Part shown: piece by piece, positions 1 through 64,000 of the stretch
How positions within the stretch are numbered: position 1 is the first letter of the stretch
Layout of the letters: every line of letters begins with the position of its first letter
From: Schmidtea nova
Lineage: Eukaryota
Reading direction: 5' to 3'
Length of the DNA stretch: 64,000 bases
Assembly: GCA_044892505.1 (NCBI GenBank)
Contig: CM097883.1
Span: 400,892,001-400,956,000, forward strand
The notes under the pieces: model-generated
Told to the model about the DNA's origin: nothing
Databases searched by the model: none
Seen by the model: the letters and a program-made list of their open reading frames with translations, nothing else
Position numbers and translations under genes: made by a program

Positions 1-124
1 TTTTAAAAATCACTATTAGATATTTTAATAGAAATGTCGTCGTTTTGTACAAAGGCGTTAATTTATTATTAATTTATTATTATTACTTTATAATTTAGTG
101 ATTAAAAGAGAAAAATCTACCAAC

Positions 125-1230
125 CCCAGAGTAGTCATGGTAACAATTGTATACCAGAAAGAAGCCGGAATGCTTGTGAAAGTGGTTTTTAAATCCGATT
201 TCTCTGCGTAATAAATCATTGTTGCAAAAATAATTACAGCCATTGACAGAGAAAACAATAAAAATCCCAATTCAGACGCACATGATTTCAGAGTGTAACC
301 CAGAATGCGTAATCCCATGCTGTGTCGAGAAAATTTTATGATTCTGAAGACTCGGAACACTCGAAGAATCACAAATGCCCCGCTCATGTCGTTATTTTTT
401 GAAATTAATAAACCTATATAATACGGAAGAATAGCCACAACATCAATCAGACTCATTATTGAACGAACAAATTTCATTCGTTTCGGTGCTGCGTACAGCC
501 GGGCGAGGTATTCCAGGGTAAATATCAAGACACAAGCGGTGTCTAAACAGAAAAATGCTTTTTCATATGTTTCACCGCACGTTTTTGATTCGTTTGTATT
601 GGCATTAAATTCACATGAAATCGTTTCGACAACGTTTGCCAGCACAGACACCGCGATAAAAAATCCCGTCACGTAATAGAACACTAACGCTGCGATTGAT
701 GTTTGAGGATTATCGAAAGCTCTCCATAATTTTTCTCGTATGGTTTTCAATACCGGAAGCTTTCTATCTTCGGCTTCTCGGTCTTCTATAGTTCGGTCGT
801 GATTTTCCCGTTGCTTATCTCGGTAATCCTCGTAGCAGCAATCTCCCATAATATCCGGTAGGATACCGAAAAACGACAGCTCATCATCGTACGCACTAAC
901 GCATTCTTGCTTTGGACAGTGTAATTTCCCAGTTTGATAGTATGAGAGAATGTATCGAAAAATGTCAGGATCACGATCAAAAAAATATTCATTTTCCACT
1001 TCATCGTAGAAATAATCCTTTTCGTCAGAACCAAGCAAAGTATCAGAATATTTATCCAAAGTATTTTTCCAAGTTTCGAATTTGAAACCACTGACATTAA
1101 TTTTGACTTTCTCTTCGCTTCGATGATCGGTATCGTGAATTGTTGGTTTTGGCAAAGAATGATTTGTTAAAGGTACCCATCCAAGTGCAGCACTTCTTGC
1201 TAATGGTAGTAAAGCCGCAATTGAAGCCAT
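125..1230 (-). CDS. Shal: Shal/Kv4 voltage-gated K+ channel, first coding exon (N-terminus, T1, S1-S5, pore helix); remaining exons lie left of the window
   Basis: N-terminus [20 protein letters not shown] resembles the Shal MASVAAWLPFARAAAIGWVP. T1 domain ([11 protein letters not shown]...EYFFDRDP) with the Kv4 HX5CX20CC Zn motif, S4 [15 protein letters not shown] and pore [12 protein letters not shown]. Homology stops at CTG GG|GTTGGT (donor at 124), the Kv4 exon-1 boundary before YGD, so ORF codons 88-124 are intron read-through. Confidence 0.96.
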
Positions 1231-1747
1231 TTGAATTATTTTAAGCTAATTCAAATTAATTTGAAGAACATGTTTCAACAAAATCTATATTTAATAAGAT
1301 TTCATGTTTTTATATTAAATTGAATTTTTTTCAAGGTTACGAATCTATAATTAAATATTTAAAACACAAAATATTTTTTAACATTTAAATGAATGAAAAC
1401 TTTTTTATTGAATAAACAATTATATTTTTTCATTAGAATTTATATGAATTAAATTAAATATTAAAAATATATTAAAATTTACAAAAGTAAAAATAAATAA
1501 ATCCAATAAATTTTTCTGGAGATTAGTTAGGAAATGTATTTAGGATAACTAAAGAAATTCTTCCATAATAAAATATTTTTGTGCATCTTTAACACTTGAT
1601 TTAATAAAATTCTAATATAATTGATCTTTCCTTTAATTTGATTCTGTTAATTTTATTTCTCAATTATTAATGATCTTGTTGTATTTTTGGTTAAATATCA
1701 AATGACTGATTAAAAACGATTTTTTAAACAATATAAACTTTATTGAT

Positions 1748-2119
1748 GATCACAATTAGCTACACATAATTATATTAACTCCAATTATTATTATTACACA
1801 TTGCTGATTAGGACATTTCATGACGAATGGCACTTAACAATTTAAATTTTCGACACTTACCAGTGCTTCTCATATAAAAATTGTCAAATGGATCTGCACG
1901 CTTTATTGCTTTGATTTGGATAATTTTAATACTGATCACAATTAGCTACACATAATTATATTAACTCCAATTATTATTATTACACATTGCTGATTAGGAC
2001 ATTTCATGACGAATGGCACTTAACAATTTAAATTTTCGACACTTACCAGTGCTTCTCATATAAAAATTGTCAAATGGATCTGCACGCTTTATTGCTTTGA
2101 TTTGGATAATTTTAATACT
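1748..2119. repeat. Tandem duplication, 2 x 186 bp
   Basis: GATCACAATTAGC...TTTTAATACT occurs at 1748-1933 and 1934-2119, apparently identical. Confidence 0.95.
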
Positions 2120-2205
2120 CATTACAACTGATTTCACCGAGTTTGTATCACTTTAATTAATACGCTTCAATATTTTCTGGATACCATTGGCAAATACCTC
2201 TAACA

Positions 2206-3570
2206 TAGAAATTGCTAAGAAAATTGACAAGTTGGGTATACACAACTTGGATAATCAGCAAAAGAAACGAAGTTTTCAGATTTACTGTTCACGCATTGAC
2301 GAACAATACAAAGAACTTTTACAGTAGAACTGTTTGGTGCTGCGTAACTGACCCTTTACTTATTTCTAGTAACCAACATATGAACATTGCTTCGCCATAT
2401 TTTACTCGCCAGATAAAAACTTCAGTACTGCAAAAAATCAGTGGATATCCGAAAAAAGTTGAGAGCGGTCTCCAGGACTATACAATTATCCGGATATTGT
2501 AGTCAGTCATAAATTATGGGCCTATACTATATAAGAGAAGAAAAATAAATTAGTTCAAAACCAAACAAACATAAAAATAGAAACATAAAAATGCTTTATT
2601 TAAGGGATTTTTAAATTTAAAAAAATAAAATTCACTTTGTTGTAATTAACACAATATAAATTATTTGCCGTTTTGTTTCGTCTGAATCAATCATGCCATT
2701 TATAGGATAGGATCAAGGAGAAATGTAAACCTCAAACCTAGAAATTGCTAAGAAAATTGACAAATCGGGTATACACAACTTGGATAATCAGCAAAAAAAC
2801 GAAGTTTTCAGATTTACTGTTCACGCATTTTGACGAACAATACAAAGAACTTTTACAGTAGAACTGTTTGGTGCTGCGTAACTGACCCTTTACTTATTTC
2901 TAGTAACCAACATATGAACATTGCTTCGCCATATTTTACTCGCCAGATAAAAACTTCAGTACTGCAAAAAATCAGTGGATATCCGAAAAAAGTTGAGAGC
3001 GGTCTCCAGGACTATACAATTATCCGGATATTGTAGTCAGTCATAAATTATGGGCCTATACTATATAAGAGAAGAAAAATAAATTAGTTCAAAACCAAAC
3101 AAACATAAAAATAGAAACATAAAAATGCTTTATTTAAGGGATTTTTAAATTTAAAAAAATAAAATTCACTTTGTTGTAATTAACACAATATAAATTATTT
3201 GCCGTTTTGTTTCGTCTGAATCAATCATGCCATTTATAGGATAGGATCAAGGAGAAATGTAAACCTCAAACCTAGAAATTGCTAAGAAAATTGACAAATC
3301 GGGTATACACAACTTGGATAATCAGCAAAAAAACGAAGTTTTCAGATTTACTGTTCACGCATTTTGACGAACAATACAAAGAACTTTTACAGTAGAACTG
3401 TTTGGTGCTGCGTAACTGACCCTTTACTTATTTCTGGTAACCAACATATGAACATTGCTTCGCCATATTTTACTCGCCAGATAAAAACTTCAGTACTGCA
3501 AAAAATCAGTGGATATCCGAAAAAAGTTGAGAGCGGTCTCCAGGACTATACAATTATCCGGATAATGTAG
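2206..3570. repeat. Tandem repeat, ~534-bp unit, ~2.6 copies
   Basis: TAGAAATTGCTAAGAAAATTGAC starts at 2206, 2739 and 3273. The repeated ORFs at 2830 and 3364 are exactly 534 bp apart. Confidence 0.95.
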
Positions 3571-4328
3571 TTGGGTTCAAGGACAACCGATGAAAGGTAT
3601 AATGCCCATTTTGTTTCATCATTTACACAAATTACCACATAAATCAAAAGAAAAAAATATGTATAATAATGAATAAAGAAACAACATTTGATTATAAGCT
3701 ATATTTATTTCACAAAAAACTATATATTATTAAAATAGTTGCGGCTACGGCTAAGACCAAAATTGAGCACAAGTTATTTAAGTGTACTTTTTTCTTTGAA
3801 ATTGAAATGGCCCCATTTTCTTTCTTGGTCATCTACAATAAATAATATAGTGCATTATATACAATAATTTTAGTAAAATCAATATATTTATTATCCTCAT
3901 GATTATTACTTAATGTTTCCTGGACAAGTTAGAAACTTTTTCTATTTATTCACTATCTCAGTTAAAAGAATTTTATTGTTAATACTCGATTATAAAATTC
4001 GTATATTCTTATTTTTACTATTATTTCTTGGACTCCTTTCCAAAATATTTCAAAGAAACAATCAAAATCTCTAGTAAATTGTATACTATATAGATTTAAA
4101 AAATCAATAAACAAAAAAGATTGAAAAATATAAAAATAAGATTAATTTCAAAAAGGAAAATAATCTGTATCAGCTGTTCTAAAATTAAAAAAGACAAGAA
4201 GATTTTTCGTTTCCGTGAGTACCAAATGCTTAATCGTTCGTTTATTAAATAAAATTTGTATGATTATTGTTTTTTCGTTAACTATAACAATTAAATCATA
4301 TATAGAAAAATTTAAGAAAAAAATAAAA

Positions 4329-4555
4329 TCAGTCATAAATTATGGGCCTATACTATATAAGAGAAGAAAAATAAATTAGTTCAAAACCAAACAAACATAA
4401 AAATAGAAACATAAAAATGCTTTATTTAAGGGATTTTTAAATTTAAAAAAATAAAATTCACTTTGTTGTAATTAACACAATATAAATTATTTGCCGTTTT
4501 GTTTCGTCTGAATCAATCATGCCATTTATAGGAGAGGATCAAGGAGAAATGTAAA
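4329..4555. repeat. Dispersed copy of the 3' half (2502-2730) of the 534-bp unit
   Basis: TCAGTCATAAATTATGGGCC...AGGAGAAATGTAAA recurs nearly identically, just upstream of the Tc1-like remnant. Confidence 0.9.
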
Positions 4556-4733
4556 TTTAAAATTATATTAAAAAGTTTAATAAAAAATATTTTTAAAAGT
4601 GCATAAATGAAGTTAGTGTGCCTCAACTAGCCGAATATGTGAAGAAAAATATCGTAAAACGTAAAAATAATTATAATTTTTAATTTGAAACTTAAATTTT
4701 TATAGATATACAGAACATGACAAAAAATTACTG

Positions 4734-5450
4734 ATGAAAGTAATAAAACAGGGTGAAAATTATCGAGAATTTGATAGGCAAATGGATTTTGAATTTAAAA
4801 GTATTAAAATCAGTAAATTGGGCTTTTTAAGCAGGAAAAAGTGGCAGAAAACATATCAACCTTATAAATCAAGAAAGAACACAATTATTAGATTTTGTGG
4901 ACCACAACTATTGAGCTACTTTAGAAGAAATGAAAAACTTCCTGGGTATAATTTTTTACAATGTGTCCACAAAAACAATATCCAGATTTTTAAAAAATAA
5001 ACTGATAAGCTTCAAGAAGGTACGTTTATGTATTGTAGATCGAAACTCTGAAAGAGTTTTACAAACCAGATCAGATTATGTTCGAAAATCTCTCGAAGAA
5101 AGATGGACTGGTGATAAATGTATCTACATCGTTGAATGCAGCTTCAATACATGTACAAGCAAAAAATGCGGATGGAAAAGAAAATGTGAGACTCTGCTCA
5201 AATTCCTATCATGAGAGGCGCAATAAACTGATTTTTGGATCATTTAAGAAAGAAAGCTGTCAAAGATTTTTAGACGAACTATCCGTGTGAATATTACAGA
5301 CGCAAAATAAATATATAAATTCTTGCCGCCATATAGCCCCTTTATAAATCCCAAAGAAATTTTAGTTAGAAAGTTGAAAAGGGCTATTAAAAAAAATTTG
5401 TGGCAACCGAAGGACTACCGCTGATTACAAAATTCGGATGGAATGAGGAA
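4734..5450 (+). mobile_element. Degenerate Tc1/IS630-like DDE transposase
   Basis: Fragments across frames: TISRFLKNKLISFKK...DRNSERVLQTR, CIYIVECSFN (degenerate first-Asp motif, cf. IFIDESGFN) and LPPYSPFINPKE at 5323-5358 (cf. LPPYSPxLNPIE). Frameshifts and stops are present. Confidence 0.8.
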
Positions 5451-7159
5451 ATCTTGGGGGCATGTACATAAGCAGATGTAATTTTATTGCCGAAAAAATT
5501 ATAATGACTTACTTTTTCCAGTATTTAATAAAAATCTAAAAACTATATTTATAAAATAAATTGATATTTAACTCAAAATATTAAATAAATTTAAAATATA
5601 CGAAAAAAGCTTTAAAATATGGTCAAAACATAATAAATAGTTATTACTCACCAACTGCCCGCAATGTCTTTGTGGCCCTGAATTACGGACAGTTGGTGTA
5701 GAAAATAGGTAAGCGATATCCAATATCTGGTAAAAATCTAATTGTATTGTGCATTTTTTAGAGAAATAAGCATCGTTTTAATACCCATATGTAAAACTCA
5801 TTTACCTAATAATAAATCTTGACAGCTTCATCTGATTTTTTTTAAAGATTAAAAACTTTTAGATTTGCATACATTATTTACACATCGCTTAGGCACTGCA
5901 AACTTATAATCATCGAGTAACACAACAATTTTCTCATCTTTGCATGTCAAAAATCGAAATTTTATTCTGGTTTATCTAAGATATTAATTGAGGATCAATT
6001 TTGAAATGGAATTCAAAAGTATTTATCTAGGATCATCAAGTTAAGATTCTCGGAACCTCAACATATGTGTTTAAAATATACATTTTGCTTAAAAAATTTA
6101 TATTAATTTGATTGAAAAAAATATGTAATAACAGAGTTCAGGTACAAATTCCAAAGTTGCAGTATATTAAATTTGATTTAAATTTTTAGTAATTTCTGAC
6201 AAGTATTTACCAATAAATTTGTATTTCATTTTGACGTATGACCACCACACCAAATTAAAATATTGAAATAGCTATCCTGTAGAAAATTAAATTCTTTAGA
6301 ACATTTATTTAATTACATTTTTATTCCGACCACAATTTGAGTATGAAAAGTCCAATTATAACTTCATTTTTACGTATGCCTGACGCGTAAATTAAAAATT
6401 TTATTCGAACGGTTTTTGTAGAAACCGGAAAAACTCTAATTGAAATTTTTTAAATTATTCTAATAGGCGAAAAATGCACTTATACTCGCGATCACACATC
6501 TCCCTACTACGCAACATTTGATCGTTTTCAAAATTTTATCTTGTATAGCAATGCTTCTCAGAGTGGAGTACGCGATAAAATATTAAAGGTACTCCAAGAA
6601 AAATATATTTTAAGAAATATTGCTGTGAATTAAGAATAAAATTTTTTAAGAATAAATAATTTTTAAATAGAAATTATTTCTAATGATACGTTGTCATTGA
6701 ACGTTTTTGCAAATTTTGAGTTTGAGTTGAGAACTTTTTGCTCTGAATTAATATCAATTTAATGGTGCTTCCAAATAAAAAATTCCAAAGCTTATTGCCG
6801 AAAATACGGTGTGGACATTTAATGATTACATATTTGGGGAAAGAACCATAAATATAATGTTGGGCACAATAGTATTGTTTTTTTCGTATTGTACTGAATT
6901 TTGCATTGAATTTAAAATCTTGCAGTAAATTATATTAATTAGCAATATTTGTTGAAATAATTAAAACTATTTTGTGTAAAAATAAAATATGTGGTGCGCG
7001 CAATTAGTCCGTTCAATATGTAGGAATGAAATATTATTTTGTCATAAAAGAAATTTTTATTGTAGCTATTTTATTATAGTTTTTATTTGTGTAGTTTGTT
7101 TTAAATTATCATTACAGTTTATATTGACATTTGCGAGATTTTAAAATTTGGTGCAAGTC

Positions 7160-7550
7160 ATGATTGATGCAGTGTAGTATCGCAGCATTATAAAGTTTCT
7201 GGTATTACGCCATGTTCCCAGTGACCAATTTTTCCTAAATGGAGGAGACATGTAGCGAGGACTCTCCATCACGCAGATCAATGTACAAATGGATTGCACT
7301 GTTTAAACATGGGAGACAGTCAGTTTTTGATTAACAAAAAACTTGACGCACATGTGAAATTTCTGACAAAATTAAAGAAATTTGTGAATCTTGACTGCAA
7401 GAAGACCGTCGAAACACAAAGCGGCACTGGTTGATGCTGTGAATACAAGAAATCCTGAATGAATTGGGAGTGATAAAGTTGGCGTCAAGATTTGTATCCG
7501 CTTTCATTTATCACATATATGGGTGAAGCGACTGGAGTGCTCTCAGTCAA
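7160..7550 (+). mobile_element. Degenerate mariner transposase N-terminal (HTH) fragment
   Basis: MIDAV*YRSIIKFL..., SPSRRSMYKWIALFKHGRQSVFD, EDRR and ELGVIKLASRFV match the mariner N-terminal pattern. A possible decayed TIR lies near 6988-7017. Confidence 0.75.
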
Positions 7551-7559
7551 ACACCTTCT

Positions 7560-7739
7560 TTTCCTATAGTATGGTGAGGCGTTCCTGCGTAGTATTATAA
7601 CGCAAGATGATGCTAGGTTTTGGCCTAATACCCGACGAAACAGTAACTAATGTATGTGTCGTTGCAGCAATTATCGATCTAATGTACAAACATCTTACAG
7701 GATGTGACGACAAGTTAACGAAACCTGTGTATGATTCAA
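7560..7739 (+). mobile_element. hAT transposase remnant, 5' part (interrupted by the viral insert)
   Basis: VAAIIDLMYKHL resembles the hAT (A/T)xLDPRYKxL motif that precedes the dimerization domain. The frame is cut at the viral terminus at 7740. Confidence 0.55.
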
Positions 7740-8530
7740 ACACAAAGCTGCAGCGCATCGACCCCCCGATAATTAAAATATACTTTATCACCTGAACATG
7801 GCAATAAACTTTGATGATCTTTCGGTACTGTTTAAAGAAATTGATTCACAGGATACTGACACTATATACTCCAACCTCGAGTATGCTGGTTTTGATCCTG
7901 TGAGAATGAGAGCCAGCATTTTCGAGAAGGGCGGTGGATCAACTAAATCAACTCTACTTGACATAATGAAGTTGCTGAGCATCTTCATTAAGAGAGGAAC
8001 TAGAATTGCTCAGATCAGGCAGAAGACAAATTCTGGAAAGTGGAAAGAATTTGCGGAATTGATTCAGAAATATGAGGTCAAGCAGAATTTGATTGCTGGT
8101 TCACCGCCTAATACAGTAACACTAGGCAGATTAGTTTCGAGCTTTCCAGAAATAACTGCCAAGCTATTACAGAAGTCTGGTTCTAGATTCAGAAGCTTAC
8201 ATGAGACTTTGCCGGATTGTCTTCATTTCACAGCTGCTGCCAGTTTGCTTCCGAGTGATCTGAAGGCTGGACATGATGAGCACCTCGAATTCTGTACAAC
8301 TCTCGATCTTCTTGTTAACTCAAATCCTGATGAGAGCAAAGTGAAACTCTACTTCAGGAAGAAGATCTTGCGTATTTCTATACCGAAGAGAGTAAAACTG
8401 CTTCATCACAACCTGGTACCAGCAAGAAAAGATCCAGTTCATCAAAGCTCACTCCTAGCAAGAGATCCAGAAAGTCTTAGATTTCATCAATGTTAGTTGT
8501 AATTTTCTAGATGTTGTAGATTTATTAAAT
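7740..8530 (+). other. Endogenous viral element: Phenuiviridae-like segment 5' terminus, UTR, N gene and short 3' UTR
   Basis: ACACAAAGCT at 7740-7749 lies 58 nt upstream of the N ATG. The region is visibly more GC-rich than its flanks. hAT sequence resumes at about 8531. Confidence 0.85.
7798..8480 (+). pseudogene. Phlebovirus/Tenuivirus-type nucleocapsid protein N (EVE), frameshifted near 8350
   Basis: Motifs collinear with phlebovirus N: LEYAGFDP (FAYQGFD), KRGTR (TRGNK), LIQKYEVK (LINKYKLK), VTLGRLVSSFP (LTLSRVAA). After VKLYF a shifted frame from 8355 reads QEEDLAYFYTEESKTASSQPGTSKKRSSSSKLTPSKRSRKS* (TAG 8478-8480). Confidence 0.85.
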
Positions 8531-8890
8531 GGACAAATGCCGGCCTCTGAACCGTCATCGACTAGTGCCAAATCTGAACTGCAAACAAAACGATCTCGAC
8601 CAAATCATGCAGCAGTTATGTTTCTGTTGGGTGATAGTGCGTCACAGCAGGCGTTGGAGGATTCACACTTTGTAATTTATGCAATAACTTATTTGCCGAA
8701 AAGTTTAGAATAACAACTGCAACAGAAACAACACTGGAGTGGTGAAAACAAAATGAAAAGTTGTTCCCAAAAACAGCTAACTTAGCTAGGAGAGTCTTGT
8801 GTATTCCGGCGACGTCAGTCCAATCCGAGAGGCTACTGGGCGTTTGATAGGTAAACTACGTAACCGGCTCCTTCCAGAAAAGTGATATTA
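8531..8890 (+). mobile_element. hAT transposase remnant, 3' part with C-terminal dimerization domain
   Basis: LEW*KQNEKLFPKTANLARRVLCIPATSVQSERL at 8734-8835, then GRLIGKLRNRLLPE: the hAT dimerization motif, with stops and indels. Confidence 0.9.
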
Positions 8891-8919
8891 TACCGTATAA
8901 GTAGAGACATAAGTGTAGA

Positions 8920-9107
8920 GCTAAATCGGAGAGAAACTATATTTACTTGAACGTAGTTACAGGTCATTCGACCAGCAGCTTACATCGTGCGAGTTTTCCA
9001 TGAAGGAGTGAGTAGGAGAAAATTGTACTGCAGTTATTACGTAATAGAAATTAATAGTTACACTGTTACCACAGGCGACGCTAATCGGAGAAACAACTAA
9101 TGGATTT
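8920..9107 (+). repeat. ~188-bp dispersed repeat, also embedded in every spacer of the large array
   Basis: GCTAAATCGGAGAGAAACTA...CTAATGGATTT aligns by eye with 19105-19291 and equivalents, and best with the terminal spacer at ~50025-50213. Confidence 0.9.
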
Positions 9108-11805
9108 CCCAAATAATATTATAAATAAATGGAATAACTTGTGTGAAAACTGATAAGGTAATTGAGATAGCATTTCACTTTTAATGTTATTTTAAAAATT
9201 AAGTGGTTGATAGATTTGATGTGTTTCATACAATATAACAGAAATAAAACAGAGAAGAGGTCACGACCAAGAGGCTTTTCAAACCAAGGTCAATAACCAC
9301 CAGGAATAACCTTATTGATTTTGAATCAAAACACAATTTATGAGGGGTTACCCGCAAAATGTATATAATGGTAATGAAAGAAGCAACTCATATGATACCT
9401 ATATTGAAATTCTGATATACAGTTACAAAGTTACAAATCAAATTGTAAATCACAAAAGGTCTCTCCAACTGAATCGAACACTGGTATTTATAACAGTTTA
9501 ACATCTCAATCAGCCAATCGAGAGGGTTTTTTATTTATTATTTATTTATTATTTTATTTATTATTTTTTTTATTTATCATTTTCTTATATTTACCATCGG
9601 GGGACCACGTGCTCTCTGGATCTTTCGGACTATGGTTCTGGCTATCCAGCCAGAACAAAGTATGTTGGCATTACATTGTTTTTTGTAAATATGAATGTAG
9701 TATTTTTTATTTTTTATTTGAATTTTTCTGGGCATTTGAATGTTGTAAAATTCTTTGAGAAGATAATAGATTTGATTATTATGAATTTGAATTTAAGTTT
9801 GAGTTTTAATTTATTTTGAGATAATAATAGATGTGATTATTATTGATCTGATTTCACATTTGGTTAGCGAAATAGTATCCTATTTTTCAATTGTCACATC
9901 TGGGGTTTGTGGGCATAAAGCGGCAGATACAACGTCTAGAAAATCGTACAAAATACACCTTTAAATACAATAATATCAAAAATCGATAACTTTAATAGCG
10001 TAGTGATCTACCACGCAAGTAGAATATCATCAATAGGCTAAAGGATCAAATATTCAACGCAGCTAAATCATTAAGGAAATATAATTAATTATCCTGAACC
10101 CTGTACATAGGGCAGTAGATCTTAGTTAATTTTAATAATTTCTTATCCTGATTGCGGTACATAGCACAGGCGTGAATAAATGAAATAAATTATCAAAGGA
10201 ATGATATATTATAATTAATTATAATTATTTGTTGATATTGTGAAGAAGGGGTTGAAAGAAAAATTTAAAAGTGAAATATTATAAAGACAGGGGGCAGAAA
10301 AGAAACATTAAAATGAAAGACAAGGAATGCGGATAGATTAAAGTAAAGGTAAAGCGTAAGTCCTTCTATCGGCAGCGAGACGAACCCGTGAACATAAATG
10401 GGGAGTAGTTTTAGCAACAGAGCTCACCTGCCCATCATTGTTCAAACACCTTGCACATTTCCAACTCGATTATTACAGGGAAATGATCGAGGTCTTGGAT
10501 GGAGGCATCCCTAGAGCGTTTAGTTTATTTTCTATTTTTGTTTTAACCCATCCAAAACCACAACATTATGTTTATAGATTTTTAATTAATGACAGATTTT
10601 ACAGTGTACAATAAAATGAACTAAAATATTTATAAAAAAGTTTCTTTAGAAGACTTTTCTGGCAACCATCCGCTTGAAAATACATTTTGATTTGAATTAT
10701 AAATTCTGATCTCGAATGTCTAATAATCAGGCGTGTGATTTAGTTAGAATTTTTCTTCTCCGTGTCAACACACCAGCGAGATGAGACTTTCGATTGGTTA
10801 AATTTTTCTTATAATATAATTATTGATTCAATATCCTATTGTAGAAACTTGGAATTTATATGAACTCGTCTAATTTATATACAATTACTGGAAGTTGATG
10901 TTTTTGATTTTCCGTTATTTATTGTAAATGTAAAAGTATAGAAAAATTTAATTTCTCCCCTAAGTCGCACTGTGAAATTCGGACAATGATGATTTTAGGG
11001 TCGGTATTTATACTGATGCAGCTGATACGATTGACCAATTAGGATCTAGTCGCCCTTCCAAGTAGGACCTCATTATTTTATAATCATTTAATTAGTTTTG
11101 TTAGCAGCCAATATTCAGTTAATGAAATAATAAAAAGTACTTTTATTATTCTTATTTTATGTTTTTATTCTACGGGTTTCTGATGCTTTGGACATTAGCT
11201 CTTAGTGGGTAATTTTATTATTTCTTGATTTTACTAGATTTTATTTATTTTCAACTACTTTGTTGGATCTTTTCATTTTTTGTTTTAATTAACTGGAATG
11301 TTTTTTATGCTTTTAGATATTTAGCTGGCCCAACATAAATAAAAAATAGTAAAAACAAGCTCAGGATAAGTTTAAAGTTAGTATGTGACGCTAAAACCAG
11401 TATAAAAGACTTCATTTTGTAAATCGCCATGTACAATTTTAAAACTTAAGTTGATTTTAGAGATTTTTAAGCACCAGTCGAATAAATTCCCCGATCAATG
11501 ACTGTTTTGATGCATCGGGTATTTTCAGGACAAATTCTTTGTACAAGTATTTTGTTATATTCATTAAATATTTGTTTTTAAAGAGACCTTTTATTTTACA
11601 CCTTTCAGGGACATACTGTGGTATTTGTGTGATTAGTCCCTTCCATTGGTATTTGGATGACATTGGTTTTCGATATACGTAAATGAATTTGTTTGCCCAA
11701 CAGGAAACAGACATCAAGATTTCGAATTGCCGTCATAGCTCGTGGGTGAATTGCAAACGGCACCAATGTCGTATTCTTTTTGTTAAACATAATTGTAACA
11801 TTTGT

Positions 11806-11969
11806 GTTAACCATCACTTGGATTGGATTTTCTCGGGTTATCAAATAAATCAGTTCTAATGCATAATTTGATTCTTTCCTCATTTTTTCGACAGTACATC
11901 ATTAGATAGCATGTTAATCGCCCAACAATTGGACATTGTGCTTTTCTAAATAGTTTTGTTTTTATAACG
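11806..11969 (-). pseudogene. RPS5: 40S ribosomal protein S5 (uS7) pseudogene fragment
   Basis: RY.[22 protein letters not shown]...RIK/YALELIYLITRENPIQVMVN matches RPS5 [24 protein letters not shown]...[21 protein letters not shown], with two frameshifts and no flanking RPS5 sequence. Confidence 0.8.
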
Positions 11970-12478
11970 AAAGCTGCGGAGCCGTAACATGTGGTGAAGA
12001 AAACGCGAAGGCGGCGACAAGAGAAAGAGAAGGGAAAGAAGAAAAAGGTAAAAGGAAAGAGAATGATCGAAAAGAAAGAGAATTATATTCACAGTATTCG
12101 ATGCAGTCTAGTCCTATACGGCGTTCGCGAACCCATGGGTTGATTGTGACGCGATGCTTTGTAGTAGAAGTAGTCTTAGAGATTCTTTCAAAATTGAAAG
12201 TTGTCTAGAAGTATTGCTGCGAGCAGGTGAACAAATTATTTCCGGGATTCCGGTGGTGTTCTTGTCATCAGAGTTAGAAAGCCAATTGGTTATATCAGTA
12301 GAAGGTATCTCTGCATCGTGCGAACAAGTATTTTCAGTAAGCACGACCAGTGAAAGAAGAGTTGAATCCATATCTAGAAGAATGAGTGGTGATCTCGAAT
12401 CGACAGATTTTTTATTTGTCTGTGGTGAACTGTTTGTAAAAGGACAAACTCTCTAGCGTTGGGATCGGTTAATGATAG

Positions 12479-12608
12479 ATCGATAGTGTGAACATCATCA
12501 GTGCTCCATTTAATGGGGAAAAAAGATATAACCATATGTACTATATATACTATGGTTATATCTTTTTTCCCCATTAAATGGAGCACTGATGATGTTCACA
12601 CTATCGAT
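12479..12608. repeat. Perfect 58-bp inverted repeat with 14-nt spacer (foldback/MITE-like hairpin)
   Basis: 12479-12536 is the exact reverse complement of 12551-12608. The spacer is TGTACTATATATAC. Confidence 0.95.
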
Positions 12609-12609
12609 G

Positions 12610-13070
12610 ACCTTACGTTGAACAGTTCCTACCGAGCGGAATGCGAGGTCAGCACTGTGAGGCTATCGGTGATCTTTTTAAAGGTTGTTATGAGCCGAAT
12701 CAAGACAACCCAAAAATCATGGTTTGATATTTAAAAACTCGGATAATTATCGCACACATTAATTGGGAGGCATGTATTTTTCGTAGGAGTAGTCAAGCAA
12801 TTTTAGATAAATGTCCATAAGTCGGGGTTAAAATAATATTCAATAACACAAATCACATCTTATATCGACGCCAGACAGGTAGAGATATCTATCGACGCAC
12901 AGTACGTTGAAGTTAGGCTTGTTATTGAAAGAGTCTAACGCTTACAGATTATAGTACAAACTCACAAGGATGCAGTCAATTAGAAAGGGTACTCGGTGTT
13001 CACGGAATGATCTGAATTACTTGCAAAGGAAATCAACATCGTATAATTACTATAACTACGATCTCGTATA
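12610..13070 (+). mobile_element. Possible decayed non-LTR (LINE) reverse transcriptase fragment
   Basis: Weak matches to the RT C-terminal half: VGVKIIFNNT (cf. KVGLKINxxKT) and EISIDAQYVEV (cf. IxIDGxxIExV). Many stops. Confidence 0.3.
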
Positions 13071-13185
13071 GGTAACACATTGGCAGAAATAGTGGACACA
13101 GGACCCTGTTTCGCGGGGGGGGGGGGGGCGCAAGCTATAGGGGCTCAAAATTATCATTGAAAAAATTGTGCAATATTTTTTATAC

Positions 13186-13287
13186 ATGTACATAATATAT
13201 TATATTATAAAATATATTATATTTTCTGCATCAATTATAGTGGGCTCACAAATATAAAATCATGTTCATTGAATTTCAACTTTTGTA
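13186..13287. repeat. ~100-bp dispersed direct repeat (partner at ~15137-15233)
   Basis: GTACATAATATATT...TTTTCTGCATCAATTATAGTGGGCTCA...GAATTTCAACTT is present at both sites with few differences. Confidence 0.85.
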
Positions 13288-14724
13288 CTACTTAATAAAG
13301 GCACTAATTTGTATATTTGATATAAATGCAAAAAAATATAGTGAAGACATCAAGAGAATTGCCACTGCAAATGGCTATGGTGAAGGCAATGCTGCACGAT
13401 GAAATAAAATCCATACGCGAACTCGGTGAGCCGCAAGCGTTCCACAGGTGATAAAAGCATTATTATTATTTCTCACGCTACCTGTCACTGATTTCATTTT
13501 CAAAATTAAAAAATAAATAATTATTTGCGAAATACTATCGTTAAAGACCGTTTAATAGATCTTTCAATCCTTTCTACTGAGGCAAAAGCTACTTGAAAAC
13601 GATTAAAAACATCATTACTAATTTTGCACAAATGAAATCGAGAAGGAAAGTTGGTAATTAAAGGCTGTTAAGTTTTATTTTTTGTTATTTTAACGTTATT
13701 TCTCTTTTAATTTTGTTAATTATATGTGAAATAAATATCTAACATGTGACTTTTTTATTAAATAAAAATTTGGTGAAATAAATTTTTGTGAGGGGTAACC
13801 ACCTATAATTCATTGAATAAATGTTTATCTTACTAATTAATTAATCATATATTATTGTTATTTTCAGTAACTCGTTTGTTACATTCACTCAATGTCTAAA
13901 GTTTCGTTTGAAAAGTAATTTTGAGATATATTGATTTATATGTAATACGTTTCTGTATTTTCTATAAAACTTTGAATAATTAATGAAAAAAAGCAATTAT
14001 AAGTTTACGTAATTATATTATTTATAATGAAACTTTAAAAAAGTTAAAGAAGAATCTGAGAATCAGGATCTTATTTTTGTGCTAAAATTTGCAGCTAAAA
14101 GGGACTACTATCTCTGCTAGCACTTTCGCATGGACTCTGCCACATTTATATGTCAACCGTGTGTATCTTGATTTTTTGAATTTGGCTTAATGTAAAAGCA
14201 TTTTGAAAATTTTGTGATTATAAATAAATTTTTTTTAAAAATTCTTTTCTCATTTTGGAATGTTTATTGTTAGAGAAGTTCGCAGAATCCATTTTTTAGA
14301 GAAGACTAATTATTGCACAGCTATTTGAAATATAAACTGCAGCAACTGAAGGTGTCTCGTATGTGGAAAGTTTCAAAAATATCACAAATACCTATGCTCA
14401 CCAATTGAAACACCAAAAATATAATATTTTTAATTAAATTATGAAATTGCAAATAATGAGAAATATAGAAGAGGAAATGATAATCCTAGAAACTTAAACG
14501 ACACTTAACGAATCATATTGAGGAAATTAAGGACACGTGTATAACAATTCTGAGACAGATGTCTAAAAACCGATCTAAACCTCAAAACTAGAATATCATT
14601 AAGAGTGAAATTTCTAACATTAGAAAAATTGAAACGAGGAAAAATAATGAATGACAAAATAAAATGAAGGATAATAAAGAAAAACAGATAAATCATTAAA
14701 AAGGAATGGATGAATATAAAAAAG

Positions 14725-14768
14725 TACCGTATATTTCGGCGTATAAGGCGACCGTCAGATAAGACGAG
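14725..14768 (+). mobile_element. Solo Tc2/pogo-like transposon end
   Basis: TA followed by CCGTATATTTCGGCGTATAAGGCGACC...ATAAGACG, a typical Tc2/pogo-family terminus after a TA target. No partner end was seen. Confidence 0.5.
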
Positions 14769-16898
14769 GTACAAAATTAGAGTACAAATTTAGGTACAAA
14801 TTTAGATATGCATAAAAGTAGTATAAATACAACTACAAATAAATCCAAAGTACAAATATAACTGATATAAGAAATTAGAGACAAAAAGAGAAAACAATAT
14901 TTAAAAAAATATAAATAAAGCCGAAATAATTAAAAATTTAGAAACCAATTAAAATAAAAAACCAAATATATTAAAATAAAATCACTTATATAATTGAATA
15001 AACCAAAAAGGATTATTGCTGATTAGTCGGTTCACAATGCGAAACGGTTCTCATTCACAAATGTTAGCATTTTTTCAGTTAGTAATCACATTGCTTAACT
15101 GTATAAGTACTTCAACAGTTTATAGTTTCATTAGTAGTACATAATATATTATATTATATTATAAAATATCTATTTTCTGCATCAATTATAGTGGGCTCAA
15201 AAATATAAAATCATGTTCTTTGAATTTCAACTTAATTTAATTTAGTCTGATTAAATCGTTTGTGAACAAAGTGAAATAATGTATTCATTGAATTTTCATT
15301 GTATACTGACGGGGTCAATAAATTGGTAATTTTATATTTTGATTTTAATTTTAATTTTATCTTTAATCTCAACTCATTGTATGTAAGGAAGCCCCTAGTG
15401 GCTTAATGAGTTCCTAAGGGGTTCCCAACTAGACGAACTTACACTCTTCTAATGAAGAAGAGTAGTCCGACTTAAGAGGTGTATCATTGATCTATCAACG
15501 TCCATCCGGCAAACACCAACCGCCAACCTCAATTCCCTAACTGCGCTCAACTACGATCGATTAAGCTAGTGAAAATCTAGCTTAGTATTATAATTATAGT
15601 TTTTAAGTTATATAAATGCAAAATTTCTTATTAGGAAACAGATTTATATTCCTTGCATGAAGTCCATAAAAGTTAAAGATATAACATATATTTTTATGTC
15701 ATTATTTAAGAAATACGTAATCAAGTATCTTAATGGTAAAAGAATAATCCGGATTGGTTTTTATATAAAAATTTACAAATTTATACAATCTGTTTACTAA
15801 CTACTTTATCAGTAGTTTTTTATAATTTTTTTTAATTAATCAAACTTTATTTCAATATTAGTCTATGTGCAATTTTGAATTCAAATTTGAATCCGAATTT
15901 GTTACAAAAAATTAAAAAAGTGGGATTTGAACCTCCTACATTTTAACTCGGACCTATTTAAAAAATTGGTTGGTAAGCAAAAAATTTAATCGGAATATAA
16001 ATGTATATTATTCCAGTGGAAGCTACGACAAACTCGGTCTAATCAGAATTTAAGGTAACTTTTCAGCCGAAGTTTTAAAAAATTTACTTTACAGTTTGAA
16101 AATCAGCTCAAGTTATGTTTTAGCCGTAACAATCATCTGTTATGAAAAATAATTCGAAGAAGTCCTCATTTAGTTGACAAAATCGAAAATAGCGAAATAA
16201 ATTAAATTAAACGAAGCTCAATTAAAAAATGAAAAATTAAATAAAATAAAATACCAATAGAAAAAGAAATATTTTTATATTTATTTTTTCATGAATTATA
16301 TAGTTGTATTTTTGTTATCTTTAAATTTATATAAGAATTTTTATTGTTTGTAAAATTATAATTTTTTAACATTTTTATTAAATCACGATCTTTTAAAATT
16401 GCAATAGTAAAATGAATATAATTTTAACTCCCGAATAAACTAAGCGAAATATTTTCATGTATGTGTGTATATCATGATGAATTTTGTCTTGCGTAGTGTG
16501 ATGTAAGCGTGTAGACATTAAAAGGGTCGAAAAATGGCTTAAGATTTCTCAGTTTTTAATATCATTTTTAACCATTTCTTCTCATTTTTTTATTTGGCTT
16601 TGATTTCAAGTTTTTTTTAATATATGATCGTAAATGCGATTTGATGTGACATAACCAACAATTTTATTAAAGTTTTCTTTAAAAATACTTATTTAATTTT
16701 ATGTTGAAAAAATTATTTTAAATTTATTATTCAATAGTAAATTTTTTATATTTTTAATAAAATTGAAATTTGATTTTTTTCAAAAAAATTTTAAAACTTA
16801 TTGTAAATTAAAATAAACAACCAATGAAAATGAGAAAAATTATTAGCAATTTATTGACATTATCTACTATAGGTATTTAATTAAATATTGAATTTTAA

Positions 16899-17531
16899 AT
16901 GTCGAAATATATTCCCCCTCATTTAAGAAATAAAATTGAAAAAGATGAAAAAGAATTACAAACGAATGTTGCTACAAAATATATTCCCCCTCATTTGAGA
17001 GGAAATGAATTTACGAAAAAATCAGTTATAAAAAGTACCGAAATAGAAAGTCAAAAGGTCGATAAAGACATATGGAAAGCATTTTCAAATTCAAATGCTT
17101 TCGAAAACTCGGTTGATAATTTGTTAGTGGAAATAAAAAATTTAAATTTATCCGATGAAGATATTAAATTATATAGTTATTTAGTCGAAATAAGTAATTT
17201 TGTCAAAACTTTTAAAACGATCGATATTGAAAGAATATTAGTAAAATATTCAGAAGATGGATTCGGTTTAAAGTGGATTAATAATGATTATTGTTTTGTT
17301 ATATTTTCTAATTCTCAAATTGCAAAAGAAGCTATTAATGATAGTCATTTGAAGGAATCATTTACCGTTAAAGGAATAAATGAAATATCGCAATATGGAA
17401 AAAATACAATTTTAAACTCGCCAGGTAGTTGGTTGCTGCCGTTTAAAAAAAGGCCCAAAGGATCTGTAGTAGCAGCTCAAAGAATGATTTATCATTCATT
17501 ACAAATTAATACAAAATCAGGAAAAAAATAA
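16899..17531 (+). CDS. R3HCC1/R3HCC1L-like protein (C-terminal RRM-like domain), 210 aa, intronless
   Basis: LVEISNFVKTFKTIDIERILVKYSEDGFGLKWINNDYCFVIFS and LLPFKKRPKGSVVAAQRMIYHSLQI align with R3HCC1L VIEIYDFPxEFxTEDL...GFDIKWVDDTHALGVFS and [25 protein letters not shown]. The ORF is intact and AATAAA overlaps the stop. Confidence 0.8.
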   Translation: MSKYIPPHLRNKIEKDEKELQTNVATKYIPPHLRGNEFTKKSVIKSTEIESQKVDKDIWKAFSNSNAFENSVDNLLVEIKNLNLSDEDIKLYSYLVEISNFVKTFKTIDIERILVKYSEDGFGLKWINNDYCFVIFSNSQIAKEAINDSHLKESFTVKGINEISQYGKNTILNSPGSWLLPFKKRPKGSVVAAQRMIYHSLQINTKSGKK

Positions 17532-18753
17532 AACATTTAAAATTGTTTTACGTCCTATTTATTGATAACTGATCTTTACAATAAAAAAATTTAACATGAA
17601 AAATTTTTTTTGTAAATTAACGTTTTGAATGTGAAATGTTTTATGAATAATATTAGTACAATATCTATATTTGAATTTATATTTCGTTTGCATAAATTTA
17701 TTGTAATAATTTTTAAATATTTTGCTACTTTTTTAAATTTTATGAATTAAGATTATTATTGTATATAGCAATACTGCAAGTAACTAAAACGGTTCATTTC
17801 ACTGTAAATTTGCAAATTTTTTTGTATTATATTGACACGAAACTTAGATTTAAAATTTCTTTTAGAATATAAAAAAATCTTTATCTTTACAATAATCAAA
17901 CTGATTTCCTGGAACGGCCAAAGTTGCTTAGAAAACTACATGTTTTCTCCTAACTATTTTGCACTGGAGTTTTGTCGTGTTATGTAAAAACGTTGAAATC
18001 AAATCTTAGGGTTCCCCCTATCACCCCTCCCTAAATCTGTTTTAGAAGCACGCCTTTATCGATATTTTAAATATATATGTAAAGTAAAGTATATATATGT
18101 AAAGTAAAGTAACCAACTGTCAAGTATTTGAACTTATAACAATACCCTCTAAATCGCGTTCCTCAAATTAAATTATTGAAATGATTCAACAAATCTTACG
18201 TTAAATGAGTTAAACATCTATGTCATGTCTTATATTTTGTTCTATGAATTCGTTATTCCCATTCTGAAGGTTTGTCAGTAATATTCACTTTAATTTTTCA
18301 TTAACAAATTATATATATATATATATAAATATCATTCTTACATCAAATGATTACATTGCAAGTATTTGATAAGTATGGCCTACAAATCTTACTTGTCCCT
18401 TTCCGACATACGCAAGTCAATGAATGTAACTTATTCATCGACTTCTTATTTATTTATTTTACAGGTTCGTGGAGAATATAACGTTTATACGTTAAATGAG
18501 TTAAACATCTATGTCATGTCTTATATTTTGTTCTATGAATTCGTTATTCCCATTCTGAAGGTTTGTCAGTAATATTCACTTTAATTTTTCATTAACAAAT
18601 TATATATATATATATAAATATCATTCTTACATCAAATGATTACATTGCAAGTATTTGATAAGTATGGCCTACAAATCTTACTTGACCCTTTCCGACATAT
18701 GCAAGTCAATGAATGTAACTTATTCATCGACTTCTTATTTATTTATTTTACAG

Positions 18754-18849
18754 GTTCGTGGAGAATATAACGTTTATACGTTAAATGAGTTAAACATCTA
18801 TGTCATGTCTTATATTTTGTTCTATGAATTCGTTATTCCCATTCTGAAG
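18754..18849 (+). other. Representative 96-nt exon-like cassette present in every monomer (V/IRGEYNVYTLNELNIYVMSYILFYEFVIPILK)
   Basis: Preceded by TTATTTATTTATTTTACAG and followed by GTTTGT after AAG. It is 32 codons, open only in phase 0. Confidence 0.55.
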
Positions 18850-18920
18850 GTTTGTCAGTAATATTCACTTTAATTTTTCATTAACAAATTACGTAAATTT
18901 CTAATGGTGTGAATCTCCAG

Positions 18921-18989
18921 CTAATGATTCCTCAGTGGTGTATTTCACCCTTTCCCATTGGCACGAAATTCAGAATGCCGCCGGTTTAT
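18921..18989 (+). other. Representative 69-nt exon-like cassette at the start of each spacer (LMIPQWCISPFPIGTKFRMPPVY)
   Basis: CAG acceptor at 18918-18920 and a perfect GTGAGT donor at 18990. It is 23 codons, open in phase 0, separated from the 96-nt cassette by a 71-nt GT-AG interval. Confidence 0.5.
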
Positions 18990-19250
18990 GTGAGTATTAT
19001 AATCTTTTGATTTTTATTATCTTACATAACATTCATCCCTTCTGGACAAGACCTTTTTTGAAAATAGCTCTTTTCGATATATTTTTATTTGCGTAATTTT
19101 ATGCGCTAAATCGGAGAAACTAAAATTTACTTGAACGTAGTTACAGGTCATTCGACCAGCATATCACATCGTGAGAGGTTTTCATGAAGGAGTGAGTAGG
19201 AGAAAATTGTACCGCAGTTATTACGTAATAGAAATTAATAGTTATACTGT

Positions 19251-19422
19251 TACCGCAGGCGACGCTAATCTGAGAAACGACTAATGGATTTTTAATAGAT
19301 ATTTTGACTATATGAGCTAAGGTGAGAGCGACAAATTACCGCAGGTGACGCTAATCTGAGAAACGACTAATGGATTTTTAATAGATATTTTGACTATATG
19401 AGCTAAGGTGAGAGCGACAAAT
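19251..19422 (+). repeat. 86-bp sub-repeat inside the spacer
   Basis: TACCGCAGG(C/T)GACGC...GCGACAAAT at 19251 and 19337. Two copies in spacers 1-9, four in spacer 10, three in spacer 11 and one in spacer 12. Confidence 0.95.
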
Positions 19423-22400
19423 TACAATAATACCAAATGAGTAATTGAATTTAGTGCCGATTAATGCTCACAGAGGAAATTTAGTGATAATGTAGTAGAG
19501 AGCTGAATCGAATTATTTGGTGAGGGAATATTTTTTGAAGGCATTAAGGTCCGGAAAATACTCAATAGTATAAAATTTTCAGAAATATGTCAGTGGCATG
19601 GGGATTAAATCCATTTACGATCAACGAGAGTTAATTAAGGATAATGGGAGTACGTGGGCTTAATTTACTTTTTTGTAAGAACGACGAGCGAATTCATTAA
19701 GAACGAGTTAAGGCACGACGCAGAGACAAGGTGGCCTACAAATCTTACTTGTCCCTTTCCGACATACGCAAGTCAATGAATGTAACTTATTCATCGACTT
19801 CTTATTTATTTATTTTACAGATTCGTGGAGAATATAATGTTTATACGTTAAATGAGTTAAACATCTATGTCATGTCTTATATTTTGTTCTATGAATTCGT
19901 TATTCCCATTCTGAAGGTTTGTCAGTAATATTCACTTTAATTTTTCATTAACAAATTATATATATATATAAATATCATTATTACATCAAATGATTACATT
20001 GCAAGTATTTGATAAGTATGGCCTACAAATCTTACTTGTCCCTTTCCGACATACGCAAGTCAATGAATGTAACTTATTCATCGACTTCTTATTTATTTAT
20101 TTTACAGATTCGTGGAGAATATAATGTTTATACGTTAAATGAATTAAACATCTATGTCATGTCTTATATTTTGTTCTATGAATTCGTTATTTCGATTCTG
20201 AAGGTTTGTCAGTAATATTCACTTTAATTTTTCATTAACAAATTATATATATAAATATCATTATTACATCAAATGATTACATTGCAAGTATTTGATAAGT
20301 ATGGCCTACAAATCTTACTTGTCCCTTTCCGACATACGCAAGTCAATGAATGTAACTTATTCATCGACTTCTTATTTATTTATTTTACAGATTCGTGGAG
20401 AATATAATGTTTATACGTTAAATGATTTAAACATCTATGTCATGTCTTATATTTTGTTCTATGAATTCGTTATTCCCATTCTGAAGGTTTGTCAGTAATA
20501 TTCACTTTAATTTTTCATTAACAAATTATATATATAAATATCATTATTACATCAAATGATTACATTGCAAGTATTTGATAAGTATGGCCTACAAATCTTA
20601 CTTGACCCTTTCCGACATATGCAAGTCAATGAATGTAACTTATTCATCGACTTCTTATTTATTTATTTTACAGATTCGTGGAGAATATAATGTTTATACG
20701 TTAAATGAATTAAACATCTATGTCATGTCTTATATTTTGTTCTATGAATTCGTTATTTCGATTCTGAAGGTTTGTCAGTAATATTCACTTTAATTTTTCA
20801 TTAACAAATTATATATATAAATATCATTATTACATCAAATGATTACATTGCAAGTATTTGATAAGTATGGCCTACAAATCTTACTTGTCCCTTTCCGACA
20901 TACGCAAGTCAATGAATGTAACTTATTCATCGACTTCTTATTTATTTATTTTACAGATTCGTGGAGAATATAATGTTTATACGTTAAATGAGTTAAACAT
21001 CTATGTCATGTCTTATATTTTGTTCTATGAATTCGTTATTCCCATTCTGAAGGTTTGTCAGTAATATTCACTTTAATTTTTCATTAACAAATTATATATA
21101 TAAATATCATTATTACATCAAATGATTACATTGCAAGTATTTGATAAGTATGGCCTACAAATCTTACTTGACCCTTTCCGACATATGCAAGTCAATGAAT
21201 GTAACTTATTCATCGACTTCTTATTTATTTATTTTACAGATTCGTGGAGAATATAATGTTTATACGTTAAATGAATTAAACATCTATGTCATGTCTTATA
21301 TTTTGTTCTATGAATTCGTTATTTCGATTCTGAAGGTTTGTCAGTAATATTCACTTTAATTTTTCATTAACAAATTATATATATAAATATCATTATTACA
21401 TCAAATGATTACATTGCAAGTATTTGATAAGTATGGCCTACAAATCTTACTTGTCCCTTTCCGACATACGCAAGTCAATGAATGTAACTTATTCATCGAC
21501 TTCTTATTTATTTATTTTACAGATTCGTGGAGAATATAATGTTTATACGTTAAATGAGTTAAACATCTATGTCATGTCTTATATTTTGTTCTATGAATTC
21601 GTTATTCCCATTCTGAAGGTTTGTCAGTAATATTCACTTTAATTTTTCATTAACAAATTATATATATATATATATAAATATCATTATTACATCAAATGAT
21701 TACATTGCAAGTATTTGATAAGTATGGCCTACAAATCTTACTTGTCCCTTTCCGACATACGCAAGTCAATGAATGTAACTTATTCATCGACTTCTTATTT
21801 ATTTATTTTACAGGTTCGTGGAGAATATAACGTTTATACGTTAAATGAGTTAAACATCTATGTCATGTCTTATATTTTGTTCTATGAATTCGTTATTCCC
21901 ATTCTGAAGGTTTGTCAGTAATATTCACTTTAATTTTTCATTAACAAATTATATATATATATATATAAATATCATTCTTACATCAAATGATTACATTGCA
22001 AGTATTTGATAAGTATGGCCTACAAATCTTACTTGACCCTTTCCGACATATGCAAGTCAATGAATGTAACTTATTCATCGACTTCTTATTTATTTATTTT
22101 ACAGGTTCGTGGAGAATATAACGTTTATACGTTAAATGAGTTAAACATCTATGTCATGTCTTATATTTTGTTCTATGAATTCGTTATTCCCATTCTGAAG
22201 GTTTGTCAGTAATATTCACTTTAATTTTTCATTAACAAATTACGTAAATTTCTAATGGTGTGAATCTCCAGCTAATGATTCCTCAGTGGTGTATTTCACC
22301 CTTTCCCATTGGCACGAAATTCAGAATGCCGCCGGTTTATGTGAGTATTATAATCTTTTGATTTTTATTATCTTACATAACATTCATCCCTTCTGGACAA

Positions 22401-25400
22401 GACCTTTTTTGAAAATAGCTCTTTTCGATATATTTTTATTTGCGTAATTTTATGCGCTAAATCGGAGAAACTAAAATTTACTTGAACGTAGTTACAGGTC
22501 ATTCGACCAGCATATCACATCGTGAGAGGTTTTCATGAAGGAGTGAGTAGGAGAAAATTGTACCGCAGTTATTACGTAATAGAAATTAATAGTTATACTG
22601 TTACCGCAGGCGACGCTAATCTGAGAAACGACTAATGGATTTTTAATAGATATTTTGACTATATGAGCTAAGGTGAGAGCGACAAATTACCGCAGGTGAC
22701 GCTAATCTGAGAAACGACTAATGGATTTTTAATAGATATTTTGACTATATGAGCTAAGGTGAGAGCGACAAATTACAATAATACCAAATGAGTAATTGAA
22801 TTTAGTGCCGATTAATGCTCACAGAGGAAATTTAGTGATAATGTAGTAGAGAGCTGAATCGAATTATTTGGTGAGGGAATATTTTTTGAAGGCATTAAGG
22901 TCCGGAAAATACTCAATAGTATAAATTTTCAGAAATATGTCAGTGGCATGGGGATTAAATCCATTTACGATCAACGAGAGTTAATTAAGGATAATGGGAG
23001 TACGTGGGCTTAATTTACTTTTTTGTAAGAACGACGAGCGAATTCATTAAGAACGAGTTAAGGCACGACGCAGAGACAAGGTGGCCTACAAATCTTACTT
23101 GTCCCTTTCCGACATACGCAAGTCAATGAATGTAACTTATTCATCGACTTCTTATTTATTTATTTTACAGATTCGTGGAGAATATAATGTTTATACGTTA
23201 AATGAGTTAAACATCTATGTCATGTCTTATATTTTGTTCTATGAATTCGTTATTCCCATTCTGAAGGTTTGTCAGTAATATTCACTTTAATTTTTCATTA
23301 ACAAATTATATATATATATAAATATCATTATTACATCAAATGATTACATTGCAAGTATATGATAAGTATGGCCTACAAATCTTACTTGTCCCTTTCCGAC
23401 ATACGCAAGTCAATGAATGTAACTTATTCATCGACTTCTTATTTATTTATTTTACAGATTCGTGGAGAATATAATGTTTATACGTTAAATGAATTAAACA
23501 TCTATGTCATGTCTTATATTTTGTTCTATGAATTCGTTATTTCGATTCTGAAGGTTTGTCAGTAATATTCACTTTAATTTTTCATTAACAAATTATATAT
23601 ATAAATATCATTATTACATCAAATGATTACATTGCAAGTATTTGATAAGTATGGCCTACAAATCTTACTTGTCCCTTTCCGACATACGCAAGTCAATGAA
23701 TGTAACTTATTCATCGACTTCTTATTTATTTATTTTACAGATTCGTGGAGAATATAATGTTTATACGTTAAATGAGTTAAACATCTATGTCATGTCTTAT
23801 ATTTTGTTCTATGAATTCGTTATTCCCATTCTGAAGGTTTGTCAGTAATATTCACTTTAATTTTTCATTAACAAATTATATATATAAATATCATTATTAC
23901 ATCAAATGATTACATTGCAAGTATTTGATAAGTATGGCCTACAAATCTTACTTGACCCTTTCCGACATATGCAAGTCAATGAATGTAACTTATTCATCGA
24001 CTTCTTATTTATTTATTTTACAGATTCGTGGAGAATATAATGTTTATACGTTAAATGAATTAAACATCTATGTCATGTCTTATATTTTGTTCTATGAATT
24101 CGTTATTTCGATTCTGAAGGTTTGTCAGTAATATTCACTTTAATTTTTCATTAACAAATTATATATATAAATATCATTATTACATCAAATGATTACATTG
24201 CAAGTATTTGATAAGTATGGCCTACAAATCTTACTTGTCCCTTTCCGACATACGCAAGTCAATGAATGTAACTTATTCATCGACTTCTTATTTATTTATT
24301 TTACAGATTCGTGGAGAATATAATGTTTATACGTTAAATGAGTTAAACATCTATGTCATGTCTTATATTTTGTTCTATGAATTCGTTATTCCCATTCTGA
24401 AGGTTTGTCAGTAATATTCACTTTAATTTTTCATTAACAAATTATATATATATATATATAAATATCATTATTACATCAAATGATTACATTGCAAGTATTT
24501 GATAAGTATGGCCTACAAATCTTACTTGTCCCTTTCCGACATACGCAAGTCAATGAATGTAACTTATTCATCGACTTCTTATTTATTTATTTTACAGGTT
24601 CGTGGAGAATATAACGTTTATACGTTAAATGAGTTAAACATCTATGTCATGTCTTATATTTTGTTCTATGAATTCGTTATTCCCATTCTGAAGGTTTGTC
24701 AGTAATATTCACTTTAATTTTTCATTAACAAATTATATATATATATATAAATATCATTCTTACATCAAATGATTACATTGCAAGTATTTGATAAGTATGG
24801 CCTACAAATCTTACTTGACCCTTTCCGACATATGCAAGTCAATGAATGTAACTTATTCATCGACTTCTTATTTATTTATTTTACAGGTTCGTGGAGAATA
24901 TAACGTTTATACGTTAAATGAGTTAAACATCTATGTCATGTCTTATATTTTGTTCTATGAATTCGTTATTCCCATTCTGAAGGTTTGTCAGTAATATTCA
25001 CTTTAATTTTTCATTAACAAATTACGTAAATTTCTAATGGTGTGAATCTCCAGCTAATGATTCCTCAGTGGTGTATTTCACCCTTTCCCATTGGCACGAA
25101 ATTCAGAATGCCGCCGGTTTATGTGAGTATTATAATCTTTTGATTTTTATTATCTTACATAACATTCATCCCTTCTGGACAAGACCTTTTTTGAAAATAG
25201 CTCTTTTCGATATATTTTTATTTGCGTAATTTTATGCGCTAAATCGGAGAAACTAAAATTTACTTGAACGTAGTTACAGGTCATTCGACCAGCATATCAC
25301 ATCGTGAGAGGTTTTCATGAAGGAGTGAGTAGGAGAAAATTGTACCGCAGTTATTACGTAATAGAAATTAATAGTTATACTGTTACCGCAGGCGACGCTA

Positions 25401-28400
25401 ATCTGAGAAACGACTAATGGATTTTTAATAGATATTTTGACTATATGAGCTAAGGTGAGAGCGACAAATTACCGCAGGTGACGCTAATCTGAGAAACGAC
25501 TAATGGATTTTTAATAGATATTTTGACTATATGAGCTAAGGTGAGAGCGACAAATTACAATAATACCAAATGAGTAATTGAATTTAGTGCCGATTAATGC
25601 TCACAGAGGAAATTTAGTGATAATGTAGTAGAGAGCTGAATCGAATTATTTGGTGAGGGAATATTTTTTGAAGGCATTAAGGTCCGGAAAATACTCAATA
25701 GTATAAAATTTTCAGAAATATGTCAGTGGCATGGGGATTAAATCCATTTACGATCAACGAGAGTTAATTAAGGATAATGGGAGTACGTGGGCTTAATTTA
25801 CTTTTTTGTAAGAACGACGAGCGAATTCATTAAGAACGAGTTAAGGCACGACGCAGAGACAAGGTGGCCTACAAATCTTACTTGTCCCTTTCCGACATAC
25901 GCAAGTCAATGAATGTAACTTATTCATCGACTTCTTATTTATTTATTTTACAGATTCGTGGAGAATATAATGTTTATACGTTAAATGAGTTAAACATCTA
26001 TGTCATGTCTTATATTTTGTTCTATGAATTCGTTATTCCCATTCTGAAGGTTTGTCAGTAATATTCACTTTAATTTTTCATTAACAAATTATATATATAT
26101 ATATAAATATCATTATTACATCAAATGATTACATTGCAAGTATTTGATAAGTATGGCCTACAAATCTTACTTGTCCCTTTCCGACATACGCAAGTCAATG
26201 AATGTAACTTATTCATCGACTTCTTATTTATTTATTTTACAGATTCGTGGAGAATATAATGTTTATACGTTAAATGAATTAAACATCTATGTCATGTCTT
26301 ATATTTTGTTCTATGAATTCGTTATTTCGATTCTGAAGGTTTGTCAGTAATATTCACTTTAATTTTTCATTAACAAATTATATATATAAATATCATTATT
26401 ACATCAAATGATTACATTGCAAGTATTTGATAAGTATGGCCTACAAATCTTACTTGTCCCTTTCCGACATACGCAAGTCAATGAATGTAACTTATTCATC
26501 GACTTCTTATTTATTTATTTTACAGATTCGTGGAGAATATAATGTTTATACGTTAAATGAGTTAAACATCTATGTCATGTCTTATATTTTGTTCTATGAA
26601 TTCGTTATTCCCATTCTGAAGGTTTGTCAGTAATATTCACTTTAATTTTTCATTAACAAATTATATATATAAATATCATTATTACATCAAATGATTACAT
26701 TGCAAGTATTTGATAAGTATGGCCTACAAATCTTACTTGACCCTTTCCGACATATGCAAGTCAATGAATGTAACTTATTCATCGACTTCTTATTTATTTA
26801 TTTTACAGATTCGTGGAGAATATAATGTTTATACGTTAAATGAATTAAACATCTATGTCATGTCTTATATTTTGTTCTATGAATTCGTTATTTCGATTCT
26901 GAAGGTTTGTCAGTAATATTCACTTTAATTTTTCATTAACAAATTATATATATAAATATCATTATTACATCAAATGATTACATTGCAAGTATTTGATAAG
27001 TATGGCCTACAAATCTTACTTGTCCCTTTCCGACATACGCAAGTCAATGAATGTAACTTATTCATCGACTTCTTATTTATTTATTTTACAGATTCGTGGA
27101 GAATATAATGTTTATACGTTAAATGAGTTAAACATCTATGTCATGTCTTATATTTTGTTCTATGAATTCGTTATTCCCATTCTGAAGGTTTGTCAGTAAT
27201 ATTCACTTTAATTTTTCATTAACAAATTATATATATATATATATATATATAAATATCATTATTACATCAAATGATTACATTGCAAGTATTTGATAAGTAT
27301 GGCCTACAAATCTTACTTGTCCCTTTCCGACATACGCAAGTCAATGAATGTAACTTATTCATCGACTTCTTATTTATTTATTTTACAGGTTCGTGGAGAA
27401 TATAACGTTTATACGTTAAATGAGTTAAACATCTATGTCATGTCTTATATTTTGTTCTATGAATTCGTTATTCCCATTCTGAAGGTTTGTCAGTAATATT
27501 CACTTTAATTTTTCATTAACAAATTATATATATATATATAAATATCATTCTTACATCAAATGATTACATTGCAAGTATTTGATAAGTATGGCCTACAAAT
27601 CTTACTTGACCCTTTCCGACATATGCAAGTCAATGAATGTAACTTATTCATCGACTTCTTATTTATTTATTTTACAGGTTCGTGGAGAATATAACGTTTA
27701 TACGTTAAATGAGTTAAACATCTATGTCATGTCTTATATTTTGTTCTATGAATTCGTTATTCCCATTCTGAAGGTTTGTCAGTAATATTCACTTTAATTT
27801 TTCATTAACAAATTACGTAAATTTCTAATGGTGTGAATCTCCAGCTAATGATTCCTCAGTGGTGTATTTCACCCTTTCCCATTGGCACGAAATTCAGAAT
27901 GCCGCCGGTTTATGTGAGTATTATAATCTTTTGATTTTTATTATCTTACATAACATTCATCCCTTCTGGACAAGACCTTTTTTGAAAATAGCTATTTTCG
28001 ATATATTTTTATTTGCGTAATTTTATGCGCTAAATCGGAGAAACTAAAATTTACTTGAACGTAGTTACAGGTCATTCGACCAGCATATCACATCGTGAGA
28101 GGTTTTCATGAAGGAGTGAGTAGGAGAAAATTGTACCGCAGTTATTACGTAATAGAAATTAATAGTTATACTGTTACCGCAGGCGACGCTAATCTGAGAA
28201 ACGACTAATGGATTTTTAATAGATATTTTGACTATATGAGCTAAGGTGAGAGCGACAAATTACCGCAGGTGACGCTAATCTGAGAAACGACTAATGGATT
28301 TTTAATAGATATTTTGACTATATGAGCTAAGGTGAGAGCGACAAATTACAATAATACCAAATGAGTAATTGAATTTAGTGCCGATTAATGCTCACAGAGG

Positions 28401-31400
28401 AAATTTAGTGATAATGTAGTAGAGAGCTGAATCGAATTATTTGGTGAGGGAATATTTTTTGAAGGCATTAAGGTCCGGAAAATACTCAATAGTATAAAAT
28501 TTTCAGAAATATGTCAGTGGCATGGGGATTAAATCCATTTACGATCAACGAGAGTTAATTAAGGATAATGGGAGTACGTGGGCTTAATTTACTTTTTTGT
28601 AAGAACGACGAGCGAATTCATTAAGAACGAGTTAAGGCACGACGCAGAGACAAGGTGGCCTACAAATCTTACTTGTCCCTTTCCGACATACGCAAGTCAA
28701 TGAATGTAACTTATTCATCGACTTCTTATTTATTTATTTTACAGATTCGTGGAGAATATAATGTTTATACGTTAAATGAGTTAAACATCTATGTCATGTC
28801 TTATATTTTGTTCTATGAATTCGTTATTCCCATTCTGAAGGTTTGTCAGTAATATTCACTTTAATTTTTCATTAACAAATTATATATAAATATCATTATT
28901 ACATCAAATGATTACATTGCAAGTATTTGATAAGTATGGCCTACAAATCTTACTTGTCCCTTTCCGACATATGCAAGTCAATGAATGTAACTTATTCATC
29001 GACTTCTTATTTATTAATTTTACAGATTCGTGGAGAATATAATGTTTATACGTTAAATGAGTTAAACATCTATGTCATGTCTTATATTTTGTTCTATGAA
29101 TTCGTTATTCCCATTCTGAAGGTTTGTCAGTAATATTCACTTTAATTTTTCATTAACAATTTATATATATATATAAATTTCATTCTTACATCAAATGATT
29201 ACATTGCAAGTATTTGATAAGTATGGCCTACAAATCTTACTTGTCCCTTTCCGACATATGCAAGTCAATGAATGTAACTTATTCATCGACTTCTTATTTA
29301 TTTATTTTACAGATTCGTGGAGAATATAATGTTTATACGTTAAATGAGTTAAACATCTATGTCATGTCTTATATTTTGTTCTATGAATTCGTTATTCCCA
29401 TTCTGAAGGTTTGTCAGTAATATTCACTTTAATTTTTCATTAACAAATTATATATATAAATATCATTATTACATCAAATGATTACATTGCAAGTATTTGA
29501 TAAGTATGGCCTACAAATCTTACTTGACCCTTTCCGACATATGCAAGTCAATGAATGTAACTTATTCATCGACTTCTTATTTATTTATTTTACAGATTCG
29601 TGGAGAATATAATGTTTATACGTTAAATGAATTAAACATCTATGTCATGTCTTATATTTTGTTCTATGAATTCGTTATTTCGATTCTGAAGGTTTGTCAG
29701 TAATATTCACTTTAATTTTTCATTAACAAATTATATATATAAATATCATTATTACATCAAATGATTACATTGCAAGTATTTGATAAGTATGGCCTACAAA
29801 TCTTACTTGTCCCTTTCCGACATACGCAAGTCAATGAATGTAACTTATTCATCGACTTCTTATTTATTTATTTTACAGATTCGTGGAGAATATAATGTTT
29901 ATACGTTAAATGAGTTAAACATCTATGTCATGTCTTATATTTTGTTCTATGAATTCGTTATTCCCATTCTGAAGGTTTGTCAGTAATATTCACTTTAATT
30001 TTTCATTAACAAATTATATATATATATATATAAATATCATTATTACATCAAATGATTACATTGCAAGTATTTGATAAGTATGGCCTACAAATCTTACTTG
30101 TCCCTTTCCGACATACGCAAGTCAATGAATGTAACTTATTCATCGACTTCTTATTTATTTATTTTACAGGTTCGTGGAGAATATAACGTTTATACGTTAA
30201 ATGAGTTAAATATCTATGTCATGTCTTATATTTTGTTCTATGAATTCGTTATTCCCATTCTGAAGGTTTGTCAGTAATATTCACTTTAATTTTTCATTAA
30301 CAAATTATATATATATATATAAATATCATTCTTACATCAAATGATTACATTGCAAGTATTTGATAAGTATGGCCTACAAATCTTACTTGACCCTTTCCGA
30401 CATATGCAAGTCAATGAATGTAACTTATTCATCGACTTCTTATTTATTTATTTTACAGGTTCGTGGAGAATATAACGTTTATACGTTAAATGAGTTAAAC
30501 ATCTATGTCATGTCTTATATTTTGTTCTATGAATTCGTTATTCCCATTCTGAAGGTTTGTCAGTAATATTCACTTTAATTTTTCATTAACAAATTACGTA
30601 AATTTCTAATGGTGTGAATCTCCAGCTAATGATTCCTCAGTGGTGTATTTCACCCTTTCCCATTGGCACGAAATTCAGAATGCCGCCGGTTTATGTGAGT
30701 ATTATAATCTTTTGATTTTTATTATCTTACATAACATTCATCCCTTCTGGACAAGACCTTTTTTGAAAATAGCTCTTTTCGATATATTTTTATTTGCGTA
30801 ATTTTATGCGCTAAATCGGAGAAACTAAAATTTACTTGAACGTAGTTACAGGTCATTCGACCAGCATATCACATCGTGAGAGGTTTTCATGAAGGAGTGA
30901 GTAGGAGAAAATTGTACCGCAGTTATTATGTAATAGAAATTAATAGTTATACTGTTACCGCAGGCGACGCTAATCTGAGAAACGACTAATGGATTTTTAA
31001 TAGATATTTTGACTATATGAGCTAAGGTGAGAGCGACAAATTACCGCAGGTGACGCTAATCTGAGAAACGACTAATGGATTTTTAATAGATATTTTGACT
31101 ATATGAGCTAAGGTGAGAGCGACAAATTACAATAATACCAAATGAGTAATTGAATTTAGTGCCGATTAATGCTCACAGAGGAAATTTAGTGATAATGTAG
31201 TAGAGAGCTGAATCGAATTATTTGGTGAGGGAATATTTTTTGAAGGCATTAAGGTCCGGAAAATACTCAATAGTATAAAATTTTCAGAAATATGTCAGTG
31301 GCATGGGGATTAAATCCATTTACGATCAACGAGAGTTAATTAAGGATAATGGGAGTACGTGGGCTTAATTTACTTTTTTGTAAGAACGACGAGCGAATTC

Positions 31401-34400
31401 ATTAAGAACGAGTTAAGGCACGACGCAGAGACAAGGTGGCCTACAAATCTTACTTGTCCCTTTCCGACATACGCAAGTCAATGAATGTAACTTATTCATC
31501 GACTTCTTATTTATTTATTTTACAGATTCGTGGAGAATATAATGTTTATACGTTAAATGAGTTAAACATCTATGTCATGTCTTATATTTTGTTCTATGAA
31601 TTCGTTATTCCCATTCTGAAGGTTTGTCAGTAATATTCACTTTAATTTTTCATTAACAAATTATATATATATATAAATATCATTATTACATCAAATGATT
31701 ACATTGCAAGTATTTGATAAGTATGGCCTACAAATCTTACTTGTCCCTTTCCGACATACGCAAGTCAATGAATGTAACTTATTCATCGACTTCTTATTTA
31801 TTTATTTTACAGATTCGTGGAGAATATAATGTTTATACGTTAAATGAATTAAACATCTATGTCATGTCTTATATTTTGTTCTATGAATTCGTTATTTCGA
31901 TTCTGAAGGTTTGTCAGTAATATTCACTTTAATTTTTCATTAACAAATTATATATATAAATATCATTATTACATCAAATGATTACATTGCAAGTATTTGA
32001 TAAGTATGGCCTACAAATCTTACTTGTCCCTTTCCGACATACGCAAGTCAATGAATGTAACTTATTCATCGACTTCTTATTTATTTATTTTACAGATTCG
32101 TGGAGAATATAATGTTTATACGTTAAATGAGTTAAACATCTATGTCATGTCTTATATTTTGTTCTATGAATTCGTTATTCCCATTCTGAAGGTTTGTCAG
32201 TAATATTCACTTTAATTTTTCATTAACAAATTATATATATAAATATCATTATTACATCAAATGATTACATTGCAAGTATTTGATAAGTATGGCCTACAAA
32301 TCTTACTTGACCCTTTCCGACATATGCAAGTCAATGAATGTAACTTATTCATCGACTTCTTATTTATTTATTTTACAGATTCGTGGAGAATATAATGTTT
32401 ATACGTTAAATGAATTAAACATCTATGTCATGTCTTATATTTTGTTCTATGAATTCGTTATTTCGATTCTGAAGGTTTGTCAGTAATATTCACTTTAATT
32501 TTTCATTAACAAATTATATATATAAATATCATTATTACATCAAATGATTACATTGCAAGTATTTGATAAGTATGGCCTACAAATCTTACTTGTCCCTTTC
32601 CGACATACGCAAGTCAATGAATGTAACTTATTCATCGACTTCTTATTTATTTATTTTACAGATTCGTGGAGAATATAATGTTTATACGTTAAATGAGTTA
32701 AACATCTATGTCATGTCTTATATTTTGTTCTATGAATTCGTTATTCCCATTCTGAAGGTTTGTCAGTAATATTCACTTTAATTTTTCATTAACAAATTAT
32801 ATATATATATATATATATAAATATCATTATTACATCAAATGATTACATTGCAAGTATTTGATAAGTATGGCCTACAAATCTTACTTGTCCCTTTCCGACA
32901 TACGCAAGTCAATGAATGTAACTTATTCATCGACTTCTTATTTATTTATTTTACAGGTTCGTGGAGAATATAACGTTTATACGTTAAATGAGTTAAACAT
33001 CTATGTCATGTCTTATATTTTGTTCTATGAATTCGTTATTCCCATTCTGAAGGTTTGTCAGTAATATTCACTTTAATTTTTCATTAACAAATTATATATA
33101 TATATATAAATATCATTCTTACATCAAATGATTACATTGCAAGTATTTGATAAGTATGGCCTACAAATCTTACTTGACCCTTTCCGACATATGCAAGTCA
33201 ATGAATGTAACTTATTCATCGACTTCTTATTTATTTATTTTACAGGTTCGTGGAGAATATAACGTTTATACGTTAAATGAGTTAAACATCTATGTCATGT
33301 CTTATATTTTGTTCTATGAATTCGTTATTCCCATTCTGAAGGTTTGTCAGTAATATTCACTTTAATTTTTCATTAACAAATTACGTAAATTTCTAATGGT
33401 GTGAATCTCCAGCTAATGATTCCTCAGTGGTGTATTTCACCCTTTCCCATTGGCACGAAATTCAGAATGCCGCCGGTTTATGTGAGTATTATAATCTTTT
33501 GATTTTTATTATCTTACATAACATTCATCCCTTCTGGACAAGACCTTTTTTGAAAATAGCTCTTTTCGATATATTTTTATTTGCGTAATTTTATGCGCTA
33601 AATCGGAGAAACTAAAATTTACTTGAACGTAGTTACAGGTCATTCGACCAGCATATCACATCGTGAGAGGTTTTCATGAAGGAGTGAGTAGGAGAAAATT
33701 GTACCGCAGTTATTACGTAATAGAAATTAATAGTTATACTGTTACCGCAGGCGACGCTAATCTGAGAAACGACTAATGGATTTTTAATAGATATTTTGAC
33801 TATATGAGCTAAGGTGAGAGCGACAAATTACCGCAGGTGACGCTAATCTGAGAAACGACTAATGGATTTTTAATAGATATTTTGACTATATGAGCTAAGG
33901 TGAGAGCGACAAATTACAATAATACCAAATGAGTAATTGAATTTAGTGCCGATTAATGCTCACAGAGGAAATTTAGTGATAATGTAGTAGAGAGCTGAAT
34001 CGAATTATTTGGTGAGGGAATATTTTTTGAAGGCATTAAGGTCCGGAAAATACTCAATAGTATAAAATTTTCAGAAATATGTCAGTGGCATGGGGATTAA
34101 ATCCATTTACGATCAACGAGAGTTAATTAAGGATAATGGGAGTACGTGGGCTTAATTTACTTTTTTGTAAGAACGACGAGCGAATTCATTAAGAACGAGT
34201 TAAGGCACGACGCAGAGACAAGGTGGCCTACAAATCTTACTTGTCCCTTTCCGACATACGCAAGTCAATGAATGTAACTTATTCATCGACTTCTTATTTA
34301 TTTATTTTACAGATTCGTGGAGAATATAATGTTTATACGTTAAATGAGTTAAACATCTATGTCATGTCTTATATTTTGTTCTATGAATTCGTTATTCCCA

Positions 34401-37400
34401 TTCTGAAGGTTTGTCAGTAATATTCACTTTAATTTTTCATTAACAAATTATATATATATATATATAAATATCATTATTACATCAAATGATTACATTGCAA
34501 GTATTTGATAAGTATGGCCTACAAATCTTACTTGTCCCTTTCCGACATACGCAAGTCAATGAATGTAACTTATTCATCGACTTCTTATTTATTTATTTTA
34601 CAGATTCGTGGAGAATATAATGTTTATACGTTAAATGAATTAAACATCTATGTCATGTCTTATATTTTGTTCTATGAATTCGTTATTTCGATTCTGAAGG
34701 TTTGTCAGTAATATTCACTTTAATTTTTCATTAACAAATTATATATATAAATATCATTATTACATCAAATGATTACATTGCAAGTATTTGATAAGTATGG
34801 CCTACAAATCTTACTTGTCCCTTTCCGACATACGCAAGTCAATGAATGTAACTTATTCATCGACTTCTTATTTATTTATTTTACAGATTCGTGGAGAATA
34901 TAATGTTTATACGTTAAATGAGTTAAACATCTATGTCATGTCTTATATTTTGTTCTATGAATTCGTTATTCCCATTCTGAAGGTTTGTCAGTAATATTCA
35001 CTTTAATTTTTCATTAACAAATTATATATATAAATATCATTATTACATCAAATGATTACATTGCAAGTATTTGATAAGTATGGCCTACAAATCTTACTTG
35101 ACCCTTTCCGACATATGCAAGTCAATGAATGTAACTTATTCATCGACTTCTTATTTATTTATTTTACAGATTCGTGGAGAATATAATGTTTATACGTTAA
35201 ATGAATTAAACATCTATGTCATGTCTTATATTTTGTTCTATGAATTCGTTATTTCGATTCTGAAGGTTTGTCAGTAATATTCACTTTAATTTTTCATTAA
35301 CAAATTATATATATAAATATCATTATTACATCAAATGATTACATTGCAAGTATTTGATAAGTATGGCCTACAAATCTTACTTGTCCCTTTCCGACATACG
35401 CAAGTCAATGAATGTAACTTATTCATCGACTTCTTATTTATTTATTTTACAGATTCGTGGAGAATATAATGTTTATACGTTAAATGAGTTAAACATCTAT
35501 GTCATGTCTTATATTTTGTTCTATGAATTCGTTATTCCCATTCTGAAGGTTTGTCAGTAATATTCACTTTAATTTTTCATTAACAAATTATATATATATA
35601 TATATATATATAAATATCATTATTACATCAAATGATTACATTGCAAGTATTTGATAAGTATGGCCTACAAATCTTACTTGTCCCTTTCCGACATACGCAA
35701 GTCAATGAATGTAACTTATTCATCGACTTCTTATTTATTTATTTTACAGGTTAGTGGAGAATATAACGTTTATACGTTAAATGAGTTAAACATCTATGTC
35801 ATGTCTTATATTTTGTTCTATGAATTCGTTATTCCCATTCTGAAGGTTTGTCAGTAATATTCACTTTAATTTTTCATTAACAAATTATATATATATATAT
35901 AAATATCATTCTTACATCAAATGATTACATTGCAAGTATTTGATAAGTATGGCCTACAAATCTTACTTGACCCTTTCCGACATATGCAAGTCAATGAATG
36001 TAACTTATTCATCGACTTCTTATTTATTTATTTTACAGGTTCGTGGAGAATATAACGTTTATACGTTAAATGAGTTAAACATCTATGTCATGTCTTATAT
36101 TTTGTTCTATGAATTCGTTATTCCCATTCTGAAGGTTTGTCAGTAATATTCACTTTAATTTTTCATTAACAAATTACGTAAATTTCTAATGGTGTGAATC
36201 TCCAGCTAATGATTCCTCAGTGGTGTATTTCACCCTTTCCCATTGGCACGAAATTCAGAATGCCGCCGGTTTATGTGAGTATTATAATCTTTTGATTTTT
36301 ATTATCTTACATAACATTCATCCCTTCTGGACAAGACCTTTTTTGAAAATAGCTATTTTCGATATATTTTTATTTGCGTAATTTTATGCGCTAAATCGGA
36401 GAAACTAAAATTTACTTGAACGTAGTTACAGGTCATTCGACCAGCATATCACATCGTGAGAGGTTTTCATGAAGGAGTGAGTAGGAGAAAATTGTACCGC
36501 AGTTATTACGTAATAGAAATTAATAGTTATACTGTTACCGCAGGCGACGCTAATCTGAGAAACGACTAATGGATTTTTAATAGATATTTTGACTATATGA
36601 GCTAAGGTGAGAGCGACAAATTACCGCAGGTGACGCTAATCTGAGAAACGACTAATGGATTTTTAATAGATATTTTGACTATATGAGCTAAGGTGAGAGC
36701 GACAAATTACAATAATACCAAATGAGTAATTGAATTTAGTGCCGATTAATGCTCACAGAGGAAATTTAGTGATAATGTAGTAGAGAGCTGAATCGAATTA
36801 TTTGGTGAGGGAATATTTTTTGAAGGCATTAAGGTCCGGAAAATACTCAATAGTATAAAATTTTCAGAAATATGTCAGTGGCATGGGGATTAAATCCATT
36901 TACGATCAACGAGAGTTAATTAAGGATAATGGGAGTACGTGGGCTTAATTTACTTTTTTGTAAGAACGACGAGCGAATTCATTAAGAACGAGTTAAGGCA
37001 CGACGCAGAGACAAGGTGGCCTACAAATCTTACTTGTCCCTTTCCGACATACGCAAGTCAATGAATGTAACTTATTCATCGACTTCTTATTTATTTATTT
37101 TACAGATTCGTGGAGAATATAATGTTTATACGTTAAATGAGTTAAACATCTATGTCATGTCTTATATTTTGTTCTATGAATTCGTTATTCCCATTCTGAA
37201 GGTTTGTCAGTAATATTCACTTTAATTTTTCATTAACAAATTATATATATATATAAATATCATTATTACATCAAATGATTACATTGCAAGTATTTGATAA
37301 GTATGGCCTACAAATCTTACTTGTCCCTTTCCGACATACGCAAGTCAATGAATGTAACTTATTCATCGACTTCTTATTTATTTATTTTACAGATTCGTGG

Positions 37401-40400
37401 AGAATATAATGTTTATACGTTAAATGAATTAAACATCTATGTCATGTCTTATATTTTGTTCTATGAATTCGTTATTTCGATTCTGAAGGTTTGTCAGTAA
37501 TATTCACTTTAATTTTTCATTAACAAATTATATATATAAATATCATTATTACATCAAATGATTACATTGCAAGTATTTGATAAGTATGGCCTACAAATCT
37601 TACTTGTCCCTTTCCGACATACGCAAGTCAATGAATGTAACTTATTCATCGACTTCTTATTTATTTATTTTACAGATTCGTGGAGAATATAATGTTTATA
37701 CGTTAAATGAGTTAAACATCTATGTCATGTCTTATATTTTGTTCTATGAATTCGTTATTCCCATTCTGAAGGTTTGTCAGTAATATTCACTTTAATTTTT
37801 CATTAACAAATTATATATATAAATATCATTATTACATCAAATGATTACATTGCAAGTATTTGATAAGTATGGCCTACAAATCTTACTTGACCCTTTCCGA
37901 CATATGCAAGTCAATGAATGTAACTTATTCATCGACTTCTTATTTATTTATTTTACAGATTCGTGGAGAATATAATGTTTATACGTTAAATGAATTAAAC
38001 ATCTATGTCATGTCTTATATTTTGTTCTATGAATTCGTTATTTCGATTCTGAAGGTTTGTCAGTAATATTCACTTTAATTTTTCATTAACAAATTATATA
38101 TATAAATATCATTATTACATCAAATGATTACATTGCAAGTATTTGATAAGTATGGCCTACAAATCTTACTTGTCCCTTTCCGACATACGCAAGTCAATGA
38201 ATGTAACTTATTCATCGACTTCTTATTTATTTATTTTACAGATTCGTGGAGAATATAATGTTTATACGTTAAATGAGTTAAACATCTATGTCATGTCTTA
38301 TATTTTGTTCTATGAATTCGTTATTCCCATTCTGAAGGTTTGTCAGTAATATTCACTTTAATTTTTCATTAACAAATTATATATATATATATATATATAA
38401 ATATCATTATTACATCAAATGATTACATTGCAAGTATTTGATAAGTATGGCCTACAAATCTTACTTGTCCCTTTCCGACATACGCAAGTCAATGAATGTA
38501 ACTTATTCATCGACTTCTTATTTATTTATTTTACAGGTTCGTGGAGAATATAACGTTTATACGTTAAATGAGTTAAACATCTATGTCATGTCTTATATTT
38601 TGTTCTATGAATTCGTTATTCCCATTCTGAAGGTTTGTCAGTAATATTCACTTTAATTTTTCATTAACAAATTATATATATATATATAAATATCATTCTT
38701 ACATCAAATGATTACATTGCAAGTATTTGATAAGTATGGCCTACAAATCTTACTTGACCCTTTCCGACATATGCAAGTCAATGAATGTAACTTATTCATC
38801 GACTTCTTATTTATTTATTTTACAGGTTCGTGGAGAATATAACGTTTATACGTTAAATGAGTTAAACATCTATGTCATGTCTTATATTTTGTTCTATGAA
38901 TTCGTTATTCCCATTCTGAAGGTTTGTCAGTAATATTCACTTTAATTTTTCATTAACAAATTACGTAAATTTCTAATGGTGTGAATCTCCAGCTAATGAT
39001 TCCTCAGTGGTGTATTTCACCCTTTCCCATTGGCACGAAATTCAGAATGCCGCCGGTTTATGTGAGTATTATAATCTTTTGATTTTTATTATCTTACATA
39101 ACATTCATCCCTTCTGGACAAGACCTTTTTTGAAAATAGCTCTTTTCGATATATTTTTATTTGCGTAATTTTATGCGCTAAATCGGAGAAACTAAAATTT
39201 ACTTGAACGTAGTTACAGGTCATTCGACCAGCATATCACATCGTGAGAGGTTTTCATGAAGGAGTGAGTAGGAGAAAATTGTACCGCAGTTATTACGTAA
39301 TAGAAATTAATAGTTATACTGTTACCGCAGGCGACGCTAATCTGAGAAACGACTAATGGATTTTTAATAGATATTTTGACTATATGAGCTAAGGTGAGAG
39401 CGACAAATTACCGCAGGTGACGCTAATCTGAGAAACGACTAATGGATTTTTAATAGATATTTTGACTATATGAGCTAAGGTGAGAGCGACAAATTACAAT
39501 AATACCAAATGAGTAATTGAATTTAGTGCCGATTAATGCTCACAGAGGAAATTTAGTGATAATGTAGTAGAGAGCTGAATCGAATTATTTGGTGAGGGAA
39601 TATTTTTTGAAGGCATTAAGGTCCGGAAAATACTCAATAGTATAAAATTTTCAGAAATATGTCAGTGGCATGGGGATTAAATCCATTTACGATCAACGAG
39701 AGTTAATTAAGGATAATGGGAGTACGTGGGCTTAATTTACTTTTTTGTAAGAACGACGAGCGAATTCATTAAGAACGAGTTAAGGCACGACGCAGAGACA
39801 AGGTGGCCTACAAATCTTACTTGTCCCTTTCCGACATACGCAAGTCAATGAATGTAACTTATTCATCGACTTCTTATTTATTTATTTTACAGATTCGTGG
39901 AGAATATAATGTTTATACGTTAAATGAGTTAAACATCTATGTCATGTCTTATATTTTGTTCTATGAATTCGTTATTCCCATTCTGAAGGTTTGTCAGTAA
40001 TATTCACTTTAATTTTTCATTAACAAATTATATATATATATATATAAATATCATTATTACATCAAATGATTACATTGCAAGTATTTGATAAGTATGGCCT
40101 ACAAATCTTACTTGTCCCTTTCCGACATACGCAAGTCAATGAATGTAACTTATTCATCGACTTCTTATTTATTTATTTTACAGATTCGTGGAGAATATAA
40201 TGTTTATACGTTAAATGAATTAAACATCTATGTCATGTCTTATATTTTGTTCTATGAATTCGTTATTTCGATTCTGAAGGTTTGTCAGTAATATTCACTT
40301 TAATTTTTCATTAACAAATTATATATATAAATATCATTATTACATCAAATGATTACATTGCAAGTATTTGATAAGTATGGCCTACAAATCTTACTTGTCC

Positions 40401-43400
40401 CTTTCCGACATACGCAAGTCAATGAATGTAACTTATTCATCGACTTCTTATTTATTTATTTTACAGATTCGTGGAGAATATAATGTTTATACGTTAAATG
40501 AGTTAAACATCTATGTCATGTCTTATATTTTGTTCTATGAATTCGTTATTCCCATTCTGAAGGTTTGTCAGTAATATTCACTTTAATTTTTCATTAACAA
40601 ATTATATATATAAATATCATTATTACATCAAATGATTACATTGCAAGTATTTGATAAGTATGGCCTACAAATCTTACTTGACCCTTTCCGACATATGCAA
40701 GTCAATGAATGTAACTTATTCATCGACTTCTTATTTATTTATTTTACAGATTCGTGGAGAATATAATGTTTATACGTTAAATGAATTAAACATCTATGTC
40801 ATGTCTTATATTTTGTTCTATGAATTCGTTATTTCGATTCTGAAGGTTTGTCAGTAATATTCACTTTAATTTTTCATTAACAAATTATATATATAAATAT
40901 CATTATTACATCAAATGATTACATTGCAAGTATTTGATAAGTATGGCCTACAAATCTTACTTGTCCCTTTCCGACATACGCAAGTCAATGAATGTAACTT
41001 ATTCATCGACTTCTTATTTATTTATTTTACAGATTCGTGGAGAATATAATGTTTATACGTTAAATGAGTTAAACATCTATGTCATGTCTTATATTTTGTT
41101 CTATGAATTCGTTATTCCCATTCTGAAGGTTTGTCAGTAATATTCACTTTAATTTTTCATTAACAAATTATATATATATATATATATATATAAATATCAT
41201 TATTACATCAAATGATTACATTGCAAGTATTTGATAAGTATGGCCTACAAATCTTACTTGTCCCTTTCCGACATACGCAAGTCAATGAATGTAACTTATT
41301 CATCGACTTCTTATTTATTTATTTTACAGGTTAGTGGAGAATATAACGTTTATACGTTAAATGAGTTAAACATCTATGTCATGTCTTATATTTTGTTCTA
41401 TGAATTCGTTATTCCCATTCTGAAGGTTTGTCAGTAATATTCACTTTAATTTTTCATTAACAAATTATATATATATATATAAATATCATTCTTACATCAA
41501 ATGATTACATTGCAAGTATTTGATAAGTATGGCCTACAAATCTTACTTGACCCTTTCCGACATATGCAAGTCAATGAATGTAACTTATTCATCGACTTCT
41601 TATTTATTTATTTTACAGGTTCGTGGAGAATATAACGTTTATACGTTAAATGAGTTAAACATCTATGTCATGTCTTATATTTTGTTCTATGAATTCGTTA
41701 TTCCCATTCTGAAGGTTTGTCAGTAATATTCACTTTAATTTTTCATTAACAAATTACGTAAATTTCTAATGGTGTGAATCTCCAGCTAATGATTCCTCAG
41801 TGGTGTATTTCACCCTTTCCCATTGGCACGAAATTCAGAATGCCGCCGGTTTATGTGAGTATTATAATCTTTTGATTTTTATTATCTTACATAACATTCA
41901 TCCCTTCTGGACAAGACCTTTTTTGAAAATAGCTATTTTCGATATATTTTTATTTGCGTAATTTTATGCGCTAAATCGGAGAAACTAAAATTTACTTGAA
42001 CGTAGTTACAGGTCATTCGACCAGCATATCACATCGTGAGAGGTTTTCATGAAGGAGTGAGTAGGAGAAAATTGTACCGCAGTTATTACGTAATAGAAAT
42101 TAATAGTTATACTGTTACCGCAGGCGACGCTAATCTGAGAAACGACTAATGGATTTTTAATAGATATTTTGACTATATGAGCTAAGGTGAGAGCGACAAA
42201 TTACCGCAGGTGACGCTAATCTGAGAAACGACTAATGGATTTTTAATAGATATTTTGACTATATGAGCTAAGGTGAGAGCGACAAATTACAATAATACCA
42301 AATGAGTAATTGAATTTAGTGCCGATTAATGCTCACAGAGGAAATTTAGTGATAATGTAGTAGAGAGCTGAATCGAATTATTTGGTGAGGGAATATTTTT
42401 TGAAGGCATTAAGGTCCGGAAAATACTCAATAGTATAAAATTTTCAGAAATATGTCAGTGGCATGGGGATTAAATCCATTTACGATCAACGAGAGTTAAT
42501 TAAGGATAATGGGAGTACGTGGGCTTAATTTACTTTTTTGTAAGAACGACGAGCGAATTCATTAAGAACGAGTTAAGGCACGACGCAGAGACAAGGTGGC
42601 CTACAAATCTTACTTGTCCCTTTCCGACATACGCAAGTCAATGAATGTAACTTATTCATCGACTTCTTATTTATTTATTTTACAGATTCGTGGAGAATAT
42701 AATGTTTATACGTTAAATGAGTTAAACATCTATGTCATGTCTTATATTTTGTTCTATGAATTCGTTATTCCCATTCTGAAGGTTTGTCAGTAATATTCAC
42801 TTTAATTTTTCATTAACAAATTATATATAAATATCATTATTACATCAAATGATTACATTGCAAGTATTTGATAAGTATGGCCTACAAATCTTACTTGTCC
42901 CTTTCCGACATATGCAAGTCAATGAATGTAACTTATTCATCGACTTCTTATTTATTAATTTTACAGATTCGTGGAGAATATAATGTTTATACGTTAAATG
43001 AGTTAAACATCTATGTCATGTCTTATATTTTGTTCTATGAATTCGTTATTCCCATTCTGAAGGTTTGTCAGTAATATTCACTTTAATTTTTCATTAACAA
43101 TTTATATATATATATAAATTTCATTCTTACATCAAATGATTACATTGCAAGTATTTGATAAGTATGGCCTACAAATCTTACTTGTCCCTTTCCGACATAT
43201 GCAAGTCAATGAATGTAACTTATTCATCGACTTCTTATTTATTTATTTTACAGATTCGTGGAGAATATAATGTTTATACGTTAAATGAGTTAAACATCTA
43301 TGTCATGTCTTATATTTTGTTCTATGAATTCGTTATTTCGATTCTGAAGGTTTGTCAGTAATATTCACTTTAATTTTTCATTAACAAATTATATATATAA

Positions 43401-46400
43401 ATATCATTATTACATCAAATGATTACATTGCAAGTATTTGATAAGTATGGCCTACAAATCTTACTTGTCCCTTTCCGACATACGCAAGTCAATGAATGTA
43501 ACTTATTCATCGACTTCTTATTTATTTATTTTACAGATTCGTGGAGAATATAATGTTTATACGTTAAATGAGTTAAACATCTATGTCATGTCTTATATTT
43601 TGTTCTATGAATTCGTTATTCCCATTCTGAAGGTTTGTCAGTAATATTCACTTTAATTTTTCATTAACAAATTATATATATATATATATATATATAAATA
43701 TCATTATTACATCAAATGATTACATTGCAAGTATTTGATAAGTATGGCCTACAAATCTTACTTGTCCCTTTCCGACATACGCAAGTCAATGAATGTAACT
43801 TATTCATCGACTTCTTATTTATTTATTTTACAGGTTCGTGGAGAATATAACGTTTATACGTTAAATGAGTTAAACATCTATGTCATGTCTTATATTTTGT
43901 TCTATGAATTCGTTATTCCCATTCTGAAGGTTTGTCAGTAATATTCACTTTAATTTTTCATTAACAAATTATATATATATATATATAAATATCATTCTTA
44001 CATCAAATGATTACATTGCAAGTATTTGATAAGTATGGCCTACAAATCTTACTTGACCCTTTCCGACATATGCAAGTCAATGAATGTAACTTATTCATCG
44101 ACTTCTTATTTATTTATTTTACAGGTTCGTGGAGAATATAACGTTTATACGTTAAATGAGTTAAACATCTATGTCATGTCTTATATTTTGTTCTATGAAT
44201 TCGTTATTCCCATTCTGAAGGTTTGTCAGTAATATTCACTTTAATTTTTCATTAACAAATTACGTAAATTTCTAATGGTGTGAATCTCCAGCTAATGATT
44301 CCTCAGTGGTGTATTTCACCCTTTCCCATTGGCACGAAATTCAGAATGCCGCCGGTTTATGTGAGTATTATAATCTTTTGATTTTTATTATCTTACATAA
44401 CATTCATCCCTTCTGGACAAGACCTTTTTTGAAAATAGCTCTTTTCGATATATTTTTATTTGCGTAATTTTATGCGCTAAATCGGAGAAACTAAAATTTA
44501 CTTGAACGTAGTTACAGGTCATTCGACCAGCATATCACATCGTGAGAGGTTTTCATGAAGGAGTGAGTAGGAGAAAATTGTACCGCAGTTATTACGTAAT
44601 AGAAATTAATAGTTATACTGTTACCGCAGGCGACGCTAATCTGAGAAACGACTAATGGATTTTTAATAGATATTTTGACTATATGAGCTAAGGTGAGAGC
44701 GACAAATTACCGCAGGCGACGCTAATCTGAGAAACGACTAATGGATTTTTAATAGATATTTTGACTATATGAGCTAAGGTGAGAGCGACAAATTACCGCA
44801 GGTGACGCTAATCTGAGAAACGACTAATGGATTTTTAATAGATATTTTGACTATATGAGCTAAGGTGAGAGCGACAAATTACCGCAGGTGACGCTAATCT
44901 GAGAAACGACTAATGGATTTTTAATAGATATTTTGACTATATGAGCTAAGGTGAGAGCGACAAATTACAATAATACCAAATGAGTAATTGAATTTAGTGC
45001 CGATTAATGCTCACAGAGGAAATTTAGTGATAATGTAGTAGAGAGCTGAATCGAATTATTTGGTGAGGGAATATTTTTTGAAGGCATTAAGGTCCGGAAA
45101 ATACTCAATAGTATAAAATTTTCAGAAATATGTCAGTGGCATGGGGATTAAATCCATTTACGATCAACGAGAGTTAATTAAGGATAATGGGAGTACGTGG
45201 GCTTAATTTACTTTTTTGTAAGAACGACGAGCGAATTCATTAAGAACGAGTTAAGGCACGACGCAGAGACAAGGTGGCCTACAAATCTTACTTGTCCCTT
45301 TCCGACATACGCAAGTCAATGAATGTAACTTATTCATCGACTTCTTATTTATTTATTTTACAGATTCGTGGAGAATATAATGTTTATACGTTAAATGAGT
45401 TAAACATCTATGTCATGTCTTATATTTTGTTCTATGAATTCGTTATTCCCATTCTGAAGGTTTGTCAGTAATATTCACTTTAATTTTTCATTAACAAATT
45501 ATATATATATATAAATATCATTATTACATCAAATGATTACATTGCAAGTATTTGATAAGTATGGCCTACAAATCTTACTTGTCCCTTTCCGACATACGCA
45601 AGTCAATGAATGTAACTTATTCATCGACTTCTTATTTATTTATTTTACAGATTCGTGGAGAATATAATGTTTATACGTTAAATGAGTTAAACATCTATGT
45701 CATGTCTTATATTTTGTTCTATGAATTCGTTATTCCCATTCTGAAGGTTTGTCAGTAATATTCACTTTAATTTTTCATTAACAAATTATATATATAAATA
45801 TCATTATTACATCAAATGATTACATTGCAAGTATTTGATAAGTATGGCCTACAAATCTTACTTGACCCTTTCCGACATATGCAAGTCAATGAATGTAACT
45901 TATTCATCGACTTCTTATTTATTTATTTTACAGATTCGTGGAGAATATAATGTTTATACGTTAAATGAATTAAACATCTATGTCATGTCTTATATTTTGT
46001 TCTATGAATTCGTTATTTCGATTCTGAAGGTTTGTCAGTAATATTCACTTTAATTTTTCATTAACAAATTATATATATAAATATCATTATTACATCAAAT
46101 GATTACATTGCAAGTATTTGATAAGTATGGCCTACAAATCTTACTTGTCCCTTTCCGACATACGCAAGTCAATGAATGTAACTTATTCATCGACTTCTTA
46201 TTTATTTATTTTACAGATTCGTGGAGAATATAATGTTTATACGTTAAATGAGTTAAACATCTATGTCATGTCTTATATTTTGTTCTATGAATTCGTTATT
46301 CCCATTCTGAAGGTTTGTCAGTAATATTCACTTTAATTTTTCATTAACAAATTATATATATATATATATATATAAATATCATTATTACATCAAATGATTA

Positions 46401-49400
46401 CATTGCAAGTATTTGATAAGTATGGCCTACAAATCTTACTTGTCCCTTTCCGACATACGCAAGTCAATGAATGTAACTTATTCATCGACTTCTTATTTAT
46501 TTATTTTACAGGTTCGTGGAGAATATAACGTTTATACGTTAAATGAGTTAAACATCTATGTCATGTCTTATATTTTGTTCTATGAATTCGTTATTCCCAT
46601 TCTGAAGGTTTGTCAGTAATATTCACTTTAATTTTTCATTAACAATTTATATATATATATAAATTTCATTCTTACATCAAATGATTACATTGCAAGTATT
46701 TGATAAGTATGGCCTACAAATCTTACTTGTCCCTTTCCGACATATGCAAGTCAATGAATGTAACTTATTCATCGACTTCTTATTTATTTATTTTACAGAT
46801 TCGTGGAGAATATAATGTTTATACGTTAAATGAGTTAAACATCTATGTCATGTCTTATATTTTGTTCTATGAATTCGTTATTCCCATTCTGAAGGTTTGT
46901 CAGTAATATTCACTTTAATTTTTCATTAACAAATTATATATATAAATATCATTATTACATCAAATGATTACATTGCAAGTATTTGATAAGTATGGCCTAC
47001 AAATCTTACTTGACCCTTTCCGACATATGCAAGTCAATGAATGTAACTTATTCATCGACTTCTTATTTATTTATTTTACAGATTCGTGGAGAATATAATG
47101 TTTATACGTTAAATGAATTAAACATCTATGTCATGTCTTATATTTTGTTCTATGAATTCGTTATTTCGATTCTGAAGGTTTGTCAGTAATATTCACTTTA
47201 ATTTTTCATTAACAAATTATATATATAAATATCATTATTACATCAAATGATTACATTGCAAGTATTTGATAAGTATGGCCTACAAATCTTACTTGTCCCT
47301 TTCCGACATACGCAAGTCAATGAATGTAACTTATTCATCGACTTCTTATTTATTTATTTTACAGATTCGTGGAGAATATAATGTTTATACGTTAAATGAG
47401 TTAAACATCTATGTCATGTCTTATATTTTGTTCTATGAATTCGTTATTCCCATTCTGAAGGTTTGTCAGTAATATTCACTTTAATTTTTCATTAACAAAT
47501 TATATATATATATATATATATAAATATCATTATTACATCAAATGATTACATTGCAAGTATTTGATAAGTATGGCCTACAAATCTTACTTGTCCCTTTCCG
47601 ACATACGCAAGTCAATGAATGTAACTTATTCATCGACTTCTTATTTATTTATTTTACAGGTTCGTGGAGAATATAACGTTTATACGTTAAATGAGTTAAA
47701 CATCTATGTCATGTCTTATATTTTGTTCTATGAATTCGTTATTCCCATTCTGAAGGTTTGTCAGTAATATTCACTTTAATTTTTCATTAACAAATTATAT
47801 ATATATATATATAAATATCATTCTTACATCAAATGATTACATTGCAAGTATTTGATAAGTATGGCCTACAAATCTTACTTGACCCTTTCCGACATATGCA
47901 AGTCAATGAATGTAACTTATTCATCGACTTCTTATTTATTTATTTTACAGGTTCGTGGAGAATATAACGTTTATACGTTAAATGAGTTAAACATCTATGT
48001 CATGTCTTATATTTTGTTCTATGAATTCGTTATTCCCATTCTGAAGGTTTGTCAGTAATATTCACTTTAATTTTTCATTAACAAATTACGTAAATTTCTA
48101 ATGGTGTGAATCTCCAGCTAATGATTCCTCAGTGGTGTATTTCACCCTTTCCCATTGGCACGAAATTCAGAATGCCGCCGGTTTATGTGAGTATTATAAT
48201 CTTTTGATTTTTATTATCTTACATAACATTCATCCCTTCTGGACAAGACCTTTTTTGAAAATAGCTCTTTTCGATATATTTTTATTTGCGTAATTTTATG
48301 CGCTAAATCGGAGAAACTAAAATTTACTTGAACGTAGTTACAGGTCATTCGACCAGCATATCACATCGTGAGAGGTTTTCATGAAGGAGTGAGTAGGAGA
48401 AAATTGTACCGCAGTTATTACGTAATAGAAATTAATAGTTATACTGTTACCGCAGGCGACGCTAATCTGAGAAACGACTAATGGATTTTTAATAGATATT
48501 TTGACTATATGAGCTAAGGTGAGAGCGACAAATTACCGCAGGCGACGCTAATCTGAGAAACGACTAATGGATTTTTAATAGATATTTTGACTATATGAGC
48601 TAAGGTGAGAGCGACAAATTACCGCAGGTGACGCTAATCTGAGAAACGACTAATGGATTTTTAATAGATATTTTGACTATATGAGCTAAGGTGAGAGCGA
48701 CAAATTACAATAATACCAAATGAGTAATTGAATTTAGTGCCGATTAATGCTCACAGAGGAAATTTAGTGATAATGTAGTAGAGAGCTGAATCGAATTATT
48801 TGGTGAGGGAATATTTTTTGAAGGCATTAAGGTCCGGAAAATACTCAATAGTATAAAATTTTCAGAAATATGTCAGTGGCATGGGGATTAAATCCATTTA
48901 CGATCAACGAGAGTTAATTAAGGATAATGGGAGTACGTGGGCTTAATTTACTTTTTTGTAAGAACGACGAGCGAATTCATTAAGAACGAGTTAAGGCACG
49001 ACGCAGAGACAAGGTGGCCTACAAATCTTACTTGTCCCTTTCCGACATACGCAAGTCAATGAATGTAACTTATTCATCGACTTCTTATTTATTTATTTTA
49101 CAGATTCGTGGAGAATATAATGTTTATACGTTAAATGAGTTAAACATCTATGTCATGTCTTATATTTTGTTCTATGAATTCGTTATTCCCATTCTGAAGG
49201 TTTGTCAGTAATATTCACTTTAATTTTTCATTAACAAATTATATATATATATAAATATCATTATTACATCAAATGATTACATTGCAAGTATTTGATAAGT
49301 ATGGCCTACAAATCTTACTTGTCCCTTTCCGACATACGCAAGTCAATGAATGTAACTTATTCATCGACTTCTTATTTATTTATTTTACAGATTCGTGGAG

Positions 49401-51439
49401 AATATAATGTTTATACGTTAAATGAGTTAAACATCTATGTCATGTCTTATATTTTGTTCTATGAATTCGTTATTCCCATTCTGAAGGTTTGTCAGTAATA
49501 TTCACTTTAATTTTTCATTAACAAATTATATATATAAATATCATTATTACATCAAATGATTACATTGCAAGTATTTGATAAGTATGGCCTACAAATCTTA
49601 CTTGTCCCTTTCCGACATATGCAAGTCAATGAATGTAACTTATTCATCGACTTCTTATTTATTAATTTTACAGATTCGTGGAGAATATAATGTTTATACG
49701 TTAAATGAGTTAAACATCTATGTCATGTCTTATATTTTGTTCTATGAATTCGTTATTCCCATTCTGAAGGTTTGTCAGTAATATTCACTTTAATTTTTCA
49801 TTAACAAATTACGTAAATTTCTACTGGTGTGAATCTCCAGCTAATGATTCCTCAGTGGTGTATTTCACCCTTTCCCATTGGCACGAATTTCAGAATGCCG
49901 CCGGTTTATGTGAGTATTATAATCTTTTGATTTTTATTATCTTACATAACAGTCATCCCTTCTGGATAAGACTTTTTTTGAAAATAGCTCTTTTCGATAT
50001 ATTTTTATTTGCGTAATTTTATGCGATAAATCGGAGAGAAACTAAAATTTACCTGAACGTAGTTACAGGTCATTCGACCAGCATATCACAACGTGAGAGG
50101 TTTTCATGAAGGAGTGAGTAGGAGAAAATTGTACCGCAGTTATTACGTAATAGAAATTAATAGTTATACTGTTACCGCAGGCGACGCTAATCGGAGAAAC
50201 GACTAATGGATTTTTAATAGATATTTTGACTATATGAGCTGAGGTGAGAGCGACAAATTACAATAATACCAAGTGAGTAATTGAATTTAGTGCCGATTAA
50301 TGCTCACAGAGGAAATTTAGTGATAATGTAGTAGAGAGATAAATCGAATTATTTGGTGAGGGAATATTTTTTGAAGGCATTAGTAAATGCATTAAGGTCC
50401 GGAAAATACCCAATAGTATAAAATTTTCAGAAATATGTCAGTGGCATGGGGATTAAATCCATTTACGATCAACGAGAGTTAATTAAGGATAATGGGAGTA
50501 CGTGGGCTTAATTTACTTTTTTGTAAGAACGACGAGCGAATTCATTAAGAACGAGTTAAGGCACGACGCAGAGACAAGGTGGACCCGAGTGGCCGATAGA
50601 TCTGAAGTGCGAGTACCCAGTGGATACGCCACGATATTTTGTTGAATCGCCCAGCGAGATTCCGACCATGGATATTATTCAACATTGCGGAATCGTATTC
50701 GAAATACCAACCAGTCCTCCTATGACCGACCCCTCAGCCCAACCGAATCCTATTAGTGTACAGAACTCAATAAAATTAATTAATAACAATACCATGTAAA
50801 TCGCCTTCCTCCAATTAAATTATTGAAATGATTCTATTCAATATAATTATATATTCTCTATATAAATATCATTCTTACATCAAATGATTACATTGCAAGT
50901 ATTTGATAAGTATGGCCTACAAATCTTACTTGTCCTTTTCCGACATACGCAAGTCAATGAATGTAACTTATTCATCGACTTCTTATTTATTTATTTTACA
51001 GATTCGTGGAGAATATAATGTTTATACGTTAAATGAGTTAAACATCTATGTCATGTCTTATATTTTGTTCTATTAACTTTACAAATTAAAAAAATATATT
51101 TGCTAAAATTTCTTCTTAGAAACAACAAGTATAGTTTGCCTTCAAGAATATTTTGATAGCATAGTCTGCAAAGCCAGACAGCCTATTTTATAGTGTTGCA
51201 ACTTGAGTGGCGAGCAGCGACTTGTCCGTCATACGACTCAATTATTTAGTCAGTTATTCTAGGCGAGTATTACAAAATTTTTGGAATAAAATTTTTTTAA
51301 TTTATTTAATAAATAAACATAACATATGCATGGGTAAATGTAACACTTGTTTTGATAGTCTAAAATTAACTATGATACAAGTAGGTGTGTACATCTACGT
51401 GTTACTCATAGTTAGTTTGTTGAAATTATTCATTTTGAT

Positions 51440-52060
51440 TAAGGCATTTTTTAAAAATGGCTTTCAAGTAAGTTTAAGAAGAGGAAAGTCGATAGAGAAA
51501 ATGAAGCAAAAAATAATAGTCACTTAATGTAAAGATTCATTAAAAAGGCACAGACTCAACCAGAAACTACAATTGTAGATGAACCAATTGTACACAGTGC
51601 GTAAGCAATTACGAAATTTCAAATCACGTTGAAGGTGGGGCCAATAGGTCTAGCTATAACAGCGGAGGATGTAACGATTGTGATGATTATGACCCCCGAA
51701 GTGGTATTCCTGAAGTTCTCATGTTCAATGACATTGGTTACTTAGAATTCGACCAAAATTCACAACAACCAGTAGTGTCACAGAAACTTCGCACTGAACT
51801 GATAACCAGTAGAACTTCAGGTATTTCCATATGTCGAAAGCCCGTTTACGTTGGTTCGTGGTCGCTCAAGCGTAAACTTGCTAATGAATAGGAAATAAAT
51901 TAATCTTGACTAATTTATTTCCCGAAAAAGAATGCTGCTCGTTTGGTGGCTTTAAAAAGTGGAAAATTCCTGAAAATGTTGTGGCTCATGAGAACAGCTC
52001 CAACCACCATAGAAAAGGAATAGATACATAAGTTGAATCATATGTTCAAACAGAAAAGAA
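51440..52060 (+). mobile_element. hAT (TTF-type zinc finger, Tip100/ZMYM-like) transposase N-terminal remnant
   Basis: NDIG motif and GGFKKWKIPENVVAHENSSNH at 51930-52013 (cf. GFxxWK...HExSxxH). A possible TIR end, CGCTACGCCTG, ends at 52268. Confidence 0.55.
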
Positions 52061-52465
52061 AAGATGGCGTGATTTTTTGAAACGTTTGCTTAGTTGTATA
52101 AAGTTGTATAATAGTTTAAATTTATTTAACTCTTATGCTTTATAATTTGACTATTGGATTTATAAATTCTGTCACACAATTACTCTCCTATCCCTATGTT
52201 ACATGTTTTGTGTGTGAGGGCGCAAATTTAAACCTTGGCCCGGACGCCGCTTAGTCTCGCTACGCCTGAGAACAAGAAATGCTAGATTCAGAGCAACATA
52301 TGAAAAATAAATTTTTAAAAAGCTTAAATTGATATGTAATTAAATTTTTTTTATTTCAAGAAACTTCATTCTCTTCATTCTACCATTCCAATATAAATCA
52401 AATAGTTTTTTTTTAATTTTATAAAATATCAAAACTTTTAAAAAGACAATTATTTTTTAATTTAA

Positions 52466-52614
52466 CACGTTAATCGCCACGATAAAATCAGAAAAATTTT
52501 CACATGGGCCATGGTAACTTTATTAAATCGCGTACGTCAGACATATATGTCTGACATGGCTCATGTAGAACTTCTTAGCGTCAGACACATATGACTGACA
52601 TGGCGATTAACGTG
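52466..52614. mobile_element. piggyBac-type MITE (149 bp)
   Basis: TTAA at 52462-52465 and 52615-52618 flank 14-bp TIRs CACGTTAATCGCCA / TGGCGATTAACGTG. Two internal GTCAGACA..ATG.CTGAC palindromes are present. Confidence 0.88.
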
Positions 52615-53611
52615 TTAAATAAATAAATTATTAATCAAAAATCAATCAAAAATTATGTTCTTTTTTAAAATATTTTTCTAAATATTCCCATATTTATGAG
52701 CAACAGTATGATTGAAGACGAAGCCCATAATAATCAATTGAAAATGCTCTAACACTTGAGTACAAAAAAGACGGTCAGGTCAATCTTCTCCAAAGAATGC
52801 GGCATTTCGCAATGACATTTGAAAAATTAAACGAGTATAGAATAAAGATCAAAAGTAAAAAATAAGAATCGTCAAAACAATCACATCAGTTAATTTAGTT
52901 TAATCGCCATTTCTCTTTATTATTAAATTTCTTGTTTTTTCATAAAAATTTCATTTTGGAATCGATGCAAGTTTTATGATTTTTGACCTAATTTTGCAAT
53001 TTCCGACATATTCTTACATTTATATTGATTCCCCTTGATTATAATTTGTGCTTCTTAATCAATTTTAGCGTTTAATTTCGCAACTTGTACAAGACTAATT
53101 GTGTTATGTAATCTGGAAAAAGTTTCAAAATTCCAATAACGTGCCAACTGTAAGAAAGCCATCAGAAAGAAATTTTACCTGTGCTTTATCGAAAATAAAA
53201 TTCACAAAAAGACTGGACAAATTTCGTTATCGGGTCTCGATAATTGTATGGTTCCTGTTGAATGACTTTAACCAAATCTTTGATAACATTTTTACGTCTT
53301 TTACAGCTAATCATGATATAAACTGAGATTTCTCAGTAAATGCGGTGACAGTGTTTATGCCATTCAAGTTGAGATGACTCAAAAGAAGCAATCACCAATG
53401 CAAATCCAGATTCGATGTTGTAATAAATGGAGATGACTTCAAGACAAAGTTGCACTATCGAGCAATCATCCGTAGCATCTTTCCAATTCCTAGTCTGCAT
53501 CATACTATGATAATTTACCCAAGCTAGCTCTCAATTAACGCGTCTCGTTGTCTGATCCAAGTGTTTGGACAACCTTTAAAACGTCAGTAGCGTTATTATA
53601 ATTACCACAAT

Positions 53612-55082
53612 CTAATACTACTACCAACTAGTCAAATGACCGATTTCATCAATTGCTCATAAAATTTTTTTAATATTTTATGATAATATTATGACTTTCA
53701 TTAAATTTATGGATAATAAATTTGTTTTGTTCGCACTTCATTTTTATGATATATGTATGTAGTATACCTAAATATACCAACCGATCAAAATTACCGGGAA
53801 ATGAAATTATTGTTTTATTATTGTTTCGTGATTCATGTTTATTTATTTTCTTATGGCAATTGTTGCATTTAGTTTAAATACGTACGTACAGTCATTTTAT
53901 TATTTGCAGTCGTTGTTTACAGTTTAAATACGTTTATCAGAATTTTGTGAACAATTGTGTTGAATATATTTCTTTTCAAGTTTACATTATTGTTGCTCAC
54001 ATTGTAAGTGGAATGTGTATATTTTTTATTATAAAGGAAAATATATTTAGAATGCCGAAAAATTCTAGACGTTTAGAGGACATAACAAATATAAGAGAAG
54101 AAATTTCTGATATCGAGGAAGATGATATTTATTCTAAAAAAAGGACTAGTAGAGAATCAATAAAAAAAGATAATGACATTTTCAATATACATAGACCAAG
54201 AAGAATTTTGAGATAACCTTCATCTTCGGATGAGAGTGACCGTCTGCAAACTGAAAATGCTTATGATGGAACTATCTGGAATGAAATAAAAGTTGGATCC
54301 ACTTCCGAAAGAAATGTAACTGCTAATAATTTCTTTACCAGGAAATCACTAGCATCAAAATTATTGAAAAAACACACAACTTTAGTTGGAAAAATTCATG
54401 CAAATAAAAGAGAATTGCCGAAACTTACTAAACAAAAAAAGATAATTTACCTCGATTTTCATCAATAATTTATAAAACATATAATTGTACTTTGACAGAA
54501 GATAAAAGAAAGCCAACTAAAAAGTACTTCTAATGACTTCGAAATATAATTCAGTTAAAATTGAAAAAGACAAAAAAATTGCCTGAAACTATCATATTTT
54601 ATGAAACCAAATTCGGGATAGATAGATTTATATAACGAAAAAACTGGAGAAAATATATGGCGAAAAGTATTTTAGTTTCAATTAGCAGAAGAACTTTCCA
54701 CAGAATATAAAGATCCATCAGAACTAGAAAACTTAAATGTCCTTTCGAATACTCCTGAAAGTTCTAGGAAAAGAAAAACTTGCCCAGTAAGTTTATGTAA
54801 AGAAAATAAAACCCATGAGTTTTTGTGTTGGTTGTAGAAAATAAATTTGTGGTAAATGTATATAGAAAAAAATGTCTATATGTAAAGATTGTGGTGAGCC
54901 AAATAGTAATAATAAATAATATTAATATATGTCGTGTACCTGCAATATAAGAATAAAAAAAATTTATTTTATTGAAAATTTTCTTTAAATTTTAATATTT
55001 TCTCAGCTAAATATCAAACCAATCAAAATGACCGGTTAGGTAGAAATAGGTATATAACAACTGCTGGTAGGTATAGTGTTAA
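53612..55082 (+). mobile_element. Internally deleted, degenerate piggyBac transposon
   Basis: NNFFT..SLASKLLKKHTTLVGKIHANKRELP, KLPETIIFYETKFGID and a C-terminal Cys-rich domain (CPVSLC...CVGCRK.ICGKC...CKDC). The right end reads GGTAGGTATAGTG+TTAA (55079-55082). A decayed left end lies near 53612. Confidence 0.85.
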
Positions 55083-55086
55083 GTAC

Positions 55087-55145
55087 ACAATATTTCGACA
55101 CAGCCTTTATCAAGTGTGTAATTAAAGGCTGTGTCGAAATATTGT
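55087..55145. repeat. Perfect 23-bp stem, 13-nt loop hairpin
   Basis: ACAATATTTCGACACAGCCTTTA (55087-55109) pairs exactly with TAAAGGCTGTGTCGAAATATTGT (55123-55145). Confidence 0.95.
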
Positions 55146-55475
55146 TTGATTAAAAACCAAAGAAATTTTGATCTATAGTCATACTATTATGGAAATTATT
55201 GATACAAATTAGCTTAATTTGGCTTAAGAATTTCGGGCGTGCATTGTGTGTAAATTTGAGTTTTCATTTGAAATTTATTGTTTACTAGCGAAATCCCGGC
55301 ATGCGTTGAGAAATGTGAACAGAGTCTCGTGAAATTGTATGAATAATCAATTTTCTAGCAAAGCTGAATCGGATTGCCGCGGTTCATATATCAAAATTAG
55401 AAAAGAAGCAGATGCAAAATACAAAGAAATAGTTTTGAAATGAGGAGAAAATTACGATAACTTGTTGAATGAGTG

Positions 55476-55810
55476 CTATGAGGAGTCGAGAAATAATGAT
55501 AATTCATTTACGAAAGAAGTGAAGTTGACGAGGCGTGCAATTATGTTTTTGGAAAGATCAGGTATGGCGGTGTCGTTAGAGCGAGCAATCTGTGCTAAGA
55601 AAATGCTGGGCTGTTGTCCGGCGTAATTTTGTGGCGCCAAAATTTTTGTGTGAGTCTGGGTCTGTGATGAGGTATATTTGGATACGATCAGGGATTTCAA
55701 ATCATCGAACGAGTATCTGCATAAAGAGCATCGGCTATTTTCGGGGCAAGCTCGCCTATCAACTCAGACGGTAGGATGTCGAGTAGGTAATCTGCACGTT
55801 ATATAGGGAA
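55476..55810 (-). mobile_element. Gypsy-like gag remnant
   Basis: ILPSELIGELAPKIADA.../FDDLKSLIVSKYTSSQTQTHTKILAPQNYAGQQPSIFLAQI resembles the Gypsy gag pattern YxxLKxxLIxxxxxS...LGDxKPSxFL. Frameshifted. Confidence 0.5.
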
Positions 55811-56508
55811 GGAAGACGTACGCGATTCAAAAATGCAGAATTACTACGAGGGTGTACCGTAGCGGGTGAGGAAGTCGGTTCTGTTTGAGTTTTGACGCCT
55901 CCAAGAATACGTAAATGGGCGTCTACGATCGAGTTTGGTTTGATTTCAGAGATTGTAGAGATGCGAAATCTGTTGGTCGATATATAAAAGGATGAGTTGT
56001 AAATGTGGTGAAATGCAGCTTTATCTGTGTGTAGATCTGTGGTGATATTTACTTGAGTTATTTTGTTATTGAAGCGCGTTAAGACATATTTTGGAGGGGA
56101 ATGTCGGTGGTGATCGAAGAATCCTTGTTGTATAAGAAATTTTGTGTAAGGTTGTGGGCGTTATTTGTATTGAAGGTGTCGAAAAAAACTGGGTAGAGTA
56201 TTTGTGAAGGATATAAATAAATTTAAAATTTAATGAATAAAAAATACCACTCGTCAGATAATCCCAAATAACTGCCGGATTGATGTTGATTTCTTCCAAG
56301 GTACGTTTTTAACTTTGATGGCCATCCGTGTGGTCCGTAATGTAGTTCACGAGTCTTTAACGCTAGTGTTTGGAGATTTATTGATTTTTGAAAATATTGT
56401 GGAAGCAATTCTGGTGATTTAATAATAATTGATCCACTCAAAATCATTAAAAAATCCAATAACAAAATGTAAAATGCATTATTTTATAGCCAGTAATTTA
56501 ATATAACA

Positions 56509-56711
56509 TAAAATATAATCCGCAACAAAATATCAATAATCAATCAATTTACTATAGATAATAATAATTGTATAGAATAATGAATTAAATACACAGGAAA
56601 TGTAATTTTCAATGGGAATTTTTAGAATGTGATGTTTTTGTTATTTTTCTCTTGGTTTTTAAATAATAATTTTGATTAATAATTTAATTAATACTTTTAA
56701 TTATAGTGGTT
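56509..56711. repeat. ~200-bp diverged direct repeat (partner at 57755-57950)
   Basis: TAAAATATAATCC...AGAATGTGATGTTTTTGTTATTTTTCTCTTGG...GTGGTT is shared, with scattered substitutions and indels. Confidence 0.9.
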
Positions 56712-56929
56712 ATTTTTTATATTTTTTCCTTTTGTAACGACATATGCAATATATAACTAGTTATAATTTAATATATTGTTAGAGTGGCCTAAATGTTTTT
56801 GATTTTAAAAACAGTAATTAATGTTTTTATGTTTTAAAAATAAAAATATTAAGTTACTTTAAATAGATAATTATAATAAAGAATTGCCAAAAATAAAATA
56901 TCTAAGGAAAAACAATTACCAAAAATAGA

Positions 56930-56986
56930 TTTGGTATATAAGTTTGGTATATAAGTTTAGTATATAAGTTTAGTATACAAGTTTAG
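56930..56986. repeat. 13-bp minisatellite TTT(G/A)GTATA(T/C)AAG x4
   Basis: Four consecutive units are directly visible. Confidence 0.9.
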
Positions 56987-58099
56987 GTTTTTTGTTTTTA
57001 AGGGAGGGGAGAATTGTAGGAAACGATCAATAATTTACCAGACTATAATTTTAACTGTAAAAGTGCAGCTGGTGAAAATATATTTATCTAGAACGAGAAT
57101 TCGATTAGCAAAAAGATAATTGTTTGAGATTATTTGTAATCCGAGAGAAAATCAAATCAACGAAAGTGAAAATCCATTTTATCTTCTGATTGGCTTTGAC
57201 TGAATGTTTCAATTAGAGAAGAATCAGAGAAAAGGGGTATAAATACTATCGAGATTATCATTATTGAGAGAGAAAAACAAGAGTCGAAAGAAAATATCAG
57301 TTATAATTATTGATGACATTGAACGCTTCAAGTAATTATTATTATTTTTGTAAAGGGATAAGTGAAACAATAGTGAAGGATAAATTATTATCCTTTTAGG
57401 TTTTTGTAATATATAATTAAATAGCGAATACAAAGTAACGAGATATTACTTTAGTATTCTCTGGGTGCCTCAAAATGATAACCCTCTTGCTTGTCCATCT
57501 CGGTTAGGGAAAAATCTTAGCGATCGTTGTGCTACATAGGAGCACACGATTTCGTTCAGGCTGCAACGAACACCAAGGATTAATAAATCCACCTTTTGTG
57601 TGTTCTTTGTACGCAGTGTTTGTAAATTACTTTTGTAAATTATTAATAAAAGTATTTAAAAAGCATAGTCATTTTGTTTATTTTTTTCATTTATTTATGT
57701 ATTTATTGGAGTGAATTTGTGTTAAGATCAGTAACCCCCATCTTAACAATATGATAAAATATAATCCACAGAAAAATATCAATAATCAATCAATTTACTA
57801 TAGATAATTGTATAGAATAATCAATTAAATAGACAGGAAATGTAATTTTCATGGGAATTTTTAGAATGTGATGTTTTTGTTATTTTTCTCTTGGTTTTTA
57901 AATAATAAATTTGATTAATTATTTAATTAATATTTTTAATAAGAGTGGTTTAATATTTTGTATATTTTTAAAGAATGGCTAATATTAACTTGAGACCTTT
58001 TAAGGTAATGACGCCTGTTGAAATACTACATCTACTGTTACAATTACCCTATAATCAATACAGTTCCTTAACCGTATAGTTCAATCTCTCCGACAAATA

Positions 58100-58290
58100 T
58101 TCATGGGCATTGACTGCTTTCACTAGACTTAATCGGACACGTGACCGAAATTTTTCAAAGTCACACAAATGTGGATTGGTTCAGTGAGAACATTGGGCTA
58201 TATTTAAAAGTGCATGCAATTCAAATTTTGAGGGTTCGGCGATAAACGAGATCCAATTGTAGTGGAGATAGACAAGAGTATATACTTAAT
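58100..58290 (+). mobile_element. Possible Merlin/ISXO2-like transposase remnant
   Basis: TNVDWF and PIVVEIDKS resemble the Merlin TVVDWF...IVEIDES motifs, in broken frames. Confidence 0.4.
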
Positions 58291-61200
58291 CGGACTTTTC
58301 TATTTTATTAATACTTTTAAACTATAAATTAGTAATTGCTTGTTTAAATTGAATTTATTGTCACTGTTGAATCATATAAAATATGAAAATATAATTAATT
58401 TACTTTACCTTCGACCATTAGTAAAATATTGTTCTTAGAACTTTAATTATACAAATTGTTCCATTTTTGACAAAGCCACAAAATTTTACTGATACCTAGA
58501 AAGTGATAATTACAAATAAAATTAACTAATAACAGTTAATGATCATACTTTTGACATGTCTTCTATTATTTAAATTTTCAAAAAACAAAATATATGAATA
58601 ACTAAAACAAATGTCCAAAATAGCTTTTATTTAGATATAAATAAAAATAAGTCAAAAAATGGTTTTAAAAATAAATATTTTTAAAAATTCATGAATTTTT
58701 ATTTTACTAACATTTAACTTAATATTAAATTCAAAAATTTGGGGATAAAATTAGAATTTCTAATTATATTATTTTTGTACTTAAATATTTGTTAATATAG
58801 GAATTGGGATAATTTTGTTATGAGACACATCTCTGTTAATGGCATCCATTGAAGTTCCTGTTGTTATTCATTATGTTATCGAAGAAACACTTGATTTCAA
58901 TTAAGAGTTCTACAAACTACCTAAGCGATGGGGAAAACGTTTGAAGCGTAGTGTTGGGTAGCTGATGAAAAAAATAATCTTGACTGTTTTTATGTCTCAA
59001 ACTTTCAGCAACCCATCACAAAAACATTGATTTACCATATTGTTTCCCGTTACAGTGTAACGTTGGTAATGTAGCAAATGTGTGGACATTCGCAAAAAGT
59101 GAGCTTCGAACGAAGCGAAACTATAATTTACCGAATGTCGCAGGTGGGTTCGAGGGCGACTGATAGAAAGCATATTGGCCCTTTTTAGTCCTATACTTAA
59201 TCTAACTCTCTTATTATTGATTCGCTAGAATTTTTAGTATTCAAGGGATCAAATTTAACCATCTTGTAAGATCAAACGTGCTCAATTAATTGGCAAAAAA
59301 CAATAAAAAACAACGAAAATTTTGCACATTTATCCAATGTGATTATCATTCTCAAGCATACATTTTACATGACTCAATTCGAAAGATTTTAGATAATTCA
59401 TTATTACTTATGATTTTAGCGACGTATGGAAATTTCAATACAGTGGGTTCCCCAATTATTACTCAGTTGCGTCGTTCCCTTCTCTTTTCTAATTCTGAAA
59501 AGATGCATAAAGAAAAGAAATTTCACTGAAATTGGATTAGAATTAATTGAAAATTTTGTGATTTTAAGCTGTATCGTCTTTAATTTATTTGAAGCCAAAT
59601 TCGTCAATGCCATTTAAAATGGGGGGTAATTTTCTACAATTTGGAAGACTGTTAGGAATCTCAAAAAACACACAATTATATCAATAATATTTCACTTTAA
59701 AAAATTTAGCCTAATAAAAGAAGCATTGCAAAATGAGTTAGAAAAAGATGGGTATAAAAATATCAACAATTATTATCAGCATCTTCTTCGATTTTTTTCC
59801 AAAATGCTGCAAAAATTAAATATCTTAGGAGATTAAATTTATAAAATAATAAAACTTTAGTTTCTAACTTTATATGAATATAAATCCATAACAATGTTGT
59901 TAAATTATTAACAAAAATCATATTTTAATGATAAATTTAAGTAAATTTCTTACTTAAGTCAGTTAAAAATCATGAGTAATCACTGACATACACACCAACT
60001 AGTATTATAGAAAGTGGTATCAACAATTTTACAGGCATTATTAGATGACTTTACCTTAATAATACCAATAATGTGCAGGCGGGGTCGATCACCGACCAAG
60101 AGAGAGATTTACTGATACGGTTGACTACCCTTAAATATTTGTATTCACAGTGCTAACCATACTTACATACCTCTGAAACATGCTGCATGGAACATTAATT
60201 GAACTGAGTCACAAACCTAACTCTTCGTACAAATAAATATAAACCCGATACAGTGCGGTTATGCACTTGACTAACACGACGAATAATAGACAAATCTTAT
60301 TTTTGTTATTGAAATGTATTACCTACGTAGAAATAAGTCATTTGTGATTTGGCTGGGACAATGCCACAAGAGAAAAAATACCTTCTCCTATCTACCTTTT
60401 CATGTAAAGGAGATCCGACAGGTTACCTCTCTAACACTTCCTCGTCGGGTAATGCAAGGAGGTTTAGTACATGATACGAAACGGGTGGTTGAGGGCCGGA
60501 TCCTTAAAATTAATCTGCGAAAGAGGGAGGACTGTGAAGTAATACGGCACAGTTCAGCTCAGTGACCGATTGACTTAGACGGAGAACGCCAGTCACTAGT
60601 AAGGCGTGGCTTGCTACGATGCCAAGTAATGTTTCCGGCGGGATAGAACTATTTCGGTCTGAGAGTTTCACGAAAAAAGGTTTCACCAACTCGGTCGTCT
60701 AGTATACGGGTGGCCAAGTCGTGTCCCGCCTTAAATATTTTTCTGGCCCGCAAGATTCATCACACTTTTACAAAATATATTTATATTGGCCATTATAGTT
60801 TTATAATGGCCGGGGTAATTTAAACATTTTAATTATATCGATAAACAAACATTTTTCATTGTATTGTCGGTAATTTGACATATGACTTCGAAGAAAAGAA
60901 GAATTTTGGACGAAAATAGTATCATTAATTTTATATTATCTATGTTTACATGTAAGAATAATAGTAAACACAATAATAAGTCATTATGTTTCAATTTTCA
61001 CTCCAAAAAATGTTTGTAGTGTATCTAAATCTAATATTGGGATATATTATTTTATGTCTGACCCACAGAGTAAGAATGTATTTTCAAAATGGCCCAGAAG
61101 ATCATTTGTGTTGGACTCTTCTCCTCTAATACGTAGAATTGACAAACTTAAAAAGACTTATTTCGCAAATGTCAAGTAAGGACCCTCCATCAACAACTTG

Positions 61201-61958
61201 AGCGAGCGTGTCACACCATAAGAAGTATGGAAGAAGAAATCGAAGCCATTCGCATCGAACTGAAATATTTTAAGGAGGCTATGACGAAGGCACAGGAATT
61301 AACAACACACATTCGACGATTGACATTAGACATGGTACCATAACGAGACAGTATCCATTACGGAAGCAAGGAGTAAGGGGGCTACGGAGAAAGTAACAAT
61401 GATATCGAGGAAAAGCAAAAACCCACACGAGTGCGCAGAAACACCAGCGGTTCCGGAGCTACTAAGAGCGCCAAATGACCAAAACGCTGATGATAGAAAC
61501 GAACCGGCTAGGTAAATTGTCAAAACTACAACTAATAAAAGTAGTTATATCATTTTTCTGTAATTTTGTACAAATAAATCAGTTGCTACTCTTATCGTTC
61601 ATCATTGATTGTGGTCATGATTGTTAATTATCTACTTTATACTCCTATAAGTGATTCTTTCTCGTTTGTTGTTCCGTGCCCTTAAGTAGATCATAGATTG
61701 AGTATGAGTTAGACGGATAGCCCTAAACAGGAAGGGCTTGAAAGGAGAAAAAAGACTTCTATCACCTCCAGAACCCATACTAGTATAGAAAATGGTAGAA
61801 GTTCTAACATATGCTCAACCACCTCTTATTATGCACCCGAGATGTACATTACCAACGTGTTTGTAAGGGACAAACACGGTACATACTCAAGGGGTTGTAA
61901 TTAATTTATGTAGAAGTTGTTGGAAGGATTGAGCGTAATTAAGTTGGAGTGTTTCAAG

Positions 61959-62517
61959 NNNNNNNNNNNNNNNNNNNNNNNNNNNNNNNNNNNNNNNNNN
62001 NNNNNNNNNNNNNNNNNNNNNNNNNNNNNNNNNNNNNNNNNNNNNNNNNNNNNNNNNNNNNNNNNNNNNNNNNNNNNNNNNNNNNNNNNNNNNNNNNNNN
62101 NNNNNCCTTTGCTGCAAAAATTATTTTATTAAGTGAGAAAATTATTTTTGCAGCAAAGGCTTATTTTGTTACTTATTTATTAATTAATTTAATACTTAAT
62201 GCTGCTANNNNNNNNNNNNNNNNNNNNNNNNNNNNNNNNNNNNNNNNNNNNNNNNNNNNNNNNNNNNNNNNNNNNNNNNNNNNNNNNNNNNNNNNNNNNN
62301 NNNNNNNNNNNNNNNNNNNNNNNNNNNNNNNNNNNNNNNNNNNNNNNNNNNNNNNNNNNNNNNNNNNNNNNNNNNNNNNNNNNNNNNNNNNNNNNNNNNN
62401 NNNNNNNNNNNNNNNNNNNNNNNNNNNNNNNNNNNNNNNNNNNNNNNNNNNNNNNNNNNNNNNNNNNNNNNNNNNNNNNNNNNNNNNNNNNNNNNNNNNN
62501 NNNNNNNNNNNNNNNNN
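61959..62517. other. Two assembly gaps (N runs) flanking a ~100-bp island containing a 22-bp inverted repeat (62106-62159)
   Basis: N runs are visible. CCTTTGCTGCAAAAATTATTTT pairs with AAAATTATTTTTGCAGCAAAGG with one mismatch. Confidence 0.9.
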
Positions 62518-64000
62518 TCCAAAGAAATATTGGCCATACATTAAAACAATTGAATTCAACATTTTAAAATGCAATAATGGATAAGCTGTGATGATAATGA
62601 AAAAGGTTGAATTTTATCATTCGCATTTTATCAATTTAGCTTGAAAATAATGGAAAGAATTAAAGTTGACTGTACAACTGATGAAGGACAGATACCCGTG
62701 GTAATTGCTGGATAAGTGATTGATAGCCACGTTATCAGAGAGGAAAATTGGTGCAAATAAATACTTAAGTATTTATGGGATTTTTAGTTTTAAACTCTTG
62801 GTAATTATCTCTTTAAATGGTCCCATTTGACTTCTCATTGAAATATTTATTTCCATATTATAATTTAGTGCTCGTTTATCTGAAGTTTCCGCTGCAAAAT
62901 TCGGTAACCTTCAAATGATCCTGAAGTCCTAATAGCAATTTGAAATGTTTGTTAAGCATTTTCGCTATATGCAAATTTGCAGTTTCCTTATCAAAATTTG
63001 AGAATTACTTTTGTATTGTTTAATTACATAAATCGAGAGATTTTTCAATTTACTTTTTATTGTGATTTGTTTTCAGATTAAGGGTTCTTGAGAAGTGTCA
63101 CAGGTTTATGAAAGGGGTTCCGTGAATTTTGTAAGACATATTTCTGACTTATATTTAAGCGTTTTCTTTAACTCTCTAGAAATGCAATATGACTTTGTTG
63201 CGAATTCAGAGAAATCCCACTTAATTATTTTTTTAAATTCTCATCAAAATCTTTTTGACTTATCGATGTCTCACCAACAAAAATGTTTCTTCAGGTCAAA
63301 TTTTTCAAAATCTTTTGTTTAAGGTCAATTTATAAAATATAAAAGGAAATTAAAAATATTAACATAAATTTTAAATTACAAAGTACATAAAATTTTAAAT
63401 TAAATTATTAATTTAAAATATACAGTATAAATAATTGCTGAAAATTGAGTAATATGATTTATTTCGAAGATAAAATAGCCTATTTCTGATAATTAAAACA
63501 AAATCGACAAACTGGCTTCGACCAACTGTCAATATCGGCAAATTGCCCTCAGTTTATATACTGTCTTTTTCCTGTCATCCTGTCGCCTTAATTGAATCTA
63601 TCAAAATAAAATAATCAAATTGCCTCTGCCGCTGCTTAATTGAATTTTGCTGACAATGGGTTTGCGACTTTTCCCGGGGCATCTTTTCTCATGACCCGGG
63701 TTTCCCACAGGGCTCGGGTTTCCCATTAGTTCGGGTTTTCCATTAGCTTCTTTTATAAGTCCCTAAGTTGGTCTCCTATTTTGTGACCAAAGTAGCAATG
63801 CAAGGAAAATTTATAATAAGATAATTTACTTATCTTATTAGTAGCCAGTCAATTCATCACTCCTCGCCTTTCTATTTTATTCCTTAATTTTCATCAACAA
63901 AGTTTTATGAAATTCTATCAAAATAATTATTTTACTTAAAAATTCAAAATTATTAATAATACATTTTATTCTGTAAACAAATAATACTTTAACACTAACT

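What the first reader, a model, noticed from the sequence alone, without database searches (positions are those of the whole stretch)
18636..49900. Array of 79 in-phase exon cassettes: a satellite built from an exon-intron-exon gene fragment that could splice into one giant repetitive ORF
Seen: every monomer has TTTTACAG|96 nt, open|GTTTGT. Every spacer begins with CAG|69 nt, open|GTGAGT after a 71-nt GT-AG interval. A weaker upstream 69-nt segment (ATG 18636 to CAA|GTCAAT) is also phase 0, giving MITLQVFDKYGLQILLxPFRHxQ-(V/I)RGEY...PILK-LMIPQW...PPVY. All cassettes are phase 0 and stop-free, so any chain stays in frame (79x32 + 12x23 = about 2,800 aa). Inference: either a dead satellite born from a host gene fragment, or a massive tandem-exon cassette (Dscam-like or repeat-protein) system. 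Copies are too similar for the lack of stops to prove selection, and I could not identify the parent protein.
Basis: partly seen in the sequence, partly recalled or inferred. Interest (0 to 1): 0.8.

Follow-up and report, generated by a model that had tools for sequence, protein, structure and literature searches.

The report
Young higher-order satellite with chance exon look
The 32-kb array is real, but it is a very young, single-locus tandem repeat built by nested duplications of non-coding DNA; its 79 "exons" are in effect one exon-like stretch copied many times, and nothing shows that it codes for a protein.

Summary

The array (window 18197-50582, 32.4 kb) is a higher-order repeat: about 7 monomers of 283 bp in a fixed order, plus an 856-bp spacer. 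These 2.79-kb units differ by only 0-2 bases, so the missing stops carry no information: 8 independent changes, 0.3-0.55 stops expected.

- **Breakpoints:** they ignore the "exons". Monomers join at a (TA)n microsatellite, units join inside the upstream 69-nt segment, and both array edges cut the 96-nt segment.
- **Spacer:** about three quarters of it is a non-coding dispersed-repeat fragment.
- **Other copies:** the 1.25-Gb genome has only two, in unrelated contexts. One is frameshifted. In the other the "exon" diverged more (10.4%) than the "introns" (6-7%).
- **Homology:** no Pfam, Rfam or Atlas match, and none among 1.84 billion proteins.
- **Chance:** about 1.7% of 303-bp flanking windows hold an equally good pseudo-exon.
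- **Copy number:** DNA-read depth agrees with the assembly.
- **RNA:** no runs were available, so splicing was not tested.

Earlier notes of this scan report real repeated-exon genes with known domains elsewhere in this (flatworm) genome; this array has no such domain.

The parts
18136..18187 (+). Left copy of the 'flank A' sequence that precedes the unit in the single-copy relatives. It is 92% identical to 50783-50834.
18197..18891 (+). Left edge of the array: a monomer truncated at nt 25 of the 96-nt segment, followed by two full monomers (types A and B).
18892..19104 (+). First part of the spacer. It continues the ancestral unit (collinear with L011 and L012) and holds the 69-nt open segment 18921-18989 with its CAG and GTGAGT borders.
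19105..19734 (+). Second part of the spacer: a fragment of a low-copy, non-coding dispersed repeat (65-79% to C1:71.137 Mb and C3:146.708 Mb; 92% to window 8920-9107). It carries an internal 86-bp tandem repeat (19250-19425) present in 2, 3 or 4 copies in different units.
19735..50582 (+). Body of the higher-order array: 11 blocks between spacers (3351, 2782, 2791, 2781, 2787, 2793, 2787, 2793, 2506, 3826, 1723 bp). The canonical monomer order is C-D-C-F-C-A-B plus the spacer. The unit junction is ...GGTGG|CCTAC..., inside the upstream 69-nt segment.
19732..20014 (+). Reference 283-bp monomer. Monomer length varies from 281 to 297 bp through the (TA)n microsatellite at the monomer junction.
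19821..19916 (+). Example of the 96-nt stop-free segment (32 codons) between TTTTACAG and GTTTGT. It lies inside a 73-75-codon open frame that also runs through the proposed upstream intron.
50583..50780 (+). Continuation of the dispersed repeat beyond the point where the higher-order unit junction was made. It occurs only at the right end.
50781..51076 (+). Right copy of flank A plus a terminal monomer that breaks off at nt 72 of the 96-nt segment and runs into unrelated DNA with an in-frame stop.

Best explanation
This is a young, locus-specific higher-order tandem repeat: satellite-like DNA with no coding role. Its history can be read from the junctions.

1. The starting material was a low-copy, non-coding unit of about 0.6-0.8 kb. 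It survives as single copies at C2:435.67 Mb and C2:401.27 Mb.
2. A 283-bp piece of it was duplicated head to tail by slippage or unequal exchange at a TA-rich microsatellite.
3. A fragment of a dispersed repeat came to lie 225 bp downstream.
4. A second duplication, joined at a 2-3-nt microhomology (TGG) between that fragment and the inside of a monomer, created a 2.79-kb unit of about 7 monomers plus spacer.
5. Unequal sister-chromatid or homologue exchange then multiplied this unit about 11 times. Most recently it was copied as a 5.6-kb pair of units.

The 96-nt and 69-nt open segments with AG/GT borders were features of the single ancestral unit, either by chance or as a relic, and were copied passively.

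What is shown: the structure, the junctions, the near-identity of units, the lack of homologs, the lack of exon-specific conservation, and the copy number in reads. What is inferred: the order of events, the recombination mechanisms, and the absence of function.
For: - **Repeat structure:** TRF periods of 283 and 86 bp with the pattern recurring about every 2.79 kb. Monomer variants are position-specific, C-D-C-F-C-A-B, in 7 of 11 blocks, and two alternating unit types recur twice.
- **Youth:** units differ by 0-2 substitutions in 2.79 kb, and two units are identical.
- **Little independent variation:** only 13 variable columns in 231. 7 of 96 lie in the 'exon' and 6 of 135 outside it.
- **Monomer junction:** the linker is (TA)n. 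L012 shows the same microsatellite with an incipient partial duplication.
- **Unit junction and edges:** both cut the proposed exons.
- **Rest of the genome:** the monomer occurs only at the array and two other loci. The spacer is composite, and its larger part is a dispersed repeat without ORFs.
- **Divergence against L011:** 'exon' 10.4%, 'introns' 6.1% and 7.0%.
- **L012 copy:** it has a 5-bp deletion and a stop.
- **Homology:** nothing in Pfam, Rfam or the Atlas, nothing among 1.84e9 proteins, and no peptide relatives in the own genome at E<=10.
- **Chance rate:** matched pseudo-exons occur in 1.65% of flanking 303-bp windows.
- **Read depth:** contig depths in four tagmentation DNA runs are flank about 9-14, spacer about 120-160 and monomer 250-750. 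This fits 12 spacers and 79 monomers, and the right-end junction is reproduced.
Against: - No RNA data could be laid on the array, so transcription and splicing are untested.
- Two neighbouring open, phase-0 segments with plausible splice borders is rarer than one: roughly 1e-3 per locus, by multiplying the rates.
- Synonymous changes are somewhat in excess in the proposed frame: 8 S to 8 N in the array plus L011, and 9 to 15 with L012, against a neutral expectation of 20-28% S. The other two frames give 5:16 and 2:16.
- The L011 copy keeps both segments open.
- Earlier notes of this scan report real repeated-exon genes elsewhere in this genome.
Confidence: 0.8

Rival explanations
1. Dead satellite born from a real gene fragment. 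The ancestral 0.6-0.8-kb unit was once an exon-intron-exon piece of a lineage-specific gene that has since been lost or is unrecognisable. The array is its non-functional amplification.
For: There are two adjacent phase-0 open segments with a T-rich acceptor and a GTGAGT donor. Both are open in L011. Synonymous changes are in mild excess in the proposed frame only. The 69-nt segment is the least diverged part: 2/69 against L011.
Against: - No homolog in the own genome beyond the three loci or in 1.84e9 proteins, and no Pfam hit.
- The three copies sit in unrelated contexts with no shared neighbouring exons.
- The 96-nt segment diverged faster than its 'introns'.
- The 45 bp after the 69-nt segment are just as conserved as the segment itself, so the low divergence there is not exon-shaped.
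- The frame also stays open through the proposed intron, as a 73-codon ORF.
- The synonymous excess is not significant once a transition bias is allowed.
Confidence: 0.13
2. Functional tandem-exon gene. The 96-nt cassettes (with the 69-nt ones) are spliced into one giant repeat protein, or used as alternative cassettes as in Dscam.
For: All cassettes are open and phase 0. Real repeated-exon genes are reported by other notes for this genome (not tested here).
Against: - Near-identity of the copies makes the openness uninformative.
- The breakpoints cut exons.
- There is no domain and no homolog.
- The donor GTTTGT departs from the usual GTRAGT at +3 and +4 (own knowledge of metazoan splice consensus; not scored here).
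- Each 32-residue unit would carry a 17-residue hydrophobic stretch, giving 79 membrane-like segments in a row.
- No terminal exon is identifiable.
- Neither the exon-versus-intron divergence nor the broken L012 copy points to selection.
Confidence: 0.04
3. Assembly artefact: a shorter repeat expanded or collapsed by the assembler.
For: Near-identical 2.79-kb units are hard to assemble. Two units are base-for-base identical.
Against: The contig depth ratios (flank about 10, spacer about 120-160, monomer 250-750) match the assembled copy numbers in four runs from two samples. The right-end junction contig is recovered as well. The runs may come from the same strain as the assembly, so the support is not fully independent.
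Confidence: 0.03

Closest known systems
Higher-order-repeat satellites (for example primate alpha satellite)
   Same: Monomers fall into position-specific variants that form a larger unit. These units are far more alike (99.9-100%) than the monomers within one unit (about 97%). Growth by unequal exchange is inferred. General descriptions appear in papers listed (PMC4131833, PMC8122249), of which only titles and abstracts were read.
   Different: It is a single 32-kb euchromatin-like locus beside ordinary genes, not a megabase centromeric array. The unit contains an 856-bp non-satellite spacer. The monomer family has only three loci in the genome. No centromere role is suggested.
Macrosatellites, and satellites seeded by transposon or dispersed-repeat fragments
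   Same: It is a kilobase-scale unit that includes a piece of a dispersed repeat and a nested internal minisatellite (86 bp, 2-4 copies). Origin of tandem arrays from repeat-derived sequences is described in PMC7004042 (abstract only).
   Different: The core monomer is not recognisably transposon-derived: no ORF and no terminal inverted repeats. No conserved ORF like that of D4Z4/DUX4 is present.
Stellate / Su(Ste)-type arrays of Drosophila: gene-derived tandem repeats with a transposon insertion (own knowledge)
   Same: It would be analogous if the unit really came from a gene fragment: a tandem array mixing exon-like sequence with a repeat fragment.
   Different: No parent gene is identifiable here. 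There are no small-RNA or expression data.
Tandem-exon genes: Dscam cassette clusters and giant repeat-protein genes such as the plakin-repeat and Ig-exon arrays noted elsewhere in this genome
   Same: A periodic AG|open, phase-0|GT pattern inside what looks like satellite DNA.
   Different: Those exons encode recognisable domains and are reported as old. Here there is no domain, no homolog and no exon-specific conservation, and the duplication breakpoints fall inside the 'exons'.

Membership tests
Higher-order tandem repeat (satellite-like DNA) | Head-to-tail monomers of constant period | tested here: met
   283-bp period, 79 monomers, 95-99% matches
Higher-order tandem repeat (satellite-like DNA) | Position-specific monomer variants, with units more alike than the monomers within one unit | tested here: met
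   Order C-D-C-F-C-A-B recurs. Units differ by 0-2 of 2.79 kb, against up to 6 differences per 231 bp between monomer types.
Higher-order tandem repeat (satellite-like DNA) | High genomic abundance or multiple arrays, as in classical satellites | tested here: not met
   There is one array and two single copies in 1.25 Gb. It is a single-locus array, better called a macrosatellite-like repeat than a genome-wide satellite.
Higher-order tandem repeat (satellite-like DNA) | Copy number real in the organism's DNA | tested here: met
   The depth ratios of contigs in four DNA runs fit 12 spacers and 79 monomers.
Tandem-exon (cassette or giant repeat-protein) gene | Transcription and splicing at the proposed borders | not testable with these tools
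   No RNA run holds the stretch. The four holders are tagmentation DNA libraries.
Tandem-exon (cassette or giant repeat-protein) gene | Exons more conserved than introns, with a synonymous excess | tested here: not met
   Against L011 the 'exon' diverged 10.4% and the 'introns' 6-7%. S:N is 9:15, not significantly different from the neutral expectation.
Tandem-exon (cassette or giant repeat-protein) gene | Encoded unit related to a protein domain or to any known or predicted protein | tested here: not met
   Pfam none. 0 hits among 1.84e9 proteins. Atlas none. Nothing in the own genome beyond the three loci. Searched exon by exon only.
Tandem-exon (cassette or giant repeat-protein) gene | Duplication units respect exon boundaries | tested here: not met
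   The unit junction lies inside the upstream 69-nt segment. The array edges lie at nt 25 and nt 72 of the 96-nt segment.
Transposable-element-derived array | Core monomer related to a multi-copy element with coding capacity or terminal repeats | tested here: not met
   The monomer unit occurs at three loci only. No terminal inverted repeats. Only the spacer's 630-bp part belongs to a dispersed repeat, and that repeat has few copies and no ORF.

The most novel reading that the evidence does not exclude
The array is a newborn gene. A non-coding unit that happened to carry splice-like borders and open phase-0 segments was amplified into 79 cassettes. These are transcribed and spliced into a roughly 2,800-residue repeat protein with no relatives anywhere, which would be de novo birth of a giant repeat protein from satellite DNA in a flatworm.
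Probability: 0.03. Interest if true: 0.85.

Novelty: new member of a known kind. Interest (0 to 1): 0.15.

Why it matters
As it stands, this is an ordinary single-locus tandem repeat. Its value is as a clean worked example. The junctions are still readable, so the steps can be traced: monomer duplication at a TA microsatellite, capture of a dispersed-repeat fragment, microhomology-joined formation of a higher-order unit, and then duplication of unit pairs.

It is also a caution for this genome, where real repeated-exon genes are reported. A periodic AG|open|GT pattern in near-identical repeats counts as one observation, not 79, and it needs homology, exon-shaped conservation or RNA evidence before it is called a gene.

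Tried and rejected
1. **RNA evidence.** The single run search returned only four runs of unknown kind. Their Nextera adaptor ends and even intergenic coverage mark them as DNA, and they show no spliced joints, so expression stays untested.
2. **Parent gene in the own genome.** Six-frame searches with the 32-aa and 23-aa segments at E<=10 found only the array, L011 and L012.
3. **Parent protein elsewhere.**
   - Pfam gave only a 13.7-bit sub-threshold POLR3C_WHD match.
   - The exhaustive HMMER search used the 73-aa ORF that contains the 32-aa segment, and found 0 hits.
   - The ESM Atlas gave no usable hit.
   - This lowers sensitivity for distant relatives.
4. **Non-coding RNA.** Rfam at E<=1 found nothing. 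The best-conserved 161 nt fold no better than shuffles, with z of -1.8 and -0.6.
5. **Transposon reading of the core unit.** No terminal inverted repeats. No ORFs in the dispersed-repeat relative L013, and no nucleocapsid gene next to it.
6. **Shared gene context.** The ORF blocks around L012 have no counterpart in the window or in L011.
7. **Neighbouring ORF 16899-17528 as a possible first exon.** It has no relatives and no similarity to the array.
8. **Organism.** It was not identified by my own tests. The Shal exon is only 66-70% identical to named proteins of many invertebrate phyla. 'Flatworm' comes from earlier notes.
9. **Masked stretches.** The N runs at 61959-62105 and 62208-62517 were left untouched.
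Full report
**Observation**

The pattern is in the sequence exactly as described.
- A regular-expression scan finds 79 copies of TTTTACAG followed by 96 stop-free bases and GTTTGT. They give five peptide variants, with I or V as first residue (36 IRGEY…PILK, 21 VRGEY…PILK, 19 …VISILK, and three rare ones).
- There are 12 copies of CAG | 69 open bases | GTGAGT, each 71 nt after a 96-nt segment, and 69 copies of the ATG-started 69-nt segment followed by GTCAAT.
- Tandem Repeats Finder reports a 283-bp period, a nested 86-bp period, and a recurrence about every 2.79 kb.

**Anatomy**

This gives a fixed order, C-D-C-F-C-A-B, followed by an 856-bp spacer. The order is kept in 7 of the 11 blocks. 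The other blocks are 9-, 6-, 10- and 3-monomer variants.

Seven canonical 2.79-kb units were aligned.
- They differ by 0-2 substitutions, except one unit with 10-12.
- Units 6 and 8 are identical, and units 5 and 7 differ by two bases.
- Two unit types alternate twice, so the latest step copied a 5.6-kb pair of units.

Monomer length varies from 281 to 297 bp through a (TA)n tract at the monomer junction. The 86-bp repeat in the spacer is present 2, 3 or 4 times.

The junctions are as follows.
- **Unit junction:** it reads …GACAAGGTGG|CCTACAAATC… The left side continues at the right end of the array as …GGTGGACCCGAG… The right side is the inside of the upstream 69-nt segment (…AAGTATGGCCTAC…). 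The two were joined at a 2-3-nt microhomology. A read contig shows the same alternative continuation.
- **Left edge:** it starts at nt 25 of the 96-nt segment.
- **Right terminal monomer:** it stops at nt 72 and runs into unrelated DNA with a stop.

So every class of breakpoint ignores the proposed exon borders.

**Origin of the parts**

In the 1.25-Gb assembly (three chromosomes of 612, 456 and 161 Mb), the monomer occurs only in this array and at two other places, both on the opposite strand.
- C2:435.67 Mb (L011) is 93% identical.
- C2:401.27 Mb (L012) is 85-89% identical and lies 0.3 Mb from the window.

In L011 a short 5' flank, one monomer and the first 225 bp of the spacer are collinear as single-copy sequence. 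L012 has the monomer and about 155 bp of the spacer, with (TA)n and a partial extra copy of the monomer start at its 5' side. L011 and L012 share a further 260 bp that the window lacks.

The remaining 630 bp of the spacer, plus 50583-50780, belong to a different sequence. It is a low-copy dispersed repeat, 65-79% identical to C1:71.137 Mb and C3:146.708 Mb, and 92% identical to window 8920-9107. It has no ORFs.

L012 carries the same TA microsatellite with a partial extra copy of the monomer start. This shows the kind of slippage that can start such an array.

**Is there a coding signal?**

1. *Lack of stops.* Within the array only 13 of 231 aligned columns vary: 7 of 96 in the "exon" and 6 of 135 outside it. 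That amounts to eight independent changes in the 96-nt segment. With 3.5-6.9% of random substitutions creating a stop, 0.3-0.55 stops are expected. Seeing none is the expected result.
2. *Exon versus intron.* Against L011 the 96-nt segment differs at 10.4% of sites. The 49- and 71-nt "introns" differ at 6.1% and 7.0%, and the 69-nt segments at 2.9% and 4.3%. The 45 bp after the second 69-nt segment are unchanged in all three loci, so the low divergence there is not exon-shaped.
3. *Integrity.* L012 has a 5-bp deletion in the 96-nt segment, a 1-bp deletion in the upstream 69-nt segment, and an in-frame stop.
4. *Synonymous versus non-synonymous changes.* The proposed frame gives 4:4 within the array, 4:4 against L011 and 1:9 against L012. 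That is 9:15:0 (S:N:stop) over 24 distinct changes. The other frames give 5:16:0 and 2:16:3. The neutral expectation is 20-28% synonymous, so p is 0.04-0.27 depending on transition bias. Leaving out L012 gives 8:8, for which my own estimate, not computed in a call, is p about 0.03-0.05. This is a hint at most, and it was noticed after the frame had been chosen.
5. *Frame through the intron.* The same frame is open for 73-75 codons, running through the proposed upstream intron. The open stretch therefore does not coincide with the proposed exon.
6. *Chance.* Of 303-bp windows in the flanking DNA, 43% contain some AG|≥96 nt open, divisible by 3|GT segment. 1.65% contain one that meets the monomer's own quality (YAG after at least 7/10 pyrimidines, GTNNG donor), and 5.5% do so at a minimum of 69 nt. 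The product of the two rates, about 1e-3 per locus, still predicts thousands of such pairs in 1.25 Gb.

**Homology**

All searches were done exon by exon, by reference.
- Pfam gave nothing above noise.
- Six-frame search of the own genome at E≤10 found only the three loci.
- The exhaustive HMMER search used the 73-aa ORF that contains the 32-aa segment. It found no protein at E≤0.001 among 1.84 billion representatives.
- The ESM Atlas gave no usable hit.
- Rfam found no RNA family, and the best-conserved 161 nt do not fold better than shuffles.

A 32-residue query can only detect fairly close relatives, so this absence is weaker than it would be for a full domain.

**Context**

The three copies share no neighbours.
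- L012 lies between ORF blocks of a minus-strand gene with a weak CREPT-like match.
- L011 lies beside a high-copy repeat.
- The window copy lies downstream of a 210-aa ORF with no relatives.

This is how a dispersed low-copy segment behaves. Exons of paralogous genes would be expected to share neighbouring exons.

**Is the array real?**

Four public runs (two samples, one study) hold the stretch. Their loose ends are Nextera adaptors and they cover the intergenic flank, so they are DNA libraries. Contig depths are about 9-14 on the unique flank, about 120-160 on the spacer, and 250-750 on monomer pieces. This fits 12 spacers and 79 monomers split into variants. The right-end junction is also recovered. 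Contig depth is a rough measure and the samples may be the assembly's own strain. No run on record as RNA holds the stretch, so transcription and splicing could not be tested.

**Verdict**

This is a young, single-locus higher-order tandem repeat made by nested duplications of non-coding DNA (confidence 0.8).
- The "79 in-phase exon cassettes" are one exon-like stretch copied passively.
- A relic of a lost lineage-specific gene cannot be excluded (0.13).
- A working tandem-exon gene is unlikely (0.04).
- An assembly artefact is unlikely (0.03).

Earlier notes of this scan call the genome a flatworm and describe other satellite-like arrays in it that follow-ups read as real repeated-exon genes with plakin or Ig-like domains. 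I did not test those. This array differs in lacking any domain, any homolog and any exon-shaped conservation.

Noticed in passing
window 1736-4562: A second young tandem repeat. The period is 534 bp, with three copies at 2196-3663, two of them 100% identical, and a further 234-bp piece at 4329-4562. A 186-bp x 2 repeat lies at 1736-2107. Recent tandem duplication seems common in this region.
   Followed up: partly
window 88-1227 (-): A large exon of a Shal (Kv4) voltage-gated K+ channel, with BTB_2 and Ion_trans domains. It is only 66-70% identical to named proteins from many invertebrate phyla, and 94% to one unnamed Logan protein.
   Followed up: partly
window 7798-8493 (+) and 8920-9107: A 232-aa ORF with a Tenui_N (phlebovirus/tenuivirus nucleocapsid) match, as earlier notes said. 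Directly after it lies a 188-bp piece that is 92% identical to the dispersed-repeat part of the array spacer. The longest relative of that repeat, L013, has no nucleocapsid gene. Observed only.
   Followed up: partly
window 16899-17528 (+): A 210-aa ORF just upstream of the array with the motif KYIPPHLR twice and a sub-threshold NCBP3 match (20.6 bits against a cut-off of 28.9). The word search found no relatives.
   Followed up: partly
L012 6210-8660 and 8733-9584 (C2:401.27 Mb): A 2.4-kb AT-rich trinucleotide microsatellite that reads as an 806-codon poly-Ile ORF. It lies next to ORF blocks of a minus-strand gene with a weak CREPT-like match. The degenerate copy of the array's unit lies between these blocks.
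   Followed up: no
L011 4300-4465 (C2:435.67 Mb): A roughly 165-bp high-copy element (2,258 first-look candidates, 91-96% identical copies on all three chromosomes) abuts the single-copy relative of the unit. It is probably a SINE- or MITE-like repeat.
   Followed up: no
window 61959-62105 and 62208-62517: Two runs of N (147 and 310 bases).
   Followed up: no
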